Shown in pieces: positions 1 through 64,000 of a DNA stretch of 64,000 bases. How positions within the stretch are numbered: position 1 is the stretch's first letter; each line of letters opens with the position of its first letter. Source of the DNA: Candidatus Omnitrophota bacterium. GTDB lineage: Bacteria; Omnitrophota; Gorgyraeia; VGKH01; JBHPFN01. The position numbers and the translations under genes are program-made. The stretch spans positions 14,030 through 78,029 of the forward strand of contig JBHPFN010000002.1 of assembly GCA_042571725.1 (NCBI GenBank), read 5' to 3'. The notes under the pieces were generated by a model, which saw nothing but the letters and a program-made list of their open reading frames with translations, was not told the DNA's origin and searched no databases.

Positions 1-13
1 AATAGAGCCTAAA

Positions 14-66
14 AACTTAAATAAAGTTAAAAAAAACTTGCAATAAGTTTAACTTTATGCTATACT
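14..66 (+). promoter_or_regulatory. Putative sigma70-type promoter (TTGCAA 38-43, N17, TATACT 61-66) embedded in repeated AACTT/AAGTT half-sites
   Basis: Read directly. The -35/-10 hexamers have a 17-nt spacer and lie about 20 nt upstream of the ATG at 88. A 9-bp inverted repeat AAAGTTAAA (23-31) / TTTAACTTT (48-56) brackets the -35, and there are five AACTT/AAGTT half-sites between 14 and 55. Confidence 0.5.
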
Positions 67-87
67 TGTCTTAAGAAAGGAAAAATC

Positions 88-441
88 ATGAGAATAACAG
101 AATGCCCTTTTTGCAAGGAAAACGTAAGGGTGACAAAGGTCGGATGCATCAAGTGCGGGATCAATTTCGAGGGGGAATTCTATGCAGCGCCGACTATGTC
201 ACTCTCTGAGGAACAGCAGAGTTTTATTGAGTTATTTGTCTTAAGCAGCGGCAGCCTCAAAGAGATGGCCAGCATTCTAGGGGTCACGTATCCTACGGTG
301 CGCACCAGGCTTGATGAGATAATCGAAGACCTCAAGAAAGAAATAGGCAAGCGTGAAAGCTACAAACAGGATATTTTAGAAAAAGTTGAACAGGGAAAAT
401 TAGATCCTGAAAAGGCAGCAGAAATCATTAAAAATTTATAA
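88..441 (+). CDS. DUF2089-type zinc-ribbon + HTH protein with a short SHOCT-like C-terminal tail
   Basis: Intact 117-aa ORF. It has CPFC...CIKC zinc-ribbon cysteines followed by the HTH-like LKEMASILGVTYPTVRTRLDEI, which is the DUF2089 architecture as I remember it. Confidence 0.8.
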   Translation: MRITECPFCKENVRVTKVGCIKCGINFEGEFYAAPTMSLSEEQQSFIELFVLSSGSLKEMASILGVTYPTVRTRLDEIIEDLKKEIGKRESYKQDILEKVEQGKLDPEKAAEIIKNL

Positions 442-451
442 AGGAGGACCC

Positions 452-1525
452 ATGGAAGGTAGAGAAAAAATTAGGCAGTTATTAAGAGAAGGCAAGGTTA
501 ATTCCGATCAAGCCGTAATGCTTCTGCATGCGCTCAAGGAGTCTGAGTCAAGAAGAGAGAAGGTTTTCAAGCAGGTGCTCTCACAGAAGAAGAAGAGAGA
601 AAAAAATAAATGGGGTTTCTTAGGCATGTGGCTTTTGGTGGTGTTTGCTACAGTAATGTTGCTGCTTGCGCTAGGAATCAATCAAGGGATAGGGCAGGAT
701 GCCGGCAAGGCGCTTGTGTATTTTAACCAAGCCAGTAGCGAAATCGAAGGCGGACGTTACGAAGAAGCAATCGATCTTATAAAAAAGGGAACCAGAAAGG
801 CTTCACGGTTTCCTTTAGGCTATACCCTTTTGGGATCAACCTACAGGCTTTTGCAAGAGAGAACCGGGGACGCTTCTCTTATAAAGGAAGAGACCAAGGC
901 ATTTGAAAAGGCACACCACTTGAAAGACAACTACACAAGGAGGTCACAGATGAACACCATAGCGATTTTCTTTGCATGTATTTTTGTATTACTCACCGCA
1001 GGCGTTCTTACATTGATTTTCACATTTTTGTATAATCGCCTGGTGAACAATGAGGAAAGTGTGAATGAGGCCTGGGCACAGCTAAAGACGTTTTATGACA
1101 GGAAGGCTGATTTGATCCCCGCACTTCTGGGGGTAATTAAAAATTACACCACTCACGAGAAGGATACGCTCCAGCACGTGGCACAGGCACGGGCAGATGC
1201 CTCAAAGGTTGTTGACGGAGTTAATCTTGATGCGCTCAAAGAGGCACAGCTGCAAAAGGTCTCCGCTTCACAAAAGACATTGGAAGGGATGTTGGGCAAG
1301 CTCTATGCCGTAGCCGAACACCATCCGGATTTAAAAGCCAATGCCAACTATTTAACCATCCAGCAGCAATTGGAAGAAGCAGAGGATGAGATCGTCAGGG
1401 CGCGCTCACAGTTTAACCGGAGAGTGCGGGCATATAATTCAGCGGTTCGCGGTTTTCCTCTTAATGTGGTAGCCGCATCATTTAAGTTTGCTGCGAAAGG
1501 ATACCTCGGGGAGAAAAAGGCATAA
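452..1525 (+). CDS. Membrane protein: N-terminal SHOCT-like helix, TM, TPR-like segment, TM, C-terminal LemA-family domain
   Basis: AAGGAGG RBS upstream. The C-terminal half carries LemA motifs (NRLV..EE.V.EAWAQL...DLIP.L...HEK.TL..V..AR, HPDLKAN.NY..LQ.QLEE.E..I..AR..FN..V..YN). Two hydrophobic segments are present. Confidence 0.8.
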   Translation: MEGREKIRQLLREGKVNSDQAVMLLHALKESESRREKVFKQVLSQKKKREKNKWGFLGMWLLVVFATVMLLLALGINQGIGQDAGKALVYFNQASSEIEGGRYEEAIDLIKKGTRKASRFPLGYTLLGSTYRLLQERTGDASLIKEETKAFEKAHHLKDNYTRRSQMNTIAIFFACIFVLLTAGVLTLIFTFLYNRLVNNEESVNEAWAQLKTFYDRKADLIPALLGVIKNYTTHEKDTLQHVAQARADASKVVDGVNLDALKEAQLQKVSASQKTLEGMLGKLYAVAEHHPDLKANANYLTIQQQLEEAEDEIVRARSQFNRRVRAYNSAVRGFPLNVVAASFKFAAKGYLGEKKA

Positions 1526-1570
1526 ATGAAAAACGTATTAATCGACATTAAAAAAACAAGGAGGTGTAGG

Positions 1571-2176
1571 ATGAAGGAGCAAGGAAATGTAGCACTAGTA
1601 TTAGTAGCAGTGATTGCATTAGCAGCAATAGGCGGCTTTTTAATCCTTAACTACAACGGGATTGTGAAGCTGGACAAAATCGTTGAGGAATCTCAGGCCC
1701 AGATAGAAGTAGTATGTCAAAGAAGACTGGACCTAATCCCTAATCTGGTTGAGACAGTCAAAGGCTATGCAGCACACGAAAAAGAAACCTTTACTGCCAT
1801 CACACAAGCCAGAAGCCGTGCGCAGGGAGTGTTAGATGGAATAAAGGGAAAAGATTCATTAGTCAAGGAAGATTTTATGGCACTCGCAGCGTCTCAATCA
1901 CAGTTGACCAGTACCCTAAAGAGCCTTTTTGCATTAGTTGAGAACTATCCGGTATTGCAAGCCAGCACCAATTTTTTAGCCTTGCAGGATCAGCTTGAGG
2001 GAACAGAGAATAGGATTTCTGTAACTCGACAGCGCTATAATTCCAGCGTCCGGGGCTATAACACTAAGATCACTATGTTTCCGGGAAATATTGTTGCACC
2101 GATGTTTGGTTTTGAAGAAAAAGGTTATTTTGAAGCCAAGGAAGAAGCTTTGGAGCCTGTCACTATTGGTTTTTAG
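1571..2176 (+). CDS. lemA: LemA family protein (single N-terminal TM)
   Basis: I prefer the internal ATG at 1571, preceded by AAGGAGG at about 1558-1564, over the track start at 1526. LemA motifs are present: RR.DLIPNLVETVKGYA.HEKETF, NYP.L.AS.NF..LQ.QLEGTENRI...R..YN..V..YN. Confidence 0.85.
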   Translation: MKEQGNVALVLVAVIALAAIGGFLILNYNGIVKLDKIVEESQAQIEVVCQRRLDLIPNLVETVKGYAAHEKETFTAITQARSRAQGVLDGIKGKDSLVKEDFMALAASQSQLTSTLKSLFALVENYPVLQASTNFLALQDQLEGTENRISVTRQRYNSSVRGYNTKITMFPGNIVAPMFGFEEKGYFEAKEEALEPVTIGF

Positions 2177-2219
2177 TTTCTAAAAAACACAACAGTCTCT
2201 ATAGCAGGAAGGATCAGCA

Positions 2220-3893
2220 ATGAAAAAAGAACATATCAGTGCAATTATCACCTCGCTCATCGGCATACTCTTAATCAGCGGTGCCTTGGTAATAGCTCGC
2301 AAAGCGTATAGGGGAGAACCTACATTTACGCTGCACGCACGGCCTCCTGGCGAGGAGCTGGTATTTGATTATGCCGGGATAATGGAAGATTACAAAGAAT
2401 CCGTCAACGGGTATTTGGAATCGATAAAAAAGCGGCATTCAATCGAAGGCGTGATTGTAACCGTTGCCTCAACAGAAGAGGCAATGACCGTTGAAGAATT
2501 AGCTGTAGCAATATTCAATAATTGGAAGATAGGCAAAGACACTGATGGTAGAGGTGTGTTGTTGCTGCTGTTAGCGGATCAGAAACAGGTTAAGGTAGAA
2601 GTTGCTCTGGAGCTAGAGGATGTTTTTACCGATATGTTTTGCGGATACATTGAAGACATTCAGCTAAGGCCCTACTTTTTTAGTGGCGATCTGGGCTTAG
2701 GAATGGTGGCGGTAATGGAGGAGCTTGAGAACCGCGCCCAGATAAAACAGAGGGGAGAGTATACTAAAAGCTTCATCGCTGGCTTAGATGAAGAGTTGCT
2801 CTCAGGAGGCGCAGGCGCCAAGAGAGACTTAGCAAAATTCCAAAAGGAAACGGTAGAGGCTGTCGGCTCTCAGTATCCTGCCGGAAAAACTCCCACCGAG
2901 GCTTGGAATACACTTATCCGCGCCTGGCGCGATAAGGTACGCGATCCCAATATCGGGGTCTATTCAGATTTAACCAAGCTAGCCTTTCGCGGATATACGA
3001 ATTCTCCTGATTCCCGCTTTGAGAAGGATTACAAGACATATTTCGGCAAATCCTTTGAGGTCCTCTCCGACGGCACCTACGCGGTTATTTATTTCGGAAA
3101 GAAAAAAGGCTGGGAAAATTCACCCTGGCTAATGCACAACAGCCCTGAGGGTTGGATGTTCGATATTGTCAGCCAGCGCAAATATGTACGCTTCGGCCCA
3201 AGCCCTACCTGGGCAGTTGAGATAACCGATCACCCTTATGTAAACCTGCTTAACCGCTGTCCTTATTATACGGGTATTGATATGCCCCTGGGTAGAGAAG
3301 ATATCTACTATGCCCATCAGGATAAAGAGTATGCCGCACGCATTGTTGCGCTAGAGGCCCGATACGCAGAAAACCCTAATGACTTTGATGTTGCCATGGA
3401 ATTAGGCAGATTGAAAACCATAACAGCCATGCGGCCGCAAGAGGTGTTTTCTGTTTTGAAAAAGGCAAAGCAGCTGAATCCCCAGAGCAGTCAGCCATAT
3501 AAATACATAGCCATCCGTCACGTGGATGCTAATTTTCAATACAAAACAGCCATGCCTGAGATTAAGGAATATATTAAACGAGAGCCAAAAAACCCATTTG
3601 GCTATAAATTTTTAGGCTTCCTTCATTATCAATTAAAGGAATTTGAACAGGCGGTTAAACAATTCAAAAAAGCCCAAGAGATAGAACCAAACAGTCTTTA
3701 TACCTTTTGTAAATTATCACGCTGTTATGCTGAATTGTCATCAGGCCGTGCCACGCTTGACCCGCGAAAGGAAATCGACAAAAATTTAGCGCTCGAGATG
3801 CTTGAGAAGGCAAAGACCCTTTCGTATCAAGGCCCGGGAAGAGTCAGATTGTTGCAACGGTTTTTGAAAAAGAAGAAAATAATTACGCAATAA
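2220..3893 (+). CDS. TPM-domain protein with N-terminal TM, an uncharacterised middle domain and C-terminal TPR repeats
   Basis: TPM/phosphatase-like signature (VFDYAGIM...IEGVIVTV.S......ELA..IFNNWKIGK....GVLLLL....Q.V.VEV...LE). It lies directly downstream of the LemA genes, which is the classic LemA-TPM neighbourhood. TPR-like helices occupy the last ~150 aa. Confidence 0.8.
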   Translation: MKKEHISAIITSLIGILLISGALVIARKAYRGEPTFTLHARPPGEELVFDYAGIMEDYKESVNGYLESIKKRHSIEGVIVTVASTEEAMTVEELAVAIFNNWKIGKDTDGRGVLLLLLADQKQVKVEVALELEDVFTDMFCGYIEDIQLRPYFFSGDLGLGMVAVMEELENRAQIKQRGEYTKSFIAGLDEELLSGGAGAKRDLAKFQKETVEAVGSQYPAGKTPTEAWNTLIRAWRDKVRDPNIGVYSDLTKLAFRGYTNSPDSRFEKDYKTYFGKSFEVLSDGTYAVIYFGKKKGWENSPWLMHNSPEGWMFDIVSQRKYVRFGPSPTWAVEITDHPYVNLLNRCPYYTGIDMPLGREDIYYAHQDKEYAARIVALEARYAENPNDFDVAMELGRLKTITAMRPQEVFSVLKKAKQLNPQSSQPYKYIAIRHVDANFQYKTAMPEIKEYIKREPKNPFGYKFLGFLHYQLKEFEQAVKQFKKAQEIEPNSLYTFCKLSRCYAELSSGRATLDPRKEIDKNLALEMLEKAKTLSYQGPGRVRLLQRFLKKKKIITQ

Positions 3894-3946
3894 CAACACA
3901 ACAATCTTCCCGCGCTTAACGGGAAGGTCACAAAAAGGAGGTTGTA

Positions 3947-6262
3947 ATGAAAAGCCACGGAAAAGCAGCAATGATAGGAGGTGTAGTTGTGCTTCTTGTC
4001 ACGGTCTGCGGCATACTGTTTGCCCAGAGCGCTGATTGGCCAACGTTTCGTAAAGACGCCCAAAGAAATGGCGTTGACGACGGCATCAGCCCTTTTGAAT
4101 TTCCACTTGGGAAAAGATGGAGTCAATTTGTTGATCCGGAAGAAAACGTCAATATTGAGGCCTCTCCGGTCGTAGCGGATAATAAGGTATTTATTGGTAG
4201 CCTTGGTAATTTTGGCCCGAGCTATCCGGATCATCTCTACGTTCTTGATTTGGGAACCGGTGAAATTTTGAAAAGTTGGGGTTCTTCGGATAATGTAGGC
4301 ATGATTTGGGCCACACCAACCTATCACAACGGCAAGGTCTATGTGTTTGATTGGGGAGGCTATATCCACCGCTTAGATGTCAGCGACCCTGATCCGAACA
4401 ACTGGAGCAAGGATTGGGAGCTTCAGATCATTGAGAGCGCCGGAGATATCTCAATGGACTATTTTTGGGTCACCCGAGAAAGAACGTCTCCTTTGATTAT
4501 AGAAGATCCTGTTGACGGTGATAAACTTATCGTTCTAACGCAAGAAATAAAATACGATAGTTATTCTTATGAATTTCTGGAATCAATCGGAAAGATTTTT
4601 TGTGTTAATCCGGATAGTCCTTCAGAAAATATCTGGGGGCCGATTGATATCGGAGAAGTGCATTATTCTTCCCCGGCATATTCAGAGGATAAGTTGATTA
4701 TGACAGGCTATACAATGGTACCCGACGGAGGATATGGACAAGAAGTCGAAGGTACGGTGTATGCCCGGGATATCGCAACGGGAGAGATTATTTGGCAGAA
4801 TATGGTAGCTCCCAATGGAGCTATTGTCTCGACCCCTGCGATTCATAATGGCAAGGTCTATGTGGGCACAAGAGAGGGCTTTGACTCGAAGTTGCACCGT
4901 CTCGATTTAAACACAGGTAATCTTGACTGGTCCATTGCAATAGCTGATTTGCAAATAGAACTATATCCTGATTTAAACGAAATGTGGACATCGCCTACAG
5001 TTGCCTATGGAAAGGTTTATTTTGCATCCTATTCAACGCTTCATTGCGCTGTGGATGGGGATGTTCCATTACCTTGTCCTGGGTGGATACCGTTTAATCC
5101 TGGATTTTTGTTATTCAGCTCGCCCAGTATTTCCAACGGAGTCGTATATATTAGTACAGACGATTACTATTCTGTTGCAGATCCGCCTCGTGAGAATCAG
5201 GCATTGTTTGCGCTTGATGCAAATGATGGAACGGTTATCTGGCAATATCAGGATGCACTGCAACAATGGATTGGTTCAGCCCAGACATCACCGGCCCTGG
5301 CCGAGGGTGCGGTAGTGTTTGCCTCGTATGATGCGCCAGGCGCAAGCGGCGTGTACTGTTTTCAGTCAGGCACTGGTTGCGGGGACGGTGCCATCGGCGA
5401 CGGTGAAGTATGCGATGGCAATTCTCAAGCCTGTACCACTATAGATGGATACGAAGGAACGCAGGATTGCAACAGTGAGTGTTCAGGCTTTGATGAATGT
5501 ATCAGTGACTGGTATTGCGGTGATGGTTTTGTCAATGGTCCTGAGCTATGCGATGGCAATTCTCAAGCCTGTACAACCATCGATGGATACGCAGGTACAC
5601 AAAGTTGTAATGCCGCGTGTACTGGTTTTGACGCATGTACCAGCAACTTGTACTGCGGTGATGGTATAGTAAACGGCAATGAGATATGCGACACTGAAAC
5701 TCAAGCCTGTATAACCATAGATGGATATGAAGGTACGCAAGACTGCAACGGTCAATGTACCGGATTTGATGAATGTATAAGAATCTTCTACTGCGGTGAC
5801 GGATATTGTTCCGGAGCTACACAAGGAGAAGATTGCGCAACCTGTCCGCAGGACTGTTTAGGTGGCCAAGGAGGCATGTGCTCGGCCTGCTGGAAGGGCA
5901 GATGCGATGGTTATTGCAATGAAAGAAAAGAGACATCAGAATGCGCAGATTGCGCCGGGGATTACTGCTGCGGAGACGGAATCTGCAGTTTCGGAGAAGA
6001 TGTGTATAATTGTCAAATAGACTGCGGTTGTGTAAGTGATGCAGACTGCGGCGACGGACAGAGCTGTACCATGGATTTCTGTAATAATGGTATCTGCGAA
6101 AACATCTGGCCGGCGTGCGGATTTGCTGACGGATGTTGCGCATCTGATTGTACTCCGGCTACAGACCCTGACTGCCAAGATTGTAGCGCATGCTTTAAAG
6201 GAGTCTGCGACGGCGAATGTCATCCCAGAAAAGATGGCCCGGGTTGCCCGGATTGCGCATAA
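3947..6262 (+). CDS. Exported PQQ-like beta-propeller repeat protein with a long Cys-rich repeat tail
   Basis: AAGGAGG RBS and a signal-peptide-like N-terminus (GVVVLLVTVCGILFA|QS). Recurrent SP.V.....V.G.....Y..D..TG...W blades are typical of BamB/PQQ-like propellers. The C-terminal ~300 aa hold CGDG...E.CD..(N) Cys-rich repeats resembling the Myxococcus cysteine-rich repeat. Confidence 0.8.
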   Translation: MKSHGKAAMIGGVVVLLVTVCGILFAQSADWPTFRKDAQRNGVDDGISPFEFPLGKRWSQFVDPEENVNIEASPVVADNKVFIGSLGNFGPSYPDHLYVLDLGTGEILKSWGSSDNVGMIWATPTYHNGKVYVFDWGGYIHRLDVSDPDPNNWSKDWELQIIESAGDISMDYFWVTRERTSPLIIEDPVDGDKLIVLTQEIKYDSYSYEFLESIGKIFCVNPDSPSENIWGPIDIGEVHYSSPAYSEDKLIMTGYTMVPDGGYGQEVEGTVYARDIATGEIIWQNMVAPNGAIVSTPAIHNGKVYVGTREGFDSKLHRLDLNTGNLDWSIAIADLQIELYPDLNEMWTSPTVAYGKVYFASYSTLHCAVDGDVPLPCPGWIPFNPGFLLFSSPSISNGVVYISTDDYYSVADPPRENQALFALDANDGTVIWQYQDALQQWIGSAQTSPALAEGAVVFASYDAPGASGVYCFQSGTGCGDGAIGDGEVCDGNSQACTTIDGYEGTQDCNSECSGFDECISDWYCGDGFVNGPELCDGNSQACTTIDGYAGTQSCNAACTGFDACTSNLYCGDGIVNGNEICDTETQACITIDGYEGTQDCNGQCTGFDECIRIFYCGDGYCSGATQGEDCATCPQDCLGGQGGMCSACWKGRCDGYCNERKETSECADCAGDYCCGDGICSFGEDVYNCQIDCGCVSDADCGDGQSCTMDFCNNGICENIWPACGFADGCCASDCTPATDPDCQDCSACFKGVCDGECHPRKDGPGCPDCA
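5378..5791 (+). repeat. Three tandem 138-nt (46-codon) in-frame repeats encoding CGDG-x5-E-x-CD...ACTTIDGY-GTQ-CN..C.GFD.C
   Basis: The TGC of each CGDG starts at 5378, 5516, 5654 and 5792, an exact 138-nt period. Long identical DNA stretches are shared, e.g. tgcgatggcaattctcaagcctgtac at about 5411 and 5549. Confidence 0.9.
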
Positions 6263-6281
6263 ATAGATGAAGCATTGAATG

Positions 6282-6314
6282 TGCGTTCCCGTGGCGTTTC
6301 GCCACGGGAACGCA
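6282..6314 (+). terminator. Perfect 15-bp stem / 3-nt loop hairpin downstream of the propeller gene (terminator-like, no T-tract)
   Basis: tgcgttcccgtggcg-ttt-cgccacgggaacgca, read directly. It starts 20 nt after the stop at 6262. The missing U-tract lowers confidence that it is an intrinsic terminator. Confidence 0.5.
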
Positions 6315-6409
6315 TAGAAGTGGAAAGGGTGAAAAAGGGGAAGCGACACCCAAATGTTCAATAGAGTGGGTGTTGAATTTCGTCTAATGCAAAGGAGGAC
6401 AAAATTCTA

Positions 6410-6778
6410 ATGGAGAAGAAAAGATTAGTTAGCAAAATGTCATTAGTTAGTGCGTTTATAATAGTGATACTGTTCGCACAAAATATATTTGCCGAACCGT
6501 TACCTTTTCCTATACCTAAACCAAAGGTGTCTATCAACGAAGCAATAGACCTTGCGTCAGAATATTTTTATAAAATTGAATCTTTCCCAGATGATGATTT
6601 TTTTAAAAAGAAAGATTTCATTCTTACTTTAGCAAGATACACGCACTATTATGATGATGATTTTCATAGTGAAGGGGCATGGTTTATAGCTTTTGTACAT
6701 CCAGTTGGAACTGATATTACTTATACATATAAAATTAGTAATGATAAAAAAGTAGTCCTTGTTGAACATACAGTATAA
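6410..6778 (+). CDS. Small exported hypothetical protein
   Basis: AAGGAGG RBS and a signal-peptide-like N-terminus (MEKKRLVSKMSLVSAFIIVILFAQNIFA|EP). No recognisable family. Confidence 0.7.
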   Translation: MEKKRLVSKMSLVSAFIIVILFAQNIFAEPLPFPIPKPKVSINEAIDLASEYFYKIESFPDDDFFKKKDFILTLARYTHYYDDDFHSEGAWFIAFVHPVGTDITYTYKISNDKKVVLVEHTV

Positions 6779-6966
6779 AATATATCTTTTCTCCCGCCCC
6801 AAAGTGAAGCGACAATTTATGAACGAAGGGGGAGTGAAACCCCGAACAACGTGAGGGGTAAAGCCTGCCTGCACTCATCGTGCTAGATAGTGAGTGCTGC
6901 ACCTACGAGTGAAAGCAATATGGGTGCTGCCGGCAGGCAGGGAGCAGCTTAAGTAAGGAGAAAGTA

Positions 6967-7440
6967 ATGGGGAAAGTCTATAAGTATTATAATCAACAGG
7001 AAGCATTGAAGATTGAAGCCAGTCTTAAATCTGAAAATATTCCTGTTGAAATCCATTCTTTTGAGAATTGGGGATACGATGGAGTATTTAGACATGAAGT
7101 TGGGATGGGCGAAGTTATAGTCCCTGATGAATACGAAAAAAGGGCTAAAGCTATTATAAGCGAAGTCTTAAAAGAATTTAAGCATACTGCTGAAGATATG
7201 GAATTCAAAATAATTAAACTTAGGCAATCGAGCAAGAGCGTGAATGGATTTCTTGTCTCTGCGGTTATTTCTATTCTTATTGGGTTATCAGTAACAGGGT
7301 ATTCTGTTTTTATTTCTGCTGGTGAGGGTATTATATTTCTTATGGGTTGTCTTATTATTTTTGTTGGTATTGCAATGATTTTTAATTGGAAGAAAGCACT
7401 AAAAGACCGCGAGAAATTGAAGCGGCTTAGCGAGAAGTAA
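6967..7440 (+). CDS. Hypothetical membrane protein; small N-terminal alpha/beta domain (possibly DUF2007-like) plus two C-terminal TM helices
   Basis: AAGGAG RBS. The N-terminal 70 aa are soluble and two hydrophobic helices follow (FLVSAVISILIGLSV, IIFLMGCLIIFVGIAMIF). The family call is weak. Confidence 0.6.
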   Translation: MGKVYKYYNQQEALKIEASLKSENIPVEIHSFENWGYDGVFRHEVGMGEVIVPDEYEKRAKAIISEVLKEFKHTAEDMEFKIIKLRQSSKSVNGFLVSAVISILIGLSVTGYSVFISAGEGIIFLMGCLIIFVGIAMIFNWKKALKDREKLKRLSEK

Positions 7441-7527
7441 ATAAAGGAGCAGTTCAGTCCCCGCCCTTGATTCATTTGGCGGGGCAGTCCCGAACGAAGT
7501 GAGGGATAAATAAGGAGGTAATTAGTG

Positions 7528-7782
7528 ATGGGATTAGAAAAATTAACAGAAATGGAAAGAAAAGAAATTGAGTATTTTAGGAAATCAATTAAAAATTCTG
7601 TTATTGCTGGAGTTATTATGCTTGTTGTAGGTTTTGTCTTACACACGACGGCTATATTGACGAAAAACGCACAGCTGTCAATCGGTACTCCCGTATTAAT
7701 GATTATGGGAACCGTGTTTGCAGTTAGGGCGATGGAAAGCAATAAGTGGATAAAAATTATTGATATACTAACAAAGAATTGA
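7528..7782 (+). CDS. Small two-TM hypothetical membrane protein
   Basis: AAGGAGG lies 9 nt upstream of the ATG at 7528 (the track starts at the GTG at 7525). Two hydrophobic segments. Confidence 0.6.
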   Translation: MGLEKLTEMERKEIEYFRKSIKNSVIAGVIMLVVGFVLHTTAILTKNAQLSIGTPVLMIMGTVFAVRAMESNKWIKIIDILTKN

Positions 7783-7811
7783 TTTTCAGCAATAGTCATA
7801 GAGGAGGCAGG

Positions 7812-9506
7812 ATGTTAAAGCAAATTAGAAATATAATGATTCTTATGGTTGTCGTAATGCAGTTTAGTATTCTTTGTTGTGCCCAAAAGGACACAGCTAT
7901 AAGCGCAGAGAAGATTATGCAAAAAAGGCCCCGCGAAGATGGGCACTGCTTTGATTTTACACAAGTTGTGCCGAAAAATATTGTTAAGAGGATAAATGGC
8001 ATGTGGGGAAGGGCCTTTGAGAGTTCCGACATTGATTTTGTAATGCTGATTATTCCTTCGTTAGACAATAATTCCATTACAGAATACGCAGCAGAGTTAT
8101 TTACCAAGTGGGAAATCGGCAAAAGCACACAAGGTAAAAAAGGCATTCTTATACTTATTGCGATGCAGGAACAGAAGATCAAGATTGAGATTGGATATGA
8201 TTTGGAAGAGGTATACACCGATATGTATGTCGGACAGGTCGAGCGGGATATGCTCAAGGAGTTCTTAGAACAGGCTGATTGGGAAAGAGGTTTTTTTGGG
8301 ACGATTGAACATTTTATTGGAAGAATCTATTTAGCGGAAAAGAAAGGCATCATTGTTGATGAGATTGCTGCCGAGGACGATCAACTTAGGTATTATTCAC
8401 AAGGGGCAGGTGCAAAAAATGTATTTGATTTTGGCGCGGCTTTAAATAAGCCGATTCCAAAGGTTCCGGCGGAATTGCGCGCGTATTTTGGCGCTCAGCC
8501 CACCCCTGAGCTGGCGTTTCAACGTTACATGGAGAAAAATACAAAACTTATAGCTGATCATACACTTGATCTTTACACTGAAAGCTCGAAGGTGTTTTAT
8601 AGCAACTGGCGCACAAGCTCCGGTCAAATGCGCGGGGAAGCAGAATGGTTTGACGGAATTCCCTATGTGGTAAAACAGAAAGGAAAGTATGCGGTAGTTT
8701 TGTTTCCTTGCAATGGTGATGTTTGGGAATTCATGATGCACAACCCTTACTTTTTCTATCGAAGTGAAAAGGGCTGGCAGATTGATATTAACACTATGTC
8801 CCGATCGCTGATAATGGGTGCCCGTGGTGCCGATTGGCATTTCATGAGCAGGCTGCATCCGTATATGTTTGCTTTTGATGATTATGTTCTAACGAGGGAA
8901 CTTTATCTCCCTGATGAGGGCCAAAAGGCATTTTTGGGTTTGGGGTATAAGAGGAATATCAACAAACAGTATAATGCCTTTGAAATCTTTCCTGCCTACG
9001 AAGGACCCGCGAAGAAAGCAGGTGTTGAAAGCGGAGATATCTTACTTTCAATTGATGGTGAAAAGATTACAAAGCAGTTTCAAGACTGGGAGATGATGAA
9101 GCGCTATAACCCCGGGGATGTGGTAGTTGTGGAAGTTCTTCGCAATGGTAAGGGAAAAAACATAAAAGTACGATTGGACGAGGTACCTAAAAAGAAATAT
9201 CCTGAGGTAAAAAAAACGGGCGACGCCTGGTTTGGTTTTTATAGAGGATACTCGCAGCCGTATGAAAGAAAGATAACTGGACCCAGAACCACTGATTCTG
9301 TTCTTTATGTTGTTAAGGGAAGCCCTGCAGAGAAAGCGGGATTAAAGGAAAGGGACGTTATTTTTGATAAGGACAGCGATTTTATGTATGATGAAACTAT
9401 AAAGCCTGGCGATAAAGTCACCTTCGAGGTCCTGCGCGATCTGAAGAAACGCATAAAGATTACTATCACCGCCGGAAGCTATTCACCTGGGAAAGAGGGG
9501 ATTTAA
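7812..9506 (+). CDS. TPM-domain protein with the same middle domain as 2220-3893 and two C-terminal PDZ domains
   Basis: GGAGG RBS before the ATG at 7812, with a lipoprotein-like N-terminus (FSILCCAQ). TPM signature: ITEYAAELFTKWEIGKSTQGKKGILILIAMQEQKIKIEIGYDLEE. PDZ motifs: GPAKKAGVESGDILLSIDG and GSPAEKAGLKERDVI. Confidence 0.8.
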   Translation: MLKQIRNIMILMVVVMQFSILCCAQKDTAISAEKIMQKRPREDGHCFDFTQVVPKNIVKRINGMWGRAFESSDIDFVMLIIPSLDNNSITEYAAELFTKWEIGKSTQGKKGILILIAMQEQKIKIEIGYDLEEVYTDMYVGQVERDMLKEFLEQADWERGFFGTIEHFIGRIYLAEKKGIIVDEIAAEDDQLRYYSQGAGAKNVFDFGAALNKPIPKVPAELRAYFGAQPTPELAFQRYMEKNTKLIADHTLDLYTESSKVFYSNWRTSSGQMRGEAEWFDGIPYVVKQKGKYAVVLFPCNGDVWEFMMHNPYFFYRSEKGWQIDINTMSRSLIMGARGADWHFMSRLHPYMFAFDDYVLTRELYLPDEGQKAFLGLGYKRNINKQYNAFEIFPAYEGPAKKAGVESGDILLSIDGEKITKQFQDWEMMKRYNPGDVVVVEVLRNGKGKNIKVRLDEVPKKKYPEVKKTGDAWFGFYRGYSQPYERKITGPRTTDSVLYVVKGSPAEKAGLKERDVIFDKDSDFMYDETIKPGDKVTFEVLRDLKKRIKITITAGSYSPGKEGI

Positions 9507-9508
9507 TC

Positions 9509-11221
9509 ATGTGTTCCAAAAACAATAAAAGGGTTATAAAATTCGCAATTATAATCTTAGGGATTTATATAATGTTACCTCAGCAAGCTTATGCTTCAGG
9601 ATATCATCCGCCGTTTGATCAGGCTGTTAAAGAGGCTGAGCTGATTGTGTTAGGAGACGTTATCGAGGCCTGGGATCCGAAAGCAAAACAGGATTCGGAA
9701 AGGTTTGATTTTTCTGAGGGGAGAGCGTATCGCATGCGCGTCGAGAAGGTGTACAAGGGCGACGTAAAAGCAGGAGATGAAATAATCTTTTGGGATGCCC
9801 ATTATATGAGTACGGCAAGCTACCATGTCAGTGAGGGCAATAAAAATTTAACCTTCCTTGTTCCAGCCGAATTGTCGGAATTTGAAAAAAGGCATTTTCA
9901 ATTTGGAACTCCCGAACTTTATCGTCCCATCACAAACTGTAATCAGGAATATGATTTTGATATTGGAGAGTATCAAGGGTATCTTTATCTTCTGGATCTG
10001 ACGCTCATGAATCCCCCTGAAGATCTGCGTCCAACATATACTAAGATCTTAAGGGAAGAGAATAATCGATATGTTCTCAGGTATGTCTTTGAGCATTGGC
10101 CTGCAGAATTGACTCAGGAGGATATTCTGCTCTTTCGAGAAACCTTTAATAAACACTATCAAGACGCCTATGTCACGAATCCGGCCATTGAACGGCTTGC
10201 CCTTCAGGGAGAATTTTTCGATGATACAAACTTAAGACAGCTTCTTAAGGAAGGAAGTTCTTACCAGAGAATGGAACTTTTGGCAATGGTAGATGCTAAG
10301 AATATTAAATCAGTTGAAGATATTCTTTTTGATTGGATCATGGAAGAAGAAAGAAATCTTGGTGAGCAAGAGAGCATTGAGATTCTTGCCGATCTTTCTC
10401 CGGAGTATTTAAGAAAGCAGCTCAGCAACCGAAAAATACCTTTTTGGAAATTAATCCCTTGCCTGCAGGCGCTCGAGATTAACGGAAGCGATGTTGGAAA
10501 GGAAGATTTTAGTCCGGAAATCCTTGCGTTAGATCCATATACGATCAGCAATATCGGTGAGGTCTATAGCGGAAAGGATTTCCATGGAATTTGCGCCATG
10601 GATTATATTCAGGAGTTAGAGTCTGATTTCGATGTGATCTGGGGATATTCTAGAGAGCGCGAGAAATGGAAGACGGCACTTCCTTTATTTGAGCCACTTT
10701 TGAAAAAACCTGACAGCCCCATACGAAGATTAGTAGTTGCATTAATGAGGACATATGGCCTTACTGTAGTAAGAGAAGGGGATGGTTATGTTGTTGACCG
10801 TAGCAAAACATCAGCTTCTCCACCTGTTAGGCTAGAAATTGAAGCACCGAAAGAACCTTTTCAACTCGGCGATTCTTTAAAACAATTGAGAGTAAAAGAA
10901 ACTGCAATAGCGGATGGAGCGTGGTTTTCTTTCAATGGCAGTTTGAGTTGGGCAGTTCGGGAAGATGATGGAGGCACTGCTGGTGGCGGTGGTACATTCG
11001 GCATTTTCGAGAACGTTGATATTCCAAAAGATAAATTTGTTCAACTAGAAGAAGGACAGACATTCTATTCTTCAGATTCTCTCGGATGGAGTATGAGTCG
11101 GCCGGGAAGATATTATGCATCGGTTTCTAAAGTGTATCCGCACGACGGAGCAAGCGTAGGCCTCGATGCCTGGACAGGAACCGTATTTTCCAACACAGTA
11201 GAAATAGAAGTGGTGGAATGA
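9509..11221 (+). CDS. Large exported hypothetical protein
   Basis: 570-aa intact ORF starting 2 nt after the upstream stop. Signal-peptide-like N-terminus (FAIIILGIYIMLPQQAYA|SG). No family recognised. Confidence 0.7.
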   Translation: MCSKNNKRVIKFAIIILGIYIMLPQQAYASGYHPPFDQAVKEAELIVLGDVIEAWDPKAKQDSERFDFSEGRAYRMRVEKVYKGDVKAGDEIIFWDAHYMSTASYHVSEGNKNLTFLVPAELSEFEKRHFQFGTPELYRPITNCNQEYDFDIGEYQGYLYLLDLTLMNPPEDLRPTYTKILREENNRYVLRYVFEHWPAELTQEDILLFRETFNKHYQDAYVTNPAIERLALQGEFFDDTNLRQLLKEGSSYQRMELLAMVDAKNIKSVEDILFDWIMEEERNLGEQESIEILADLSPEYLRKQLSNRKIPFWKLIPCLQALEINGSDVGKEDFSPEILALDPYTISNIGEVYSGKDFHGICAMDYIQELESDFDVIWGYSREREKWKTALPLFEPLLKKPDSPIRRLVVALMRTYGLTVVREGDGYVVDRSKTSASPPVRLEIEAPKEPFQLGDSLKQLRVKETAIADGAWFSFNGSLSWAVREDDGGTAGGGGTFGIFENVDIPKDKFVQLEEGQTFYSSDSLGWSMSRPGRYYASVSKVYPHDGASVGLDAWTGTVFSNTVEIEVVE

Positions 11222-11329
11222 CAGTCGCTCGCACGCAGGCTTTATTAAACAGTATTGACAAAGCTATTGAAATATTCGGAGGGAAGATTTGATGTCAATC
11301 CTCTATAAAAATAAGATAAAGGGGGAGTG

Positions 11330-11562
11330 ACACCCAAATGTTCAATAGAATGGGTGTTGAATTTCTGCACCCAGCGCGTTAACTACACCCAGCGTGCTAA
11401 ATAGGAGGTCTTGTACTCACTGATATAAAATAGCTGAGTGCTATAGGGTGCTGCACCCACTAATGTAAGAAATCTGGGTGCTAGCTAATGCAAAGGAGGG
11501 TAGCACTCAGCTTGTTTAGCACTAGTGAGTGTAGCACCCTCCCAGATTAAAACAGGGGGTGC
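11330..11562 (+). repeat. Array of about 6 tandem hairpin modules (GCACYCA / 12-16 nt loop / TGRGTGC) in the leader of 11572-12075
   Basis: Read directly, e.g. acaccca-aatgttcaatagaa-tgggtgt and gcaccca-ctaatgtaagaaatc-tgggtgc. One further unit, gcaccc-tcccagattaaaaca-ggggtgc, lacks the WTGTAR loop motif but is counted among the ~6 units of this array. Confidence 0.8.
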
Positions 11563-11571
11563 AAAATTCTA

Positions 11572-12075
11572 ATGGAGAAGAGAAAGTTACTTAGGGTGAC
11601 AAAATTCATATTTCTATTTCTTATTTTTATTGCGTCCAGCGCGTATGCTCAAACTACACCCGAGGAACTAGCTGCCCATTTAGCAGAAGCTATTAAAACA
11701 AACGATATTGAGGCTTTTGAAGCTCTGGTTCATCCACAAAGCTTGGAGTATTTAAAAGAGCATGACTTGGAGCAATTTAATAGAATTATAAAATATGGCC
11801 TTCTTGGACAAACCATAGAAAAAGATTATGAGATTAAAGTTTCTGACACAGCTGAGGAGAAGGAATATAATCTTCAACTCAACAGGTTGGAAATTAGAGA
11901 TAAATTTTTTATCTTTCCAGTTAAACCAAAGTATTATTTAAAAATTAGAAGTGTAACTAGGGATGAAGCTTTAAAGCTTACTAGTAAACATACTGTCGCT
12001 CGCTATTATATCGGCGAAGAGGAAGGAAGATGGTATATAATCTTAACAACGGAATCAGGCACTTTAGAGGAGTAA
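11572..12075 (+). CDS. Small exported hypothetical protein
   Basis: Signal-peptide-like N-terminus (MEKRKLLRVTKFIFLFLIFIASSAYA|QT). It shares the aaaattcTAATGGAGAAGA start context with the gene at 6410. Confidence 0.7.
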   Translation: MEKRKLLRVTKFIFLFLIFIASSAYAQTTPEELAAHLAEAIKTNDIEAFEALVHPQSLEYLKEHDLEQFNRIIKYGLLGQTIEKDYEIKVSDTAEEKEYNLQLNRLEIRDKFFIFPVKPKYYLKIRSVTRDEALKLTSKHTVARYYIGEEEGRWYIILTTESGTLEE

Positions 12076-12103
12076 TATTTTGGGCGTCTTTAAACGAGAC
12101 AAT

Positions 12104-12265
12104 ACACCCAGCAATGTAAGCGAGCACTCAGCGTGTAGGATAGGGAGTGTTGCGCCCAGGATGTAAATTAGGGGGCACTAAGCGTTGCTCCGCCGAAGGC
12201 GGGGCTACACACAGCATTGTAAAACGAGGGTGTGTTGCACTCACTAATGTAAAATACCTGAGTGC
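12104..12265 (+). repeat. Array of about 6 hairpin modules, including one CCGCC-GAA-GGCGG module, in the leader of 12278-12763
   Basis: Read directly: gcactca-ctaatgtaaaatacc-tgagtgc, gcgccca-ggatgtaaatta-gggggc, acacaca-gcattgtaaaacga-gggtgtgt, ctccgcc-gaa-ggcgggg. Confidence 0.8.
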
Positions 12266-12277
12266 TAAGGAGGCGTG

Positions 12278-12763
12278 ATGGAGATTAAAATAATGAAGAA
12301 AAGGGATAAAGATTTTTGGATTAGTAAGCATAAAGAAAGAAAAAATATTGCACTTGGATTTCTTTTTAAAGATGAACACATAGCTTTTGAATTATCTTAT
12401 AAGCAATGGAACTTATTTTTAAGGCTTATTAAGCTAACTAAAAGCAAAAAAAATCTTCCTAAAGGTGAGGATGCATTTCAAGGTATTAATTTGGATACAG
12501 GTAAATTGATGTATTTCAGTTTGAAAGTGCAACAGCTTATTCTCAAAACAATTATGAAAGAAAGTAAGGGTAGAATACCTCAAAATAAAGCAAGCGTTTG
12601 GAACAAAAGATATGTGAAAGATATTAAGAATAATTTTATGGCTAAGGAAATGCACATAGTAAAAAATGATGTTGTGTTGACCATATCAAGAAAGAAATTC
12701 CGAAGACTTTGCGAATACTGCCTAAACCAAAAAAACTTTATTATTATATCAGAGATATATTGA
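12278..12763 (+). CDS. Lys-rich hypothetical protein with no signal peptide
   Basis: TAAGGAGG RBS before GTGATG (ATG at 12278). Intact ORF, no family recognised. Confidence 0.6.
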   Translation: MEIKIMKKRDKDFWISKHKERKNIALGFLFKDEHIAFELSYKQWNLFLRLIKLTKSKKNLPKGEDAFQGINLDTGKLMYFSLKVQQLILKTIMKESKGRIPQNKASVWNKRYVKDIKNNFMAKEMHIVKNDVVLTISRKKFRRLCEYCLNQKNFIIISEIY

Positions 12764-12950
12764 ATTTACCTCACCCACCCCAAAGTAAAGCCTGCCTGCC
12801 GCCTGCCTGTCGGCAGACAGGGCAGGCAGGGAGCAGTTCAGCGCCCATGAGCTTAAAGAATAGTGGGTGCAGCACGGAGCGGAGCGAGGTGACACCCAGC
12901 ATGGAAAAAATAGCGGGTGTTACGTTCAGAATGAAAGCGAGGGAACGTTA

Positions 12951-13361
12951 ATGGAGAAGAAATTGCGATATTACATTTTAAATCTTTTTGTCATTGCTTT
13001 ATTTTTTTCAAGTCTGGTTTATGCGGCTACTCCTCAAACAATATGCGCAGTAATCTTTGGCATTACTATTGGAGAGAAGGGAGAATTGTTGGATGTTAGA
13101 ATAAGCAAGGTTATTGATGCATCTTCCGGCTCGACTGATGCAATAGAAGTTGAGATCCCTGATACGTATTTTGCGAATGCAAAAGCAAAGATTGAAAACC
13201 ATGGATACGAACCTGCATTGGAAAACGGAAGACCCAAAGAGTTCTTTACCTACTTTTATTATGATGCTAATCGGCCGGATGTAGTCATAGATGATACAAA
13301 GCTAATAGAATCTAAAGTCGTCCCGATTCGAGGCAGCAATTTGAAAAAGGAAGAGAGATGA
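12951..13361 (+). CDS. Small exported hypothetical protein (weak TonB-C-like pattern)
   Basis: I prefer the internal ATG at 12951 (MEKKLRYYILNLFVIALFFSSLVYA|AT). The 5' extension in the track runs through the repeat mosaic. The TAATG stop/start context is as at 6410 and 11572. Confidence 0.65.
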   Translation: MEKKLRYYILNLFVIALFFSSLVYAATPQTICAVIFGITIGEKGELLDVRISKVIDASSGSTDAIEVEIPDTYFANAKAKIENHGYEPALENGRPKEFFTYFYYDANRPDVVIDDTKLIESKVVPIRGSNLKKEER

Positions 13362-14023
13362 AGCTAAAATATATTTTAATTTTTTTAACCATCGCTTTTA
13401 TTGTAAACACTGTGCTTTGTTTTTTCGTTCTTCCCGGGATAATGCCTGATTACTATAGGGCAGATTATGATTTTCCAGAAGATGATATTCGAAAAAGCAT
13501 TTCGGGGATTTTCTTTCCTGTCAAAGAAGCAAAGCTATATGAAGCTTCTGATGTATCTTTGGTTCAACCCATTGGAATATTGACTGAGCCAGTTACCTTT
13601 TCTGGTGACAGACATCAAGTAAATGACGTTCTGATGAGGATTGTTTTGGATGAAAAACACGATGCCTATGTATCCCGTTCCGATTTGCGATATTTACCAT
13701 CTGGTGACAAAACTAGTTCCCAATCAATAGACTTGGTCCTTAAAAACAGGCTTCCCGATGGAAAGTATTATTCTGAAGAAGCTAGGTGGAGCGCTAGATC
13801 CATTGAAGAGGGTATCTCAAGAGTAACCGTTGTGTATGATGATTTTACTGATTATACTTATAAATTTATCTATGATACTGACGGAGAAAAGATTTGGTCA
13901 GTCAAAAAGAGGGGTCCCTGGAGTTTTATAGAATACATATGGTTTTTGTATTTAATTATAACTAATGGGGGAATTGTTGTGTTGGCGGGTGTAGCAATTC
14001 ACTCTAGAAAGAAGTTCAAGTAA
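13358..14023 (+). CDS. Hypothetical membrane protein (N- and C-terminal TM helices)
   Basis: ATGA overlap with the upstream gene. Hydrophobic N-terminus and C-terminal WFLYLIITNGGIVVLAGVAI. Confidence 0.65.
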   Translation: MKLKYILIFLTIAFIVNTVLCFFVLPGIMPDYYRADYDFPEDDIRKSISGIFFPVKEAKLYEASDVSLVQPIGILTEPVTFSGDRHQVNDVLMRIVLDEKHDAYVSRSDLRYLPSGDKTSSQSIDLVLKNRLPDGKYYSEEARWSARSIEEGISRVTVVYDDFTDYTYKFIYDTDGEKIWSVKKRGPWSFIEYIWFLYLIITNGGIVVLAGVAIHSRKKFK

Positions 14024-14087
14024 AGCGCAATTTCAGAAGGAGAAACTTAATGTTTAACGTACGTAAAAATAAAGCTAAGGAGGAACA

Positions 14088-14285
14088 ATGGAATTCTTGG
14101 AATTGTTAGCAGGCTGGGCTAATTTTCTTTTCCCGTTGTTGCTGGTTGGTTTTCTTCTCTACTATATCGTATTTATAAGAAGAAAGCGCGAAAAAAGGTA
14201 TTATGAGGTGGTAGAACGAAGCCTCGCCCAGGGAAAAGAACAGGTAGAGGTTTTGAGAGAAATCAGAGATTTGCTTAAGAAATGA
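14088..14285 (+). CDS. 65-aa single-TM hypothetical protein
   Basis: AAGGAGG RBS 6 nt upstream. One TM helix followed by a charged tail. Confidence 0.55.
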   Translation: MEFLELLAGWANFLFPLLLVGFLLYYIVFIRRKREKRYYEVVERSLAQGKEQVEVLREIRDLLKK

Positions 14286-14340
14286 TCTTGCCCGCCTTAA
14301 AGTGAGGGCTTAGCCCGTTTCGCTTACGTGTTACGGGCTA

Positions 14341-14506
14341 GCACCGAGCGAAGCGAGGTGAGCAATGTAAAGAAGGGGGTGTGGAAATGACACCCATAAT
14401 GTATACGACGGGGTGCTGCACTCATATTGTCAGGTAGTAGTAAGTGCTGTGCTCCCTATTGTAAAATATAGGAGCGCTGTACCAAAAATGTAAACTAGGG
14501 GGTACT
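14341..14506 (+). repeat. Array of hairpin modules (1 GAGCGAAGCGA-loop module and about 4 GCACYCA-type modules) abutting the GTG start at 14507
   Basis: Read directly: caccgagcgaagcgaggtg; acaccca-taatgtatacgac-ggggtg; gcactca-tattgtcaggtagtag-taagtgc; gctcc-ctattgtaaaatat-aggagc; gtacc-aaaaatgtaaactag-ggggtac. Confidence 0.75.
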
Positions 14507-15382
14507 GTGAGAAAACTATTACTCGTTTTAGCGTTTTGTTTATTAGCTACTTCTGTGTTTGCTCAAACATCAGTTATTTCTGGCAGGGTTGAGCTTCCAG
14601 AGGTCGATAAAGAAGGGAATCTATTTATAAAGTTTTCACCTGCAGGTCAGTTTCTTTCCGCCCCTGAAAGCGAGCGCTATTTTACCGTGATAAAGAAAGA
14701 AGATATCACATCACACAAAGTACCATACAAAATCGAGGTTGTTCCTCCAGGTAAATATTGGGGGTTTTGCACCTGGGATATTGCTGAATTTTTCTGGGAG
14801 CCATCATGGGGAGAAGGCAATTGTCCTGCGTATGAAGGAGATTATACTGGAGGCACTCAAGAGTTGATTGTTATTCAAGAAGGAGAAACCTTAGAAAATA
14901 TTGATTTTGAGTGCAAGAATTATCTTGGACAGACTGAGAAAAGCGGTTATCAGGCTGCGTACAAAATCCTCGATATCCGATACGAGAAAAACACTGAGAA
15001 CAATGAGCCCAAGATTCTTGTTAGGATTAAAAACATTGATACAAAACCTATCGGCGAGATATGGATGGGTTGTTTTATCAATGGCGAAGAAACGTTTGAT
15101 TTCAGCGTTTTTGATCTCGAGGATTTACTAGAGCCAGGGGAGCAAAGAGAATTTGATATGACGTATTGCTACACCGATACGTATCTTTCGCATCGCTTTG
15201 ACGAAGAGACGCTGAGGCTGAAAGATGCCGGCCCCTCTGTGTATGAATTGGATATTAAATTGGTCTCCAACGACAACGATGAGGTTTTTGAAAAACACAT
15301 TACCGTAACCGATGTTAAGCCAAGGATGATAAAAGAAGTTCTTGAGAGCGGTATGAATTATTACGAAATTATTTGGGAGTAA
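14507..15382 (+). CDS. Exported hypothetical protein
   Basis: GTG start, signal peptide MRKLLLVLAFCLLATSVFA|QT, 291-aa intact ORF. Confidence 0.7.
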   Translation: MRKLLLVLAFCLLATSVFAQTSVISGRVELPEVDKEGNLFIKFSPAGQFLSAPESERYFTVIKKEDITSHKVPYKIEVVPPGKYWGFCTWDIAEFFWEPSWGEGNCPAYEGDYTGGTQELIVIQEGETLENIDFECKNYLGQTEKSGYQAAYKILDIRYEKNTENNEPKILVRIKNIDTKPIGEIWMGCFINGEETFDFSVFDLEDLLEPGEQREFDMTYCYTDTYLSHRFDEETLRLKDAGPSVYELDIKLVSNDNDEVFEKHITVTDVKPRMIKEVLESGMNYYEIIWE

Positions 15383-15492
15383 ATATCGACAATTCCAACA
15401 GCAATATAAGCGACACCCAGGATGTAAAATAGAGGGTGTTGCCCCGCCAAAACCTGCCTGACGGCAGTCAGGGGCGGGGCTAAGGAAAAGAG

Positions 15493-15924
15493 ATGAAAAA
15501 TAGACTGTTTTTATCAATAATGATAATCTTATTAATGCCTGGCTTTGCGCTTTCGGATGTTATCGTTGAAATTCCAATACAATCAGAAAATAAAGAGGAA
15601 ATTGGATTTGACTTTCATATATCAAGTTATACGTATGAATCTACTGTCGGGCTAACCATTTCCTTTCAACCAACTGAAAAATTGAAGACGCTTTCAGAAA
15701 TTAGAGTTGAAGCGAGAAGATTTAATCAATTACTCTTTAACATTCCTTTAAAGATAGAAAAGGAAGAGGATGGATCGTTAGTGGGTGAATTTTCTGTCAG
15801 GAGAAACCTATTAGAGGAGACTAAGATTATTTTGATATGCGGTGACCCACTTTATCAATATTCAATTAGTCTTAAAAGCCAAGTAACACCCGCCTTCTCT
15901 GAAGTAAAGGAGCGCCTAGAATGA
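15493..15924 (+). CDS. Small exported hypothetical protein
   Basis: Preceded by CCCCGCC...GGCGGGG-CTAAGGAAAAGAG-ATG. Signal-peptide-like N-terminus. Confidence 0.65.
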   Translation: MKNRLFLSIMIILLMPGFALSDVIVEIPIQSENKEEIGFDFHISSYTYESTVGLTISFQPTEKLKTLSEIRVEARRFNQLLFNIPLKIEKEEDGSLVGEFSVRRNLLEETKIILICGDPLYQYSISLKSQVTPAFSEVKERLE

Positions 15925-16307
15925 CAAAAAAGGAAATTGTAATTACTGCGGTTTCACTTTTTGTTATTGTGCTTTTGGCTGGCAACACGCTTTTTTTGAA
16001 TAAAATCCTTAATCAAGATGATAAGAAGGCATTAATTACCATTATGGAGAATTTGCAAATAGGCGATGAAAAGGAAAGGGTTGAGAATATCTTTAGTCGA
16101 CATAGAACAGATGCATTAGAATTAAAAAAGTCAGAAGATTATGAAGGCTGGGAAGAAAATCAGTGGCTTATACAAATGCCTGTGGAGTTCGGTGCCACAG
16201 ATTGGATTTTATGGATTGAATTTGTGGATGAAAAGGTTGCTTCCTTAAAGATCCGGCTTCACGACAGCAAGGATTTGAAGCCTAAAGGAACACCACCCGA
16301 TAAATAA
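15921..16307 (+). CDS. Small N-terminally anchored hypothetical protein
   Basis: ATGA overlap with the upstream gene, AAGGAG RBS, single N-terminal TM. Confidence 0.65.
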   Translation: MTKKEIVITAVSLFVIVLLAGNTLFLNKILNQDDKKALITIMENLQIGDEKERVENIFSRHRTDALELKKSEDYEGWEENQWLIQMPVEFGATDWILWIEFVDEKVASLKIRLHDSKDLKPKGTPPDK

Positions 16308-16329
16308 AATAACTTCAGGGAGGTAAGTG

Positions 16330-16659
16330 ATGAAAAAAATCTATTTATCTCTAATCATACTTGCATCACTCATATTTCTTTTCAATTTTTCAGTCTGCAT
16401 TGCTATTCCTCCGGAATATTCTGTTGCAATGAGATTAGAGCAGAATCAAGATAAATGGGATTTAGTAATAGATGACGATTTTTTATTTCCATTTTTAGCA
16501 TCCCGTGGTCCGAAGGAAGAATTAATAAAATTTATTAGCCAAAATAAAGACAATTATACACATTACAGAGAAACCGCGATGTTTACAATAACCGTAATAT
16601 TATTTAGCGTTATTGGTTATTGTAGAGAAAGGCGTTTTACCGCTATCAGCAAAAAGTAA
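16330..16659 (+). CDS. Small hypothetical membrane protein
   Basis: GGGAGG RBS 6 nt before the ATG at 16330. N-terminal signal/TM and a C-terminal TM. Confidence 0.6.
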   Translation: MKKIYLSLIILASLIFLFNFSVCIAIPPEYSVAMRLEQNQDKWDLVIDDDFLFPFLASRGPKEELIKFISQNKDNYTHYRETAMFTITVILFSVIGYCRERRFTAISKK

Positions 16660-16752
16660 AGGCTGAGTTTAAAGAACGCAGAAGGCAATAGTTTCCATTT
16701 TACTTTTGCGTTTTTATTTGAGATAATTAACAAAAGAGCGAGGTGAGGAAAG

Positions 16753-17541
16753 ATGAAAAATAGATATGCAAAGGTTTTTATTGTGGTGGTGAGCTTTGCC
16801 GTCGGCATGCTTGGCTACGCCGCGAGCAGGCTTTATGCCTGGGATGAAGTTGATACAGATTCTGCTGAGTTGGTGATCGAGGTCGATATACCGCACTTAG
16901 GCGCAGGTAACGCCACTTCCGGGTCGACAAGGACCTTTGCCGGGGGTAGATTTTCAGTTGAGACCGTGGCGTATCTTAAAGGAGGAACAGCTACTGGCGG
17001 AGTAGCGCAAGACAGTTACTCTAGGGATCCGAACGACACTGTTTTTTATTATGGCAACAAGTGTGTAACGGTAGACGATGGGCAAAACTATATTCTCGTT
17101 GTCATATGTAAGGCCGAGTTTAATGGCGCAATACCTGAAATAACAACATACCCATGGAATCAAATTCATATCACTACCGAAGACGGCAGTAGTATATCAG
17201 GCCTTAAAGTGACCGATGATGTTGGCTCAGCCCGGTTTTACGCTCAGGCAACTAATGCAAACCGGAGTTGGAAAGAAAGATCTAATAAGCTTATGGTGTA
17301 TTTCTTCCCGGAGGGTTACAAGAAGAAAACAGCCGCTTCCCAACGCAGGTTTCGTGTTCAGCCCAAGCCCACCATAGAAAAAAGCGTACCGTCAAGCGCT
17401 GATAGTGAAAATAAAGGATTGACCACGATAACATATTCCAAGGGCGGTTTGCAGTATGAAGAGATCTTTAAAAAAGGAAAGCTGATCAAAAAGACCGCGC
17501 GAGATAAAGATGGCAATCTTGTATCTGATGAAGAATATTAA
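16753..17541 (+). CDS. Exported hypothetical protein with a C-terminal MORN-variant (YwqK-like) repeat
   Basis: Hydrophobic N-terminus. The C-terminal TITYSKGGLQYEEIFKKGKLIKKTARDKDGNLVSDEEY resembles MORN-variant repeats. Confidence 0.6.
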   Translation: MKNRYAKVFIVVVSFAVGMLGYAASRLYAWDEVDTDSAELVIEVDIPHLGAGNATSGSTRTFAGGRFSVETVAYLKGGTATGGVAQDSYSRDPNDTVFYYGNKCVTVDDGQNYILVVICKAEFNGAIPEITTYPWNQIHITTEDGSSISGLKVTDDVGSARFYAQATNANRSWKERSNKLMVYFFPEGYKKKTAASQRRFRVQPKPTIEKSVPSSADSENKGLTTITYSKGGLQYEEIFKKGKLIKKTARDKDGNLVSDEEY

Positions 17542-17561
17542 AAAGAAGGCTGGCGCGTAAG

Positions 17562-18176
17562 ATGAAGATACTTGCGATTAGCGGAAGCTACAGAAGAGGT
17601 AAGACAATTGACACCTTGATTGATAAAGCAATTGAAGGCATTAAGCAAGCAGACTCTTCAGCCAAGGTAGAAAAGATTCATCTCGTAGACAAAAATATTA
17701 AATACTGCACAAATTGCATGACCTGCCGCAACGATGATCCTGAAAAGCCCGTAGCACGGTGTGTTATTAACGATGATATGCAGGAGATGTATAAAAAAAT
17801 AAACGAAGCAGACGGATATATCTTTGGCACGCCGGTCAATTGCGGCACCGTAACAGCAGTATTGAAAACTTTTATTGAGCGCTCTACTTGGATATTTTCA
17901 AAACCCGGCACTAAGCCATTCAAAGGGTGTCCTACCCCACGCACGAAAAAGAAAAAAGCCGCACTGTTTATTATCAGCTCAGGGATTATCCCTCCGATCT
18001 TACGGAGGTTCTGCGATGACGCGAGCAAGCTTCTTAAGGATTATATCCAATGTTGTTTTGATACCAAGATCGTTGGAAATATGTATGCAGGCGCAGTTGA
18101 AAGACGGGGCGTTTCCTATTATTTTGAACAATCGAAGAAAAATGGAGAAAAGTTAACTCGCACGCTTATTACATAA
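17562..18176 (+). CDS. Flavodoxin-like fold NAD(P)H-dependent FMN reductase family protein (possible Fe-S flavoprotein)
   Basis: MKILAISGSYRRGKT...DGYIFGTPVNCGTVTAVLKTFIER pattern of the FMN_red family, plus a Cys cluster CTNCMTC...C. Confidence 0.75.
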   Translation: MKILAISGSYRRGKTIDTLIDKAIEGIKQADSSAKVEKIHLVDKNIKYCTNCMTCRNDDPEKPVARCVINDDMQEMYKKINEADGYIFGTPVNCGTVTAVLKTFIERSTWIFSKPGTKPFKGCPTPRTKKKKAALFIISSGIIPPILRRFCDDASKLLKDYIQCCFDTKIVGNMYAGAVERRGVSYYFEQSKKNGEKLTRTLIT

Positions 18177-18391
18177 GTTCTATAATCCCCCCCGAAGGCA
18201 GCGAGCATTGCGGAATTTCAGGGACACGCACTTTTTTAGTATTTGTACCCTTCGGGCTGCACTGCGGGTGCTGCACCCATATCTTTACGAACGAATGAGT
18301 GCTGCCCGCGTACCAACTATGCCAATAAACGCTAAAGACAAAAGTAAGCTTTTCAATCATTGAGGATTGTGCAAAAAAAGGAGCAAAATAG

Positions 18392-18823
18392 GTGTTACAC
18401 CAACTTTTATATGTCAGCGTTGAAACGCATCATTTAACCGAGGCAGATCTTGAAGAGTTATTGCAACAGAGCAGAGAGAAGAATGCCCGCTTAGGGATCA
18501 CGGGTATTTTGCTGTATTACAAAAATCATTTTTTTCAAGTGTTAGAAGGCGAGAAAGAAAAGGTATTTGAGCTTTTTTATTCTATCAAGGCCGACCAGCG
18601 GCACGCCAGCGTTATCATGGTCTGGGATCAGGAAATCTCCAAGCGCAGCTTTAACGATTGGACGATGGCATTCTTAAATCTTAACAAAATAGATACGTCC
18701 CAGCTTGCAGGCTTTTCTGAATTTCTGGAAAAAAGTTTTACCACCGAGATATCAGAAACGCACCTTACGGTTGCGCTGCAGCTTTTGGTGAAATTCAAAG
18801 ATTCTTTAACGGGGGATAAGTGA
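18392..18823 (+). CDS. BLUF-domain (blue-light FAD sensor) protein, stand-alone
   Basis: GTG start after AAAGGAG. BLUF hallmarks: LLYVS....L.E.DLEELL.QSREKN...GITGILLY....FFQVLEGEKE.V.ELF..I..D.RH. Confidence 0.8.
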   Translation: MLHQLLYVSVETHHLTEADLEELLQQSREKNARLGITGILLYYKNHFFQVLEGEKEKVFELFYSIKADQRHASVIMVWDQEISKRSFNDWTMAFLNLNKIDTSQLAGFSEFLEKSFTTEISETHLTVALQLLVKFKDSLTGDK

Positions 18824-18866
18824 AGGAGAAATTCTTTTAGGACAATGGGCACTAAGGAGTAATGAG

Positions 18867-19868
18867 ATGAAGAAACTATTTTTATTAATTCTCTTTATGG
18901 CAATGCTTTGCAATGTTGTCGTAGCTCAAGAAGAAGAAAGGAAATCACCCGCCTCCGGAAAAGAGGTCGCAGAATCTCTTGCGGAAATGCACAAAAAATT
19001 TATGCCCACCGAAGAAGAATTCCGAGAACTGCAGAAGGAAACCGATTGCCCGGATTGCGTTCCTTTTGATATCACAAAAATGGGTGGCGATGATGTTGAT
19101 ACATGGGATTATTCCCAGCTTACGATTGAGCACGCTTTTATGGCTGATAACGGCGATTATTATGTAACGTTTAAGTTTGTTCGGGATATGCCTTTAAGAT
19201 TAAAGAATATTTACGGATTCTGGATCAGTGAAAGAGTCATCTATCCGATTCAAGCTCGGGGAGGATCAATAGCAAGCAATAAGATTCGTGCAACTCTCAG
19301 TGATGCAGAAAGAAAGGAACACATCGGAGACCTCGCGTTGAATCAAGGGATATTAACAATTACATGTGCAGGACAAGCGCAAAATCTAGAGAAGGTATCG
19401 GCGCTGGGAAAAGAAGAGTTAATCCAAAAGATTATAAGTAAAGAGATCAGGCCTATTAATCTATCTAACGTAAGGATGCCGCAAGGTCTTTTTAAGATCT
19501 GGGGAACGGATGCCTATATTTATTATGATACTACGAGGTTTCGCCAGGGATATCAAAATCGGTTTTTTATGGGAGCAGGACATGCCTTAAACGAATACGA
19601 AATTGAGAATTTTTATTATTTCAAGGACGGAGGCACTACTATAATCGAAGTAAAAGATAAGGGTACATTATATATTCCACAGAGGATGTTTCCCGGAGAA
19701 ACCAAAAAACCATATTGGCAGCCGGTGGGTTCAGATGAAAAACAAGATATTGAAGAGCTAAAGCTTGAAAATAGCGTGTTGGAAGGCGTGGGTATTGATG
19801 TTGGAGAATTTGAAATTCCAAGATTAAAAAATCCTTGCGATGTTTTCACAAACCGAATCGGATCATAA
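18867..19868 (+). CDS. Exported hypothetical protein
   Basis: AAGGAG RBS, signal peptide MKKLFLLILFMAMLCNVVVA|QE, 333-aa intact ORF. Confidence 0.7.
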   Translation: MKKLFLLILFMAMLCNVVVAQEEERKSPASGKEVAESLAEMHKKFMPTEEEFRELQKETDCPDCVPFDITKMGGDDVDTWDYSQLTIEHAFMADNGDYYVTFKFVRDMPLRLKNIYGFWISERVIYPIQARGGSIASNKIRATLSDAERKEHIGDLALNQGILTITCAGQAQNLEKVSALGKEELIQKIISKEIRPINLSNVRMPQGLFKIWGTDAYIYYDTTRFRQGYQNRFFMGAGHALNEYEIENFYYFKDGGTTIIEVKDKGTLYIPQRMFPGETKKPYWQPVGSDEKQDIEELKLENSVLEGVGIDVGEFEIPRLKNPCDVFTNRIGS

Positions 19869-19908
19869 ACCATAAACGCTTTACGCAAGATTCAAAACTG
19901 GAGGAAAG

Positions 19909-20304
19909 ATGAGAAGGTTATTTATTATTCTGCTGTGTTTAGGTCTTGTGGCAATGTTTTCTGCGCAGGAGGCTTGTGCTCAGGAAGCGGAGAAGACGAT
20001 TGTCCGCAGGGTAATCGGCATTGTGCAAGGTACGAGCATTACATCGGGCTTTGGAAGTAGCTGCCCGAGAGAGTATGTTGTACAAAATAGATTAGGTGAA
20101 TTGGGCACATTCGAAAATCGAGTGGTCTCTGTGCGCGGAAAAATAACAGGAGATTTATCGTGCGCTACCCCTAAGAAAATCACCCTAGAATCAGATACGC
20201 GCATTGACCGTATAGGAGAGCAACGATTGATCGATTCCCTGCAGCGCTCAGGAAAGCATCCTTCGGTGCTACAAGCATTACTTCGACTTCATGGCAGTGA
20301 CTAA
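19909..20304 (+). CDS. Small exported hypothetical protein
   Basis: GGAGG RBS, signal peptide MRRLFIILLCLGLVAMFSAQEACA|QE. Confidence 0.65.
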   Translation: MRRLFIILLCLGLVAMFSAQEACAQEAEKTIVRRVIGIVQGTSITSGFGSSCPREYVVQNRLGELGTFENRVVSVRGKITGDLSCATPKKITLESDTRIDRIGEQRLIDSLQRSGKHPSVLQALLRLHGSD

Positions 20305-20480
20305 GAGGAATTCCGGCCCGCAGATTTTTATAATAGGGCGGACTGGAATTTCGCTCGGGGCAATCGAACACCCAGCGTGCAAATTAGAGAGTGCTGCGCA
20401 CTAGAGGCTTACGCCGGTGCGCTAGGTCGAAATTCCGGGGACACGCACCCCAAGAGATTAAAAACGCAAAAGGAGATATA

Positions 20481-21068
20481 ATGAAGAAGGTATTATTTAT
20501 TTTTTTGAGCGTGGCAATAGTTGGGTGTATTGTGTTGTGTTCGATGTCCGAGCTTGCAGCACAATATTCCGCTGAAGATTACAAAAAGAGGATCGAGTAT
20601 TTAAGTAAACATCCTGAGAAGGCCAGAAAGTATACCCCAGAGTCTTTAGATGCAAGTGTGGAGCCACCCGACGAACCTTCGGATGAAAGAGCGCAACCAC
20701 CAGAAGAGCCCTTAGATGAAAGCATAGAACCATCAGAAATTTCTGGTGTCCCTTGCGCAGAACGGGCAGATCATTTAGAAAAGTGTGAGCCTTATATGTG
20801 CCAGAAAGAAGATGATATGTCTCCTGGGAATATGATTACCCAAACCATTGAAGGTTTTGCCGGAGAGATGTGCGTATATAGGTTGGTAAGTACGAGTGGT
20901 CGTGAGATGGTATGCAAATTGTCTGATGATCAAAGGGCTAAGTTTGCAAAATCTATGGGAGGCAAAGAAGTTTCTGCGTATTCAGATCTGTTCGGAGCTT
21001 TTACGGAGGCACTTGAAACAGGAGAATGCGTTATTTATGAAAACGGCGAAGTCGTTCCTATTGAGTGA
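20481..21068 (+). CDS. Exported Cys-containing hypothetical protein, paralog of 21864-22433
   Basis: I prefer the ATG at 20481 after AAAGGAG. Shares (S)xEDYKKRIEYLSKHPE.A.KY.PES and a conserved Cys pattern with the downstream paralog. Confidence 0.7.
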   Translation: MKKVLFIFLSVAIVGCIVLCSMSELAAQYSAEDYKKRIEYLSKHPEKARKYTPESLDASVEPPDEPSDERAQPPEEPLDESIEPSEISGVPCAERADHLEKCEPYMCQKEDDMSPGNMITQTIEGFAGEMCVYRLVSTSGREMVCKLSDDQRAKFAKSMGGKEVSAYSDLFGAFTEALETGECVIYENGEVVPIE

Positions 21069-21086
21069 AGAAAATAAGGGGGAATT

Positions 21087-21428
21087 ATGAAAAAGATGTT
21101 TTTTGTTTTGGCTGCGTTATTGCTGGTCAGTCCGTTAGCATTTGCGCATCCGCCATCGAAGATAGAGGTTGCTTTTGATAGCACTTCCAAGATGCTGACG
21201 GCGACTATATTTCATCCGGTGCAAGATGCCCAAGGCCATTATATCATGAAGGTCGATATAGGGTTTAACGGCGAAGAGATCATCGAGCACCATATCAGCG
21301 TGCAGGATAATGATACAACCCAGACCGTGGGGTATCGTATCCCTGAGGCTAAGGCCGCAGACGTCTTATCCGTTGAGGCCTATTGCAATATATACGGAAC
21401 CAAAACCGAGAAAGTGACCGTGGAGTAA
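21087..21428 (+). CDS. Exported superoxide-reductase-like (desulfoferrodoxin Fe-domain-like) small protein
   Basis: Signal peptide ...SPLAFA|HPP. The mature sequence aligns by eye to 1Fe-SOR landmarks as I recall them: H-P-x-I(E), FHPV, GHYI..V, and C-terminal YCNIYG....VTVE versus YCNIHGLWENEVTLE. The last His ligand is replaced by Tyr. Confidence 0.45.
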   Translation: MKKMFFVLAALLLVSPLAFAHPPSKIEVAFDSTSKMLTATIFHPVQDAQGHYIMKVDIGFNGEEIIEHHISVQDNDTTQTVGYRIPEAKAADVLSVEAYCNIYGTKTEKVTVE

Positions 21429-21429
21429 G

Positions 21430-21807
21430 ATGAGACAAAAAATTGCATTTGTGTTGTTAAGGACAGGCTTAGGCGCAGTTTTTCTGGTGTTTGGTATAGG
21501 CAAGTTTCAACATGACTACTGGGCGCGCACCATCGAGTCGATGGATTTCTTCCAGCAGCTTCCCTGGGGCGTTGAGTATTCGGTTCTGGCTGTCGGGGTC
21601 TTGGAAGTGTTAACAGGAACGTGTTTGATCCTCGGGTTATTCACGCGTATCATAGCGCTCATCGCCGCAGCGCAGCTTTTTATGATTCTTTATTTGCTGC
21701 AGTTTCAAGAGATACGCGACATCGGGCTGTTGGCTGCAGCGCTATATGTGGCAGCCTCAGCTGATACTTCGCTGGGTTTAGATAGGTTCCTTAATAAAAG
21801 ATCATAG
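21430..21807 (+). CDS. DoxX family membrane protein
   Basis: Starts 2 nt after the upstream stop. Four-TM pattern with LLRTGLGAVFLVFGIGKF and VLEVLTGTCLILGLFTR, typical of DoxX. Confidence 0.75.
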   Translation: MRQKIAFVLLRTGLGAVFLVFGIGKFQHDYWARTIESMDFFQQLPWGVEYSVLAVGVLEVLTGTCLILGLFTRIIALIAAAQLFMILYLLQFQEIRDIGLLAAALYVAASADTSLGLDRFLNKRS

Positions 21808-21863
21808 GCGCTGTGTGCAACGACGCGGGAGATAATTAGAAAGGACTCAAAACAGGAGAAGAG

Positions 21864-22433
21864 ATGAGGAAATTGTCCGTTGTTTTATTGTCTCTGGCAT
21901 GGGTTGGGTGTATTGTGCTCTGTGTCATTTCAGACCTCGCGGCACAATCTTCCGTCGAGGATTATAAAAAGAGGATCGAGTATTTAAGCAAACATCCTGA
22001 AAGAGCCAAAAAGTATATCCCAGAGTCTTCGGTTGAAAGCGTGGAGTCACCAGACAAACCTCTGGAAGAAAGCACGCAGCCGCCGGCAATTACCGATGAT
22101 CCTTGCGCAGAATTGCCAGATTATTTGGAACAGTGCAAGCCTTACACGTGCCAGAAGAAAAATTCTAATACTTCCTTAGGGGAGATGATCACATTTACAG
22201 TTGAAGGGTTTACCGAACAGGCGTGTGGGTATAGAATGGCGGGTTCGACGGGCTTTGAAATAGCATGTAGCTTGTCAGACGATACAAGGGCTAACATTGC
22301 AAAAGCGATACGAAACCAAAGCCTTGCGGGGTTATACGATCATATCGGAATTTTAATGAGTGCATCTGAGGCAGGAGAGTGTGTTCACTATGAAGACGGA
22401 AAAGTAGTTCCTTATGAGCAAGGAGAATTATGA
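21864..22433 (+). CDS. Exported Cys-containing hypothetical protein, paralog of 20481-21068
   Basis: AGGAGAAGAG RBS region. A stretch of about 75 nt of close DNA similarity links 21958-22030 with 20573-20645. Confidence 0.7.
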   Translation: MRKLSVVLLSLAWVGCIVLCVISDLAAQSSVEDYKKRIEYLSKHPERAKKYIPESSVESVESPDKPLEESTQPPAITDDPCAELPDYLEQCKPYTCQKKNSNTSLGEMITFTVEGFTEQACGYRMAGSTGFEIACSLSDDTRANIAKAIRNQSLAGLYDHIGILMSASEAGECVHYEDGKVVPYEQGEL

Positions 22434-22990
22434 AAAATAAAAGTGCTTTAGTTGTTATGTGTTTAGTATGCGTATTATTTTTCAGTTTACACGCTTACGC
22501 CGTGGATTGGGGTTCTTTGTTTGGTGGGCATAAATCGAGCAACGCCAATGAGCCTGCGGGCACGCAGGCAAAGCCGTCGCAAGTCTCGGTTAAGGCAGAC
22601 GGAGGCGGTGAGGGTTCGGGCACTATGTCGAGCGAACCTGACATTTCTCCCTCTTTGCCCGGCAGTTTAGGTGAAGGGTCTGATTCAGGTGGAACCTACA
22701 TTGGCACGTGGCTTCGGCAGGCATTATATATAAGCGGAAAACTTGAGCACCGCACCCCGGCGACATTGATCTATACAAAAGATGCATTTTCTGCTTTTGG
22801 GACCTGCTCTACCGCCGGTACCATTTCAGTATCAGATAATACAATTAAAACCGTGATGACACAATCCGACTGTCCCGGAGGGGTAAAGGCCCCGATGACG
22901 ATAACCTATAATTATCAGATAACCGATGAGGGCAAAAAGCTTATTTTGACAGTCGGCCCGGTAAAGGAAGTCTATATCCGGAAAGAATAA
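22430..22990 (+). CDS. Exported hypothetical protein with a low-complexity Gly/Ser linker
   Basis: ATGA overlap, signal peptide ...FFSLHAYA|VD. Confidence 0.65.
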   Translation: MKNKSALVVMCLVCVLFFSLHAYAVDWGSLFGGHKSSNANEPAGTQAKPSQVSVKADGGGEGSGTMSSEPDISPSLPGSLGEGSDSGGTYIGTWLRQALYISGKLEHRTPATLIYTKDAFSAFGTCSTAGTISVSDNTIKTVMTQSDCPGGVKAPMTITYNYQITDEGKKLILTVGPVKEVYIRKE

Positions 22991-23030
22991 ATAATTAGCT
23001 TGCGCTAGGAGAACAAAAGGAGGTTATTCT

Positions 23031-23783
23031 GTGAAAAAGATTATTTCTGCTACTTTTTTATTTTTCGCTTTAAGTATTGCTTCCATGGCTTTAGCTGCGG
23101 AGCTTGAAGTAGTAATTTATCCTTCTAATCAAACTGCAAGTTTTGATGCTGAAAAAAAAGTGAGAGAATATGTATTTAATGAAACCTGTTATACGGCATT
23201 TTTTGTCAAAGGATTCTCGAGAAATCCGGACGGCTCGATCGATCTAACTTCTCATGTTAAATGCATTGACCCCAAAGGGAATATTTTGTTTGATGAAAAA
23301 GACTATGCGAAAGCAAAATCAGCCCCTGCTGATGTCGAATTTATTAATTTGGATACGTCTTTCGATGTGACTATCGAAGACGGTGACCCTGTAGGAATGT
23401 ATGTTATCGAAGTAGAAGTAGTCGATACTATTTCAAAAGAAAATAAAATAGCTCAAACAACAGTATTCTATTTTGATACAAATGAATCTAAGAATTTGAT
23501 TATGAAACCGGTTAAAACCGCTGAAGACCTTGATAACTTATGGGCGGAATATTTCCGTTCGAAAAATCCTTGGGCGGTAAAGCGGATCATCTCTGCGCTG
23601 CGTCTTCGTAAAGAATCTCCCAAGCTCGAAGATGCGGTGGTTGGTGCCGCAGCGAAATGGTCGCTTGAATCAAACGCTAAACAACACCCCGATATCTTAG
23701 AGATTTGTAAGCAATCGCTTAAGAATACAAAAGGCGCAATAAACGAATTACTTCAAGAAATTATTGCAAATGCAGAGAAATGA
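23031..23783 (+). CDS. Exported hypothetical protein
   Basis: GTG start after AAAGGAGG, signal peptide ...SIASMALA|AE. Confidence 0.65.
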   Translation: MKKIISATFLFFALSIASMALAAELEVVIYPSNQTASFDAEKKVREYVFNETCYTAFFVKGFSRNPDGSIDLTSHVKCIDPKGNILFDEKDYAKAKSAPADVEFINLDTSFDVTIEDGDPVGMYVIEVEVVDTISKENKIAQTTVFYFDTNESKNLIMKPVKTAEDLDNLWAEYFRSKNPWAVKRIISALRLRKESPKLEDAVVGAAAKWSLESNAKQHPDILEICKQSLKNTKGAINELLQEIIANAEK

Positions 23784-24583
23784 AAATATTCATAAGCGAT
23801 CTACACTTAGGTGACGGTTCACGGACGGATGATTTTCACCGTGATAGGCAGCTTCTGGAATTTCTTGAATTTGTCGAGAGCCAGGCAAAGGAATTAATCA
23901 TCTTAGGGGATTTTCTTGAATTGTGGCAGGCCGACCTGGACAGGGTGGTGTTTAGGCACAGCGAGGTTATCAATAAACTTTTATCTTTAAGAAAAAAAAT
24001 AAAATTCACCTATGTCATCGGAAACCACGATTATATACCTTTTGTGAAATTTGTAGGAGCGGATAGCGACATAACCTTGGAATACCGCGATGACGAGCAG
24101 CAAATCGTTGCGGAGCACGGCCACCGATACGATATATTTAATCGCTACAAAAATCCACTGCGTTCAATTAAATGGCCGCCGGGAAAACATCTGACTTTGC
24201 TTGTCACCGGCCTAGAAAGATTTATTCATCCGGATGCCGATAAATGGACAAAGAACACATTGGTTAACCTTGACGAATTTTTACAAAAGGCAATAACCGT
24301 ACGAAATAAGATTACCCCCTCCAGCAAAGACTACGTAAAGTGCGGGGGTCATTTCGGAGAGTTTCAGGAAGCGGTGAAGAACCATATCAGAGAAGGGGCA
24401 AAGGTAGTTGTCTTCGGCCATACGCATAAGCCCCAGCTAGACAATGTAGAACAGGGAATTTATGCTAACTGCGGAACATGGGTAGATGCCGATACGCCTA
24501 CGTACATTGTCTGCTACAAAGATAAAGTAGAGCTCAGAGAAGCGCTGAGTCAAAAATTGATTAAAGATTTAGCGATAAAATAA
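23780..24583 (+). CDS. Calcineurin-like metallophosphoesterase (LpxH-like)
   Basis: ATGA overlap. Motifs: ISDLHLGDG, LGDFLELW, GNHD, HGH, FGHTH. Confidence 0.8.
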   Translation: MKIFISDLHLGDGSRTDDFHRDRQLLEFLEFVESQAKELIILGDFLELWQADLDRVVFRHSEVINKLLSLRKKIKFTYVIGNHDYIPFVKFVGADSDITLEYRDDEQQIVAEHGHRYDIFNRYKNPLRSIKWPPGKHLTLLVTGLERFIHPDADKWTKNTLVNLDEFLQKAITVRNKITPSSKDYVKCGGHFGEFQEAVKNHIREGAKVVVFGHTHKPQLDNVEQGIYANCGTWVDADTPTYIVCYKDKVELREALSQKLIKDLAIK

Positions 24584-24651
24584 GAGAAGTAGGGGCGCAT
24601 ACTTCTTGCGTAGAAAAATAGAATTCAGCTAAACTTGTTGCGTAGAAACTT

Positions 24652-25128
24652 ATGTGTACGACTAGACACTTTTTAAAAGTAATCCTCGTTTTGTTGTTTA
24701 CGTGCGTATTTTGCTCGGCTGTAAGTGCGCAGGTGGATGATTATAGTTATCAAGAGCAGTATGTGCTGCGTCTTCGCGAGAAGCCGGTAATGCTTGCCGC
24801 GCGCGCAAAGGCGGTTGACGAAGATGAAAACGGCCTCTACGATTTTCTGCAGATAACGCTGGATTTGGAAATTGTCGAATTCGGCCATTATTTTTTTAAA
24901 TGGTCATTGCTGACCCTTGAGGGCCAAGAAGTAACGCACTATGGAGTGGGTAGGATGTTTAAGCCAGGGGTACACAAACAAGATATTTATATTGCCTCTG
25001 TTGCAATGAGTCAGAGCCTTTTAGACGGCCCGTATATCGTTAAGGTCGATCTGGTCAAAGATTACAAAGAGATTATCGACCGAACCACCTACCGGACCAG
25101 GCCGTATCTGGCAGGGGATTTTGAGTGA
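24652..25128 (+). CDS. Small exported hypothetical protein
   Basis: Signal-peptide-like N-terminus ...CVFCSAVSA|QV. No obvious SD. Confidence 0.55.
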   Translation: MCTTRHFLKVILVLLFTCVFCSAVSAQVDDYSYQEQYVLRLREKPVMLAARAKAVDEDENGLYDFLQITLDLEIVEFGHYFFKWSLLTLEGQEVTHYGVGRMFKPGVHKQDIYIASVAMSQSLLDGPYIVKVDLVKDYKEIIDRTTYRTRPYLAGDFE

Positions 25129-25286
25129 ATCGGATCACTAGGATGTAAACGACACCCAGCAATGTAAGCGAGGGGCCCCCTTCGGGGTCGTCTACATGTA
25201 CCGAGTTATGTCACGTACGTTCCATAACTCGAACATTCGACGGTGTTGCCCGCCAATGAAGTAATGGCGGGCTAAGGGGAGATAAG

Positions 25287-25547
25287 ATGAGAAAGCCGGT
25301 AAAAATTATTTATGAGATTAGCTGCTTTATTGTTTTCTTTTTCTTGTCAACGTTCTCCGCTTATTCAGTTGCTTCAAGAATCATATATAAGATGCAGCCC
25401 GACCGACCTGTTGAAGATATTCAAAGGTATATTGAAAGCGGTGGTCCTGGCATAGCAATATTTGGCGGCTTTTTTTTCATTTTATTTCTCATTTTATTGT
25501 ATGTCATTAAAAGCATTGTGGAAAAGCGGTTAAAAAAGGAGGCCTGA
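25287..25547 (+). CDS. 86-aa two-TM hypothetical protein
   Basis: Preceded by GCCCGCC-loop-GGCGGGC-TAAGGGGAG. Two hydrophobic helices. Confidence 0.6.
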   Translation: MRKPVKIIYEISCFIVFFFLSTFSAYSVASRIIYKMQPDRPVEDIQRYIESGGPGIAIFGGFFFILFLILLYVIKSIVEKRLKKEA

Positions 25548-25548
25548 A

Positions 25549-26379
25549 ATGACTAAATTATTCTTACTCGTTTTACTCTGCATTTCTCTAGCCACCCCTG
25601 TCTTTGCTCAACGAGACGCTACCACCTTCGCCACGCCAATAAAGAAGCACAATATCTACACCGACATCAAAGTCATCAAGGTTTTTGATTGCGCTACCTT
25701 AGAGCTCCAGAGCGGTGAAAAGGTGCGTCTTATCGGCGTTAAGTGTCCTGAAGCAAAAACAAAGGCATGTAATAAGGCCACAGAGTTTGTTAAGGATTTA
25801 TTGGGAGAAAAGGACAACAGCGTTCGTTTAGAGTATGATGTTGAAGAGAAAGATGAGCTCGGGAGATTACTAGCGTATGTGTATATTGATTTAGGATTGG
25901 TAGATGTGGAGGCAAGAGAGGGGATTTACTATACCTTTGATTACGGAACCTCTGTGTTTGTCAATGCCAGTATTATTCAGTCCGGTTTTGCTTCGCCGGT
26001 AACCAGCGGCCCTAATGTTCAACATGCGGAAGTGTTTCAGGAGCTGTTTCAGGAAGCGGTGCTATCAAAACAAGGCCAATGGCAAGAGCGCGAAGTAGGC
26101 AAAGAAGGTTGTCTCAGCCTTGGGGGCGCGTGGGGTATATTCGGCGAGCTGCAGGATAAACAATGCAACTTGCCCACAACCGACAAAGGTAAACCTTGCA
26201 AAAACTATAGCGATTGCCATGGTGCGTGCATTGCTGATTTGACCGATGAACAATGGAAGAGGGCAGAGCAAGGGGATGTATTGACCACAGACGGTAAATG
26301 CTCCGCATGGACGCTTAATTACAGCTGTCTTCCCTTTGTTGAAGGCGGAAAGGTTAAGGGTATCCTCTGTCAAGATTAA
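25549..26379 (+). CDS. Exported staphylococcal-nuclease (SNase/thermonuclease)-like protein with a C-terminal Cys-rich domain
   Basis: Signal peptide ...ATPVFA|QR. SNase-like landmarks: V.KV.DC.TLEL..GEKVRLIGV.CPE, LGRLLAYVY, ...IIQSGFA. The C-terminal ~100 aa contain 8 Cys. Confidence 0.65.
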   Translation: MTKLFLLVLLCISLATPVFAQRDATTFATPIKKHNIYTDIKVIKVFDCATLELQSGEKVRLIGVKCPEAKTKACNKATEFVKDLLGEKDNSVRLEYDVEEKDELGRLLAYVYIDLGLVDVEAREGIYYTFDYGTSVFVNASIIQSGFASPVTSGPNVQHAEVFQELFQEAVLSKQGQWQEREVGKEGCLSLGGAWGIFGELQDKQCNLPTTDKGKPCKNYSDCHGACIADLTDEQWKRAEQGDVLTTDGKCSAWTLNYSCLPFVEGGKVKGILCQD

Positions 26380-26415
26380 CAGGAGACAAAAAGAGAATAA
26401 AAGAGGGTTGCAGAG

Positions 26416-27093
26416 ATGAAGAATAAAACAAGCACAGTAGTATTCATTACGTTAGTTCTTATTGCTAAACTATCCTTTGCAGAATCTTGTATGCCAAAGC
26501 CAGCAGAGTTTCACTTCTTAAATGCAGATGTTGTATTTACAGGGAAGGTGGAAAATATCGAAGAGCTTGGAAAACAAGATGAGATGTATGTGAAAAGTAA
26601 GGTAAGGCTAAACGTTGAAGAAGTATTGAAAGGCGATGTGTCCGATTCAGTTGTGGTGTTTGAAAATACTTACTACGGAGCAATGTTTAAAGAAAATGAA
26701 AGATATTTGGTCTTTGCCGGTTTTTTGGATGAAGAACTCTTAACCGGCTCATGTTCCGGTACAAAAAATATGAAATATCTTTCTGATGAGTTTAAAAAGA
26801 TAGAACGTATTAACCAATTGATTCAGGGACAAATGAAATCCATTAAAAATCTTGATGAAGATGAAGAGCTTAAGTATGAGATCTCTATAGTTGATGATGG
26901 CGCCATAGAATATAAACAATATGATGAAAACGGAAGGCTGCTTTTTCATGACACTTTTAAAGATGGTGAACATATATGGAGGCAATTTTTTAATGATGGG
27001 ATGTATAAGTATATAGAATATTTGTATAAAAATGGGAAGTTAATATATCTTAAAAAATATGACCAAAACGGTAAGCTTATTCTTGAAGAGTAG
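26416..27093 (+). CDS. Exported protein with C-terminal MORN-variant (YwqK-like) repeats
   Basis: Signal peptide ...IAKLSFA|ES. C-terminal YDENGRLLFHDTFKDGEH...YKNGKLIYLKKYDQNGKLILEE. Confidence 0.65.
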   Translation: MKNKTSTVVFITLVLIAKLSFAESCMPKPAEFHFLNADVVFTGKVENIEELGKQDEMYVKSKVRLNVEEVLKGDVSDSVVVFENTYYGAMFKENERYLVFAGFLDEELLTGSCSGTKNMKYLSDEFKKIERINQLIQGQMKSIKNLDEDEELKYEISIVDDGAIEYKQYDENGRLLFHDTFKDGEHIWRQFFNDGMYKYIEYLYKNGKLIYLKKYDQNGKLILEE

Positions 27094-27268
27094 TTGTGTG
27101 GGAAAATAAACGGCCCGTTGAGGGAAACGAGGTGGCACCCAGCATTCTAAAATCAGGGGGCACTCAAAATGTAGGATAGGGAGTGTTACCTCGCCAGAAT
27201 TTGCCTTATGGCAATCATGGGCGAGGTTAAGTGTTGCCCCGCCCTTGGCGGGGCTAAGGAGAAATGAA

Positions 27269-27946
27269 ATGAAAAAACTATTAATTGTTTTAATATGTTT
27301 AGCGTTGATTACAGCCTTCAGTTCATTATTTGTAATAAATTTGGTAAAAAATAGATTGCCAAACATGATTACAGAGACACTCTCTAAGCATATAACCGTT
27401 GATTCGATTAAGATTGCTCTAAACGGGCAATTTATTTTAGAAGGAACACCTGATGAAGCGGCTGATGATTCTACACTCGTGCTGGTATTAATGGATAGCG
27501 ATTTATTTAAGAACGTTCAGTTGGAAAAAGTAAAAGCGGAAATTGTCGACTGTGAAATAATGCGTGAATTTGCCATTAGTGGTTATCTAACCCCTGTTGC
27601 TCTATTTAATGAAAAAACTCAAGCGTCTTTAGAAGTTATTAGCAAAAACTTTATAAGAGAAAAACAACAGTCAGACAAAGATGCAGATATGCGTGCAAAA
27701 AAAATGGATTCTTTACTTGAAAGACTTCTCAACGAATATGTAGATGTTTCTTCGAGCGAGCCAGAGTATTGGAAAAAGCAATGGACAATAATAGAAAAAG
27801 ACCCAGAGCTTGAGAATCTACGCTGGTATCAGAGAGATTTTCTTAGAATGATTTATGCGAAATATTCAGGGAAAAAATGCAATATAACAGGAGAAGAACT
27901 TGAAAGATGGTATGACGATTTTTATTATGAAAAGGAACTAAAATGA
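27269..27946 (+). CDS. Exported/anchored hypothetical protein
   Basis: I prefer the ATG at 27269 after GGCGGGG-CTAAGGAG. N-terminus MKKLLIVLICLALITAFSSL. Confidence 0.65.
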   Translation: MKKLLIVLICLALITAFSSLFVINLVKNRLPNMITETLSKHITVDSIKIALNGQFILEGTPDEAADDSTLVLVLMDSDLFKNVQLEKVKAEIVDCEIMREFAISGYLTPVALFNEKTQASLEVISKNFIREKQQSDKDADMRAKKMDSLLERLLNEYVDVSSSEPEYWKKQWTIIEKDPELENLRWYQRDFLRMIYAKYSGKKCNITGEELERWYDDFYYEKELK

Positions 27947-28398
27947 CACCAAAAGTGTTAGTCAGGGGGTGTTGTACCCCGAATGTGAACGAGAGGATAC
28001 TAAAAAACCCGGTACTCTTTTTAATTTTTTTAGCGCTGATGTTGGCAACAGCAAGCTATGCCCAAGAGCAGCAGACAATAGATTACGAAGCTATCCAGCA
28101 ACAGGCAGCAGATATTGATTATTCCGACGGCATTAATAAGCAAGAGGCGGTTCTCTTAGCCCAGAATGTTTTTATAGAGCAAGGGAATGCTGAGGATTTC
28201 TTTCTCAGCGACCCCATTGTTACCAAAGAGACAGTAGAGGTTCTCTACGAAACTCAACAAGGGTCAGCGCGCAAACAAGTAGAGGTTTGGGCTGTTGGTT
28301 TCACATCAAGATTCGCCGCAAAAGGAACAGCGCTTTTGCCTTCTTTCGGCGTTGATATCGATACTGCGACAGGCGAGTTTGTTGTGAGGATGCAATAG
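27943..28398 (+). CDS. Exported hypothetical protein (start uncertain: ATG 27943 or in-frame GTG 27985)
   Basis: ATGA overlap favours 27943, but the first 14 codons coincide with a hairpin module (acacc-aaaagtgttagtcag-ggggtgt). The GTG at 27985 would give MNERILKNPVLFLIFLALMLATASYA|QE. Confidence 0.6.
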   Translation: MTPKVLVRGCCTPNVNERILKNPVLFLIFLALMLATASYAQEQQTIDYEAIQQQAADIDYSDGINKQEAVLLAQNVFIEQGNAEDFFLSDPIVTKETVEVLYETQQGSARKQVEVWAVGFTSRFAAKGTALLPSFGVDIDTATGEFVVRMQ

Positions 28399-28400
28399 CG

Positions 28401-28610
28401 ATGAATATATTTGCCGGAATTCTTTTACTAGCAATCAGTGTATTATTGATATTCTTACCTACGATGATCGATACATTTAAGAACCCTTCGATTACATGGA
28501 ATGCAGCACTTTTTATCTCGATATTCGGGGTAGTGTTAATGAGTTTAGTAAGCGTTACCGTTGGTTTATGTTTGATTTTAGGGATCTTTACCATTGATTT
28601 TTTTGCATGA
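28401..28610 (+). CDS. 69-aa two-TM hypothetical protein
   Basis: Starts 2 nt after the upstream stop and is almost entirely hydrophobic. Confidence 0.55.
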   Translation: MNIFAGILLLAISVLLIFLPTMIDTFKNPSITWNAALFISIFGVVLMSLVSVTVGLCLILGIFTIDFFA

Positions 28611-28658
28611 TATTGATCAATACTATAAAAAGCAAATAGAGGGGACATTTAAGATATT

Positions 28659-30077
28659 ATGAAACATCATTGTCCACAAATCTGCATAGAGAAAGTTCCT
28701 AAGATACACTTAGATGAGTTTTTGCGGCAGCAGACCGAGCGCATCGGCAGCCGGCTTAGGCTAGTAGCAGCGCTTTTTATCATAACCTTTTTCGCTGGCA
28801 GCATAGCCACTCTTATTACATTAAAGGAAGATGTAAGTAGCGCGCTTATTGTTGCTTGGATTCTTTGTGTGGGCTGTAGTACTGCCGCGTTTGTGTTATC
28901 CAAAAAAACTACTACGGTAGGCCTGGCAAAATTGAATGCCACCATCGTAATGACAATCATCATTGCCGAGATGACATGGTATCATATTACCACAGGTGTA
29001 ACACCCTTTGAGACGGCAATGACGTTTATATTTATGCTCATTGGTTTTTCTCTTATTTTTCCCTGGTTTCCGAAAGAGACTATCGGTGTACTTGCGTTGC
29101 ACCTAGCGGGTTTTGTGATTTACCTGGTTGCAACTCCGACGTATTTCTATAAAGGTGCTATTGTAGCAACGGAATTAACCGACTTCTTGCAGGGAATCAT
29201 TACCATGTGCTCATCTACTATTATGTGTTTCTTCTTAAGCAAGTTTGAACGCAAACGAGATATAGAAAATTTTGTCCTGCTTAAAGAGGTAGAAAGCAAA
29301 AACAGACAGATGCAAACCGAATTGGAAATGGCCACCCGCCTTCAGCAGCGATTGGTGCCAAAATCGGTCAGCACTGACCTTGCTGATATCGCGGTGACGT
29401 ATTTACCGGCCAGCTATATGAGTGGCGACTACGCAAAGCTGCATTTTGTTGACAAAAATAAACTGCTTTTTTTACTCTGCGATGTTACCGGCCACGGAGT
29501 TTCTGCGGCGTTTTTAGTCAACACTGTCCACACCCAGCTAGAGCGCTTAATAAAAGAAGAGAAAGAGCCCGGGGCGCTCCTTAACGAGCTCGATAAGGTT
29601 GTGGTGGAGGATTTTAAGGAAACAGGAATGTTTCTAACGGCGTTTTGCGGCCTGTTGGATTATGCCAAAAAAAGATTTGTCTATTCTAGCTACGGACACC
29701 CTCCGCAGTATATCTATCGGGCAACTGACTCTGATATCACACGGCTTAATTCTCAAACTACCCTTTTAGGCATTCCTTTTAGCGATGACAGCGTGTATCA
29801 AAACGAAGTACCGTTTAATAAGGGAGATCAAATACTACTTTTTACCGATGGGGTAATTGAGACCAGAGACCGGCAGGGCCAGGAGTTCGGAGGTGAGAGG
29901 CTTGAGGATTTTATACGTAACAACGATTCGCTTGGCGTTGAGCCCTTCAACCAAAAGCTGATTGATGCATTAAATCTGTTCAAGCAAGGAGAATTCAAAG
30001 ACGACGTCTTTATACTTAATATGAAGATAAAATCGCCGCAGAGAACTATAGACGCCCTACGCAAAGTCTTTAAATAA
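28659..30077 (+). CDS. Multi-TM sensor fused to a SpoIIE/PP2C-type serine phosphatase (RsbU-like)
   Basis: About 6 TM helices, then LQQRLVP........YLPAS.MSGDY.....D...L.FLLCDVTGHGVSAAF......, F.TAF.G.LD, LFTDGV.E. Confidence 0.8.
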   Translation: MKHHCPQICIEKVPKIHLDEFLRQQTERIGSRLRLVAALFIITFFAGSIATLITLKEDVSSALIVAWILCVGCSTAAFVLSKKTTTVGLAKLNATIVMTIIIAEMTWYHITTGVTPFETAMTFIFMLIGFSLIFPWFPKETIGVLALHLAGFVIYLVATPTYFYKGAIVATELTDFLQGIITMCSSTIMCFFLSKFERKRDIENFVLLKEVESKNRQMQTELEMATRLQQRLVPKSVSTDLADIAVTYLPASYMSGDYAKLHFVDKNKLLFLLCDVTGHGVSAAFLVNTVHTQLERLIKEEKEPGALLNELDKVVVEDFKETGMFLTAFCGLLDYAKKRFVYSSYGHPPQYIYRATDSDITRLNSQTTLLGIPFSDDSVYQNEVPFNKGDQILLFTDGVIETRDRQGQEFGGERLEDFIRNNDSLGVEPFNQKLIDALNLFKQGEFKDDVFILNMKIKSPQRTIDALRKVFK

Positions 30078-30148
30078 TCTCACCTACACAACAACTTTTT
30101 CTTAGGTATCTAACTTATTTATTGACAAACAGTTATGAGCACATAAAG

Positions 30149-30168
30149 GTGGGAAACCCCCACTTTTT
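30149..30168 (+). terminator. Weak intrinsic terminator candidate after the SpoIIE gene
   Basis: gtggg-aaacc-cccac followed by TTTTT. The stem is only 5 bp. Confidence 0.4.
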
Positions 30169-30196
30169 CGCCCCTTTCTATGACCTTGTCTAGGGC

Positions 30197-30224
30197 TTGA
30201 AAACGGCCTATTTCGTGATATACT
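30197..30224 (+). promoter_or_regulatory. Sigma70-type promoter for the riboswitch/pseudopilin operon (TTGAAA-N16-TATACT with TGn extended -10)
   Basis: ttgaaa at 30197-30202 and tatact at 30219-30224, preceded by tga. It places a transcription start about 10 nt before the aptamer. Confidence 0.55.
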
Positions 30225-30240
30225 TTTAATAGAGAAATAA

Positions 30241-30340
30241 ATGCCTACTGACACTGGCAAACCCCGCGTAAGCGGGGGGCGCAAAGCGACAGCTCCTTAA
30301 AAGACACCTTTTAAGGAGGGCTGCGTTACCAAAGAGGCAG
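30241..30340 (+). ncRNA. c-di-GMP-I (GEMM-I) riboswitch aptamer
   Basis: ACUGGCAAACC-CCGC-GUAA-GCGG-GGGGCGCAAAGC-[11-bp hairpin ctccttaaaag/cttttaaggag]-GGCUGCGUUACC matches by eye the conserved GGCAAAC / GNRA hairpin / G(A)CGCAAAGC / second hairpin / GUUACC order of the V. cholerae Vc2 aptamer as I remember it. Possible P1: tgcct 30242-30246 with aggca 30335-30339. Confidence 0.8.
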
Positions 30341-30375
30341 ATGAATAGCGGTTTGAAAATATGTAGTTACATAAA

Positions 30376-30403
30376 CCCTGGAGAAATCTGCCAGGGTTTT
30401 TTT
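30376..30403 (+). terminator. Intrinsic terminator forming the riboswitch expression platform
   Basis: ccctgg-agaaatctg-ccaggg followed by seven T. ggcagat (30336-30342) is complementary to atctgcc (30386-30392), which gives an alternative antiterminator pairing. Confidence 0.8.
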
Positions 30404-30455
30404 AGTTGCGAAAACATAAAATTATGGTAAGATATTGAATTACAAGGAGATTGAC

Positions 30456-30866
30456 GTGAAGCTTAAAAACGCTAAAGGAATGACATTAGTAGAAATCCTA
30501 GTTGCGGCGTTTATATTCGCTATAGCACTAGGGCCGCTGTTGCAGAGTTTGACAGGTGAACTTTTCCTGATTGACCTTGCTAAGGGCCAGACGAGAGCTA
30601 TTTTTGATTCAAGAAACATGATGGAGGCAATTAAAGTGACACCATTTGCGAATATGACTACACTTTTTGAAGATGGCACGGTTGACGGTCCGGCAGCCAA
30701 TAGGTATGACTCCTTAGTAGGTGGATATAGCCTGCCAGGTGAGCATATAACGGTAACGTATGCAGACATTGCTACGGATCCGCTCGAAATAGAAGTAGAG
30801 GTAGCCTGGCAGGATAGGCGCGGCCAGGTACGTAGCGTATCAGCATTTACGTTTAAAACGAGGTAA
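30456..30866 (+). CDS. Minor pseudopilin (GspI/PilV-like) with prepilin-type N-terminal cleavage/methylation motif
   Basis: GTG at 30456 sits 6 nt after AAGGAG. The leader VKLKNAKG|MTLVEILVAAFIFAIALG has Gly at -1, Glu at +5 and a hydrophobic helix. Confidence 0.8.
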   Translation: MKLKNAKGMTLVEILVAAFIFAIALGPLLQSLTGELFLIDLAKGQTRAIFDSRNMMEAIKVTPFANMTTLFEDGTVDGPAANRYDSLVGGYSLPGEHITVTYADIATDPLEIEVEVAWQDRRGQVRSVSAFTFKTR

Positions 30867-30873
30867 GCACGAC

Positions 30874-31458
30874 ATGCGTAGCCTTAGACACAATAAGACT
30901 TCTGGATTTTCACTGATGGAAATATTAGTGGCCAGCGCAATTTTAGCCTTAGTCATGGGGGCGCTCTCAAGCATTTATATTTCCGGATTAGATGTATGGG
31001 AAAGCGGCACCAACCAGGCAGACCTGCAGGCACAAGCCAGGGCAGCCTTAAATTACATGGTTGCAGAGTTGAGAAACGCAACGAGGACTTCTTCTCAGAA
31101 CCCATCTCCCAATCTCTCCATTCCGTCCGTACCGAATAATAAACAGATACATTTTTATCTCCCAGGAGATAAAGACGACGATGGCTTTCTCACCGATGCA
31201 AACGGAGATATTGAATGGGTTACCAATAGCCAGATACACTACCAGTATATCCCCGGGCAGAAGATGTTGCGTCGCTCAGTAGGCGGAAACCATAGGATTT
31301 TTGCAACCGATGTATCGGATGTGGAGTTTGAGGATATCACCGTAGACCCAACACTGGCTCTCAACGAATTGAGAATTATTTTAACCATAAGCAAAACAAC
31401 TAAGAAACAGAAAACAGCTGAAATTACCGTATCTTCGATCGTGGCATTAAGAAATTAA
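30874..31458 (+). CDS. Minor pseudopilin (GspJ/PilW-like) with prepilin-type N-terminal motif; paralog of the minus-strand small genes
   Basis: ...NKTSG|FSLMEILVASAILALV. The C-terminal ...VSSIVALRN matches SSVALRN / SSVSLRN of 56563-57324, 59870-60526 and 63068-64000. Confidence 0.8.
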   Translation: MRSLRHNKTSGFSLMEILVASAILALVMGALSSIYISGLDVWESGTNQADLQAQARAALNYMVAELRNATRTSSQNPSPNLSIPSVPNNKQIHFYLPGDKDDDGFLTDANGDIEWVTNSQIHYQYIPGQKMLRRSVGGNHRIFATDVSDVEFEDITVDPTLALNELRIILTISKTTKKQKTAEITVSSIVALRN

Positions 31459-31471
31459 CAGGGAGCATCAT

Positions 31472-33118
31472 ATGTTTTGTAATCGGGTTTTACTGCATGG
31501 GAAAAAAGCGCAAGCACTAGTTGTGGTCTACATGGTAGTGGCTGCCTTTACCGTACTGTGCGTTGCCCTGTTATCCAAGGCGATCAACGAAAGGAATCTT
31601 GCCCTGCGAAATAGGCTGGAGCACGAGGCATTTTATCTGGCAGAAGGGGCTATAGAAGACGCGATAGCGCAGTTTAGTAGCGCGATTGCGAATTACCAAA
31701 TCCAACCGGATGCAAATTTTAATACCAGCACCACGTTTACTATGTTTGGCTCAGAGGTGATCAATTCCACCATTACCGACATTGAAGGTGCTGATCGTCC
31801 AGAGACAGAAGGTGAAACGAATATATTGGTAAGAAACTTTCAAATTACTGCTACGGCAGTGCATCCTGAGAATAACGAGATATCTGTAACGCTGCATCAG
31901 ATTATCGCGCGCAGGCTCATCCCAACCTTTCAACACTCGGTATTTTATGATGATGACTTAGAGATGTTGCCCGGGCCCGATATGGATTTAAGCGGCAGGA
32001 TCCACTGCAACGAGGATATTTATGTGGACGCAGGAAACGGAAGCGTTTTGACCATTGATTCAACATCCTTTCACTCCGCCGGCAATATCTATAACCAAAG
32101 AAAAGACACCGGTGCTGAGGATGGCGGGGAAGTGTCTATCCGCGTAACAAAGCCGGGTGCGCCCCAATACGAAGATATGGATAATTTAGACAGCGAAGTC
32201 CCCACATGGACGGTTGATGCTACAACCCGCTGGCAGGGCACGGTGCGAAGCGCGGATCACGGAGTGACTGAGCTTACTGCACCCTCAGTAGCTTCAATCC
32301 AACCCGATGGGTATTATGCAACCAATGCCGATGTGATTATCGAGAACGGCGAGATTCGCAGAAACGGTGTTTTATTAGTAGAAGGCACTGATTATCCGGT
32401 CGATACTATTAAGACGACGAATTCTTTTTATAATAATAGAGAAGAGCGATTGGTTAAAATGACAGAGATAGATTTAAGAAAGTTGGCTGGTTATGAGCCA
32501 GGAGATCCTGAGGGCAGCCCGACTTTCGCCACAAGCATACTGCCGCCAAACGGTCTGCTGTATGCCACCAGGGATGATGCCGGAGCGGTTCGTCAACCCG
32601 GCATTAAATTAGTAAACGGAGAAAAGATATATCAAAACATCGGGTTAACCGTTGTGTCAAATGATCCGGTATATATTCAGGGAGATTATAATACTGATGA
32701 TGAGAAGCCGGCTGCGGTGATCTGTGATGCGTTAAACTTGCTTTCCAACAACTGGGATCCGGATGATACAGAGAGCACAAGCAGCTTAAATAATCGAATG
32801 GCTGATGAAACAACGTTTAACACTGTCTTTGTTGCCGGTATAGATACGACAACGCCCGGCGTTCAGTATAACGGCGGTTTAGAAAATTATCCCAGGATGC
32901 ATGAGAATTGGTCCGGCATAAATCTAAATATTAAAGGCTCTTTTGTAGCCTTGTGGAATAGCGCTATCGCAACCGGTGAATGGGTCTATGGAAATCCGCA
33001 ATATACCGCACCCCGGCGTAACTGGCAGTATAATACTGATCTTAACGATACCAGTAAACTTCCTCCCTTTACCCCCTGGGCTGTTGAAGTAGAGCGCGTT
33101 GCCTGGTGGAAAGAATAA
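31472..33118 (+). CDS. Large PilX-N-terminal-like / GspK-like pseudopilin-associated protein
   Basis: N-terminal hydrophobic helix followed by ...NERNLALRNRLEHEAFYLAEGAIEDAI (PilX_N-like). Shares PVYIQGDYN...PAAVI..A...LS with the CYL.GNYN...PSAVI motif of the minus-strand giants. Confidence 0.7.
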   Translation: MFCNRVLLHGKKAQALVVVYMVVAAFTVLCVALLSKAINERNLALRNRLEHEAFYLAEGAIEDAIAQFSSAIANYQIQPDANFNTSTTFTMFGSEVINSTITDIEGADRPETEGETNILVRNFQITATAVHPENNEISVTLHQIIARRLIPTFQHSVFYDDDLEMLPGPDMDLSGRIHCNEDIYVDAGNGSVLTIDSTSFHSAGNIYNQRKDTGAEDGGEVSIRVTKPGAPQYEDMDNLDSEVPTWTVDATTRWQGTVRSADHGVTELTAPSVASIQPDGYYATNADVIIENGEIRRNGVLLVEGTDYPVDTIKTTNSFYNNREERLVKMTEIDLRKLAGYEPGDPEGSPTFATSILPPNGLLYATRDDAGAVRQPGIKLVNGEKIYQNIGLTVVSNDPVYIQGDYNTDDEKPAAVICDALNLLSNNWDPDDTESTSSLNNRMADETTFNTVFVAGIDTTTPGVQYNGGLENYPRMHENWSGINLNIKGSFVALWNSAIATGEWVYGNPQYTAPRRNWQYNTDLNDTSKLPPFTPWAVEVERVAWWKE

Positions 33119-33249
33119 ATCCTTAAAAGCCCCCTTCCCGCAACACCCCCATCACAATAAACTCTTTTTTTGCCCTACGCAAGACAAGCGAAAACTCTTT
33201 TTTTAAATAGCCTTTCTTATGCTATAATACTCTCAAACAGGGAGATGCA

Positions 33250-33570
33250 ATGATTAGTTTTGAAGAGTTCAAAAAGCTAGAGATCGTAACTGCTAAGATA
33301 CAAAAAGTAGACAACCATCCTAATGCCGACAAGCTCTACGTGTTGACAGTAGAGGTAGCAGGGCAAGCCAAGACATTGGTGGCAGGTATAAAGGCATACT
33401 ATAGCCCTGAGCAGTTGATCGGTAAGAATATCGTAATAGCAAATAATTTAGAGCACGCGCAGATCCGGGGTGTGACTTCAGAAGGCATGCTTTTAGCAGC
33501 GCAGGATGAGAACGGTATCTCAGTGCTATCACCCGACAGGGAGATGGTTTCCGGAAGCAAAGTGAGGTAA
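33250..33570 (+). CDS. tRNA-binding domain protein (CsaA/Trbp111-like)
   Basis: F..L.I..AKI..V..HPNADKLYVL.V......TLV.GI...Y.PE.L.GK.IV...NL.....RGV.SEGMLLAA. Confidence 0.8.
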   Translation: MISFEEFKKLEIVTAKIQKVDNHPNADKLYVLTVEVAGQAKTLVAGIKAYYSPEQLIGKNIVIANNLEHAQIRGVTSEGMLLAAQDENGISVLSPDREMVSGSKVR

Positions 33571-33576
33571 GATAAG

Positions 33577-34878
33577 ATGCTGAAAATAAATATAATCGTG
33601 CTATTTATCGGCGTAATGCTGGGTTTAAATATTGCCCGGTTGTTCGTTAGGCGGATGTCTTTTTCCAAAGAGGACGTTGATGAAAAAACGCCATTTGTTC
33701 CTCCACCGCATATTGTACAGTCTTCCTCTGCGCAGACAGAATCGGAAGCGGAGCCTAAGGTTGAAGATCCTACCGTTCTTGAGAAGAAGATATTATATGA
33801 AGAAGAGTTGATGCGGCTCTTAAAGATCGAGCAGGAGATTTCTTCAAAACTCCAAATAGGAGAGATTGCGCGCATTATCGTAGAGAACGCAATAAAGATT
33901 TTTAATGCTGAGAAATGCGCCTTGCTTTTGTACGATACAGAAACAAAGGAGCTGCGATTAGCCTACAGCATTGGTATCTCCGAGAGAGATATGCAAAAGA
34001 CACACGTGCGCCTCGGCGAAGGTATTTCAGGCCGGACGGCGGAAAACAACGAAATGCTGATTCTAAATAATCTAGAAAAAGAAGCAGGCCTTAGCAATGA
34101 TGACTGCGAGTATTATTATAGCGGGCCATTGGTCAGCGCTCCCTTGTCCATAAAAGGTATCGTAGCAGGCGTTATTAATATCGACCGCAAAAAGACAGGA
34201 GCGCCGTTTGACAATGACGATGTACGGTTTTTGCGGGGGCTTGCGATTCAAGCTGCCATCGCCATACAAAATGCAAGGCTCTACGAAGAGGTGCAAGAAG
34301 GCTACTTACGCACCATCACCGCACTCGCGCAAGCCCTGGATGCGAAGGATCCCTACACCCACATGCATTCTGAGAACGTCACCAGGTATTCGGTTGCTAT
34401 CGCAGAAGAGATGAGCCTGCCGCTATCAGAGATAGAAAAGATAAGAAGAGGTGGTTTGCTACACGATATCGGTAAGATAGGCATCAAGGATGATATACTC
34501 ACCAAACCCGGTAAGTTGACCGATGAGGAGTTTGAGCAGATCAAAACCCATCCCGCTAAAGGAGAGGGAATCTTGCGTTCGCTGCCGTTTTTGCAAGATG
34601 TTGCGGAGATCGTGCGGCACCACCATGAACGCTACGGCGGCGGAGGGTATCCTGATAAGCTCAAAGGGTACCAGATAGAACAGGGAGCAAAGATTATGGC
34701 TGTTGCAGATGCCTTTGATGCAATGACCTCCGATAGGCCGTACCGCAAGGCCTTAAGCCTGGAAAAAGCTACCGACGAGCTTAAGCGTAACAGCGGGTCG
34801 CAGTTCGATCCGGGAGTGGTAGATGCATTTCTCAAAGTCCTCGAGCGCAACCCCAAGATTCTCGAAACCCCTGCATAG
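33577..34878 (+). CDS. Membrane-anchored GAF + HD-GYP domain protein (putative c-di-GMP phosphodiesterase)
   Basis: N-terminal TM, then a GAF-like region (CALLLYD...LRLAYSIG). HD-GYP landmarks: H...V..Y...IA, LLHDIGKIGI, HHERYGGGGYP, AD.FDAMTSDRPYR. Confidence 0.85.
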   Translation: MLKINIIVLFIGVMLGLNIARLFVRRMSFSKEDVDEKTPFVPPPHIVQSSSAQTESEAEPKVEDPTVLEKKILYEEELMRLLKIEQEISSKLQIGEIARIIVENAIKIFNAEKCALLLYDTETKELRLAYSIGISERDMQKTHVRLGEGISGRTAENNEMLILNNLEKEAGLSNDDCEYYYSGPLVSAPLSIKGIVAGVINIDRKKTGAPFDNDDVRFLRGLAIQAAIAIQNARLYEEVQEGYLRTITALAQALDAKDPYTHMHSENVTRYSVAIAEEMSLPLSEIEKIRRGGLLHDIGKIGIKDDILTKPGKLTDEEFEQIKTHPAKGEGILRSLPFLQDVAEIVRHHHERYGGGGYPDKLKGYQIEQGAKIMAVADAFDAMTSDRPYRKALSLEKATDELKRNSGSQFDPGVVDAFLKVLERNPKILETPA

Positions 34879-34887
34879 ATTTCTAAC

Positions 34888-35310
34888 ATGGCACATGTTA
34901 TAAGTAAGTCAATTCAATTATCAACCCGCGGAAATACCGATATTATCGATATCACTCCCGAGGTAGAGCAGAGGCTTAAGGAAACGAAACTAAAGAGCGG
35001 CATGGTAACAATTTCGGTTGCAGGTTCCACCGCATCGGTTACCACCTGCGAGTACGAACCGGGCGTTGTGGCTGATTTAAAACGTATGTACGAAGAGCTT
35101 ATTCCCGGTAATAGAAAGTACGCCCATGATGATGCCTGGGGTGATGGCAATGCCCATTCGCACATGAGGGCATCACTTACCGGGCCGAGTGCGACCATTT
35201 CGTTTCTCGAGGGAAAATTAAGCGTAGGCACGTGGCAACAGATTATTCTTATCGACTTTGATAATAAGCCCCGCCGCAGAAAAGTGCTTTTGCAATTTAT
35301 TGGTGAATAA
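34888..35310 (+). CDS. YjbQ/UPF0047 family protein (secondary thiamine-phosphate synthase-like)
   Basis: DIT.EV........G.V.....GSTAS.TT.EYEPG...DL.......P......H......GNAHSH.RASL.G.S....F..GKL..GTWQQI..IDFD. Confidence 0.8.
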   Translation: MAHVISKSIQLSTRGNTDIIDITPEVEQRLKETKLKSGMVTISVAGSTASVTTCEYEPGVVADLKRMYEELIPGNRKYAHDDAWGDGNAHSHMRASLTGPSATISFLEGKLSVGTWQQIILIDFDNKPRRRKVLLQFIGE

Positions 35311-35312
35311 TA

Positions 35313-35816
35313 ATGGATGCTTCAGGCTTACAGCAGTTTGTCCCGACAGAGGTGTGCTTTCAGTGTGATATCTGCTGCCGGTTTACCGACTACCAGAGCG
35401 AATGGAATCCCTCTGTAGCAGAACAGGAACTTTATTGTTTTATCAAAGCCGGTTACCCTCCCGCTCTCTTTGACAAGGACAATAAGATAAAAACTATTCC
35501 CCGAGAGGACATTCATATATGCCCGCTCTTTGATTATAACAAAAAGCTCTGTACGGCCTACGCTATCAGACCCTTTGATTGCGCGCTCTACCCCTTTGTG
35601 TTGACCAGGGATAATAAGAAGATTTGTTTAGCCGTGGATACGCAGTGCCCGTTTGTGCAACAAAAACGTAACACAGAAGATTTTACCCGCTTTGTTGCGT
35701 ATCTAACCAAGGAATTATCGTCAGAAAAGTGGCAGGGCATTATTCGCAATAATCCCCAGCTTATAGGAACGTATAAGGAGCATATCAATATGCTGCAGGA
35801 GCTTTACCAGGAGTAA
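35313..35816 (+). CDS. YkgJ-type CxxCxxCC cysteine-cluster protein
   Basis: The CFQCDICC motif near the N-terminus plus later conserved Cys residues (C..YAIRPFDCALYP). Confidence 0.7.
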   Translation: MDASGLQQFVPTEVCFQCDICCRFTDYQSEWNPSVAEQELYCFIKAGYPPALFDKDNKIKTIPREDIHICPLFDYNKKLCTAYAIRPFDCALYPFVLTRDNKKICLAVDTQCPFVQQKRNTEDFTRFVAYLTKELSSEKWQGIIRNNPQLIGTYKEHINMLQELYQE

Positions 35817-35823
35817 GCACAAC

Positions 35824-36714
35824 GTGAAACCGATAGAATTACCCGACAAATCCCTCTTCGACACCTTTTTAAAACAAGAGCGGCATAGTTTATCTGCATA
35901 TTCTTTTGTCAGCATATATCTTTGGAAGGATGTGTTTGATATTTTTTGGGAGATAATCGACGGACGGCTCTGTGTTTTTGCGCAGGATTCGGTGGGTTGT
36001 TTTATGTGGCTTCCGCCGCTGGGAGAGAGTCCGGATGTCGAGGTTATTGAGAGATGTTTTCATAGTATGAATACGCGTACGCGCAACGGTAGCGTTGCGC
36101 GCATTGAAAACATCGAAGAAGAACAGCGAGAGCATTATGCAGCGATAGGCTTACCGTGTTCTTTAAAGGATAAGGAGTATGTGTATCAAACGGAAAGACT
36201 CATCGGGCTAAAAGGCAACACCTACAAGAAGAAACGGTCCGCATATAATTATTTTACCAAACACTACGACTGTACGCTTCGGCCGTTTGCCGACAGTCAC
36301 AGAGAAGAGTGTCTTGCGCTCTATGACCGTTGGGTGAACAGCCGTAAACAGGCGTACAGCGATCCTGTCTATATTCAGATGCTGCAGGATAACTATCGTA
36401 CAACACAGAGAGCGCTTGAGGACTACCGGGAGCTTGAGCTAGAAGGAAAAGTGGCGGTTATCGACGATGAAGTCAAAGGGTATAGCTTTGGTTTTTCATT
36501 ACATGAAGACACCTTTTGTATTATATTCGAGGTCGCGGATGTAATGGTGAAAGGGCTTTCGCAATATTTATTCAGGGAGTTTGTAAAAGAGAAACAGACG
36601 TTTAGCTATATTAATGCGATGGACGCATCATACCTAGAGAACTTGCAAAAGGTAAAAGAATCGTACCGGCCTTTCCGGTTAGAGCCATCATATATCGCAA
36701 CGAAAGCGAGCTAG
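35824..36714 (+). CDS. DUF2156-like (MprF C-terminal domain-like) protein
   Basis: GTG start. LSAYSFVSIYLWKDVF, ...Y.YQTERLIGLKGNTYKKKRSAYNYF and INAMDASYLENLQKVKESYRP resemble the DUF2156 pattern from memory. Confidence 0.6.
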   Translation: MKPIELPDKSLFDTFLKQERHSLSAYSFVSIYLWKDVFDIFWEIIDGRLCVFAQDSVGCFMWLPPLGESPDVEVIERCFHSMNTRTRNGSVARIENIEEEQREHYAAIGLPCSLKDKEYVYQTERLIGLKGNTYKKKRSAYNYFTKHYDCTLRPFADSHREECLALYDRWVNSRKQAYSDPVYIQMLQDNYRTTQRALEDYRELELEGKVAVIDDEVKGYSFGFSLHEDTFCIIFEVADVMVKGLSQYLFREFVKEKQTFSYINAMDASYLENLQKVKESYRPFRLEPSYIATKAS

Positions 36715-37535
36715 TGGATACACCTTTACGTAATACAGAATTTGTAATTGTTGACGTTGAGACCACCGGCCTATCGCCTCAGATGGGAGATAGGATCTGT
36801 GAGATTGCGGCAATGCGCGTCAAGGGAAAGAAGATAGTAAGCACTTTTCAATCGCTGGTGAATCCTCAGCGCTCCATCTCGTATGGCGCCTACGAGGTAA
36901 ACCATATTAGCGATGACATGGTAAAGGACGCGCCTGAGTTTAATGAAATACTCCCTCGGTTTATGGAGTTTATTCAGGATACCTGTTTAGTCGGGTACAA
37001 TGTGAATTTTGATTTAGGGTTTATTAGAAACGAACTTTCCATGTTGGGCAGCGATATTCCTTTGACGATTGGGCTCATCGATGTATTGCGCATGGCCAGG
37101 AGGCTTTTGCCGGATGCGGGCAGGTATCCTTTGTGGCACGTAGCGCAAGTGCTTAAGATAAGTATGCCTCAGAAGCATAGAGCGTTTGGCGATGTTGAAT
37201 TGACCAAAGAGGTGTTCGATAAACTGTTGGATATATTGTTGTCAAAGGGCGTTGATACCTTCTCAACATTGCACAACTTGTTTGGCGTCAATCACAGCTT
37301 AAACGTAGATCTCAACAATCGTAAACTTGCGACGATTCAGGAGGCAATCGACTTAGAGGTAACATTAGCGGTTAAGTATTTCTCCTCGGGCAGAGCACAA
37401 ATGACTGAGCGGCAGGTAACGCCTAAAGAGATAAAGAGAGAGCGAGATAGTTATTTCTTAAAAGGGTTTTGTCATTTAAGAAACGAAGAGAGGAGTTTTA
37501 AGGTTGATAGAATCATTGATGTGGAAATCGTATGA
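36714..37535 (+). CDS. DEDDh 3'-5' exonuclease (DnaQ/epsilon-like) with a C-terminal WYL-like domain
   Basis: FVIVDVETTGL, VGYNV.FDL.FI and HRAFGDVE (ExoI-III motifs). The C-terminal ...YFLKGFCHLRNEERSFKVDRI is WYL-like. Confidence 0.8.
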   Translation: MDTPLRNTEFVIVDVETTGLSPQMGDRICEIAAMRVKGKKIVSTFQSLVNPQRSISYGAYEVNHISDDMVKDAPEFNEILPRFMEFIQDTCLVGYNVNFDLGFIRNELSMLGSDIPLTIGLIDVLRMARRLLPDAGRYPLWHVAQVLKISMPQKHRAFGDVELTKEVFDKLLDILLSKGVDTFSTLHNLFGVNHSLNVDLNNRKLATIQEAIDLEVTLAVKYFSSGRAQMTERQVTPKEIKRERDSYFLKGFCHLRNEERSFKVDRIIDVEIV

Positions 37536-38955
37536 TTACAACCAAGACGGCGTAGACCTTTTTAACGCGCTTAAGGAGAAGCCGTATAGCTTCTTTTTAG
37601 ATAGTAGCAAGGATATTTACGGTTTGGGGCGTTTTTCTTTTATCGGATTTGATCCGTTTATGGTGGTGCGTAACAAAGGGCAGAAGCCTTTTGGCACCTT
37701 AAAGGAATTGTTGCAGCGATTTGCTATCAGTGATTCCAAAAAGCTCTCGCCGCTACCGGCGGGGGCAGTGGGATTTTTAGGATACGATTTAGGCCTTATG
37801 ATGGAGCATATTCCTCTTTCTGCGCAGGATGATCTTATGTTGCCGGATTACGCATTCGGCTTTTACGATTGCATTATTACTATTGATCACTGGAAGAAAA
37901 AGCTGCATATTTTTTCCTCAGGGCTCCCGGAGAAAAACAGCCTTTTAGCAAAAAAACGGGCACAGCAGCGGTTAAAGGAAGTTGTCGATTCTGTTGCCCA
38001 TGCTGAAGTCTCTAGCGATAGAGTACCATTTTCCTCAACCGCTGAAGAGAAATGGGATCTAGCCGCGCAAGCTGATAGCATCGGCATGAAATGCAATATG
38101 ACAAAATCCGCCTACCTTAAGGCGGTTAAGAGAGCACTTTCCTATATTGCAGTCGGTGATATCTATCAGGTTAATCTTTCGCAGAGATTTTCCATGGAGC
38201 TACCTGAGGTTGAGCCGGCTAATCGCGCTATGGATTTTGAGATATTTACTTTACTTCGCAGAAGTTCTCCGTCGAGCTTCGGGGCATATTTCAATTGTGG
38301 AGATTTTAGCATAGCTTGCTCTTCGCCCGAGAGATTTTTGCATGTATCAGATCGCACTGTTATAACGCGTCCCATGAAAGGCACGCGGCCCCGCAGAGAA
38401 ACTATTGGTGAGGATAAAAAGCAAAAGGAAGAATTGCTGCGCAGCCGCAAAGATAGGGCAGAGCTGCTTATGATTGTAGATTTATTAAGAAATGATCTGG
38501 GCAGGGTATGTGAATACGGCTCGGTAAAAGTAAAGGACATGCGTACACTAGAGCGGTATAATACTGTCTTTCAGACTACCGCAACTATCCAAGGGATCTT
38601 GCATAAACAAAAAGATAGGGTTGATTTGGTCAAGGCGTGCTTTCCGGGAGGTTCTATTACAGGCTGTCCTAAGATTCGCTCAATGCAGATTATTGAGGAG
38701 CTGGAGCCTACGAGGCGTGCTCTGTATACTGGATCCTTAGGGTATTTTAGTTTTACCGGAGACATGGATTTAAATATCTTAATCCGCACGTTGCTTATGA
38801 AAGGCAACAAGGCGTATTTTCAAGTCGGCGGCGGTATTGTTGCCGATTCAAAACCGGAAGATGAATATCAAGAGACATTGGTAAAGGCTAAGGCCTTATT
38901 TTCAAGTTTACAAACACATTGTTCTGGCCGGATAGCGGTGAAGGCAAGCGTATGA
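37504..38955 (+). CDS. pabB: Aminodeoxychorismate synthase component I (chorismate-binding enzyme family)
   Basis: GD.YQVNLSQRF, SSPERFL, RPMKGTRPR, KDRAEL.MIVDL.RNDLGRV, FPGGSITG.PK.R.M.IIEELE...R..YTGS.GY. The start is either TTG at 37504 or ATG at 37519. Assignment to PabB rather than TrpE rests on the adjacent pabC-like gene. Confidence 0.8.
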   Translation: MIESLMWKSYDYNQDGVDLFNALKEKPYSFFLDSSKDIYGLGRFSFIGFDPFMVVRNKGQKPFGTLKELLQRFAISDSKKLSPLPAGAVGFLGYDLGLMMEHIPLSAQDDLMLPDYAFGFYDCIITIDHWKKKLHIFSSGLPEKNSLLAKKRAQQRLKEVVDSVAHAEVSSDRVPFSSTAEEKWDLAAQADSIGMKCNMTKSAYLKAVKRALSYIAVGDIYQVNLSQRFSMELPEVEPANRAMDFEIFTLLRRSSPSSFGAYFNCGDFSIACSSPERFLHVSDRTVITRPMKGTRPRRETIGEDKKQKEELLRSRKDRAELLMIVDLLRNDLGRVCEYGSVKVKDMRTLERYNTVFQTTATIQGILHKQKDRVDLVKACFPGGSITGCPKIRSMQIIEELEPTRRALYTGSLGYFSFTGDMDLNILIRTLLMKGNKAYFQVGGGIVADSKPEDEYQETLVKAKALFSSLQTHCSGRIAVKASV

Positions 38956-39770
38956 AAAAGGCAATCGTATTCTATGATGGGAAGTTTGTTGCGGCAGGAG
39001 AGAAGGGGATTATCAATCCTTTTGACCCCGGATTTCTATACGGATACGGCGTGTTTGAGACGATGCGTTCATACAACGAAAAGATCTTCCGTTTTTACGA
39101 TCACTACCATCGCCTTAGGCAAGCGACTTCTCGCTTAGGGATTGAGCTTAGAGATTCGGCAGGTTATCTGCAACGCATGGCAGAGAGCACAATCAAGAAA
39201 AATAGACTTTTAAATGCCTACATCCGACTTAATTGTTGGCAAGGAGCAAAGCGATCGCACACTCTGATTTTTGTAAAAAAACTACCAAGGTATTCTTGCA
39301 AAGGATTTAAGGCAATTGTTTCAGAATATCGACACAATGAATACTCTGCACTTGCAGGGATTAAATCTTTGAACTATTCGAACTTTTATCTCGCGCGGCG
39401 CAATGCAGAAGCTAAGGGTTTTGACGAAGCAATTCTTTTAAATACAAAAGGAAATATAGTTGAGGGAACGCGGAGCAACATATTTTTTGTATTCAACAAA
39501 AAGCTTTTTACTCCTTCGTTGTCTTGTGGATGTTTATCCGGCGTGACCAGAAAGGTTGTTTTGGAATTAGCGCGCAAGGAAAGAATAGCGGTAAAAGAAA
39601 CGAACATTCTGCCGCGCGCGTTACACAATGCCGATGAGGTATTGGTAACCAATTCTCTGCTTGAGATCATGCCGGTCACGCGCATCGGCAAAAAGAAAAT
39701 TAACAAAGGTGTTCCCGGGGAAATTACCCGTTTACTTTCGCAAAGATACCGAACCTTAACAAAATTATGA
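38952..39770 (+). CDS. pabC: Class IV aminotransferase family, aminodeoxychorismate lyase-like
   Basis: ATGA overlap with pabB at 38952-38955. FLYG.GVFET.R, E.ILLN..G.I.EGT.SNIF and GVTR fold-type IV motifs. Confidence 0.75.
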   Translation: MKKAIVFYDGKFVAAGEKGIINPFDPGFLYGYGVFETMRSYNEKIFRFYDHYHRLRQATSRLGIELRDSAGYLQRMAESTIKKNRLLNAYIRLNCWQGAKRSHTLIFVKKLPRYSCKGFKAIVSEYRHNEYSALAGIKSLNYSNFYLARRNAEAKGFDEAILLNTKGNIVEGTRSNIFFVFNKKLFTPSLSCGCLSGVTRKVVLELARKERIAVKETNILPRALHNADEVLVTNSLLEIMPVTRIGKKKINKGVPGEITRLLSQRYRTLTKL

Positions 39771-40924
39771 GTAAAGCAATAACAGCGCTCCCATCCTTCA
39801 AAATATTTAAACATCCCATGCTTGCCTGTGGATCGGACGTAAAGAATACATTTTGTTTAGGCAAAAAAGATTCGCTCTTTGTAAGCAGCGACAACGGGGA
39901 TTTAGAAAACGTGGATAATTTTTTGCGATATGAAAAAAATATTAATTCTGCTAAAAAGCGTTTTCATCTGCAGCCACGCGTTATTGCATATGATATGCAT
40001 CCGGAATACCATTCTGCAAAGTTCGCCGTTGAGACATTACGCAGCAATGCGCATCTTATCGGCATTTCGGTGCAGCACCACGAGGCCCACATTGCCTCGT
40101 GTATGTTTAGCAATAATCTTACTTCACAGGTAATCGGCATAAGTTTTGACGGAACAGGTTTTGGCTCAGATGGAAAGATGTGGGGAGGGGAGTTTTTCGT
40201 AGGGAACTATAAAAAGTTTTCCCGCATAGCGCACCTGCGATATATTCCTATACCCGGCGGTGCACAGGCAATTTTTGAACCTTGGAGGATAGCGTTTTCG
40301 CAGGTGTATGATATCTACAAAGGAAAGATGTGGGATATAAAAATCGATTTTATAAAAAAATTAAATAAGAGAAAATGTCGGGTGTTACAGCAGATGATTC
40401 AAAAAAATATCAACTGCCCGCTTACCTCTAGCATGGGAAGACTATTTGATGCGGTATCTGCGCTTATCGGTATACGAGGCACCGTTGTTTACGAAGCACA
40501 GGCAGCTATAGAATTGGAAAAAGAGGCAACAAAGTCACAGGCAGCTACCGTTAAGCCGTATCGTTATGCACTCGCGCATGAGGACTGTCTTATTATCGAT
40601 GTGCGCCCTATGTTTAGAGAAATCATCGCTGATATAAAAGCAAAGGTGCCACGGGGAAAAATAGCGTTTCGGTTCCACTATACCGTTGCGCGGATGATAT
40701 GTGATGTAAGCGCCATCGCGCGAAAAAAATTTGGGGTTAAAAAGGTAGTGCTTAGCGGCGGGGTGTTTCAAAATAAGCTGTTACTTTCACTGGCTACTGG
40801 TATGCTGAAAAAAGAAAAATTTCGAATCTTTACGCATACAACTACGCCTACAAACGATTCAGGCATAAGCATTGGGCAGCTGATGATTGCTCAGGCGCGC
40901 ATGCCAAGAATAAGGAAGCGATAA
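39767..40924 (+). CDS. HypF-like protein consisting only of the C-terminal Kae1-like domain
   Basis: ATGA overlap with pabC. LACG...KNTFCL, AYDMHPEYHS, VQHHEAHIASCM, GISFDGTGFGSDGKMWGGEFF, PIPGG..A..EPWR, TSSMGRLFDAVSALIG, YEAQAAIELE, LSGGVFQN.LL, NDSGIS.GQ. No acylphosphatase, Zn-finger or YrdC-like region is present in the ORF. Confidence 0.75.
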   Translation: MSKAITALPSFKIFKHPMLACGSDVKNTFCLGKKDSLFVSSDNGDLENVDNFLRYEKNINSAKKRFHLQPRVIAYDMHPEYHSAKFAVETLRSNAHLIGISVQHHEAHIASCMFSNNLTSQVIGISFDGTGFGSDGKMWGGEFFVGNYKKFSRIAHLRYIPIPGGAQAIFEPWRIAFSQVYDIYKGKMWDIKIDFIKKLNKRKCRVLQQMIQKNINCPLTSSMGRLFDAVSALIGIRGTVVYEAQAAIELEKEATKSQAATVKPYRYALAHEDCLIIDVRPMFREIIADIKAKVPRGKIAFRFHYTVARMICDVSAIARKKFGVKKVVLSGGVFQNKLLLSLATGMLKKEKFRIFTHTTTPTNDSGISIGQLMIAQARMPRIRKR

Positions 40925-40925
40925 A

Positions 40926-41126
40926 ATGTGTTTAGCTATACCAATGAAGATTGTTGATATCCAGGGAGAATTTGCCGTGGTTTCCGTCGGGAAAGTTCGG
41001 CGTAAGGTTAATGTTCAACTTCTCCCCCACATCAAGCGCGGAGAGTATATTATGGTGCACGCCGGCTTTGGCATTCAAAAACTTGATGAAAAAGAAGCGA
41101 AGAAGACGCTTAAAATATTCAAATGA
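40926..41126 (+). CDS. hypC: Hydrogenase maturation chaperone HypC/HupF family
   Basis: N-terminal MCLAIP motif, 66 aa, ...GEYIMVHAGFGIQKLDEKEA. Confidence 0.9.
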   Translation: MCLAIPMKIVDIQGEFAVVSVGKVRRKVNVQLLPHIKRGEYIMVHAGFGIQKLDEKEAKKTLKIFK

Positions 41127-42232
41127 AATACATTGATGAGTTCAGAAATAAAAAGGCTGTAAAGAAAATCGCCCAGCTTCTGCATAGGATAGCCCCCCGC
41201 GATAGGGAGATTAATCTCATGGAGGTCTGTGGGACTCACACCAACAGTTTTTTCCGTTATGGGCTCAATAACCTTATTCCTGAAAACGTTAATCTGCTCT
41301 CCGGCCCCGGTTGTCCGGTGTGCGTTTCGCATCAGGACTATATTGATAAAGCGATTCAGTATGCAAAACAGGACGATGTGATTATTGCTACATTTGGTGA
41401 TATGCTGCGCGTGCCGGGTGCCAGCTCCTCATTGGAACAACAGCGTGCCGAAGGCGCTGATATTAGAATTGTCTATTCTCCGATGGATGCGATCGATATT
41501 GCGCTCAAACATTCTGACAAAAAGATAATTTTTTTGGGCGTTGGGTTTGAAACTACCATTCCTACTGTAGCCTTAACCATTACACAGGCAAAGAAGTTGA
41601 AGGTAAAAAACTTCTTTGTTTTCTGTTCTCACAAGTTGATTCCACCTGCAATGAAGGCGTTACTGAACGATAGAAGGTTAAACCTGCAAGGGTTTATTTG
41701 CCCCGGGCATGTAAGTACTATTATCGGTAGCAAACCATATCAATTCGTTGCAAAGCAGTTTTCTACACCTTGTGTGATCGCAGGATTCGAGCCGCTGGAT
41801 ATGCTCGAGGGCATTGTTATGTTGCTAAAGCAGATTGCTCAGAAGAGAGCAGGGGTAGAGATTCAATATAGTAGGGTGGTGCGCGCCCAAGGTAATGTGG
41901 AGGCACAGAAGATAATTAACCAAGTGTTTGAGATTATTGATGATTCGTGGCGCGGTTTAGGTGTGATTCCTAAGAGCGGCCTGCGTATGAGAAAACGATT
42001 CGCGGATTTTGACGCAGAAAAGACTATGCCAATAAAGTTGCCAGTTTCGAAAAAAATGCGTACGTACAAGAAGTGTTTGTGCGGCGAGGTTCTTAAGGGC
42101 ATTATTAAGCCTCCGCAGTGTCCAAGCTTTGGTAAGGCGTGCACGCCAGCCTCTGCGTTAGGGCCGTGCATGGTTTCATTCGAAGGCGCGTGTTCGGTCT
42201 ATTATAAATTTGGCAGCAGGCGCTCATTTTAA
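41123..42232 (+). CDS. hypD: Hydrogenase maturation factor HypD
   Basis: ATGA overlap with hypC. EVCGTHT, GPGCPVCV, FGDMLRVPG, GFETT and CPGHVS motifs. Confidence 0.9.
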   Translation: MKYIDEFRNKKAVKKIAQLLHRIAPRDREINLMEVCGTHTNSFFRYGLNNLIPENVNLLSGPGCPVCVSHQDYIDKAIQYAKQDDVIIATFGDMLRVPGASSSLEQQRAEGADIRIVYSPMDAIDIALKHSDKKIIFLGVGFETTIPTVALTITQAKKLKVKNFFVFCSHKLIPPAMKALLNDRRLNLQGFICPGHVSTIIGSKPYQFVAKQFSTPCVIAGFEPLDMLEGIVMLLKQIAQKRAGVEIQYSRVVRAQGNVEAQKIINQVFEIIDDSWRGLGVIPKSGLRMRKRFADFDAEKTMPIKLPVSKKMRTYKKCLCGEVLKGIIKPPQCPSFGKACTPASALGPCMVSFEGACSVYYKFGSRRSF

Positions 42233-42286
42233 TTGATTTATCGAGGATGAAGTGATAGAATGACCTAAATAAAGAAGGAGGATGCT

Positions 42287-42772
42287 ATGGATGAAATACT
42301 AGAGATTTTGGAAAACGATGCCCGTATTACCCCTGCGCAGATTGCCAAGATGACCGGTAAATCAGTAGCAACCGTAAAGAATGCAATAAAGCAGTTCGAG
42401 AAAAAAGGCGTGATTCTAAAATACAAGACAGTGCTTAACAAAGAGCTTCTGCAGGAAAATCATCCTACGGTACGCGCGCTCATCGAGGTCCAGGTTATGC
42501 CTCAGAAGAACGTGGGTTTTGACTATCTGGCTGAAAGAATTTATCAATTTCCTGAGGTAAAAAGCTGCTATTTGGTTTCCGGTACGTATGACCTGCTTTT
42601 AATCGTTGAGGGAAAGGATATCCGTACCGTGGCGGATTTTGTCTCTGCAAAGCTTGCTCCTATGGAGAACGTCCGTGGAACCACAACCCACTTTTTGTTA
42701 CAGAAATATAAGGAAGATGGTCAGATATTAAAGAAGAAGGAACGAGGAAAAAGATTAGCAATATCGTATTAA
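42287..42772 (+). CDS. Lrp/AsnC family transcriptional regulator
   Basis: N-terminal HTH (ILEILENDARITPAQIAKMTGKSVATVKNAIKQFEKKGVI) and a C-terminal RAM-like domain. Confidence 0.85.
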   Translation: MDEILEILENDARITPAQIAKMTGKSVATVKNAIKQFEKKGVILKYKTVLNKELLQENHPTVRALIEVQVMPQKNVGFDYLAERIYQFPEVKSCYLVSGTYDLLLIVEGKDIRTVADFVSAKLAPMENVRGTTTHFLLQKYKEDGQILKKKERGKRLAISY

Positions 42773-42785
42773 TAGGTTTACAAAG

Positions 42786-43934
42786 ATGAAAATATCAAAA
42801 CGCGTTGAACAGATGAAGCCCTCCGGCATACGGGCATTTTTTGATCTCGTCTTAGGGATGAAAGACGTTATTTCTCTGGGCGTAGGTGAGCCGGATTTTG
42901 ACACCCCCTGGCATATCCGAGAAGCGGCTATTTATTCGCTTGAGAAAGGCTTTACCTCCTATACTTCCAATAAAGGCATGATTGAGCTGAGGAGACAAAT
43001 CGCAAGTTTCTTGCGCCACCGATACGGCTTACAATATGACCCTGAGGAAGAGATCCTTATTACCGTGGGGGTTAGCGAAGCATACGATTTAGCAATGCGC
43101 GCGCTGATTAACCCCAATGATCGCATTATAGTTCCTGAACCATCATACGTATCATACTATCCGATTGTTTCTCTTGTCGGGGGAAGGCCAGTATACATAA
43201 AGACGGATGTGAAAAAAGGCTTTAAGCTGGAACCAAAAAAAATATCTGATTTGTGTACTCGCGGGACCAAGGGATTATTGATTAACTACCCTGCAAATCC
43301 CACAGGAGCTTCATACAAAAAAGAAGAGTTACGGGAAATTAGTAAGGTAGCTATTAAAAAAGACTTAATCGTAGTCAGCGACGAAGTCTATGATGAGCTT
43401 ACCTATGACTTTAAACATACCCCCCTTGCAACCTTAAAAGGCATGAAGTCGCGGACGGTATATTTAAACGGTTTCTCTAAGGCATACGCAATGACGGGAT
43501 TCCGCATTGGATATGCATGCGGGCCCCGCGCTATTATTCAGGCAATGACAAAAATTCATCAGTATACAATGCTCTGCGCTTCCATTACTGCTCAGATAGC
43601 TGCGCAGGAGGCATTGAGAAAAGGTATGCCTTCAGTCGAGCAGATGAAGAGGGAATACCGCCGGCGCAGGGAATTTGTCGTCGACGGGCTCAATAACTTA
43701 GGGCTGGAATGTCATAAACCGGAAGGCGCATTTTATGTCTTTCCTTCTATAAAGAATACAGGATATGACTCGATAACGTTTGCTCAGGAGCTCTTAAAGC
43801 GCAAAAAAGTTGCGTTAGTCCCAGGAGGCGCGTTTGGGCCTTCGGGCAAAGGGCATGTAAGAATCTCCTATGCATCAAGCTTTGAAGGTCTTAAAGAAGC
43901 TTTGGAGCGCATGGCAGAATTCTTAAAGCGGTAA
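42786..43934 (+). CDS. Class I/II PLP-dependent aminotransferase (aspartate aminotransferase-like)
   Basis: ...LG.GEPDFDTP, NYP.NPTG, SDEVY..L.Y, FSKAYAMTGFRIGY (PLP Lys) and R.S. Confidence 0.85.
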   Translation: MKISKRVEQMKPSGIRAFFDLVLGMKDVISLGVGEPDFDTPWHIREAAIYSLEKGFTSYTSNKGMIELRRQIASFLRHRYGLQYDPEEEILITVGVSEAYDLAMRALINPNDRIIVPEPSYVSYYPIVSLVGGRPVYIKTDVKKGFKLEPKKISDLCTRGTKGLLINYPANPTGASYKKEELREISKVAIKKDLIVVSDEVYDELTYDFKHTPLATLKGMKSRTVYLNGFSKAYAMTGFRIGYACGPRAIIQAMTKIHQYTMLCASITAQIAAQEALRKGMPSVEQMKREYRRRREFVVDGLNNLGLECHKPEGAFYVFPSIKNTGYDSITFAQELLKRKKVALVPGGAFGPSGKGHVRISYASSFEGLKEALERMAEFLKR

Positions 43935-43952
43935 GCCGTACTCTATAGAACC

Positions 43953-44339
43953 ATGAACGCATATAAACGAAAGAAAGAAAAAGACAGCCTCGATTTTGAA
44001 ATTGAGTTTTTTGAAAAACTCTTACGAAGAAGGCCGGAGTTTATCGAGGTGCTGCGCGCTCTCGGGGATGCGTATACTCAGCGGGGATATTATGCAAAGG
44101 GGCTTGCGGTTGATAAGAAGTTAGCTCAGCTTCGGCCGGATGATGCGCTTATATTCTATAATCTTGCCTGCAGCTATTCTTTAATGCGGGAGATCGAACG
44201 TTCTTTAGAGGCCATTACTAGGGCTATCGAGTTAGGGTACGACGATTTTACTTTTTTACATAACGATGCGGATTTAGAGAATCTACGCGCAGACATTCGT
44301 TTCCGCGACATGATGTCAAAACTTCAACTGAAGCTGTAA
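43953..44339 (+). CDS. Small TPR-like repeat protein
   Basis: TPR-like helices (ALGDAYTQRGYYAKGLAVDKKLAQLRPDDALIFYNLACSYS). Confidence 0.65.
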   Translation: MNAYKRKKEKDSLDFEIEFFEKLLRRRPEFIEVLRALGDAYTQRGYYAKGLAVDKKLAQLRPDDALIFYNLACSYSLMREIERSLEAITRAIELGYDDFTFLHNDADLENLRADIRFRDMMSKLQLKL

Positions 44340-44373
44340 CCTGCCGCGTTTATTTCTATCATTGTACATAACC

Positions 44374-46308
44374 ATGGGAAGAAAAAAACAGAAAAGACAA
44401 GACAGAAGAAAGTACATTCGGCTTAAAAGTGTTTTTCCTGTTGAGTTTCGGGTAGTTTCAGACACTGAGCCGCGTTGGCAGCAGGGCTTCACTTCGGATG
44501 TAAGCACCGATGGTATATGTTTAAAGATTAACAATGCCGACGAACAATACCTGCAGGATATTTACCGAGGGGGAATGCGGCTATCGCTGCGAATTGATAT
44601 TCCGCTTACGGGCAAAGGCACAAACGCGCTTGCCAAAATTACCTGGATACGTAAAGAAAAAGACGCTCCTATTAATCGATATGCAGTAGGCCTTGAGTTT
44701 GTAAAGGTTGACCCCGCAGAAGCCTATCGGATGGTGCGCTATGCCAGGCGGCTACGGAGTTCGGGAAGGTTGGCATTCTATTGTGTTTTTATCGTCGGAT
44801 TGTATGCTAGTTTTATGTATGTTAACAATGTAGAGATGCGCTATGAAAACCAGGACTTAGTGCAAAAGTTAGTTAACAGCGTGCGGCAAGAGGAGGTTCT
44901 TGAGGGGAATTTGCAGAAACTTTCCAGGGAAAAGGAAAACGCCGAAGATCAAATATTGGCTTATGGTGAGCGCGCAGCATTCTTAGAAAAGAAGATTACC
45001 GAGGTGCAGATCAGAGGAGACGAGCGTCTCGAGAAAGAGGTATCGGATTTGAAAGAAGAATTGTCTCTGGCTAAAAAGGAAAAAAAGAAAATAGAAAAAG
45101 AGCTCTTAGAAGCAGAAAGAAAAACAAAAGAAATCCAAGATTCGCTTGTTTCAATAAAGCAAGAAAAAGAGGTTCTTAAAAAAGCTACGATAGAGAAGAT
45201 GTATACGTGGCTTTCGATTCATCAAAACCCCCGCACGGGCCTGGTTATGAGCTTTGAAGGCGATCAGCAGGTAGGCGACTGGGCATTCATCTATGACCAA
45301 TCCTTGGCAGCGCAGGCGTATCTTTTATTCGACGACACCGAGCGGGCTAAAAAGATATTTAATTTTTTCCAAAGGACAGCACCGGAGACCTTCGAAGGAT
45401 TTGCTAATGCCTACTTTGCGAGTTCTGAGGACGTTGCAGAGTATTCGGTGCACGCAGGGCCCAATATTTGGGTGGGCATTGCGTTGTTGCAGTATTTTCA
45501 TAAAACCTCAAGCGATGAATATATGCCTTTGACAAAAAAAATTGCCGATTGGCTTATTGCGTTTCAAGAACAAGATCCCGAGGGAGGCATACGGGGAGGC
45601 CCTAAGGATCGATGGTTTTCTACTGAGCACAATTTAGATGCCTTTGCGTTTTTCAGCATGTTCTATGAGATTACCGGTGAGCAAAAATATAATCTGGCCA
45701 GAGATAAAGTCCTCCAGTGGGTCGTGGCACACGCCTATGACAAAACAGAGGTACCTATCAAGCGCGGCAAGGGAGACGCTACCATCGCTACCGATACCTA
45801 CGCCTGGTCAATCGCTGCATTGGGTCCTAAGCTCCTCAAAAAAGTAGCAATGGACCCTGATGAAATTATTACATTTGCAGAGGAGAATTGCGGCGTACAG
45901 GTAAACTATGAGCGCTCCAATGGAGAGGTAATTGCTGTCAAAGGATTTGATTTTGCAAAATACAGAAACATGCCTCGGGAAGGCATCATTTCAACAGAAT
46001 GGACAGCGCAGATGGTGCTGGCGTTTAAGATTATGCAGGAATATTACCGTACGAGTAATGATGTAGTAAAGAGTGAATACTATGCGGGAAAATATTCTGA
46101 TTATGTAAGCGAACTGGAGAAGCTGGTTATTTCTTCCCCGTCTCCGACCGGGCAGGGAGAAGGTTGCTTGCCGTACGCAACAGAAGACGATGTAGATACT
46201 GGCCACGGCTGGAGGACACCGCGAGGAAAATCAACCGGTTCCTTGGCGGCAACGGCGTATACAATCTTTGCCCAAAAAGGATATAATCCTCTGCAGCTGA
46301 AAAAATAA
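44374..46308 (+). CDS. PilZ domain - TM - coiled coil - large C-terminal alpha-helical domain fusion protein
   Basis: RRKYIR (RRxxxR) and DVSTDG (DxSxxG) PilZ c-di-GMP-binding motifs. One TM (LAFYCVFIVGLYASFMYV), a K/E-rich coiled coil and about 370 aa of uncharacterised C-terminus. ATG at 44374 is preferred over TTG at 44362. Confidence 0.75.
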   Translation: MGRKKQKRQDRRKYIRLKSVFPVEFRVVSDTEPRWQQGFTSDVSTDGICLKINNADEQYLQDIYRGGMRLSLRIDIPLTGKGTNALAKITWIRKEKDAPINRYAVGLEFVKVDPAEAYRMVRYARRLRSSGRLAFYCVFIVGLYASFMYVNNVEMRYENQDLVQKLVNSVRQEEVLEGNLQKLSREKENAEDQILAYGERAAFLEKKITEVQIRGDERLEKEVSDLKEELSLAKKEKKKIEKELLEAERKTKEIQDSLVSIKQEKEVLKKATIEKMYTWLSIHQNPRTGLVMSFEGDQQVGDWAFIYDQSLAAQAYLLFDDTERAKKIFNFFQRTAPETFEGFANAYFASSEDVAEYSVHAGPNIWVGIALLQYFHKTSSDEYMPLTKKIADWLIAFQEQDPEGGIRGGPKDRWFSTEHNLDAFAFFSMFYEITGEQKYNLARDKVLQWVVAHAYDKTEVPIKRGKGDATIATDTYAWSIAALGPKLLKKVAMDPDEIITFAEENCGVQVNYERSNGEVIAVKGFDFAKYRNMPREGIISTEWTAQMVLAFKIMQEYYRTSNDVVKSEYYAGKYSDYVSELEKLVISSPSPTGQGEGCLPYATEDDVDTGHGWRTPRGKSTGSLAATAYTIFAQKGYNPLQLKK

Positions 46309-46319
46309 AATAAAAAAGA

Positions 46320-49133
46320 GTGCTTTGTCTCAGAAAAAATATATTTTACTTCTGTTTAGCGTTATTCTGCATAAGCCCTTATGCGCATGCCGATGAAGTA
46401 CCTTCTTATTCTATCGATTGTAAAGTAGACGTAGCTTCGCATACCTTACGCGCGCACGAGAGAGTTGTCTTTACCAACCCCGTTGATCACCCCATCCAAG
46501 AGCTCTTTTTTCACATCTATCCTAACCGCCATTTTACCGAGCAGGAAAAGCAGTTTATCACCCGCTATGCCGGATACTTTAAGATGAATCCTTTTCCTGA
46601 GGGATTTCAAAGCGGTAGCTTTACCATCCACTCGGTGACGCAGAACGCAGAGCAGTTAGATTTTGAAATCACCTTAGAAGATAAAACGATACTTAAAGTA
46701 ATATTGCCTGAGCCGGTAGCTGCGCATGAAACTGTTGAAGTAGAGATCGATTTTAGCGCACGCATTCCTCATTCGTACGGGAGATTCGGCTGGCATGAAA
46801 ACATCATCAGCTTAGCGCGATGGTATCCGCTTCTTTCGGTTCTCGACGAAGAAGGTTGGCACAATTACCCCTTTTATCCGTACCATCAACCTTTTTTCGC
46901 CGAGGCAGCAACCTATAACGTCAATCTCACGGTTCCAACCGAGCAGATTATCGCACACACCGGATTGCTGAAAAATACTACAGAACACAACGACGGCACC
47001 AAGACCCTTTCGATCGAAACAGAGTTGCCGGTGCGCGATTTTACCCTTACGCTAAGTCCGGACTACCGTGTTTTTTCTTTAGAGCAAAACAACGTAAAAA
47101 TTAATTCCTACTATTTACCGGGTGACGAATTCTACGGAAAACAGGCAGCCCAAAACGTTGCCACCCTCATGGATAACTATAGCCGGCAGTTCGGAGATTA
47201 TCCCTATCGAGAATTTAACATCGCACCTGTTTTTTTAGGATACGGAGGCAATCAGGCTTCAAATATAATCTTGATAGATACCCGCGCCTATACACTGCCG
47301 AAGTTTTTGATCCGCTATTTCGATTTTCTTATCTCGCATGAAGCCGGGCACCAGTGGTTTTATAATATGGTAGGCTCTGATGAATACAAAGAAATGTGGA
47401 TCGACGAGGGGATTAATTCCTATTTCATCTCAGAATATTTAGAGGAAAAGTACGGGCCCGATGCTCAGGTGATGGTTTTACCAAAAGGCTTTAAGCACTT
47501 GATTCCGAATTTTTCATTCGAAAACGGAAGGATCATGCGATATATGTTTGTAGCCAAAAACGGATTGGATAGACCCGTGCTAGGAGAGCTTTCAAGCTTT
47601 CAAGAGCCCAGCAGTATATTTACGCTCGCCTACGGCAAGGGGTCGCTGGTGATGCAGATGTTGCGTTCGCTGGTAGGCGAGGAAACTTTTCAGAGCATTA
47701 TGAAGCGTTATTTTCAAGATTACGCATTCAAAAATATAAGCGTAGCTGATGTGGTTCGCATTGCCGAAGAGGAAAGTGCCCAAGAGCTAGATTGGTTTTT
47801 TGATCAATGGCTCTACACGGATAAGACCTGTGATTACGCAATAACCGAAGTGCGCAATAACACTATCACCGTTGAAAACCGCGGCCAGATTATCATGCCG
47901 GTAAAAACAACCATCGCCTTTTCCGACGGCACTACCAAAGACGACTATTGGGACGGACAGGGAGATGCAAGGCACATTGAGGCGGATGGTTCTGGTGTTA
48001 TCAGAAAGGTCATCGTCGATCCGGACAGTGCGCTTTTAGATATTGATAGGACAAATAACCTCTGGCCGAGAAGCTTAGAAGTGCAAGCAGTGCCACTTTA
48101 CTTTTTTGCTTACGAGATTCCGGTATTCCTCTCGCACGATTCATATAGTTTAATATATGGACCAGAAGTTCGAAATGGAGGTTTGGGGATAAGAGCAACG
48201 CTTCAGAAACCTTTTGATAATATCATAAGTCTTTCAACCACGTTTGATGTTAATTCGAGCGTTTTCAAGGCGGTGTTAGGTTTTGAGCAGAAGAATATTC
48301 TAAACACATTGCTTTCTGCAGGTATCGAGGTATTTAAAGACGAAGACCCGCACGGAAAAAACGAAGATTTAGACGGTGGCAAGGTGTATATCCGCCGGGA
48401 ACTGTGGCCCGCGCGCTACGGCTTGACAGAAATCAATGACCATGTAACACTGTATTTATTGCGCAATAGGAAGTTTGAAGGAAGCCTGATTGCATCCGGT
48501 AAAGAAGACCCCGAAGGTATCTCGTATAAGAGAAAGCATGAGGCAATCGTAGGCTTAGATTTTAGTTTTGATCGTGCCGGGCCGTATTTTGATCCGGAGG
48601 TCGGCTACCGGGTAAAATCAACCATTGAACACGCGGATCATTTTATGGGAGGCAAGGAGGCTTTTTCGCGATGTTCGGTTGATGTTAGTAAATACGTTGC
48701 ACTGCCTTTGGATCAAAAGCTCGCGTTTCACCTTAAGGTCGGCTGGGGATTTCCGTCGGATAAGAATTTATACGAACTGGGAGGCAATGAGAGCCTGCGC
48801 GGTTACGGCCATAAGGCATTGCGCGGTTCGCGAGTATTGCTGGGCAGCGTTGAATATCGATTTCCCATATGGAAAAATATCAACACGCGATTTTTAGATA
48901 ACACGATTACACTCCAGAGCCTTCATGGAGCGGCATTTTATGATGCGGGGAGAATTTGGCACGCGGCGTTTAGCGAGAACGGTTTAAAACACGATGCGGG
49001 CTTAGGCATAAGAGCACATATTGATATTGCCTCTTTTTTAGAGAAAATTATTCTGCGGATTGATATCGCTCAGGCAATCGATGAGCCGAAAGAAGATCCG
49101 CACGTATGGTTTGGCATAAGCCACACATTTTAA
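46320..49133 (+). CDS. M1-family zinc metallopeptidase fused to a C-terminal Omp85/BamA-type (surface antigen D15) beta-barrel
   Basis: GTG start and signal-like N-terminus. HEAGH-X18-E gluzincin motif at about 47337. The barrel-like C-terminus has LGGNESLRGY, ...GAAFYDAGRIW, GLGIR, RIDIA and a terminal ...FGISHTF (aromatic last residue). Confidence 0.75.
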   Translation: MLCLRKNIFYFCLALFCISPYAHADEVPSYSIDCKVDVASHTLRAHERVVFTNPVDHPIQELFFHIYPNRHFTEQEKQFITRYAGYFKMNPFPEGFQSGSFTIHSVTQNAEQLDFEITLEDKTILKVILPEPVAAHETVEVEIDFSARIPHSYGRFGWHENIISLARWYPLLSVLDEEGWHNYPFYPYHQPFFAEAATYNVNLTVPTEQIIAHTGLLKNTTEHNDGTKTLSIETELPVRDFTLTLSPDYRVFSLEQNNVKINSYYLPGDEFYGKQAAQNVATLMDNYSRQFGDYPYREFNIAPVFLGYGGNQASNIILIDTRAYTLPKFLIRYFDFLISHEAGHQWFYNMVGSDEYKEMWIDEGINSYFISEYLEEKYGPDAQVMVLPKGFKHLIPNFSFENGRIMRYMFVAKNGLDRPVLGELSSFQEPSSIFTLAYGKGSLVMQMLRSLVGEETFQSIMKRYFQDYAFKNISVADVVRIAEEESAQELDWFFDQWLYTDKTCDYAITEVRNNTITVENRGQIIMPVKTTIAFSDGTTKDDYWDGQGDARHIEADGSGVIRKVIVDPDSALLDIDRTNNLWPRSLEVQAVPLYFFAYEIPVFLSHDSYSLIYGPEVRNGGLGIRATLQKPFDNIISLSTTFDVNSSVFKAVLGFEQKNILNTLLSAGIEVFKDEDPHGKNEDLDGGKVYIRRELWPARYGLTEINDHVTLYLLRNRKFEGSLIASGKEDPEGISYKRKHEAIVGLDFSFDRAGPYFDPEVGYRVKSTIEHADHFMGGKEAFSRCSVDVSKYVALPLDQKLAFHLKVGWGFPSDKNLYELGGNESLRGYGHKALRGSRVLLGSVEYRFPIWKNINTRFLDNTITLQSLHGAAFYDAGRIWHAAFSENGLKHDAGLGIRAHIDIASFLEKIILRIDIAQAIDEPKEDPHVWFGISHTF

Positions 49134-49143
49134 TATTGAGCGT

Positions 49144-49863
49144 ATGAAAATTCGATCACTGTTATTGTTGTTTACCATTGCTATTACGCTTTTTTCTGCT
49201 GCATATTTTGTATTCGCGGGAGTCGATGCATATTCTCGTTTGAGAGAGGAAATGGTGGAGAAGCAGATCAAAAACAGAGGTATAAAAGATGCAAATGTGC
49301 TTTCGGCGATGCGCACAGTGGAGCGGCATCGGTTTGTGCCGAAGAGCCGGAGGCTCTTTGCATACGCAGATTCAGCACTTCCTATAGGAGAAGATCAAAC
49401 TATCTCCCAGCCCTACATTGTTGCGCTTATGACCGAGGCACTGCGTCTTAAGAAAGGCGATAAGGTCTTAGAAGTCGGCACAGGTTCGGGATATCAGGCA
49501 GCAATCTTGGGAGAATTCGTCGATCAAGTCTATACGATAGAAATTATCTGTTCTCTGGCTAACCGCTCAGAGAAGCTTTTGCAGGAGCTTGGGTACTCTA
49601 ATATACACGTGAAGTGTGGCGATGGATATTTAGGCTGGCCTGATCAGGCATCCTTTGATGCGATAATCGTAACCTGCGCGATTGATGAAGTTCCAGGCCC
49701 TCTTATAGAACAATTAGCCGAAGGCGGACGCCTGGTTATTCCCTTGGGCCCCCAAGGCTATCAAAATTTAACGCTCATAGAAAAGAAAGACAATCAAATT
49801 ACCAGATCATTTATTACAGGGTGTAGATTTGTGCCCATGACCGGCGATAATGTTGTTCAATAA
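49144..49863 (+). CDS. pcm: Protein-L-isoaspartate O-methyltransferase with an N-terminal hydrophobic (signal/anchor) extension
   Basis: V..AM..V.RH.FVP......AY.D.ALPIGE.QTISQPYIVA.MTE.L......KVLEVGTGSGYQAAIL. Confidence 0.85.
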   Translation: MKIRSLLLLFTIAITLFSAAYFVFAGVDAYSRLREEMVEKQIKNRGIKDANVLSAMRTVERHRFVPKSRRLFAYADSALPIGEDQTISQPYIVALMTEALRLKKGDKVLEVGTGSGYQAAILGEFVDQVYTIEIICSLANRSEKLLQELGYSNIHVKCGDGYLGWPDQASFDAIIVTCAIDEVPGPLIEQLAEGGRLVIPLGPQGYQNLTLIEKKDNQITRSFITGCRFVPMTGDNVVQ

Positions 49864-49880
49864 AAAAGGAGAGTGTTGTT

Positions 49881-50399
49881 ATGGATGTAATGGATGCGAT
49901 TAAACAAAGAAGAAGCGTGCGTAGTTACCTTCAAAAGCCGGTTGAGAAAGAAAAACTAAAACGTATTCTCGAGGCTGCTGGCTTAGCGCCCTCTGCGGGC
50001 AATCGGCAGGAGTGGCGGTTTATTGTTGTCCTTGATAGGGCAACCAGAGAGAGGCTTATGGAAGCCGCGAAAAACCAACCATTCGTAGGAGAGGCACCGG
50101 TGGTGATTGCAGCCTGTGCCAAGACAGATAATCATGTGATGACCTGCGGCCAGGCATGCTATCCGATCGATGTTGCCATAGCAATTGATCACTTAACGCT
50201 CAAGGCTACCGAAGAAGGCTTAGGAAGTTGTTGGATAGGCGCGTTTCACGAAGACCGGGTAAAAGAGATCTTAGGTATTCCTATAGAGATACGCGTGGTT
50301 GAGCTGGTTACCGTCGGATATGCAGCTGATTCTTTAGATAAGGAAAAAAACAGACTTGCCTTAGATGAGATCGTGATGCATGAAACATGGCAGAAATAA
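49881..50399 (+). CDS. Nitroreductase family protein
   Basis: AIKQRRSVRSY and APSAGN.Q.WRF.VV motifs. AAGGAG RBS. Confidence 0.8.
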   Translation: MDVMDAIKQRRSVRSYLQKPVEKEKLKRILEAAGLAPSAGNRQEWRFIVVLDRATRERLMEAAKNQPFVGEAPVVIAACAKTDNHVMTCGQACYPIDVAIAIDHLTLKATEEGLGSCWIGAFHEDRVKEILGIPIEIRVVELVTVGYAADSLDKEKNRLALDEIVMHETWQK

Positions 50400-50437
50400 T
50401 GATTCATATCATATGATTAAACCGGAGCAAAAAAATA

Positions 50438-51364
50438 ATGACAGAAAAAATTGATGATAATTTCCGTTGCGGCTTTGTCGCGGTTGTGGGCAGGCCTAAC
50501 GCAGGAAAATCGACCCTGGTAAATACGATCCTGAAGAGAAAAATAGCGATAGTAACACGCGTGCCTCAGACCACGCGCAATATTATCCGTGGCATCTATA
50601 ACGCCAAGGATATCCAGATTATCTTTGTGGATACCCCGGGCCTGCATAATCCTAAAGACCATTTAGGTAAGATGATGAATAAGACCAGCCGTCAGACCAT
50701 AGACGATGTTGATATCGTGCTTTATTTAATGGATACTAGCAGGCCTCCGGAAAAAGAAGAAAAGAGGATCATTGAAACGGTACAGAGAGCAAAAAAGCCA
50801 ATTATTTTAGGATTGAATAAGGTTGATTTAGGCGCCAAGCATATGAAAGACTATATTGACTTATGGCAAGAGGCTACAGGTAAAGATATAACAACGCTTG
50901 AGGATTCAATAAAGCTGTTGCCGCTCTCTAGCCTTAAGGGTACGCAGATAAAAGAGCTCATGGATATTATTACCAAGCTACTGCCGAAATCAGTGCCGCT
51001 TTTCCCGGTAGATGTGGTATCAGATTTTCCCCAGCGGCTGTTTATAGCCGAGCTTGTACGGGAGAAATTATTTAATCTGTTGCGGGACGAGATTCCTTAC
51101 GGCTTAAGCGTAAGCGTTGAGGATATCGTTGAGCAGAAAAAGAATCTCTTAGCTATTTACATGATTATTCTTGTGGACAGGGATTCACAGAAGAAAATCG
51201 TGATTGGCCAGAAGGGGAGCTTATTGAAGAAAGCCGGCACAGAAGCACGCAAAGAATTAGAGAAATTACTGGGTAAAAAGGTATACCTCGATTTGCGGGT
51301 CAAAACAAGAAGAGACTGGCGGGATAACGCGCGCGTCTTGCAAGAATTAGGCCTTATTGAATAG
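50438..51364 (+). CDS. era: GTPase Era
   Basis: G1 GRPNAGKST, G2 TTR, G3 DTPG, NK.D, and a C-terminal KH domain (IIGQKGSLLK). Confidence 0.9.
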   Translation: MTEKIDDNFRCGFVAVVGRPNAGKSTLVNTILKRKIAIVTRVPQTTRNIIRGIYNAKDIQIIFVDTPGLHNPKDHLGKMMNKTSRQTIDDVDIVLYLMDTSRPPEKEEKRIIETVQRAKKPIILGLNKVDLGAKHMKDYIDLWQEATGKDITTLEDSIKLLPLSSLKGTQIKELMDIITKLLPKSVPLFPVDVVSDFPQRLFIAELVREKLFNLLRDEIPYGLSVSVEDIVEQKKNLLAIYMIILVDRDSQKKIVIGQKGSLLKKAGTEARKELEKLLGKKVYLDLRVKTRRDWRDNARVLQELGLIE

Positions 51365-51381
51365 CGTATCTTAGGCCGTCG

Positions 51382-53940
51382 TTAGGAAACAGGCTGAGGC
51401 GTCAATGCTTCATTATGGTGATTAAAGTAATAGTCAGAATCCGGCACCGCTAATAAAATGCTATCAAAGAATCCTGGTAGCTCTCCCGGCGGTAATGTTG
51501 ATGGGTCAGATGTATCGTAATTGTCTTCGTATTCGTAGATATTACGGTTGTTCCACGGGTCTTCAGAAGCCATATCATGGGGCCACCCAAGAAGGCCATC
51601 GCCTCTGCACAGTTTAGCAACCCCTGCGTGCGTAGGGTATTTGGTGGCAAACGCATCCGGGCCACCTGGGGCGCAGCTGCGCACATGATCCTTGTCAATC
51701 GCTGGCCACTTGTCGTTCGGCCACCCTGCCCATTTGAAGTTGTCGTCCGGCAAGGTTACAAAGGCGCCTACCGTCAGTTTTTGCTTACAGCCAGTCGAGG
51801 GAGGGCACCAGTCTTCCAATACCGTAGGCGGATAGGCTGAATAGCCAATAATCGAGACGTAATATGCATGATCAGCAGTTACGCCCGGTGTCATGGTACC
51901 TGCCATTTCATCTTGCCAGGAAGTAGCAAAATCCCCGTCTCCATCCCAATAGTCGGCAGTCGGCTCCCTGCTACCGATGCAGCCCGGGCCTCCTTGGGTT
52001 TCGTCGCAGTCTAGACTCGGACTATAGTCATCAACTACATATGGCAAGTTGGGATTATGGAGTAAGTTCGGTAGGCCGTCAGGGGCATCTGTTTCGAGCC
52101 GCTGCATTTCACTTAAGAAGGTACTTGATAAGGTATGGGTCGTTTGGGCAGAGATCACCGCAGAGGGTTGCCATTTAGCCCCAGTATTATAGTTCCCAAA
52201 AAGATAGCAGTTTCTCTCGCCAACGGTTGTAAGCGGACCGCTTAGATCTTCTGCGTTGTCAAGTCCAACGTCAAACTCAGAGTAAATAATACCATTGTCC
52301 GGCCAGATATTTACACCGCCTGAACCCAGTTTTCCGAGATCGAGCGTTATCACCTCATCTTTTTTCAACCAGCTGTTAACATCGACGAAAGATTCCGTTG
52401 TAGCGATTGTTACGCCCTTATATGTGTAGTCACCATTTCCATCAGGACAGATTTCGATTTTTGACCCTCCCCCTGTCGGGTTTATCTCCAGCATAGGTTC
52501 TCCTGCGCCGGTGCACTCCAACGGGCCTGCTTCAGCAATATACATGCCGTCGTCTTTAGCCTGATTGCCGTAGGTCTGCGCATTAATCTTAAGAGGACTA
52601 ATATGGTGCGCCTCGGTAAGGCTATCTTTGATTATCCCTGTTAAATTATTCTCGTCAAGCCACGTTGTCCAAGCATCGGTCTGCTCTACAGAATGCAACG
52701 ATTTGCTCAGTGTTGTAATTTTACCGTCTTGAAGTCTTGGCCAATGACACTTAGTAGCTCCACACGGCCTTCCATTCCAGGACTGATGATACACATTATA
52801 GTCCCATGGGTCATCAAGCATGTTTGGTATCTGTATGATAGGGCCTCCATCGGTATTTATATCAGTGTGCAATTCGGTTAATGGTTTTGAACCGTCTGCG
52901 TATATATAATAGTCTTCAATGGTATAAAGCTCCGGGAAGGGGGTATTGCCCGGCGCAAGCAATGCATTTTCCTGAGGGATGTAACAGTTAGAAAAGCTTC
53001 CCATGCAGGGTACATACTCTTGATTAGTAGTTGCTGCCCGAGGATTGCTAGGATTAAATACTGGATAGTCAGGATGCACAGGCGACCCATCGTTGAGCAT
53101 AAAAAGACCTCGTTCCCCTCCAGCGGTAAAACCATCCACCCAGTTATAATGTCGATATTCAGGTTCGGTGATCGGCAGTTCTGTTCTCCAGTCCGGCCGA
53201 TACCAGAATAGTAAATCTTCCCAGGGGGGGGTAGTGGCAGAGATATCATTACCGTCTGCGTCATATCGAGGGGATCCCGCAGGTGGCAGAAACGGCTCGT
53301 TCCCGTACATAATATGTTTTGCGGAAGAGAGCTCTCTAATATCAATAATATCTACGCTATCCCATATCGTGAACACGTCGTTAGTATGCATCCTACCGCC
53401 ATTGGCGTCATAGGTTGTCCAACCAGCGTGTATTCTATAGGGAGTAAACCAGAAATATTCGTAGAGTGAAATAGCTGCTACTTTTGAAGCTAAAAGATAC
53501 GTATGGTCACCGTTGTTGCTTATGCCCCTGGATAAGATAATGAGTTGTTCGTCGATGGGGTCTTCGTAGACCTTAACCGAGAATGTTCCATTGAGGGCTT
53601 CGTATGCACCATGCGGAGATGAGGGGCGGTGCTCAGCAATGGTTGATAACGTAACGTCCAACGGGTCTGCTGTCTCATCGTAGTGCAGCACAGGAGGAAC
53701 CTGGCCAGTAATAACATTATGAGTTTGCCATATCTGTCCATGTTGAAGTATTTCGTAATACGCGCACTCGTATCCCATTTCCGCATTATATTTTGCGCTG
53801 AGCTTGTCGAGATTATATCTCATCACTATAGTTTCATGGACGCTCTTAGAAAATATCGCTGCAGAGAGGATGGTGAGCAGTATGAGGGCAGCGAATGTAG
53901 CCACGAGAAGAAATCCGTTTTGTTGCGTTAGACGTTTCAT
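51382..53940 (-). CDS. Giant PilX-N/GspK-like pseudopilin-family protein, paralog A (no partner pseudopilin upstream)
   Basis: ATG at 53940 lies 9 nt after AAGGAG (the track GTG at 53949 is rejected). N-terminus MKRLTQQNG|FLLVATFAALILLTILSAAIF with no Glu at +5, then ...AEMGYECAYYEIL (PilX_N-like). Shares YVPC.G.F.NCY.PQ, NIWP.NGIIYSE, PLTTV..NCYL.GNYN, QPSAVI, DYWDGDGD and TLPPGELPGFFDSILLAVPDS with three neighbouring paralogs. Confidence 0.8.
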   Translation of the reverse strand: MKRLTQQNGFLLVATFAALILLTILSAAIFSKSVHETIVMRYNLDKLSAKYNAEMGYECAYYEILQHGQIWQTHNVITGQVPPVLHYDETADPLDVTLSTIAEHRPSSPHGAYEALNGTFSVKVYEDPIDEQLIILSRGISNNGDHTYLLASKVAAISLYEYFWFTPYRIHAGWTTYDANGGRMHTNDVFTIWDSVDIIDIRELSSAKHIMYGNEPFLPPAGSPRYDADGNDISATTPPWEDLLFWYRPDWRTELPITEPEYRHYNWVDGFTAGGERGLFMLNDGSPVHPDYPVFNPSNPRAATTNQEYVPCMGSFSNCYIPQENALLAPGNTPFPELYTIEDYYIYADGSKPLTELHTDINTDGGPIIQIPNMLDDPWDYNVYHQSWNGRPCGATKCHWPRLQDGKITTLSKSLHSVEQTDAWTTWLDENNLTGIIKDSLTEAHHISPLKINAQTYGNQAKDDGMYIAEAGPLECTGAGEPMLEINPTGGGSKIEICPDGNGDYTYKGVTIATTESFVDVNSWLKKDEVITLDLGKLGSGGVNIWPDNGIIYSEFDVGLDNAEDLSGPLTTVGERNCYLFGNYNTGAKWQPSAVISAQTTHTLSSTFLSEMQRLETDAPDGLPNLLHNPNLPYVVDDYSPSLDCDETQGGPGCIGSREPTADYWDGDGDFATSWQDEMAGTMTPGVTADHAYYVSIIGYSAYPPTVLEDWCPPSTGCKQKLTVGAFVTLPDDNFKWAGWPNDKWPAIDKDHVRSCAPGGPDAFATKYPTHAGVAKLCRGDGLLGWPHDMASEDPWNNRNIYEYEDNYDTSDPSTLPPGELPGFFDSILLAVPDSDYYFNHHNEALTPQPVS

Positions 53941-54006
53941 CGTAATCACGCTCCTTATAAGTTTATGCGTATGTCCAAGCTCGGTATAACCTAAGCCTGT
54001 TTATAA

Positions 54007-56529
54007 TTAACTAGCGCTCGGACTCAGCTCTGGCGCATGGTGGTTAAAATAGTGTTCGCTATCCGGCACTGTTAAGCGAATGCTCTCAAAGTATCCCGGC
54101 AGTTCTCCGGGCGGTACTTTTTCCGGATCTGTTATATCATAGCGATCTTCGTATCGAAAGATATTACGGTCAGGGTGCGGTTTCATATAAGTCCAAGACC
54201 CGCCCCGCTCAGCGCCTCTGCACTTGTGTTGCGCTACTGCCTCAGGGTAGGCTTCAGCAAATTCCTCATCGTTGCAAAAGCGGAAATTTGTATAGTGCCA
54301 CGTATTATCAGGGTGTCGGTGCCGGAAGTTGTCTGCTTCCAAAGTAACAAAGGAGCCCACCATCTGCCGCTCGAAATTTCTCCAGTCTTCTAATAAAATC
54401 GGTGGGTTTCCCAGGTAGCTGACAATAGAAACGTAATATTCGTGGTCAGAGGTTACCTCCGGGGTCATTGTGTTTGCCATTTCGTGTTGCCAATGAGTAG
54501 CATCGTTATCATCTCCATCCCAATAGTCTGCCTCTGGACCAGTACCACCTGTACAGCCGTCTCCTCCCTGATCTTCGTGGCATGGCAGGGTCGTATAATA
54601 TCCGTCAGCAGCATAGGGGGTATTAGGATTATTTAGAAAGTTCGGCAAGCCATTAGGCGCTTCGGTTCTAAGCCGTTCCATTTGTTCTATAAATGTTTCT
54701 GAGAAGGTATAGGGGTGTTTTGCGGTGATTACCGCAGATGGCTTCCAGGCCTCCTCGCTATCACTATTATAATTTCCGAAAAGATAGCAGTTTTCTTTGG
54801 AAACGGTAGTAAGGGGCTCAGCGAGAATCTCTGCATTGTCTAAGCCAACATTGTACTCAGAGTAAATAATGCCGTTACCTGGCCAGGCATCCACAGTGCC
54901 TAAGGCTTCAAGGTCGAGCTTCACCATATGTTCTTCGCGCACGGTTCTCACATCGATAAAAGAGTAACGTTCTGCAATAGCTTGGCCGCCATATTGATAC
55001 GTGCCGTTTTCTTCAGGGCAAATGATCTCTGCGCCTCTTTGAATTACTGGTATTTCATCTTCTCCGTAATGTTCCGCGCACTCACCGCTACTTAAATTTA
55101 CCGTCCTAATATACATACCGTGGTTAATAGCCTGATCAACATAGGTCCGATTATTGATTCTAATGGGAGTGATATGTTCTGCACCGGTATTTTTGTCTTT
55201 GAGGATATTATATAAGCTATTGTCATTGAGCCAGGATTCCCAGGCAGCCTTCTGTTCTGTGGAATGCAGTGCTTTGGTAGGTACTGTAACGGAACCAGAT
55301 TGAGGGTTAGGGTAGTAAACCGTTCCGTTTGGAGTCCACTGTCCATTTGATGACAGATTAAACAGATCGTAGTCCCATTGCTGATTAAGCATGTTGGGAA
55401 TCTGAATATCTTCACCTTCTCTGTCGCCTATATATGGCTTTATCTTTGCGTGCTGGTGATGTAATACCGTTTCATCTGCGTCCTCTCCGTAGATATAATA
55501 GTTTTGCACAGTGTAGAGCTTTTGATTAATCAGGTGTTCCGGGTGGCCGTGCGCGAGTACTTCATTTGCCTCAGGCAGATAACAGTTATTAAACTCTCCT
55601 TCGCAGGGTACATAGATTTGATTAGTGGTTGGTGCCGGTGGATCCTCAGGATTATATGCAGGATAGTCCGGATTCGACCCATCGTTATACATATACAGTT
55701 TATATTGCATTCCCCCTGCGAGAGAACCGTCATTTCTGTTGTAGTGTTGATTTCTATCGAGGGGTTGAGCAGAAACAAAGGGCGGTCGCCGATTCCAATA
55801 TATTTCTTCCCAGGTAGGGGTTTCGTGAGAAACGTCAATCCCGTGCGCATCATACCGTGGAGAGCCCGGAGGCGGTACAAATGCACCGTGCGAGTAGGAG
55901 ATGTGTTTTCCTGCGGAGAGCTCCGCAATCTCATAAAATCGTGCATTGTTTTGAAAAAGCAATTCGTCGTTTGTGTGCATCTTGGCACCACTCGCTTGAT
56001 AGGTGGTTGAGCTTACAGCCCATTTATAAGGGGTGAATCTGAAGTATTCGTAGAGTGAGGCTGCCGCTACTTTTGCAGCTAACAAATAGGTGTAGTTGCC
56101 ATCTTCACTTGTGCCTCGGGAGAGGATGATGAGCTGGTGGTCAACAGGATCCATGTATACCTTGACCAAAAACCTTCCATTGAGTGCCTTGTATCCTTCC
56201 GCGGGGTCGTGTTCAGCAATATGCGAGAGTTTAACATCTAACGGGTCCACGATGTCTTCGTTGAGCAGTAACAATGGATCGCCTGGGCTTTGTTCGGCGT
56301 TGAGATAATGAGTCTGCCATTGCGAACCATGCCGCAGTATCTCATAATAGGCGCACTCGAATCCTTTTTCCGCATAATATTTTGCGCTGAGCTTGCCGAG
56401 ATTGCGCTTCATCGTAGTATTTTCGTGGACACTTTTGGCAAATATCGCTGCAGAGAGGATGATTAATAGTATGAGGGCAGCGAACGTAGTCAGCAGTAAA
56501 AAACCATTTTGTTGCGTTAGCCGTTTCAT
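54007..56529 (-). CDS. Giant PilX-N/GspK-like pseudopilin-family protein, paralog B
   Basis: ATG at 56529 after AAAGGAG. The N-terminal 70 aa are nearly identical to paralog A, and the DNA at 56440-56529 closely matches 53850-53940. Confidence 0.8.
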   Translation of the reverse strand: MKRLTQQNGFLLLTTFAALILLIILSAAIFAKSVHENTTMKRNLGKLSAKYYAEKGFECAYYEILRHGSQWQTHYLNAEQSPGDPLLLLNEDIVDPLDVKLSHIAEHDPAEGYKALNGRFLVKVYMDPVDHQLIILSRGTSEDGNYTYLLAAKVAAASLYEYFRFTPYKWAVSSTTYQASGAKMHTNDELLFQNNARFYEIAELSAGKHISYSHGAFVPPPGSPRYDAHGIDVSHETPTWEEIYWNRRPPFVSAQPLDRNQHYNRNDGSLAGGMQYKLYMYNDGSNPDYPAYNPEDPPAPTTNQIYVPCEGEFNNCYLPEANEVLAHGHPEHLINQKLYTVQNYYIYGEDADETVLHHQHAKIKPYIGDREGEDIQIPNMLNQQWDYDLFNLSSNGQWTPNGTVYYPNPQSGSVTVPTKALHSTEQKAAWESWLNDNSLYNILKDKNTGAEHITPIRINNRTYVDQAINHGMYIRTVNLSSGECAEHYGEDEIPVIQRGAEIICPEENGTYQYGGQAIAERYSFIDVRTVREEHMVKLDLEALGTVDAWPGNGIIYSEYNVGLDNAEILAEPLTTVSKENCYLFGNYNSDSEEAWKPSAVITAKHPYTFSETFIEQMERLRTEAPNGLPNFLNNPNTPYAADGYYTTLPCHEDQGGDGCTGGTGPEADYWDGDDNDATHWQHEMANTMTPEVTSDHEYYVSIVSYLGNPPILLEDWRNFERQMVGSFVTLEADNFRHRHPDNTWHYTNFRFCNDEEFAEAYPEAVAQHKCRGAERGGSWTYMKPHPDRNIFRYEDRYDITDPEKVPPGELPGYFESIRLTVPDSEHYFNHHAPELSPSAS

Positions 56530-56562
56530 CGTAATCACGCTCCTTTGTAGCAGCAAGGCCTG

Positions 56563-57324
56563 CTAGTTTCTTAATGCGACTGAAGAAGTAAGAACCAAAG
56601 AAAAAACTCCTCCTAATATCGATGACTTTGATGCCGTAACGGTTATAGTAATAAAATCAGGGTTTTCATCTTTTGGATTTCCTTCTTGGTCGAAACCTTC
56701 CAATACCATACTTTCAATATTATCAGCGATTACGGTTATATTGTAGTCTCCTTCGCCGCCGAGCTCTTGTGCAAAGGCAGTGCCTAAGAAAAACTTCTTG
56801 AGAAACGACATCCAACAGTCGATAGGACAGTTGAAAGGGTCTTCAGGCGCAACGCAATCATCATCGCCGCAGTCGTCCTGCGTGGTTGTATCTCTTATCC
56901 TTACCAGCCTCCCCAGGTGGGTAGGTGAGAAGTTTGATGAAGGAACAAGATAGATAATATCGTTGTTCAAAAAGTTATCGCCCCCCCACTTAAGTTGTCC
57001 GGCAGGGTCTTCCAGGAAGTAGGAGCCTGCATGATCATGAGCAGTGGTTTGAGGAGTTTGAAATCTGACAAGATTGCCACTACACGGATTCCCGGGTACA
57101 TCAACGCACGCTTGAATTGTTACACGACTCGGTTCAGATTTTTCTAACTCCATAATAAGCTTCTCCAGGCCAAAGCGCGCCTTCTGTTGTAGTTCAACAT
57201 TGATTGAGCTTCTTATCCAGGTGTTTCGTCCGATAATCACCACTCCAGCGACGATGCCAATCAAAAAGGCCCCCACTATTATTGTTGCGAGCGCTTCCGC
57301 TACGGTAAATGCCTTCTTATTCAT
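56563..57324 (-). CDS. GspJ/PilW-like pseudopilin with an internal Cys-rich insert
   Basis: I prefer the ATG at 57324. MNKKA|FTVAEALATIIVGAFLIG has Phe at +1 and Glu at +5 but Ala at -1. C-terminal SSVALRN. The insert DDCGDDDCVAPEDPFNCPIDC is at about 56812-56877. Confidence 0.8.
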   Translation of the reverse strand: MNKKAFTVAEALATIIVGAFLIGIVAGVVIIGRNTWIRSSINVELQQKARFGLEKLIMELEKSEPSRVTIQACVDVPGNPCSGNLVRFQTPQTTAHDHAGSYFLEDPAGQLKWGGDNFLNNDIIYLVPSSNFSPTHLGRLVRIRDTTTQDDCGDDDCVAPEDPFNCPIDCWMSFLKKFFLGTAFAQELGGEGDYNITVIADNIESMVLEGFDQEGNPKDENPDFITITVTASKSSILGGVFSLVLTSSVALRN

Positions 57325-57346
57325 GCTTTTTCTTTCCTTTTCACCT

Positions 57347-59836
57347 TTACCCCCCGCTGGGGACAACCGGACTATATTCTGGCAAGTGGTAAGTAAAAGC
57401 GTGTTCAGTATCCGGTACAGCTAATAATATCGTATCAAAGAAACCCGGCAGCTCTCCGGGTGGCAAAGTAGCTGGATCAGTGACATCGTAGGTGTCCTCA
57501 TATTCGAACGAGTTGGCGTCTCCTACTGGTAATATGCCAGTCAGGTACGGGCTAGGCCAGCCGGGGTATTGCGAGGCGCGACAGGGTGCGCCAGGATAGT
57601 TTTCGTCTATGTATGCGCATGTGCGTGCTTTATCCCAGTCTAAATTCGGCCAGGATGAATTGGGCGCTTCCTGCCAGTCAAAGTTATCCTCCGGCAAATT
57701 GATAAAGGCTCCTCGTACATTTCTTGAATAGCAACTACCCTGTTGACCTTCAGGGTCAGGGCACCACCGTTCCAATACATGAGGCGGATAGGCTGCCCAG
57801 CCGATAATAGAGACGTTATAATTATAGTCTTGATCTACCGCGGGTACTCTTGTCGCCTCTGGCGCTTCATCCTGCCAATCAGTATTAGGGTCACCATCAC
57901 CGTCCCAATACGGTTCTTCTGGGTTCGCTGGATCATAGCCATTGAGTTCATAAGGGTAATTAGGGTTATTTAAGGTGGTAGGCAGGCCGCCAGGGGCAGC
58001 AGCTTCGGCCGCATGGGTATTGGCAAAGAAATTTTCTGAGAGCGTATAGACTCTTTCAGGTGATATTACTGCCGAAGGCTGATAGCCGCTACTGTTATAA
58101 TTGCCCACAAGGTAGGCATTCTTATAGGAAACAGTAGTAAGGGGGTCCTCGAGAAACGATGCATTGGTCAAGGCGATGTTTTCCTCAGAGTAAATCAGGC
58201 CATTCTCAGGCCATATATTAGCGTAGCTTGAATTTATTTTTTCAAGATCAAGCTTAATGACCTCTTTCTCCAGGAGACTGTTTACATCAATAAAAGTATC
58301 GATTGCAGCAACCTCAACACCATTAAATTCATACTTTCCGCCCTTAGGGCAGATTATTTTTGTTCCGGATTTTGTAGTTGACCTTATTGCGAGTGCATTA
58401 TCTGTACACGATTTGTCTGGCGCAATATACATACCCAAAGCCAGGGCTTTATTAAAGTAGGTCTGCGCATTGATTTTAAGAGGAGAGATATGGTGTGCAC
58501 CGGAATTCTTATCTTTTACTACTTCTAATAAGTTATTGGTATCGCGGAAAAACTCCCAGGCTGCACGCTGCTTCACCGTATGAAAAGTGTTTACTTCTAT
58601 TGTAACCGGAGGATCATCAGGATTTGGGTAGTAAACTGTGCCTACCGGAGACCATCTTCCGCCGGATGATTCGTGGTATAAATCCCAGTCCCATTCGTTT
58701 TCAAGACCCTCAAAAAGATTAGGGATTACTACTTCCTCAGCGACGTTGAGCGGCTTGATTCGACAAAAGCCGCGGCGTTCCTCCCACACAGCTAATTCCT
58801 CACCATATATTGGATAGTCAATATATTTATACAGGTCGGAGTTCTTTTTAAGATGTCCTGCTGCCAGTTCCTCGTTTAACTGAGGCAGGTAGCACTTGTT
58901 AGCAAATGTACCCGCTTCTGTGCCTTGGCAGGGTACATACATCTCATTGCCTTCACCCGCAGGCACTTTGTTATCATAATCGGGGTTTTCCATATATAAT
59001 CCCCTCTCCATGCCGCTGACTACCCCGTCGGCTTTATTAAAATATTGATTTTCATCAAGGTTCATCGGGGTTTGCCAGGGATCGCGCATCCAGTATATGA
59101 TCTCTTCCCAGGGGGGCGCGCCAGAGACTTCATTTCCATCCGAGTCATATCGTTTAGCTCCCGGAGGCGGTAAAAACGTCTGTTGATGATAGGCGATGTG
59201 GCCTGCTGCAGAGAGTTCTGCGATATCAAGAAACTTGTTGCCATCAGCGATTATTATGTTTTTGTTGGTATGTATCTTGCCGCCATTGGCTTGAAAGGTG
59301 GTCCACCACGGGAATATTGTCTCAGGGGTAAACCAGAAATGAGAATAGAGCGATGCAGCTGCAACTTTATTCACGAGAAGATAGGTAGCGTTGCCATTAT
59401 CACTTATTCCCCTGGAGAGGATGATAAATTGATCGTCAGCCGGATCTTGATATACCTTGACAAAAAAATCTCCTGTTTTTGATTGATATGTGCCAGCAGT
59501 TGCATCATATTCAGCGACGTCTTGGAGTATCACATCGAGGTCGTAGCCGGCTTGGACATCCGCCATGTTGTGAAGAAGGTAAGGATCGCTGGGGAGTCTC
59601 TCTGGATCAAGCAGGTGCGTTACCCAATCAGATCCGTGGAACGTTAGTTCATAATAGGCGCATTCATATCCCATTTCAGCATTATATACCGCTGTGAGCT
59701 TGCGCAAATTTCTTTTCACCATTGCATTTCCCTGAACGCTTCTGGAAAATATCGCAGTAGAAAGCATAGTGAGTGCGACAAGAGCTATAAGCACGCCTAT
59801 GAGAAGAAAGCCTTTTTTTTCAGAACGTTGTTTCAT
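57347..59836 (-). CDS. Giant PilX-N/GspK-like pseudopilin-family protein, paralog C
   Basis: I prefer the ATG at 59836 (MKQRSEKKG|FLLIGVLIALVAL...). Same conserved motif set as A and B, including ...TLPPGELPGFFDTILLAVPDT. Confidence 0.8.
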   Translation of the reverse strand: MKQRSEKKGFLLIGVLIALVALTMLSTAIFSRSVQGNAMVKRNLRKLTAVYNAEMGYECAYYELTFHGSDWVTHLLDPERLPSDPYLLHNMADVQAGYDLDVILQDVAEYDATAGTYQSKTGDFFVKVYQDPADDQFIILSRGISDNGNATYLLVNKVAAASLYSHFWFTPETIFPWWTTFQANGGKIHTNKNIIIADGNKFLDIAELSAAGHIAYHQQTFLPPPGAKRYDSDGNEVSGAPPWEEIIYWMRDPWQTPMNLDENQYFNKADGVVSGMERGLYMENPDYDNKVPAGEGNEMYVPCQGTEAGTFANKCYLPQLNEELAAGHLKKNSDLYKYIDYPIYGEELAVWEERRGFCRIKPLNVAEEVVIPNLFEGLENEWDWDLYHESSGGRWSPVGTVYYPNPDDPPVTIEVNTFHTVKQRAAWEFFRDTNNLLEVVKDKNSGAHHISPLKINAQTYFNKALALGMYIAPDKSCTDNALAIRSTTKSGTKIICPKGGKYEFNGVEVAAIDTFIDVNSLLEKEVIKLDLEKINSSYANIWPENGLIYSEENIALTNASFLEDPLTTVSYKNAYLVGNYNSSGYQPSAVISPERVYTLSENFFANTHAAEAAAPGGLPTTLNNPNYPYELNGYDPANPEEPYWDGDGDPNTDWQDEAPEATRVPAVDQDYNYNVSIIGWAAYPPHVLERWCPDPEGQQGSCYSRNVRGAFINLPEDNFDWQEAPNSSWPNLDWDKARTCAYIDENYPGAPCRASQYPGWPSPYLTGILPVGDANSFEYEDTYDVTDPATLPPGELPGFFDTILLAVPDTEHAFTYHLPEYSPVVPSGG

Positions 59837-59869
59837 GAACATCATATCCTTCGCAGGTAGAGCCCCCGG

Positions 59870-60526
59870 CTAGTTCCTCAACGAAACTGAAGAAGAGAGG
59901 TTAAACCTAAACGCCTCTCCGATATGCGATGGCTTCTCTACCAGAACAGTAATCTCTACATAATCAGGATTTTCTTGTGTATCTTCGCCAGCATAATCAT
60001 AGCCTAGAAATCCTATGGCACTAACACGGTCAGCGATTACGGTGATAGCGTAATCGTCTTCATTCTCAAACTCAACTGCTACGCCTTCTTTTTTGACCAT
60101 TCTTACCAGCCTACCTTGGTGCTCAGAAGAAAAGTTGCTACGAGGCACCATGTAGATAGTCTCCTCGTTTAATCTGCCATCAGCTCCCCATTTGATTTCT
60201 CCGGCAGGATCTTCCAGAAAATACGTTCCTGCAATAGGGTCGTCGGTTACTTGGGGGGTTTGAAATCTAATCAATTGTCCTACACAGGTATCATCCATTT
60301 CATTTATGCACGCTTGGATAGATGCATAGCTTGCGTCAGATCTCCTTAATTCCATCCCTAGTTTTTCCAGGCAATGGTGTGCCTTCTGCTGCAGTTCAAT
60401 AGAGGCAGAATTTCTTATCCAGGTGTTTCGTCCGACAAACACCGTTCCAGCGACGACGCCAAGTAAGAAAGCTCCAATCATTATTGTTACGAGCATTTCC
60501 GATACGGTAAATGCTTTTTTATCCAT
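59870..60526 (-). CDS. GspJ/PilW-like pseudopilin (shortest paralog, no insert)
   Basis: MDKKA|FTVSEMLVTIMIGAFLLG, C-terminal SSVSLRN. It starts 5 nt downstream of the stop of paralog D. Confidence 0.8.
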   Translation of the reverse strand: MDKKAFTVSEMLVTIMIGAFLLGVVAGTVFVGRNTWIRNSASIELQQKAHHCLEKLGMELRRSDASYASIQACINEMDDTCVGQLIRFQTPQVTDDPIAGTYFLEDPAGEIKWGADGRLNEETIYMVPRSNFSSEHQGRLVRMVKKEGVAVEFENEDDYAITVIADRVSAIGFLGYDYAGEDTQENPDYVEITVLVEKPSHIGEAFRFNLSSSVSLRN

Positions 60527-60531
60527 CGTTT

Positions 60532-63036
60532 TTATCCTCCGCCTCCTATAACACCTGGACTGAGTTCAGAAGGATGGTGCGTAAAATCATAATCCGAATC
60601 AGGTATTGCTAAAAATATACTATCAAAGAAGCCGGGCAGTTCTCCCGGGGGCAATGTGGAAGGGTCTTGGATATCATAGCGAATTTCAAATTCGAACCAA
60701 TTGTCATTACCAATGGGAATTTTAGAGCCCATCTCATGTGGCCAGCCCCGGCTCTGCTCACCGCGACAGGGAGCGTTAGGATAGTTGGCAATCATAAAGT
60801 CGTCATCGCATCTGCGTGCTTTATCTTGATCAAAATCCGGCCAGCTTGTACTAGGGTAGTTGTTCCATCTAAAGTTGTCTTCTTCTAGATTAACAAACGC
60901 ACCCACGACCTTTCTTTGAACACAAACGCCGTCGTCTTCTTCACACCAGCTTTCCAGCACATACGGCGGATAAGCATCGTAGCCAATAATTGACACATTG
61001 TATACGTGGTCATCGGTAACCAGCGGTGTCATTGTGCCTGCCTTTTCATCTTGCCAGGAATTATTTGGGTCTGGATCGTCGTCCCAAAAGTCATCTTCAG
61101 GACCGGTACCGCCTATGCAACCATCGCCTCCTTGGGAGGGGTCGCAGTCTAGGTCTGTGCTAAACTCATCCTCCACATAAGGATAGTTTGGATTATGCCG
61201 TGGATTAGGTAAGCCATCAGGGGCTACAGCTTCTACCGCCTCCATATTTGCAAAGAAATCAGTAGAAAGAGTATATGTCTTTTCTCCTCCAATGACCGCG
61301 GATGGTTGCCAGTCGTCCTCTAGTACATTATAGTTTCCAACCAGGTAGCAGTTTTCTTTTGCGACCGTAGTAAGCGGTTTGGCCAGAATCGCCGCATTGG
61401 TTAAGGCAATATTATGCGTAGCATAAATAATCCCGTTTTCTGGCCAAATATTCGCATCGCCTAAGTTTCCCAGGTCAAGCTTTATGACCTCTTTTACCAG
61501 GGCGCTGTTTGGATCCATAAAATCATCGAGCGCAGCAATCTCAAAGCCTCCGTAGCTATAGACTCCATTCATATCAGGGCAGACCTCTACTTGTTCTATT
61601 TCTGGATCTCCATCTATATTGGCGTTTATCGTTATCTTGAGCGTCGTATCTCCTCCTCCTACGCAAGACAGTTCTCCATCTAACGCTATATACATACCGG
61701 CAGTTTGGGCACTATCGAAGTAAGTTGTGGAGTTAATTCTTAATGGAGTGATACGATTGGCCTCGGTATTGTGTTCTTTGATTACTCCTTGAAACTCATT
61801 GTCAGTTACCCAGTCGGACCAGTCAGATAGTTGGTGTTCAGAATTTGTAGTTTTAACCGGTATGGTAATTGGACTCCCGGGGGGTGGATAGTAATACGTG
61901 TTGCCGCCGTAGGGCCTACCTTCGTATGTTAATCGGTGTAAGTGATGAGGCCATGATGTATTCATAAGCGAAGGAAGTTTTACAGTGGTTGCGCCTTCAA
62001 ACTTACGAATTTGCGTATGGGCATATCTCAATCCAAGGCTCGTATTGCCAGATATATTATAGCCTTCATACTGATACAGCTCGGGGTTAATCTTAGTAAC
62101 ATCATGACCCCCTGCCAATACCGGGTTTGGTTGAGGCAGGTAGCAATTAGCAAATGCGCCTTCGCATGGTACATACGCGTCCCCTTCGGGCATCGGGTTA
62201 TCCATATACAATCCACCCTGCATTCCTGAGACGCGACCATCTACATTGTTGTAGTATGGATATATGTCAAGATCCATCGGGTCTTTCCAAGGATCGCGCA
62301 ACCAGAATACGATATCCTCCCAGGTTATGCCGGCGGGCATGGGGAGGGGAGCGCCACCTTCATCATAGGCTTCAGTAATATCAGGCGGCAGAAAAGTCGA
62401 TTGCCGATAGAAAATATATCCTGCGGCAGTAAGTTCTTTTACATCAAGAATCTTTACGCCGTCATACAATGCTAAGTTTCCATTAGTATGTATCTTGCCG
62501 CCATTGGCTTCATAAGTAGTCCACGACGGCCAGCTGTCTTCGGGATTAAACCAGAAGTATTCGTAGAGAGACGCTGTTGCTACTTTCGAAGCTAAAAGAG
62601 CGGTATCGCCGTCAGCGCTGATTCCTCTTGAGAGGATAATGAACTGTCCATCAATAGGATCTATATAGATCTTGACAAGAAATTCACCGTTGAGCGCCCG
62701 GTACGCTCCGTCGTATGCTCCCGGGTCGTGGTCTGCGATACTTGATAAGATAACATCACGCGCTACTCCGCCATTGAGCAGCAGAAGAGGGTCATCTCCA
62801 GTTTCAGCAACGGAATGGGTAACCCAGTACGTGCCGTGACGCACCAGCTCATAATGGGCACACACACCGCCCATTTCGGCATTGTACATGGCGCTTAGTT
62901 TGCTAATATTCTTTTTCACCACCATGTTTTCATTGATGCTTTTGGCAAATATCCCCCCAGCAAGGACGGTGAGCACTATTAACGTTATAAATGTGCCGAT
63001 GAGAAGAAATCCCTTGTGTTGAGCAATGCGGTTCAT
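60532..63036 (-). CDS. Giant PilX-N/GspK-like pseudopilin-family protein, paralog D
   Basis: ATG at 63036 lies 9 nt after AAGGAG (MNRIAQHKG|FLLIGTFITLIVL...). Same motif set, including ...TLPPGELPGFFDSIFLAIPDS. Confidence 0.8.
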   Translation of the reverse strand: MNRIAQHKGFLLIGTFITLIVLTVLAGGIFAKSINENMVVKKNISKLSAMYNAEMGGVCAHYELVRHGTYWVTHSVAETGDDPLLLLNGGVARDVILSSIADHDPGAYDGAYRALNGEFLVKIYIDPIDGQFIILSRGISADGDTALLASKVATASLYEYFWFNPEDSWPSWTTYEANGGKIHTNGNLALYDGVKILDVKELTAAGYIFYRQSTFLPPDITEAYDEGGAPLPMPAGITWEDIVFWLRDPWKDPMDLDIYPYYNNVDGRVSGMQGGLYMDNPMPEGDAYVPCEGAFANCYLPQPNPVLAGGHDVTKINPELYQYEGYNISGNTSLGLRYAHTQIRKFEGATTVKLPSLMNTSWPHHLHRLTYEGRPYGGNTYYYPPPGSPITIPVKTTNSEHQLSDWSDWVTDNEFQGVIKEHNTEANRITPLRINSTTYFDSAQTAGMYIALDGELSCVGGGDTTLKITINANIDGDPEIEQVEVCPDMNGVYSYGGFEIAALDDFMDPNSALVKEVIKLDLGNLGDANIWPENGIIYATHNIALTNAAILAKPLTTVAKENCYLVGNYNVLEDDWQPSAVIGGEKTYTLSTDFFANMEAVEAVAPDGLPNPRHNPNYPYVEDEFSTDLDCDPSQGGDGCIGGTGPEDDFWDDDPDPNNSWQDEKAGTMTPLVTDDHVYNVSIIGYDAYPPYVLESWCEEDDGVCVQRKVVGAFVNLEEDNFRWNNYPSTSWPDFDQDKARRCDDDFMIANYPNAPCRGEQSRGWPHEMGSKIPIGNDNWFEFEIRYDIQDPSTLPPGELPGFFDSIFLAIPDSDYDFTHHPSELSPGVIGGGG

Positions 63037-63067
63037 GGCAATCATCTCCTTTTGTTGTGGTCGCAAG

Positions 63068-64000
63068 TTAGTTCCTCAGCGATACTGAGCTTTCAAGCAT
63101 GAATTGAAACAGCCTTCCTACCATTGAGTCTTGTGAAGCGGCAATATTTATATTTACAAAATCTGGATTGTAGTCTTTTACATCTCCGTTGAGGCTCAAA
63201 CCTTCAAACTCAATGTTGGTAATATCATCAGCGATTACGGTAATATTGTACGTGTCTTCAGCGCCGAGCTGCTGCGCAAAGACCACGCCACTGAAAAAGC
63301 GCTTGAGCAGAGAGCCATAGGGAGGATTGTCTTGTTTTATTATCAATTTTTTATTATGTACCAGATACCCTTCTGCAAAGTAGGTGTGGTAGGGATTGAC
63401 ATTGAGGTCGTAGACGGTTATCGGCATATCAAGTTTGACTTCTTGGATATCGCTTATAGGTTCAAGCTCGCCTTTTTGATTGAGCAGCTCATCACCTATC
63501 TTTAAAGAGCCGATCTCCACCCACTGACCGTTATGGTATACCGGATGATTAGGAGTTACCTTCAGGGCGCCATTAACGATAAGATACCTATCCGCAGTAT
63601 TGAGAAAAACGTATTTTACCGCATCCTTTACTGTTTGTTTTGTTTCTTCGTTAAAGGCTAAGACCTCATCGTCTACGTTAATATGTTCAATAGGTTTTGA
63701 AGTGCCATCGGCCATGGTAATCGAGGTGCCCGGCACAAAACAAGGGCCGCCCGAACAAGGAGCGCAGTCGGGGCAATTTGAGCAGGTTTCTCCCAACGCA
63801 GGTTCACAGCTACCGTTGGGGCAGGTTATTTCTTTTGCCACTAACCTTACGAGCCTGCCTTGATGTTCTTCAGAGAAATCTTCGTGGGGCACAAGATAGA
63901 TGATGTCTTGATTGAGAATTCCATCAGCTCCCCACTTAAGCAGGCCGTCAGAGTCTTCGAAATAGTATGTCCCGGCGACCGGGTCGTCGGTTATTTGAGG
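63068..64000 (-). CDS. GspJ/PilW-like pseudopilin carrying a Cys-rich module plus a Hint (intein-like) domain; 5' end lies beyond the window
   Basis: The frame stays open from 63892 to the window edge. It reads PQITDDPVAGTYYFEDSDGLLKWGADGILNQDIIYLVPHEDFSEEHQGRLVRLV, colinear with FQTPQVTDDPIAGTYFLEDPAGEIKWGADG...IYMVPRSNFSSEHQGRLVRMV of 59870-60526. C-terminal SSVSLRN. Confidence 0.8.
   Translation of the reverse strand, partial: PQITDDPVAGTYYFEDSDGLLKWGADGILNQDIIYLVPHEDFSEEHQGRLVRLVAKEITCPNGSCEPALGETCSNCPDCAPCSGGPCFVPGTSITMADGTSKPIEHINVDDEVLAFNEETKQTVKDAVKYVFLNTADRYLIVNGALKVTPNHPVYHNGQWVEIGSLKIGDELLNQKGELEPISDIQEVKLDMPITVYDLNVNPYHTYFAEGYLVHNKKLIIKQDNPPYGSLLKRFFSGVVFAQQLGAEDTYNITVIADDITNIEFEGLSLNGDVKDYNPDFVNINIAASQDSMVGRLFQFMLESSVSLRN
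63353..63742 (-). other. Hint / bacterial intein-like (BIL) autoprocessing domain, 130 aa, inserted in the pseudopilin
   Basis: Block A: CFVPGTSITMADGTSKPIEHINVDDEVL. Block B: VTPNHPVY..GQWVEIGSLKIGDEL. Blocks F/G: VYDLNVNPYHTYFAEGYLVHN. The residue after HN is Lys, so there is no Cys/Ser/Thr +1 nucleophile. Confidence 0.85.

Follow-up and report, generated by a model that had tools for sequence, protein, structure and literature searches.

Proteobacterial REPs and BIMEs are mobilised by RAYT transposases of the Y1/HUH type (Nunvar et al. 2010, PMC2817692; Bertels & Rainey 2011, PMC3116915), and are defined here by a GT(A/G)G head and an alternating orientation (PMC2817692). The BOX elements of Streptococcus pneumoniae comprise boxA, a tandem array of boxB in variable number n, and boxC (Croucher et al. 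2011, PMC3049150), and that paper summarises their effect on neighbouring gene expression as dependent on orientation. Repeats can also carry ribonuclease sites, as summarised in the same work for ERIC (RNase E) and Correia (RNase III) elements (PMC3049150). The hairpins studied here come from a 64-kb window (the whole stretch of DNA analysed) of a Candidatus Omnitrophota MAG, and we lean towards reading them as a new, lineage-specific family of REP/BIME/BOX-like mosaic repeats, rather than as biology of a novel kind. Dispersed DNA repeat modules fit the evidence better than gene-specific regulators do.

The initial annotation had reported at least about 25 hairpin units, and 25-26 copies of the main unit were listed at those positions by reading of the sequence and a separate listing of units. 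Each copy is 27-30 nt long, with arms of the form [G/A]CAC[C/T]CA and TG[G/A]GTG[C/T] that define a 6-7 bp stem around an asymmetric, A-rich loop of 13-16 nt with a conserved core, TGTAAAATAG. A outnumbers T in the loops of 20 of 24 informative units, and most loops contain stop codons (TAA/TAG) in two frames. Some units stand alone, some follow one another head to tail with one T between them, and some are nested in the loops of either other main units or accompanying GC-rich hairpins. The junction sequence previously proposed for the arrays, GGGTGCTGCACCC, is exact at only two positions (11446 and 18266), the remaining junctions being variants with a single-T linker. No Rfam family matched the main unit, the GT(A/G)G head is absent from it, and an alternating orientation as in BIMEs was never seen among its copies; reading of the sequence likewise revealed no target-site duplications and no terminal inverted repeats beyond the arms.

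A search with the pattern CACYCANNNTGYWRRWTAGNGRGTG returned 5 matches, against 0.00 expected from 100 shuffles. A covariance model built from 24 units was used, with filters off, to scan both strands of the 64 kb. All matches with E<0.01 fell within 6343-27975 and no main unit was detected outside 6.3-28 kb, which bears out, within this window, the confinement to 6-28 kb originally claimed. Stem cells were paired in 86.9% of cases, versus 27-59% with the partner slid, the former value being inflated by the choice of units by eye as hairpins. Two-sided changes were observed in 5/7 stem pairs (20 cells), and the covariation score was matched by none of 500 shuffles; the shuffled controls initially set as a test of the stems thus placed them above chance. 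Part of this covariation corresponds to sub-family structure, yet CACCCA and CACTCA stems occur together within each of at least two loop sub-families (6871 versus 11385; 11453 versus 12237). In RNA folding, main units presented a mean MFE of -8.5 kcal/mol and a mean z of -2.5, and z lay between -2.5 and -8.6 in 9 of 12 folded leaders, which are hence predicted to be strongly structured.

The main units are confined to 12 intergenic leaders of a 22-kb same-strand array of small, mutually unrelated ORFs (6.3-28 kb). Intergenic DNA, which amounts to 12.6% of this island after correction of obviously over-extended ORF starts, contains all of them. They share the orientation of the genes, and their loop core favours the + strand in 22 of 25 units (- strand in one, ties in two), in agreement with the single orientation reported earlier. 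Some units score higher on the - strand with the covariance model, because their arms are palindromic and the loop was blurred by MAFFT. The last hairpin of a leader usually abuts or contains the ribosome-binding site, and in the leader sequences read it lies ~1-36 nt, commonly ~9-15 nt, from the start codon. Many gene junctions in the island lack a main unit, and the number of units per spacer varies. Most downstream genes encode signal peptides, both in the window and in a second carrier MAG (L003), with cytoplasmic products (BLUF, g12278) also among them. The suggestion that the family marks an accessory island holds as a description only, since the same family occurs in another context in the second MAG. 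As a counterpoint to the DNA-repeat reading, the conserved loop, strict sense orientation and tight SD spacing would also fit a protein-bound RNA operator.

The features located in the window lie on the + strand. Single units are found at 6346-6373 (ACACCCA / AATGTTCAATAGAG / TGGGTGT; 30.1 bits in the covariance model, MFE -10.3) in the leader of gene 6410, at 15413-15439 (35.6 bits), and at 20368-20394 (repeat family D1) in the leader of a gene really starting at 20481. A further single unit, known from the covariance model only (27946-27972, 23.6 bits), falls within the over-extended 5' end of ORF 27943-28398, whose true start is likely the GTG at 27985, 12 nt past the 3' arm AGGGGGTG. The largest array (11330-11562) contains units at 11330-11357, 11453-11481, 11503-11532 and 11534-11562, plus an outer unit (11366-11451) whose loop encloses two others (11385-11411 and 11413-11441). 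The array at 12104-12265, ending 12 nt upstream of the ATG at 12278, presents a half unit (12104-12123), four units (12124-12150, 12152-12178, 12207-12235 and 12237-12265) and an internal CCGCC hairpin (12188-12204), and that at 14390-14505 consists of four head-to-tail units, each separated from the next by a single T; nothing SD-like precedes the GTG start at 14507 except the final 3' arm (AGGGGGTAC). Two units (18244-18271, degenerate, and 18273-18302; families D2 and D9) occupy the leader of the BLUF gene, and two overlapping ones (27135-27163 and 27160-27186; family D20) are followed by a further hairpin. The unit at 25152-25248 is split in its loop by ~66 nt of other inserted hairpins, which separate its 5' arm and loop (25152-25171), identical to the half unit at 12104-12123, from a 3' arm within 25238-25248.

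The accompanying modules were also present at the coordinates initially claimed for them. A GC clamp (GCCTGCCTG...CCGGCAGGCAGG) at 6863-6941, supported by the MFE structure, encloses units 6871-6897 and 6899-6927 in its loop, and the same clamp with a short loop (12790-12830) heads a leader group extending to 12920 that includes a unit (12841-12870), a small hairpin (12873-12891) and another unit (12892-12920), the real start of the downstream gene being at 12951. The small hairpin, CCCC-GAACAACGTGA-GGGG at 6840-6858, has sister copies at 7489-7505, 12873-12891 and 14342-14360. CCCGCC hairpins had been described as standing directly before an SD-ATG, and three of five do abut CTAAGG(A/G)G-ATG. 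The first of these (CCCCGCC...GGCGGGG, 15442-15479) adjoins unit 15413-15439, encloses a clamp-type hairpin (15453-15472) in its loop and is followed by CTAAGGA and the ATG at 15493; the second (25249-25271) follows the split unit and abuts CTAAGGGGAG-ATG, and the third (CCCCGCC, 27237-27253) abuts CTAAGGAG. The other two do not conform, that at 12188-12204 being array-internal and the CCCCGCC hairpin at 7459-7484 leading to another hairpin, at 7489-7505, and only then to AAGGAGG and the start at 7528. Upstream of this hairpin pair, a module common to the window and L003 (AAGGAGCAGTT) maps to 7445-7454, and a post-stop motif (CCCRCCYYAAAGTRARG, family D15) is found at 6793-6809, 12774-12790 and 14291-14307, 10-15 nt downstream of stop codons.

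Several comparisons within the window bear on how these modules spread. The nearest loop relative lies in a different leader for 22 of 24 main units, close to the 89% that would be expected without any link between relatedness and position, and there is thus no sign of local tandem duplication. The leader segment 6331-6432 is 92% identical to 11315-11365 and 88% identical to 11562-11594, the latter match including the ATG and the first codons (MEKK), and the proteins downstream of these shared leaders have no detectable similarity to each other. With respect to the near-identical leader at 6331-6409 (families D12 and D16), blocks 11367-11486 and 11499-11563 constitute insertions. Among two paralogues with 51.5% identity, g20481 and g21864, modules precede only the former, the 56-nt leader of the latter being devoid of any unit. 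Nested copies are apparent at 11366-11451, 25152-25248 and 15442-15479, and in the clamp at 6863-6941 when compared with that at 12790-12830.

The main family was identified in two genomes only, the window MAG and L003 (Omnitrophota MAG, JBDRFF010000029.1), and the dispersal dynamics therefore rest on the comparisons within the window. In L003, a three-unit array precedes a GH26 gene. Loci of GH26 orthologues with 69-91% identity to it contain no main units, and L003 and L020 share 91% identical DNA over exactly the ORF and are unrelated beyond it. As far as these sequences indicate, main units are not conserved at the orthologous GH26 site. Positions 12872-13357 of L018, another Omnitrophota contig, match the NCBIfam REP-associated tyrosine transposase (87.8 versus a cutoff of 80 bits), and this RAYT is flanked by 62-nt inverted repeats carrying GTCCCGAACGATTGGGAC. 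The CCCGAAC-loop motif of these repeats matches window hairpins 7489-7505 and 6840-6858, and is also found in L012 and, in tandem, in L017. L012, a further relative, has mosaic leaders built of other modules, together with the GCCTGCCTGCCGGCAGGCAGG clamp that the window also contains. Judging by the L018 match, RAYT machinery exists in the phylum Omnitrophota; no RAYT, IS200/605 or other transposase or recombinase gene was found in positions 1-56.5 kb of the window.

We propose that small non-autonomous palindromic DNA modules may have colonised the leaders within a run of co-directional genes, most of them orphans and most encoding secreted proteins, and would be continually reshuffled there. 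New copies would arise at the DNA level by insertion beside existing hairpins or into their single-stranded loops, with recombination between leaders adding to the spread. The likeliest agent would be a RAYT-type Y1/HUH enzyme encoded elsewhere in the genome, a conjecture as far as the CACCCA unit is concerned. Y1/HUH enzymes act on single-stranded hairpins of one strand; this would account for the uniform orientation and also for array growth head to tail. Since every copy lies in the sense orientation of the genes, the modules are presumably transcribed into polycistronic mRNAs as hairpins. There, their position suggests a probable role as 5' stem-loops that stabilise or insulate the message, with the AU-rich loops probably serving as mRNA processing sites. 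Such effects would be a by-product or co-option, not the reason for the existence of the family.

The stem mismatches comprise 7 G:T and 9 A:C, so that G:T is not in excess, and nothing points to RNA-specific selection. This lack of preference for G-U over A-C weighs against an alternative that we regard as unlikely, in which the leader hairpins are dedicated cis-regulatory RNA operators bound by a single trans-acting factor, either an RNA-binding protein or a ribonuclease. The loop UGUAAAAUAG would be recognised on its short stem, arrays would allow cooperative binding, and the outcome would be a post-transcriptional regulon of secreted proteins, as the signal peptides of most downstream genes in the window and L003 would suggest. 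A loop conserved on a covarying stem, the sense orientation of 22/25 units, and their restriction to leaders, with the last hairpin near the SD or start codon, are also consistent with this scheme, but it accommodates poorly the units missing upstream of GH26 orthologues (one 91% identical in DNA) and of one of two paralogues, the nested or truncated copies resembling insertion debris (12104-12123, 25152-25248) and the cytoplasmic proteins (BLUF, g12278) encoded downstream. Furthermore, no gene for an RNA-binding protein was recognised in the island.

Related contigs present the GH26 gene in 6-7 different neighbourhoods, and in L012 a 69-nt direct repeat (99% identical) lies on either side of the GH26 ORF. 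Together with the homology between L003 and L020 ending exactly at the ORF ends, the 22-kb same-strand array of unrelated small ORFs, and the leader modules, ATG and first codons shared by unrelated genes, this would be compatible with modules serving as recombination points, either as single-stranded DNA structures or as plain dispersed direct repeats, for the excision, insertion and reordering of ORF-sized cassettes, generating hypervariable arrays with an integron-like outcome but without attC or IntI. We deem this quite improbable. A search of both strands for attC-type R''/R' pairs yielded 4 matches, all intragenic, versus 5.4 expected, and hence none in any intergenic region; no integrase or recombinase was found in window positions 1-56.5 kb; variable unit multiples and the many junctions without units indicate that cassettes are not delimited one-to-one; and the same pattern would be expected from ordinary homologous recombination between repeats of any kind.

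Watson-Crick pairs average 5.6/7 within units and 3.8/7 across junctions, and pairing is hence within units rather than across junctions. Such within-unit compensation implies intrastrand pairing instead of independent half-site recognition, and makes it very improbable that these are double-stranded DNA operators for a dimeric protein, whether through GCACCCA/TGGGTGC half-sites or the junction palindrome TGGGTGC-T-GCACCCA; the arms are indeed inverted repeats, and the 13-nt palindrome is perfect at two junctions, but the distance between half-sites ranges from 13 to 16 bp and the asymmetric conserved loop is left unexplained. Chance or composition, for which the only support is that units were initially picked by eye, is scarcely credible and was ruled out by the 5 pattern matches against 0.00 expected, the concentration of all significant model matches in 12.6% of one 22-kb region, and the independent three-unit array in another Omnitrophota MAG.

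Regarded as dispersed repeats, the window units resemble several known systems in part, with REP/BIME and pneumococcal BOX elements as their nearest functional counterparts. The ompA and ermC leaders contain 5' stabiliser stem-loops of experimentally demonstrated effect, and the window hairpins similarly lie just upstream of a cistron's ribosome-binding site within a longer transcript; the effects of stabilisers and RNase sites were shown by experiment, whereas that of the window hairpins is predicted from position. As in attC/CALIN arrays, strand-specific structured palindromic sites separate co-directional small unrelated ORFs in hypervariable gene contexts, but R''/R' core sites are lacking, spacers contain several units or none, and no IntI was found in window positions 1-56.5 kb. 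The MIRUs of Mycobacterium tuberculosis, reportedly described by Supply et al. in 1997, are said to be 46-101 bp long, not to form hairpins and to contain small ORFs translationally coupled to flanking genes. They too are head-to-tail repeats in operon spacers, oriented with transcription, but most window loops contain stop codons in two frames. The likeness to BOX lies in a composite, intergenic and (by inference here) transcribed structure with predicted stem-loops, in which copies of a small module, varying in number, follow one another head to tail and are framed by other modules. There is no sequence similarity, however, and BOX has 45-59-nt modules, terminal inverted repeats and target-site duplications, whereas each 27-30 nt window unit is its own hairpin, without a fixed A...C frame.

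The REP/BIME-like mosaic initially proposed holds as regards dispersal among unrelated leaders, nesting and presence/absence, but not as regards the GT(A/G)G head and alternation. The window units lack that head and can be nested inside loops; where classic REPs have a long, imperfect stem and a short middle, the window units have a stem of 6-7 bp and a much longer, conserved loop of 13-16 nt. No cognate RAYT was found in window positions 1-56.5 kb. Their single orientation, head to tail, contrasts with the alternation or REPIN doublets of REPs, and we agree with the initial annotation that such arrays are unusual for REPs. Like REPs and BIMEs, they are short, lineage-specific extragenic palindromes with compensatory stem changes, forming mosaics with other motifs within operon spacers, and a RAYT with one of the accompanying module types in its flanking repeats exists in their phylum.

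The main unit, a short hairpin repeat designated here the CACCCA unit, consists of a [G/A]CAC[C/T]CA arm, a 13-16-nt loop and a TG[G/A]GTG[C/T] arm, spanning 27-30 nt in total. Units within arrays are linked by a single T, resulting in an overall period of 28-31 nt, and the 5' flanks of the unit read GCT, GTT, GTG, GCG, CGA and similar. Twenty-four units were listed by eye, and a covariance model and a repeat finder supplied two further ones. The loop is A-rich and presents a conserved sequence, NN(N)-TGTAAAATAG, with variants including TGTAGGATAG and TGCAAATTAG. In a MAFFT alignment, 86.9% of the cells in the 7-bp stem were paired, compared to 27-59% when the partner arm was slid, and changes on both sides were observed in five of the seven stem pairs, with the outer pair appearing as G-C or A-U and the fifth as C-G or U-A. 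None of 500 shuffles reached the observed covariation score, placing the stems apparent in the initial annotation beyond chance. Loops of the same type were found on both CACCCA and CACTCA stems (6871 versus 11385; 11453 versus 12237), indicating that the sub-families are not simply the descendants of two master copies. Watson-Crick pairing averaged 5.6 of 7 positions inside units, against 3.8 of 7 across the palindromic-looking junctions of arrays, and the junction palindrome was hence rejected as the functional unit, since pairing is intra-unit. Taken individually, units fold as predicted (mean MFE -8.5 kcal/mol, mean z -2.5), and z values of -2.5 to -8.6 were obtained for 9 of the 12 whole leaders folded. 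As a separate observation, approximately half of the loops contain an NTG directly followed by TAA or TAG, a "start-stop" arrangement (e.g. 12161, 12246, 14487, 15422 and 27169). Only two loop ATGs open upstream ORFs of 16-18 codons (6354-6410 and 12902-12951), with the TAA of the upstream ORF overlapping the main ATG (TAATG), and genes 15493 and 16753 start with ATGAAAAATAG, one base different from the loop core.

The genes accompanying these units form an island of approximately 33 genes (6.3-28.4 kb), all encoded without exception on the + strand. Their products are mostly small proteins with an N-terminal signal peptide or transmembrane helix and no Pfam match, alongside a few with FMN-reductase, BLUF, DoxX, metallophosphatase or SNase domains, and an all-against-all BLASTP search identified a single paralogous pair (g20481 and g21864, named by their start coordinates; 51.5% identity). 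G+C content dips to 0.36-0.43 in the island, versus 0.43-0.50 downstream. Four ORF starts (12867, 20391, 27245 and 27943) were over-extended, with signal peptide and SD positions pointing to 12951, 20481, 27269 and 27985 as the likely true starts. Hairpin units make longest-ORF calls run too far in the 5' direction, and automated gene calling will over-extend them in such genomes; the module-filled intergenic regions of such MAGs are also liable to mis-assembly. After correction, intergenic DNA makes up 12.6% of the island. Twelve leaders are long (84-350 nt) and composed of repeated modules, and the remaining spacers between gene pairs are short and plain. Predicted promoter and terminator counts were at shuffle level, most island gene pairs have no intrinsic terminator between them, and a tRNA/tmRNA search returned no matches. 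The orphan g12278, a basic, non-secreted protein encoded amid the densest arrays, was considered and rejected, presenting neither a Pfam or NCBIfam match nor an HUH motif.

Several other features of the window were recorded. A perfect 15-bp hairpin without a U-tract, TGCGTTCCCGTGGCG TTT CGCCACGGGAACGCA (6282-6314, +), lies directly after a PQQ-repeat gene and marks the upstream boundary of the module-rich region. No close homolog was found for the protein encoded at 3947-6262. Three short + strand genes fall under the ORF-list cutoff, encoding membrane peptides of 66 aa (14086-14286, in the island) and 69 aa (28402-28611), and a HypC-like protein located between hypF and hypD (40926-41122). 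On the - strand (51382-63892), large (832-855 aa) and small (218-274 aa) ORFs alternate in what resembles a tandem paralog array; neither of the two large ORFs scanned presented a Pfam match.

An unfiltered scan of both strands of the 64 kb with the 24-unit covariance model placed all matches at E<0.01 within 6343-27975, amounting to 26 main-unit copies in 22 kb and zero in the other 42 kb of the window. This is in agreement with the initial annotation, which had seen no copies beyond 6-28 kb and had described them as sharing one orientation and lying between genes or at gene 5' ends. Once the four ORF starts are corrected, all 25-26 units are intergenic, and the family fills approximately one eighth of the 22-kb gene array. 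Owing to its palindromic arms, the unit also receives model scores on the reverse strand, but the asymmetric loop discriminates orientation and favored the + strand in 22 of 25 units and the - strand in one, with two ties. The placement and orientation scans hence agree with the original description of the unit, which was accurate apart from minor corrections.

The leaders also contain accompanying modules. These include a CCCGCC-loop-GGCGGG hairpin (five sites), a small hairpin with a GAAC/GAGC...GA loop (four sites), a GCCTGCC...GGCAGGC clamp (three sites), a post-stop motif (CCCRCCYYAAAGTRARG, three sites) and a recurrent (G/A)GGAGCAG(C/T)T motif. The CCCGCC hairpin had been reported to stand right before the SD and ATG; it abuts CTAAGG(A/G)G and a start codon at three of its five sites, and does not at the other two. 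A further module common to 18212-18231 and 20430-20448 (GGAATTTCAGGGACACGCAC / GAAATTCCGGGGACACGCAC) had been missed. Modules also sit within the loops of other modules. The clamp at 6863-6941 holds two units in its loop, with a short-looped sister clamp at 12790-12830, and a clamp-type hairpin is found within the CCCGCC hairpin at 15442-15479. Likewise, two units lie inside the loop of unit 11366-11451, and taking both out leaves a normal 15-nt loop, while unit 25152-25248 contains approximately 66 nt of other hairpins.

Loop comparison placed the closest match of 22 of the 24 units in a different leader, with random dispersal predicting 89%. An origin of the arrays by tandem duplication was rejected, since neighbors in an array are not most closely related to one another. 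Furthermore, leader 6331-6409 recurs at 11315-11594 with 88-92% identity, a similarity that extends through the SD and the ATG into the first codons, and this second copy is broken by two unit blocks of 120 and 65 nt; the downstream proteins are unrelated. In the paralogous pair g20481/g21864, one leader bears modules and the other is a plain 56 nt. Overall, the units are hairpin-forming, strand-asymmetric elements that have been copied between leaders and placed beside and inside each other, and that are gained or lost over short evolutionary scales.

Exact-pattern scanning of 185,579 GTDB species-representative genomes returned three matches, of which only that on contig JBDRFF010000029.1 (L003) was genuine; the second (L002) is a chance match within a 455-aa ORF, and the third (L004) scores 16 bits and is not genuine. 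Exact-pattern scans of other collections yielded one weak, unrelated match in IMG/VR and two matches of 20-21 bits in JGI metagenomes, on AT-rich or unrelated contigs, and the largest array had no BLAST match in plasmid or phage collections. L003 is a 2.8-kb contig from another Omnitrophota MAG that carries three sense units upstream of a GH26 gene with a signal peptide, and shares the AAGGAGCAG module with the window. Read on its minus strand (~2440-1490), it also encodes an HTH-Fic gene, equipped with a sigma-70-like promoter of its own, that appears to be inserted, apparently with duplication of the final ~30 nt of an upstream DUF169-like gene.

No unit was detected at GH26 orthologs (69-91% identity) in seven further contexts (L012-L021), indicating that the hairpins are not a conserved regulatory feature of this gene. 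The main unit was also absent from the three fetched homolog loci (P0004, P0005 and P0007; 42-50% identity) of the protein encoded at 9509-11221, for which homologs at 34-51% identity were identified. Between L003 and L020, DNA identity is 91% over exactly the GH26 ORF, and the sequences are unalignable on either side. The gene has different neighbors at each locus in 6-7 related contigs (L003, L012, L013, L014, L017, L018 and L020), revealing that the gene arrays are hypervariable. In L012, the GH26 ORF lies between copies of a 69-nt direct repeat that are 99% identical (9784-11068), and mosaic leaders like those of the window are built from other modules (GGGACGTTCCCCAAATT four times, AAATAGGGACACATCCCCGAACG three times), together with the GCCTGCCTGCCGGCAGGCAGG clamp found in both. 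Across these contexts, the GH26 gene shows the behavior of a shuffled cassette.

The arrangement of the units suggests how they may spread. If a Y1/HUH enzyme inserted units at hairpins in single-stranded DNA, this would yield uniform orientation, array growth 3' of an existing unit and insertion into loops, and homologous recombination between leaders could generate the shared SD/ATG segments. No Y1, integrase or other transposase or recombinase domain was detected in the 58 window proteins scanned (1-56.5 kb). In L018, an Omnitrophota contig and one of those with GH26, an NCBIfam search identified a 161-aa REP-associated tyrosine transposase (12872-13357, -; NF047646, 87.8 bits versus a cutoff of 80), bracketed by 62-nt inverted repeats (12808-13499). 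Flanking inverted repeats around the transposase gene are the arrangement that defines RAYTs (PMC2817692). A REP family and its rayt gene share a genome, the gene lying between two inverted copies of that REP. The L018 repeats bear a module other than the main unit, containing GTCCCGAACGATTGGGAC, and the same CCCGAAC-loop hairpin is found at 7489-7505 and 6840-6858 in the window, in L012 and, as tandem copies, in L017. At least one accompanying module family is therefore plausibly RAYT-type REP material. The L018 gene indicates that RAYT/REP systems exist beyond the proteobacteria in which they were originally defined, and mobilization of the main family by a Y1/HUH enzyme would extend REP/RAYT-type biology to a new phylum, with a new repeat geometry.

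Since they read in the same direction as the genes, the units should be transcribed as part of the mRNAs. As read from the sequence, the last hairpin ends approximately 1-36 nt from the start codon, and its G-rich 3' arm constitutes the sole SD-like element in genes 11572, 14507 and 27985. The placement of this hairpin relative to the start codon is similar to that of 5' stabilizer stem-loops. Transcribed repeats elsewhere in bacteria attenuate, stabilize or direct RNase cleavage (summarized in PMC3049150). Together, this geometry and these known effects make it likely that the units affect mRNA fate; if they influence the stability or translation of mRNAs, the hairpins would provide natural "insulator" parts.

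A rival reading, in which the units act as operators of a dedicated RNA-level regulon, is doubtful. The units are not conserved at orthologous genes, partial copies look like debris, and stem mismatches comprise seven G:T versus nine A:C, a symmetry that fits the neutral decay of DNA palindromes, whereas selection on an RNA helix should favor G-U. A role of the hairpin modules in cassette shuffling would fit the hypervariable gene contexts and the homology ending precisely at the ORF, but is improbable given that units and genes are not in one-to-one correspondence, that no recombinase is found nearby and that attC core sites are absent. Integron attC sites bracket an imperfect palindrome, one per cassette, with R'' (RYYYAAC) and R' (GTTRRRY) core sites, and a regular-expression scan of both strands, restricted to these core sites, returned four matches, all inside genes, versus 5.4 in shuffles. 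Integrons also differ in their adjacent intI tyrosine recombinase, although CALINs lack intI. The most novel, though improbable, notion is that the modules are not passive junk but working parts of an Omnitrophota-specific cassette system, providing strand-specific single-stranded hairpins for the excision, insertion and reordering of ORF-sized genes and a portable leader (hairpin, SD and ATG) for each. Such a system would represent an attC/IntI-independent integron analog in putatively host-dependent nanobacteria, assembling secreted orphan proteins into hypervariable arrays. In practice, both duplex operators and chance can be dismissed.

DNA repeats dispersed among leaders remain the preferred reading. 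Detailed knowledge of small interspersed palindromic repeats comes from a few proteobacteria and firmicutes. Full-text literature searches found no description of such intergenic hairpin repeats in Omnitrophota, and for candidate phyla such as this one, repeats of this kind have essentially gone undescribed. The family is relevant to the study of bacterial repeats and candidate-phylum genome architecture, and modestly beyond.

Among known systems, the only Rfam 15 match in the window at gathering score was a c-di-GMP-I-GGC riboswitch (RF03167, 61.5 bits; 30247-30334, +), located in the 357-nt spacer that precedes two pseudopilin-like genes (30435-31458) carrying methylation motifs at the N-terminus. 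At permissive thresholds, the 6000-28700 region yielded just two chance-level miRNA matches, and no + strand copy of the loop complement, as a trans-acting complementary RNA, was found in the window. Resemblances to dif/Xer sites and PUF-type UGUA motifs were set aside as coincidental, the geometry being wrong. CRISPR arrays combine 23-50-nt repeats with unique spacers of similar length, whereas the main-unit loops are 13-16 nt long and mutually related. The ORF of MIRU elements overlaps flanking stop and start codons, in contrast to main-unit loops, which contain TAA and TAG. BOX elements enclose tandem boxB modules between fixed terminal boxA and boxC bearing terminal inverted repeats, whereas main-unit arrays lack constant modules at their ends, and no two leaders share one module order. 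REP families typically comprise more than 100 copies genome-wide. The REP/BIME-like nature proposed in the initial annotation holds for the extragenic location and for the imperfect palindrome maintained by compensatory change (five of seven pairs). It does not extend to the GT(A/G)G head 5' of the REP palindrome (PMC2817692), there being no conserved tetranucleotide on either strand, or to the alternating orientation or inverted doublets of BIMEs and REPINs, which differ from head-to-tail arrays with a 1-nt linker. The main family resembles REP/BIME and BOX elements in its working, being a demonstrated member of neither, and its architecture is unusual: the stem is short and the conserved loop long, arrays run head to tail in strictly one orientation, and loops are nested within loops.

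Follow-up and report, generated by a model that had tools for sequence, protein, structure and literature searches.

The window, a 64-kb stretch of one Omnitrophota MAG on which the entire analysis was conducted, contains a 22-kb block (hereafter the island) in which small signal-peptide genes, most of them orphans, run in one direction, all on the + strand and with positive GC skew, and in which repeats make up nearly all of the spacers. Three small secreted-protein genes of this uncultured bacterium (6410–6778, 11572–12075 and 12951–13361) have in common one copied two-hairpin leader together with its start codon. The three leaders (L1, L2 and L3, in gene order) are laid out as follows.

6331–6431, + strand: leader L1, the entire conserved unit into codon 8, from alignment with 11315–11594 (model R2, 100 bits).
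6346–6373, + strand: L1 helix P1, arms ACACCCA (6346–6352) and TGGGTGT (6367–6373), with an ATG at 6354 in the loop.
6375–6407, + strand: L1 helix P2, arms GAATTT (6375–6380) and AAATTC (6402–6407), compensated in L3.
6408–6421, + strand: TAATGGAGAAGAAA junction, where the stop of a short upstream frame overlaps the start of the 122-aa gene.
11315–11594, + strand: leader L2, expanded, from alignment with L1 (fold −97.3 kcal/mol, z −5.3).
11330–11357, + strand: L2 helix P1, 97% identical to L1 P1.
11359–11569, + strand: L2 helix P2 with expanded loop, arms GAATTT (11359–11364) and AAATTC (11564–11569).
11366–11484, + strand: L2 extra segment 1, with half units 11366–11383 and 11384–11411 and hairpin units 11412–11442 and 11452–11482.
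11485–11499, + strand: L2 conserved block CTAATGCAAAGGAGG, at the tip of the long hairpin, 72 nt 5′ of the AUG.
11500–11561, + strand: L2 extra segment 2, with hairpin unit 11502–11533, then CACCCTCC..GGGGGTG (11534–11563).
11444–11540, unstranded: L2 inverted pair 11444–11483 / 11501–11540, either side of the conserved block (from repeats and the MFE fold).
12892–12964, + strand: leader L3, P1 arms 12892–12897 and 12915–12920 (model R2, 81 bits).
12922–12927 and 12943–12948, + strand: arms ACGTTC and GAACGT of L3 helix P2, with SD GAGGG at 12939–12943.
12949–12962, + strand: L3 TAATGGAGAAGAAA.

Each leader runs from P1, a hairpin of a repeat family described below, through P2 to UAAUGGAG. In L1, P1 matches model R1 at 26.5 bits and is present in both the MFE and centroid folds. 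P2 is a 6-bp helix with the ribosome-binding block in its loop; in L1 this is CTAATGCAAAGGAGG at 6384–6398, which includes the SD AGGAGG (6393–6398; unpaired probability 0.67 in the predicted fold). A first-pass annotation of this DNA had noted shared 5′ and 3′ blocks in the 6-kb and 11-kb leaders and had proposed aligning all island leaders. The alignment bears this out, with three blocks 92–100% identical between 6331–6431 and 11315–11594. Positions 6331–6381 and 11315–11365 are 92% identical over 51 nt, CTAATGCAAAGGAGG (6384 and 11485) and CAAAATTCTAATGGAGAAGA (6400 and 11562) recur with no differences, and similarity extends to codon 8 (33 nt, 88%). A 37-nt leader hairpin block gave 2 matches, against 0.00 in shuffled sequence, and TAATGGAGAAGA occurs exactly three times (6408, 11570 and 12949), or four times with one mismatch permitted, where 0.53 would be expected.

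The third gene had been thought to share only its start region. The MEKK/TAATG start is indeed present, but homology spans the entire 12892–12964, and L1, L2 and L3 are homologous: L3 shares the hairpin arms and the AATG(C)AAAG(C)GAGG block, and its second helix is compensated. The P2 arms read GAAUUU/AAAUUC in L1 and L2 versus ACGUUC/GAACGU in L3, giving three compensated pairs in register, plus a fourth once one G is realigned, with every cell paired; this covariation represents two independent lineages and was reached by 19 of 500 shuffles.

The 11-kb copy had also been described as carrying about 190 nt of hairpin modules inserted between the two leader parts. Extra DNA is present, but as two pieces totalling ~180 nt, and the description as a simple insertion does not hold: the P2 loop is expanded on both sides of the conserved block. 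The MFE fold closes the whole insert with P2 and a second stem, TGCACCC (11366–11372) with GGGTGCA (11557–11563), and pairs the inner portions of both extra segments with each other. Within the inverted pair, 21 nt are 86% and 18 nt are 89% complementary (~80% identity as reverse complement in a hand alignment); the loop orientation of the unit at 11502 is ambiguous. In the predicted fold the conserved block has an unpaired probability of 0.59 and the start-proximal GGGGG one of 0.10. With the block 72 nt away from the AUG and the GGGGG near the start paired, a ribosome-binding role cannot explain its conservation in L2, although recency can.

The wider intergenic feature of which the leader is a special case is a hairpin of ~30 nt, at least 22 copies of which tile the spacers from 6.3 to 28 kb. 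The 7-bp stem of the unit covaries (CACYCA/TGRGTG), and its loop, (A/T)TGTAA..TAG, is 13–16 nt long and as conserved as the stem. Model R1, trained on 19 hairpins, returned 21 + strand sites at E<0.05, three of the R1 sites lying outside the training set, plus the training hairpin 14449–14477 at E 0.13. Units beyond those in L1 and L2 include the following.

6870–6928, + strand: two units (6870–6898, 6899–6928) nested in a GCCTGCCTGC..GGCAGGCAGG module (6864–6941).
12123–12266, + strand: four units (12123–12150, 12151–12179, 12206–12236, 12237–12266), with a GC hairpin (12187–12205) in between and a half unit at 12104–12124; the last adjoins CTAAGGAGG and the start of gene 12278.
12840–12871, + strand: unit upstream of L3 (R1).
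14389–14506, + strand: four back-to-back units (14389–14416, 14417–14448, 14449–14477, 14478–14506), the last 3′ arm supplying the purine run immediately before the GTG start at 14507.
15412–15440, + strand: unit followed by a GC hairpin (15441–15480) and CTAAGGA..ATG (15493).
18272–18303, + strand: unit with ambiguous loop orientation (R1).
20367–20395, + strand: unit inside a GGAATTTCG..CGAAATTCC closing repeat (20344–20437).
27159–27187, + strand: unit outside model training, with an exact 18-mer in common with 12134.
27945–27973, + strand: unit at the junction of genes 27269–27946 and 27943/27985–28398.

All but one of the 22 units lie wholly within the non-coding 6.5% of the window. In control searches with R1, a single chance match came from 64.5 kb of relatives' loci, and 122 kb of metagenome loci gave pattern-selected seeds only. 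Stem pairing is retained in 90.8% of cells, with 17 double changes versus 6.0 after shuffling and 25–56% pairing when partners were slid, among hairpins that had been chosen by eye for pairing. Because the mismatches are balanced (six G.U, seven A.C) and both strands fold equally well, selection on RNA rather than DNA is unsupported. Island spacers fold at −0.30 to −0.39 kcal/nt (z mostly −2.3 to −7) and other spacers at −0.08 to −0.29. The loop is clearly in + orientation in 19 of 22 units and ambiguous in three. Units precede start sites as often as they follow stops, and in most island spacers a hairpin ends 0–13 nt from the ribosome-binding site. No unit has its nearest relative in its own spacer (0/22; random expectation 1.9), and since the closest relatives sit in other spacers the units behave as dispersed modules. 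The L1 and L2 blocks are 92–100% alike; every other pair of units is 62–81% alike. The proposal that hairpin modules are mobile is thus partly upheld: their number differs between homologous leaders, they nest elsewhere twice and they are dispersed, but movement as such would be an inference from these patterns.

At least three further module types accompany the hairpin unit, in varying order and number. The asymmetric modules are all co-oriented with the genes, with three types found 4/0, 3/0 and 3/0 times on the +/− strands. A second leader family (family B), hairpin-CUAAGGAG-AUGAARAA, is common to other unrelated genes and likewise fronts different gene bodies.

6842–6856, 7490–7504, 12875–12889 and 14344–14358, + strand: GA hairpin CC-GA-AC-AAC-GT-GA-GG (four on +, none on −), whose inner pair changes from AC/GT to GC/GC between copies.
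12791–12830, + strand: GCCTGCCTGC..GGCAGGCAGGGAGCAG module in unexpanded form, the expanded copy being 6864–6941.
15437–15507, + strand: family-B leader, GTGTTGCC-hairpin-GGCGGGGCTAAGGA..ATGAAAAA, with a hairpin loop 21 nt longer than in 27232–27283; relatives lie at 25244–25300 and, partial, at 18850–18890 and 20455–20495.

The proteins behind the shared leader had been taken as unrelated beyond their first codons. This stands for the protein at 12951, which matches neither of the others, but 6410 and 11572 resemble each other weakly at the C-terminus (34% across 50 aa, pairwise E 7e-4). The second of these two is an ORFan. Protein 12951 has homologues elsewhere at 49–51% identity with different N-termini, and the only homologue contig compared (L028) is without such upstream DNA; from these two differences, leader and gene body do not move together. 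No close relative of the MAG was found (best protein identity 51%). Scans of two public collections with a single strict leader-hairpin pattern yielded chance matches only, and no Rfam family matched the leader at E up to 5.

Taken together, these data favour, at a probability of roughly 0.55, a shared leader that is a composite of lineage-specific small structured intergenic repeats, copied between spacers and tuning expression. What the window itself displays of this reading is the basic unit, the other modules, their nesting, the P1-P2-UAAUGGAG leader and the P2-loop expansion. Units and composite leaders would have been copied from spacer to spacer at the DNA level, perhaps through template switching, gene conversion or a single-strand transposase acting in trans, and the L1/L2 copy would be the most recent event. 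Unrelated gene bodies would then begin alike because the start codon and MEKK codons belong to the copied unit. The spacers are presumably transcribed inside long polycistronic mRNAs, in which hairpins adjacent to ribosome-binding sites may act like REP, BIME and BOX elements and set segmental mRNA stability and start-site accessibility; gain or loss of a unit would therefore tune the expression of a single cistron. The uniform orientation is compatible with transcription, with replication-strand-specific insertion or with duplication in place.

Short upstream frames within the leaders bear on a further reading.

6354–6410, + strand: short ORF MFNRVGVEFRLMQRRTKF, ATG in the P1 loop, with an inner ATG (6387) giving MQRRTKF.
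11338–11382, + strand: its counterpart MFNRMGVEFLHPAR in L2, ending ~190 nt 5′ of the main start.
12901–12951, + strand: short ORF MEKIAGVTFRMKARER, with an inner ATG (12931) giving MKARER.

As first annotated, the ORFs at 6354–6410 and 12901–12951 end at the TAA of TAATG, and the ORF at 11338 opens with the recurring N-terminus (MFNRMGVEF). If such an ORF were translated from the P1-loop or inner ATG, ribosomes terminating at UAAUG could restart on the main ORF. The exact stop-start overlap in L1 and L3 (loop-ATG ORFs of 18 and 16 codons, and both nested peptides) agrees with this, as does a frame preserved between them through two 3-nt length differences, which chance would achieve about one time in three. 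The three leader-type hairpins also lack the TAA or TAG that directly follows the ATG in most copies of the family, and a purine run, the only one nearby, lies 10–12 nt 5′ of the loop ATG, but the hairpin's 5′ arm comes in between. The coupling that the annotation proposed nevertheless fails in the closest copy: in L2 the overlap is lost, since the ORF stops at 11380 and GTG 11525 is the only in-frame start reading to the main-start TAA. The upstream ATG moreover belongs to the loop motif that characterises the repeat family, the P1 3′ arm and the P2 arm fix the common residues GV and F, and the main ORFs carry their own purine-rich sites 7–11 nt away, all of which makes coupling a rather remote prospect. 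Somewhat less improbable, though still doubtful, is a dedicated cis-regulatory RNA: the three MEKK genes would be controlled together by a single protein or small-RNA regulator, such as a CsrA-like binder of GGA loops, that recognises P1, P2 and the loop block, and the other hairpins would be unrelated filler. It would account for the compensatory changes that maintain P2, for a purine block, AAUG(C)AAAG(C)GAGG, that is looped in 3/3 copies, including the tip of the L2 long hairpin, and for UAAUGGAGAAGA, exact in 3/3 leaders though L3 is elsewhere only 57% identical. Against it are the Rfam and public-collection results (one pattern scan per collection) and the small number of copies, just three with two recent. 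P1 is also an ordinary member of the repeat family, and the P2 loop opens CUAAUG(C/U)AA, as do two family loops; because of these resemblances the leader looks repeat-derived rather than separate.

A neutral history, in which 6410 and 11572 are recent paralogues or have gene-converted 5′ ends, arrays grow and shrink by slippage or unequal exchange between similar arms, nothing is mobile in trans and the structures have no role, is about equally unlikely. The weak C-terminal similarity, the contrast between L1/L2 and all other pairs expected from one recent local event, the uniform orientation that in-place duplication yields and the lack of a transposase in the window all suit it. However, the coding DNA of 6410 and 11572 is unalignable past codon 8, L3 and the family-B leaders front proteins without detectable similarity, and recent slippage should leave a unit's closest relative in its own spacer, which is never the case; double changes have also preserved stem pairing and P2, and the hairpins end close to ribosome-binding sites. 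Least credible, and very improbable, is integron-like or shufflon-like site-specific recombination with the leader as the crossover site exchanging downstream cassettes. The annotation had suggested such swapping, and leader and start are indeed common to genes with different bodies, but a recombination system is unsupported. The many small orphan genes on one strand with imperfect palindromes between them, and identity reaching a few codons into different genes, would fit; yet the ~40 window proteins scanned include no integrase, transposase or tyrosine/serine recombinase, the spacers are chains of local hairpins rather than single bulged attC hairpins and lack the RYYYAAC/GTTRRRY pair of attC-type core sites, and many neighbouring genes overlap or abut without a spacer (including at 13358, 15921, 22430 and 23780). 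The inverted leader copies required for inversion are absent from the window, where no target-site duplication is evident around the units either.

The island leaders and repeats resemble several systems known elsewhere. In Mycoplasma vlp/vsp and Borrelia upstream homology boxes, near-identical upstream DNA and first codons precede dissimilar secreted proteins; those families conserve the whole signal peptide, are clear paralogues and often have a recombination or phase-variation mechanism, whereas island identity ends after 4–8 codons and no switching mechanism is evident in the window. The SDRs of heterocyst-forming cyanobacteria (Elhai et al. in 2008) are reportedly ~20–30 nt long, located in spacers, mutually nested and without an encoded transposase, and their insertion is said to have been demonstrated through comparison of related genomes; they differ from the island units in sequence and phylum, and the latter are known from one genome window.

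BOX elements of Streptococcus pneumoniae (boxA-boxB(n)-boxC) keep their ends conserved while the number of internal boxB units varies, are co-transcribed with operons as 5′ or 3′ extensions, and can provide, through boxC, the start codon of an ORF running beyond the element (PMC3049150). Because the internal units fold independently, their number can change without disturbing the rest (PMC3049150). L1 and L2 likewise have conserved ends, variable internal units and a start codon inside the shared unit. BOX ends, however, are IS-like terminal inverted repeats, while the island leaders have no known IS or matching TIR; BOX-borne ORFs lack the good ribosome-binding site that the leaders carry; and, the phyla being different, no sequence relation is expected.

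Proteobacterial REP, BIME and REPIN elements are similarly short palindromes (20–40 nt) lying between genes of one direction, where they cluster and form mosaics with other short motifs, and are plausibly transcribed as stabilising or attenuating RNA hairpins (PMC3733652; bioRxiv 10.64898/2026.03.23.713779); REPs take on both roles within operons (bioRxiv 10.64898/2026.03.23.713779). Unlike REPs, the island units carry a GTAG/CGTC tag beside the stem in just 2/22 cases, keep a single orientation rather than alternating or pairing, have a long loop conserved like the stem and are not biased towards either gene end; the window shows no RAYT gene. The island repeats form a lineage-specific family that fills intergenic space much like REP, BIME and BOX in better-known bacteria, and the inverted doublet 11444–11483 / 11501–11540 resembles a REPIN (PMC3116915).

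Three genes of the island, a series of small genes at ~6.3–28 kb mostly with signal-peptide-like N-termini and without Pfam match, begin with MEKK behind related leaders:

6331–6431, + strand: leader L1, gene start at 6410
11315–11594, + strand: leader L2, gene start at 11572
12892–12964, + strand: leader L3, gene start at 12951

As the first-pass annotation had noticed, L1 and L2 share leader blocks, with 92% identity over 51 nt (6331–6381 and 11315–11365), followed by identical copies of CTAATGCAAAGGAGG at 6384 and 11485 and of CAAAATTCTAATGGAGAAGA at 6400 and 11562; the similarity fades past codon 8. The leader hairpin block had 2 matches in the window versus 0.00 in shuffled sequences. A start junction common to the three genes, also claimed there, was confirmed by exact occurrences of TAATGGAGAAGA at 6408, 11570 and 12949, and when all start regions were compared pairwise (−45 to +24), as had been suggested as a check, L1 and L2 ranked top. 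The proteins starting at 6410 and 11572 showed a weak C-terminal match only (pairwise E 7e-4), and the 12951 protein matched neither. Pfam searches of the first two at E up to 10 returned nothing useful, and their single-sequence AlphaFold models (pLDDT 48 and 56) were too poor for fold comparison. Homologues of the 12951 protein elsewhere (49–51% identity) begin MKRIML.. or MMKKVLF.., not MEKK, and no leader DNA was found upstream of such a homologue gene on the one contig examined. Two of the leader-bearing genes encode ACFL1E_00880 (167 aa) and ACFL1E_00890 (136 aa), whose annotated start codons agree with those used here; a 570-aa island protein at 9509–11221 is ACFL1E_00875, on an 87,282-nt contig of the NCBI MAG, which is labelled Candidatus Omnitrophota bacterium.

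Comparison of all spacers side by side showed that P1, the leader's 5' hairpin, is one member of a family of hairpin units, of which 22 (28–32 nt each, with a 7-bp stem) lie within the 64 kb. Their arms are CACYCA/TGRGTG, and also ACACACA/GGTGTGT, GCTCC/GGAGC and GTACC/GGTAC, around a loop of 13–16 nt that usually reads NN(A/T)TGTAA..(A/T)TAG; the loop motif of the family is CUAAUGUAAAAUACC, carried in its stem. When 19 copies picked by eye were aligned, 90.8% of stem cells were paired, with 17 double changes versus 6.0 in column shuffles, and sliding the partners left 25–56% paired; because the copies had been chosen for pairing, this covariation is supportive rather than independent. A covariance model of the 19 copies (R1) found 21 + strand sites in the window at E<0.05, and three R1 sites (27159, 27945 and 20367) are from outside the training set; the training hairpin at 14449–14477 (E 0.13) is one site beyond the 21. 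Units lie wholly within the non-coding 6.5% of the window in 21 of 22 cases. As controls, 64.5 kb of the nearest relatives' loci gave one chance match to R1, and 122 kb of metagenome loci gave nothing beyond the seeds selected by the search pattern. Readings of the units as CRISPR repeats (spacing not regular by TRF), as tRNA or tmRNA (none found) and as palindromic operator sites (both arms change together, as suits pairing rather than protein half-sites) were rejected. About half of the unit loops have a stop codon immediately after a start codon (ATGTAA, TTGTAA, ATGTAG or GTGTAG; for example 11461–11466, 12162–12167, 12245–12250, 14487–14492, 15421–15426 and 27169–27174), as do the half units at 12104 and 25152; in the three leader-type hairpins no stop directly follows the start codon.

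Aligning the three leaders without the extra pieces of L2 revealed a 6-bp helix, P2, which lies directly 3' of P1 and ends directly 5' of UAAUGG. It is formed by GAAUUU..AAAUUC in L1 and L2 versus ACGUUC..GAACGU in L3. Three pairs are double changes in register, a fourth becomes one when one G is moved, and all cells are paired; slid controls were 31–49% paired, and 19 of 500 shuffles matched the P2 score. Since only two independent lineages are represented, the covariation is suggestive. The P2 loop holds AAUG(C)AAAG(C)GAGG, the one good ribosome-binding sequence, which is separated from the AUG by 11 nt in L1 and by 7 nt in L3. R2, a model of the whole leader, scored 100 bits on L1 and 81 bits on L3, and ~30 bits on 15412, 12206 and both halves of L2; at 15412 and 12206 it gave ~31–32 bits, compared with 29 and 32 for R1 alone. 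These lower scores are no better than those of P1 alone, so the likeness beyond P1 is architectural: hairpin, hairpin, CUAA(U)GGAG. The idea that P2 is itself a diverged unit of the family was rejected, as R2 brought no gain over R1 at 15412 and 12206. The motif CTAATGYAA had seven matches in the window versus 1.6 expected, just four of them in spacers.

The 11-kb leader had been described as carrying ~190 nt of extra hairpin modules inserted between its two conserved parts. The extra DNA exists; it consists of two pieces (11366–11484 and 11500–11561), ~180 nt together, and both lie within the P2 loop, flanking the conserved block, rather than between the two parts. With pieces on both sides of the block inside the loop, L2 is therefore L1 with its P2 loop expanded. 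In the minimum-energy fold of L2 the P2 arms close the whole region, UGCACCC and GGGUGCA form a second stem, and 11445–11465 pairs with 20 of 21 nt of 11520–11540, leaving the conserved block in the apical loop. As a reverse complement, 11501–11540 is ~80% identical to 11444–11483 by hand alignment, a likeness greater than that of either unit to any same-strand unit, and from its sequence it looks like an inverted copy. It follows from the expansion that the conserved block of L2 stands 72 nt from the AUG; a GGGGG near the AUG is predicted to be paired (unpaired probability 0.10). The 5' and 3' parts are common to L1 and L2, and internal units number 0 in L1 versus ~5 in L2, a comparison that does not distinguish gain in L2 from loss in L1.

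Similar construction was seen across the island. At least four module types, in varying order, occur in the spacers at 6779, 7441, 12076, 12764, 14286, 15383 and 27094. A GA hairpin, CC-GA-RC-RRM-GY-GA-GG, has four copies in island spacers, with its inner pair changing from AC/GT to GC/GC between copies; a GC hairpin (GYYCCGCC..GGCGGGGC), the module GCCTGCCTGC..GGCAGGCAGGGAGCAG and the short motifs CCAAAGTRAAGC and GGAGCAGTTCAG also recur. The CCTGCC module contains two hairpin units at 6864–6941 and none at 12791–12830, and the loop of the GC hairpin is 21 nt longer at 15441–15480 than at 27236–27254. Island spacers fold at −0.30 to −0.39 kcal/nt (z mostly −2.3 to −7), compared with −0.08 to −0.29 for the other spacers of the window, and in most of them a stable hairpin ends 0–13 nt 5' of the ribosome-binding site. 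At 20344–20437 (+ strand), GGAATTTCG..CGAAATTCC closes a structured stretch of 94 nt with a hairpin unit inside; AATTYC(A/C)GGGGACACGCAC occurs at both 18213 and 20429 (regions 18205–18235 and 20344–20437), and the arm GAATTTCG also forms the 5' side of P2 in L1 and L2.

The same comparison of start regions placed a second leader family, family B (for example 15437–15507), above 99.9% of the null. Its leaders, GTGTTGCC-hairpin-GGCGGGGCTAAGGAG..ATGAARAA, stand ahead of 15493, 27269 and a small ORF at 25287, and are partly present ahead of 18867 and 20481; no match was found among the proteins behind them. The small ORF is as follows:

25287–25540, + strand: small membrane-protein-like ORF (MRKPVKIIYEISCF..) with a family-B leader made up of a GC hairpin (25248–25272) and CTAAGGGGAG; absent from the list of genes of at least 100 aa

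GTG 20391 and TTG 27245, the listed starts, probably lie well 5' of the real ones, which would be 20481 and 27269. Among other start contexts, 6951–6977 (+ strand) is a 12-nt tandem, AAGTAAGGAGA/AAGTAATGGGGA, in which a single sequence seems to be present twice, as the ribosome-binding site of gene 6967 and as its start-codon context; this gene has the start context TAATGGRGAA in common with 6410, 11572 and 12951, and (T/G)GATGG(A/G)GA occurs at 7528 and 12278.

Short upstream ORFs exist in L1 and L3 as claimed in the first-pass annotation, with the frame open to the TAA of TAATG. Stop–start translational coupling, which had been proposed from them, is not supported: the overlap, which coupling would require in all homologous copies, occurs in L1 and L3 but has disappeared from L2, where the frame closes at 11380. 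The ATGs at 6354, 11338 and 12901 are the ATG of the loop motif, which in most units is followed directly by TAA or TAG; each lies in a hairpin loop, with the nearest purine run 10–12 nt away across the 5' arm, and the residues shared by the upstream ORFs come from codons in the 3' arm of P1 and in the P2 arm. The origin of the ATG in the loop motif, the frame loss in L2 and the arm-encoded residues lead us to regard these ORFs as probable by-products of the repeat; a role in L1 and L3 is possible. If they are by-products, annotation is affected, since short ORFs and some N-terminal extensions in the spacers (for example 27943) would be by-products too. Read from its ATG, ORF 27943 would have its first 10 residues encoded by the hairpin unit at 27945–27973; an alternative start, GTG 27985, lies just 5' of the signal peptide.

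The units are typically 62–81% identical to their nearest relative, which lies in the same spacer in 0 of 22 cases versus 1.9 expected, a pattern that speaks for copying from one spacer to another and against recent slippage in place. At 97% identity the P1 hairpins of L1 and L2 are outliers among the units, which points to the L1/L2 copy (~100 nt including eight codons) as the latest event. The view that the hairpins are mobile modules thus gains plausibility from the nearest-neighbour pattern and from three expanded/unexpanded pairs; no target-site duplication could be seen where L2 departs from L1. The loops point in the + direction in 19 of the 22 units and are ambiguous in three, and the asymmetric modules are all +. 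The genes at 88–51,364 are likewise all on the + strand, with positive GC skew there, and because every gene here is + this strand is probably the leading one. As all genes are + and duplication in place keeps orientation, the uniformity does not separate a role as RNA from strand-specific insertion; mismatches in the unit stems were balanced (G.U 6 versus A.C 7) and both strands folded equally well, giving no signal of RNA-level versus DNA-level selection. A scan of the window for promoters and terminators was not above shuffles, a result that fits long co-transcription rather than proving it.

For searches elsewhere one strict leader-type pattern, GACACCCAN{6,11}AATAGN{1,3}GGGTGTT, was used; looser unit-family patterns would be expected to give thousands of chance matches. 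Across 185,579 species-representative genomes it returned five singletons, which is chance level. An Omnitrophota match to the pattern (L008) falls within an apparently hisB-like coding sequence. The further leader copies that were to be sought in metagenomes did not appear: the strict pattern gave 14 singletons in the JGI set, likewise at chance level and none with neighbouring units. Loci of relatives of the 570-aa island protein (42–51% identity; L001, L004, L005, L011, L026 and L027) held no units, and blastn of the L2 leader against plasmid and phage collections gave no match. With Rfam 15 the sole gathering-level match in the window was a c-di-GMP-I-GGC riboswitch at 30247, and nothing credible was found at 6200–15600 at E up to 5. 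In the literature library searched, no paper was found on the non-coding DNA of Omnitrophota or on intergenic hairpins in these bacteria.

Among known systems the pneumococcal BOX element is, by analogy, the closest match in architecture. BOX elements have conserved ends and a variable count of independently folding internal units, are co-transcribed with operons, and can through boxC give the start codon to an ORF leaving the element (PMC3049150). Conserved end modules and a variable number of internal modules are likewise seen in L1 versus L2, an analogy of architecture only, and the terminal inverted repeats of BOX resemble those of an IS in its genome, whereas the window showed no IS. The repeats resemble REP and BIME sequences in having a short palindromic unit, a mosaic construction and probable effects at the RNA level on stability and read-through, of a sort described for REP and BIME (PMC3733652; bioRxiv 10.64898/2026.03.23.713779), and BIMEs are similarly mosaics of palindromic units and other conserved short motifs; in BIMEs, however, orientation alternates, and here it is uniformly +. 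In REPs, by definition, the palindrome carries an unpaired GTAG or CGTC tag at one end (PMC3733652); GTAG or CTAC lay within 10 nt of an arm in 2 of 22 units, and CGTC or GACG in 0 of 22. Units of REPINs are mostly inverted doublets folding as a single long hairpin, whereas just one inverted pair (11444–11483/11501–11540) was found here, and Pfam scans of ~40 proteins of the window revealed no RAYT (IS200/IS605-like Y1 transposase).

The TGCACCC and GGGTGCA arms of L2 could count as TIRs; no target-site duplication was visible against L1 at its boundaries (TTTC|TGCA..GCTAG|CTAA and GGAGG|GTAG..GGGTG|CAAAA), so that the pairing of both features expected of a MITE was lacking there. The suggestion that the leader and start form a recombination unit for swapping downstream cassettes is not supported, as the defining features of an integron were not found: the Pfam scans of ~40 window proteins detected no recombinase, integrase or transposase, RYYYAAC..GTTRRRY core sites were absent, and the spacers are chains of short hairpins, with several genes having no spacer at all, which argues against an attC array. 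Because the REP/BIME tag and orientation are absent and the integron and MITE features failed, we describe the repeats, on the evidence of a single 64-kb window, as a new family within the familiar class of small structured interspersed intergenic repeats; by analogy they would be most like BOX or BIME in their working, and we place them in no named family.

We slightly favour (probability roughly 0.55) the explanation that a structured repeat family forms leaders whose start-adjacent hairpins tune individual cistrons. Within a long operon, the hairpins beside each start site would determine how stable the mRNA is and how accessible that site is, a functional reading that we infer from position, structure and analogy. 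In the uncultured Omnitrophota, structured repeats that build leaders throughout a block of orphan secreted-protein genes would explain how the block is expressed and how single genes can be re-tuned as 30-nt units are gained or lost; the family would also add a case of a repeat that bears the start codon of real-looking genes. A more specific and rather improbable version is that what is copied is a portable module for starting translation, comprising a protective hairpin, a helix that presents the ribosome-binding site, and the AUG together with the positively charged MEKK residues that open a signal peptide. A putative hairpin-specific Omnitrophota enzyme would have put it before unrelated or newly arisen ORFs, letting orphan secreted proteins be expressed within the long operon, and insertion of a single U into CUAAGGAG, the usual ribosome-binding site of the family, would have produced UAAUGGAG. 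The same process is hinted at by the tandem of 12 nt at 6951–6977.

Several further features were observed in the window. The riboswitch aptamer (30247–30334, + strand; RF03167, 61.5 bits versus a gathering score of 59) lies in a 357-nt spacer 5' of two genes (30435.. and 30874..) with a type IV pilin-like N-terminal methylation motif. A perfect 15-bp GC-rich hairpin with a TTT loop (6282–6314, + strand), which has no U tract and is the main contributor to the fold of the L1 spacer, stands directly 3' of the gene for a 771-aa PQQ-propeller/Cys-rich-repeat protein; the Cys-rich C-terminal part of that protein (CGDG.. motifs) is encoded by 138-nt periodic internal repeats at 5409–5720 (+ strand). 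Four paralogous genes of ~830–855 aa on the − strand (51382–63892; at 51382, 54007, 57347 and 60532) have many exact 14–20-mers in common, and each lies near a partner gene of ~270 or ~220 aa; the single paralogue tested had no Pfam match. The + strand genes at 20481–21068 and 21864–22433 encode paralogous secreted proteins with 52% identity over 196 aa, and the stretch also holds TPM-domain paralogues (2220 and 7812) and two LemA genes (452 and 1526).

Follow-up and report, generated by a model that had tools for sequence, protein, structure and literature searches.

A predicted c-di-GMP-I riboswitch ahead of a three-gene minor-pilin set in an Omnitrophota bacterium

Which signal does the leader in front of three prepilin-type genes of an uncultured Omnitrophota bacterium sense, and would it turn these genes on or off? 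The locus lies in the window (the whole 64-kb stretch of DNA that was analysed), and a previous sequence-only reading had proposed that a c-di-GMP-I riboswitch with its own promoter shuts off a pseudopilin operon of the I-J-K type at high c-di-GMP. Our analysis leads to a similar view. With a probability of roughly 70%, the leader of this three-gene minor-pilin operon is a c-di-GMP-I riboswitch that is OFF at high c-di-GMP, where ligand binding and direction are predicted, and so is the function of these pilins as a priming or tip complex. As a genetic element it is a textbook GEMM-I terminator riboswitch, real, well formed and unsurprising, of a class (RF01051) known from the archetypes Vc2 (Vibrio cholerae) and Cd1 (Clostridioides difficile, transcriptional OFF before flgB). 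Unlike these archetypes, it is hosted by an uncultured Omnitrophota bacterium and its target is a minor-pilin set.

Promoter and aptamer of the leader

The leader and its flanks comprise the following features:
30148-30172, plus strand: terminator-like hairpin with a T-run (terminator scan), 3' of the SpoIIE/PP2C gene 28659-30077
30197-30224, plus strand: sigma-70-type promoter, with TTGAAA at 30197-30202, a 16-nt spacer, TATACT at 30219-30224 and the extended -10 TG at 30216-17
30242-30339, plus strand: c-di-GMP-I (GEMM-I) aptamer (Rfam match, MFE pair table, R2 model, covariation)
30242-46 with 30335-39 and 30248-49 with 30333-34, plus strand: P1 (MFE)
30257-58 with 30281-82, plus strand: G-C clamp (MFE)
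30262-67 with 30272-77, plus strand: first hairpin, GUAA loop at 30268-71 (MFE)
30285-30303 with 30308-30327, plus strand: second hairpin, long, with a GG bulge (MFE)
30444-49, plus strand: ribosome-binding site AAGGAG, 5' of the GTG start at 30456

The upstream gene (28659-30077) encodes a SpoIIE domain (E-value = 2e-42) and the hairpin at 30148-30172 is predicted to insulate the riboswitch transcription unit from it. The promoter TTGAAA-N16-TATACT, already noted in the sequence-only reading, is present with 10/12 matches plus the TG and is the top-ranked promoter-like site within 29500-31000; transcription would start from it at ~30231-30233 (about 30232). A TGTTATACTT-type -10 is also found 20-35 nt 5' of the aptamer in six related loci (L063, L001, L080, L083, L085, and L021). 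The minus-strand ORF 30102-30284 had been dismissed as spurious, rightly so, as it is only a mechanical 60-aa ORF with a TTG start.

Scanning of the whole 64-kb window with Rfam 15 at gathering thresholds led to a single match, at 30247-30334 on the plus strand, belonging to clan CL00126 (61.5 bits, E-value = 4.4e-12). The top model was RF03167 (c-di-GMP-I-GGC; gathering score 59, hence a margin of 2.5 bits) and not RF01051, which has to be read with the clan competition of Rfam in mind, as it suppressed a lower-scoring match of the same clan and thus hides the RF01051 score; RF03167 was also on top when the stretch was searched without P1. The shorter RF03167 model probably scores higher because the CUAAG/UAUG 11-nt tetraloop-receptor consensus of RF01051 is missing from the second hairpin of the window element and the first loop is GUAA instead of GAAA. 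RF03167 belongs to the same clan as the window element and resembles it in its short second hairpin and explicit P1, but differs at the position of A47. Specifically, its consensus reads GACGCGAAgCc (RF01051: GACGCAAAgCc), while the window carries GGCGCAAAGCG, so that A30283 stands opposite the variant G (GCAAAG in the window, GCGAAG in the model). The G that defines RF03167 is therefore missing, and an A occupies this position in the window and in all 16 related leaders. The GGC variant is said to have been defined by Weinberg et al. in 2017, and none of the other papers naming RF03167 makes a statement about its ligand.

Aligned to the Rfam consensus, G30256, A30283 and C30329 are the equivalents of G20, A47 and C92, the canonical c-di-GMP triad. 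In this triad, A47 stacks between the two guanines of the ligand. In Vc2 numbering, G20 contacts one ligand guanine, C92 pairs with the other, and the backbone phosphate of A47 contacts the ligand 2'-hydroxyl (PMC5888326). The remaining cores (GGCAAAC, ACGCAAAG, and UUACC) and the two hairpins closed by P1, the first of them GNRA-capped, are likewise those of RF01051 aptamers. The landmarks listed by the sequence-only reading occur in the order given there (GGCAAACC, CCCCGC-GUAA-GCGGGG, GGCGCAAAGC, the long second hairpin, and CGUUACC).

The leaders of the closest relatives were assigned to RF01051 directly (gathering score 35), reaching 66.7 bits for L030, 64.6 for L038, 59.8 for L085, 58.8 for L039, 52.4 for L083 and 51.9 for L080, while the two leader copies of L001 scored 45.3 and 48.1 bits. 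A covariance model (R2) was built from seven such sequences of Omnitrophota relatives passing RF01051, with the window left out, and its score serves as a proxy for the hidden RF01051 score. It recovered the window element with 78.4 bits (E-value = 3.7e-25), the next-best match in the window having 11.6 bits. Together with the clan match above the gathering score, this upholds the class proposed earlier, with the qualification that, inside the clan, Rfam itself prefers the GGC model although the variant nucleotide is absent. We conclude that the element at 30247-30334 is, on the grounds of its predicted contacts and fold, an aptamer of the c-di-GMP-I (GEMM-I) family, canonical and not GGC, and that it is predicted to bind c-di-GMP. 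Annotation pipelines deserve some caution here, since clan competition in Rfam can give the name GGC to a canonical c-di-GMP-I aptamer without the variant nucleotide.

Concerning structure, unconstrained MFE folding of 30240-30342 already shows the GEMM-I fold in full (-42.7 kcal/mol, z = -4.65), and none of 200 shuffles equalled its energy. It consists of P1 and two hairpins with the GNRA-type GUAA on the first, and the relatives have this same fold as their consensus. When 16 Omnitrophota leaders were aligned, 91% of the cells were paired and 11 of the 19 pairs showed double changes; the covariation score was 0.42, compared to 0.02-0.14 with the partners slid by 1-3 columns, and it was reached by 0/500 shuffles. 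This alignment was fitted to the covariance model. An independent MAFFT/RNAalifold alignment of eight sequences led to the same helices, with compensatory changes in 10/19 pairs. Such changes across relatives indicate that the structure is under selection.

Expression platform and direction of switching

Between the aptamer and the first start codon, folding revealed two competing structures:
30373-30403, plus strand: intrinsic terminator, stem 30373-83 with 30388-99, U7 at 30397-30403 (folding)
30336-30392, plus strand: predicted composite antiterminator (prefix and constrained folding, complementarity test)
30336-42 with 30386-92, plus strand: its outer helix, GGCAGAU with AUCUGCC, 7 bp
30346-48 and 30350-53 with 30374-77 and 30378-80, plus strand: its inner helix, sequestering the 5' strand of the terminator
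30360-64 with 30369-73, plus strand: its apical hairpin (folding)

The terminator starts 34 nt beyond P1 and is strong, as had been claimed (-14.7 kcal/mol, z = -4.64 for 30373-30399 plus U7), and it was missed by a simple terminator scan because its upper stem carries a bulge. GGCAGAU (30336-42) is the perfect complement of AUCUGCC (30386-92), in agreement with the earlier proposal; when the 21-nt segment following the aptamer was shuffled 20000 times, only 143 of the shuffles contained a 7-nt complement to the terminator. Because the GGCA of the outer helix is the 3' strand of P1, P1 and the antiterminator exclude each other, and constrained folding bears this out. In a transcript reaching 30392, the antiterminator state is favored over the P1 state (-56.0 versus -49.3 kcal/mol), while at full length it stands at -59.1 against -58.5 kcal/mol for P1 plus terminator. 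As these full-length states are roughly equal, the energy of ligand binding would tip the balance toward P1 and termination, i.e., an OFF switch. The OFF reading is also the natural one because terminator and aptamer have no nucleotide in common, which means that closure of the aptamer cannot block the terminator. The leader is most likely a transcriptional OFF switch, the direction being predicted in silico from a terminator placed between aptamer and start codon and an antiterminator incompatible with the ligand-bound aptamer. Cd1 follows the same intrinsic-terminator platform and OFF logic, the latter predicted for our element.

The proposed course of events would be as follows. Transcription would start at about 30232 and the first ~110 nt would adopt the canonical fold of a c-di-GMP-I (GEMM-I) aptamer. 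Bound c-di-GMP would hold P1 (30242-49 with 30333-39) shut, the GGCA of its 3' strand would be occupied and the antiterminator could not close, leaving the hairpin 30373-30399 and its U7 to terminate transcription ~50 nt 5' of the first start codon. Without ligand, GGCAGAU 30336-42 would pair with AUCUGCC 30386-92 and lock the inner helix onto the terminator 5' strand, and RNA polymerase would read through into the prepilin genes.

Some properties of the platform temper this scheme. The outer antiterminator helix has only 7 bp, five of its bases lie in the loop and not in the stem of the terminator, and with full-length states so close in energy the direction of the switch hinges on kinetics. 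The antiterminator rests on the thermodynamic folding of a single sequence, its GGCAGAU segment being shared only by L085. A pattern scan of metagenomes for closer relatives of the exact leader gave only a duplicate of L085, and the antiterminator therefore has no support from covariation. Among relatives, an intrinsic-terminator-like hairpin directly follows the aptamer in 9/9 leaders examined and a run of at least five U is present in 8/9; in L044 the interrupted tract AUUUGUUU comes after the hairpin. For L085, folding predicts an antiterminator in which the first aptamer hairpin contributes its 3' strand and the terminator its 5' strand, which is another pairing with the same OFF logic.

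The minor-pilin set behind the leader

Three genes follow the leader:
30456-30866, plus strand: gene 1, 136 aa, GTG start at 30456, prepilin with the N-terminus KG|MTLVE, GspI/XpsI/PilV-like
30874-31458, plus strand: gene 2, 194 aa, prepilin with the N-terminus SG|FSLMEILV, minor (pseudo)pilin
31472-33118, plus strand: gene 3, 548 aa, hydrophobic N-terminal helix without Glu5, pilin-type sheet, beta-solenoid

Genes 1 and 2 both present the prepilin signature G|(F/M)xxxE with a hydrophobic helix and both pass the cutoff of the Pfam N_methyl domain (E-value = 7e-7 and 2e-6, respectively). The product of gene 1, whose orthologues are 136 aa long, matches the NCBIfam XpsI model along residues 7-125 (E-value = 7.5e-7), although its 29 bits compare to a cutoff of 150, and it scores 21 against a cutoff of 44 with the GspI model. 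Gene 2 has weak N-terminal NCBIfam matches, including one to Verru_Chthon cassette protein C. Gene 3 harbors no Pfam domain and its N-terminal helix lacks Glu5, as in GspK/PilX-type proteins. Its product has a 100% identical counterpart in a Candidatus Omnitrophota genome, and its homologues number more than 600, most of them from Omnitrophota. The AlphaFold model (pLDDT 83, pTM 0.82) consists of a 70-residue N-terminal helix, a pilin-type sheet and a beta-solenoid. Searching with this fold against the PDB gave ComZ of Thermus thermophilus (6qvi_B, E-value = 3.5e-7) as the sole significant match, while at the sequence level none of the three proteins had a significant match among PDB chains; the C-terminal part partially matches HpsA (E-value = 5.5e-27). 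ComZ has been proposed as a pilus-tip-associated DNA receptor (PMC6561018), and the cyanobacterial beta-solenoid PilX as a "tip plug" in core minor-pilin complexes that prime filament assembly (bioRxiv 10.64898/2026.02.12.705559).

The GspJ and GspK models matched none of the three proteins, which places the set outside the curated Gsp families. The label of a pseudopilin I-J-K-like operon thus describes the prepilin-type genes and their organisation fairly, while family membership falls away and the fold of gene 3 is nearer to ComZ/PilX than demonstrably to GspK. Based on its modelled fold, gene 3 is a predicted tip subunit of the ComZ/PilX/GspK-like kind, and the three genes together have the appearance of a minor-pilin set for priming or for the tip. 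A large Glu5-less beta-solenoid subunit preceded by two small Glu5-bearing prepilins is also the pattern of GspI-J-K, PilV-W-X, ComZ, cyanobacterial PilX, and HpsA with its pseudopilins, but unlike these named sets the window proteins reach no curated family cutoff. Among the window ORFs examined, none was recognisable as a gene for a major pilin, an ATPase, a platform protein or a secretin.

Where the regulated unit ends on its 3' side is uncertain, since the stretch from 33118 to the next gene showed no hairpin terminator and that gene has its own -10 element, TGCTATAAT. About 460 nt 3' of the riboswitch-controlled genes, the window encodes a GAF-HD-GYP protein (33577-34878, plus strand), a likely c-di-GMP phosphodiesterase, and given the missing terminator after the pilin genes, read-through may extend the regulation to this gene. 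A 648-aa PilZ-domain protein is encoded further downstream (44362-46305, plus strand). With these two proteins, c-di-GMP signalling is present in the organism, by way of effectors and a likely phosphodiesterase, a context in line with a leader sensing c-di-GMP.

Distribution, alternatives and biological meaning

Each species was represented by one genome, and in this set the sequence upstream of the cassette was long enough for a judgement in 51 Omnitrophota loci. A c-di-GMP-I aptamer precedes the first prepilin gene in seven of them, at a distance of 1.04-1.2 kb from the 548-aa gene in six and of 1.9 kb in L063. The aptamer is also present at two further loci whose flanks are short, which brings the share of the examined Omnitrophota species with the leader to about 15%, about 85% of the orthologous cassettes lacking it. 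It is present in three of the four closest metagenomic relatives and was found in front of homologues from other phyla in 0/14 loci. These figures derive from covariance-model searches, which replaced a strict pattern match to the core of the aptamer that had retrieved only the window and L063 and missed real homologues like L001. The neighbourhood of the cassette differs between genomes, and some cassette versions seem to take the leader along with them. As the earlier reading had it, the minus-strand array at 51-64 kb of the window is devoid of such a leader. The only match there, at 57535-57450 on the minus strand, has 11.6 bits (E-value = 0.075), lies inside a coding region and was discarded as a second aptamer, being probably due to chance. 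This weak match is situated 84 nt before a prepilin-like ORF (57366-56563, minus strand), in the 3' end of an 832-aa ORF, and has no second hairpin.

Other readings of the leader have to be weighed against an OFF switch sensing c-di-GMP. The operon could answer a different signal if the aptamer were a c-di-GMP-I-GGC variant with another ligand, or a 3'3'-cGAMP sensor like the GEMM-Ib riboswitches of Geobacter, for which Kellenberger and Nelson, both in 2015, are said to have identified A20 as the determinant. In its favor, clan competition picks RF03167 not only for the window but also for L063 and L044, and the L001 leader at 5661-5745 has an A at the G20 position. The window, however, has G30256 where the cGAMP sensors have A20, and A30283 (as the same position in the 16 relatives) where the variant has its G, while sister leaders are assigned to RF01051, all of which makes this an improbable explanation. 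By comparison, a leader that has lost its function and is merely carried along with a mobile pilin cassette would fit the patchy distribution and the differing neighbourhoods mentioned above, but the contact triad, all helices, promoter, terminator and antiterminator are intact and the compensatory changes across relatives speak for selection on structure, so decay seems very improbable indeed.

A c-di-GMP sensor acting in the ON direction, or on translation or RNA stability, is rather unlikely in our opinion. The near-equal energies of the full-length states and an antiterminator without comparative support leave room for it, and a c-di-GMP riboswitch of C. difficile turns type IV pilus genes ON (PMC6366702). 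That element (Cdi-2-4, before pilA1) likewise combines a c-di-GMP riboswitch and a terminator platform on type IV pilin genes, but it is of class II, with an unrelated fold and a different architecture, and it acts on the major pilin (PMC6366702), while ours is of class I, is predicted to be OFF and precedes only minor or tip pilins. The terminator of the window is separate from the aptamer and only the aptamer-open state offers it a competitor, namely the 3' strand of P1; as the main model, an ON switch was rejected for this lack of overlap. Concerning translation, the ribosome-binding site at 30444-49 lies 40 nt past the U-tract, and no pairing of it with leader sequence was found. The c-di-GMP-I OFF switch is thus retained as the main reading.

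Such a switch would offer a testable regulatory link between c-di-GMP and the composition of the pilus tip in Omnitrophota, an uncultured phylum. A full-text literature search yielded no paper describing a riboswitch in it; just three papers mention both "Omnitrophota" and "riboswitch", in no case in the title or abstract. It is commonly expected that c-di-GMP promotes adhesion, and the predicted direction, with the pilus-tip set off at high c-di-GMP, runs opposite to that expectation. Type IV pili are common in Omnitrophota, with attachment to host cells as their proposed role (PMC10066038).

Concerning related loci, L001 bears two near-identical tandem leaders of aptamer and terminator, at 2707-2791 and 5661-5745, each in front of a separate prepilin cassette of three genes (158/216/543 aa and 162/177/501 aa). 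The A at the G20 equivalent of the second copy is accompanied by a compensatory C-G at the adjoining clamp pair, while the first copy and L080 have a G, and from these sequences the two copies could differ in their specificity for cyclic dinucleotides. A broader and speculative idea, which we regard as rather doubtful, is that Omnitrophota hold interchangeable tip or priming cassettes, each with its own cyclic-dinucleotide riboswitch, so that messenger levels and not protein regulators would choose the priming tip complex, with high c-di-GMP turning the present set OFF. If this were true, a second messenger would pick the tip of a type IV filament in ultra-small, possibly host-dependent Omnitrophota cells, the response would be the opposite of the C. 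difficile paradigm, and the tandem G/A leaders of L001 hint that c-di-GMP and cGAMP would select different tips.

Some further features were recorded along the way. On its plus strand, the window encodes two TPM-domain paralogues at 2220-3893 and 7779-9506, of which one also has TPR repeats and the other a PDZ domain, and the ORFs following them (9509-15924) gave no Pfam match. The array at 51382-63892 on the minus strand consists of four proteins of ~830-855 aa without a Pfam domain, interleaved with proteins of 218-274 aa, among which the one at 63071-63892 harbors a pretoxin-HINT domain and the one at 57366-56563 a prepilin-like N-terminus. In related loci, matches to the cspA thermoregulator lie 5' of the cassette in L035 (2419-2689, minus strand) and L065 (2415-2693, minus strand), and group I intron matches a few kb 3' of it in L008 (8295-8519, 75 bits) and L009 (6222-6453, 72 bits). 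Finally, a TPP riboswitch is located immediately 3' of the homologue of the 548-aa gene in L065 (5718-5828).
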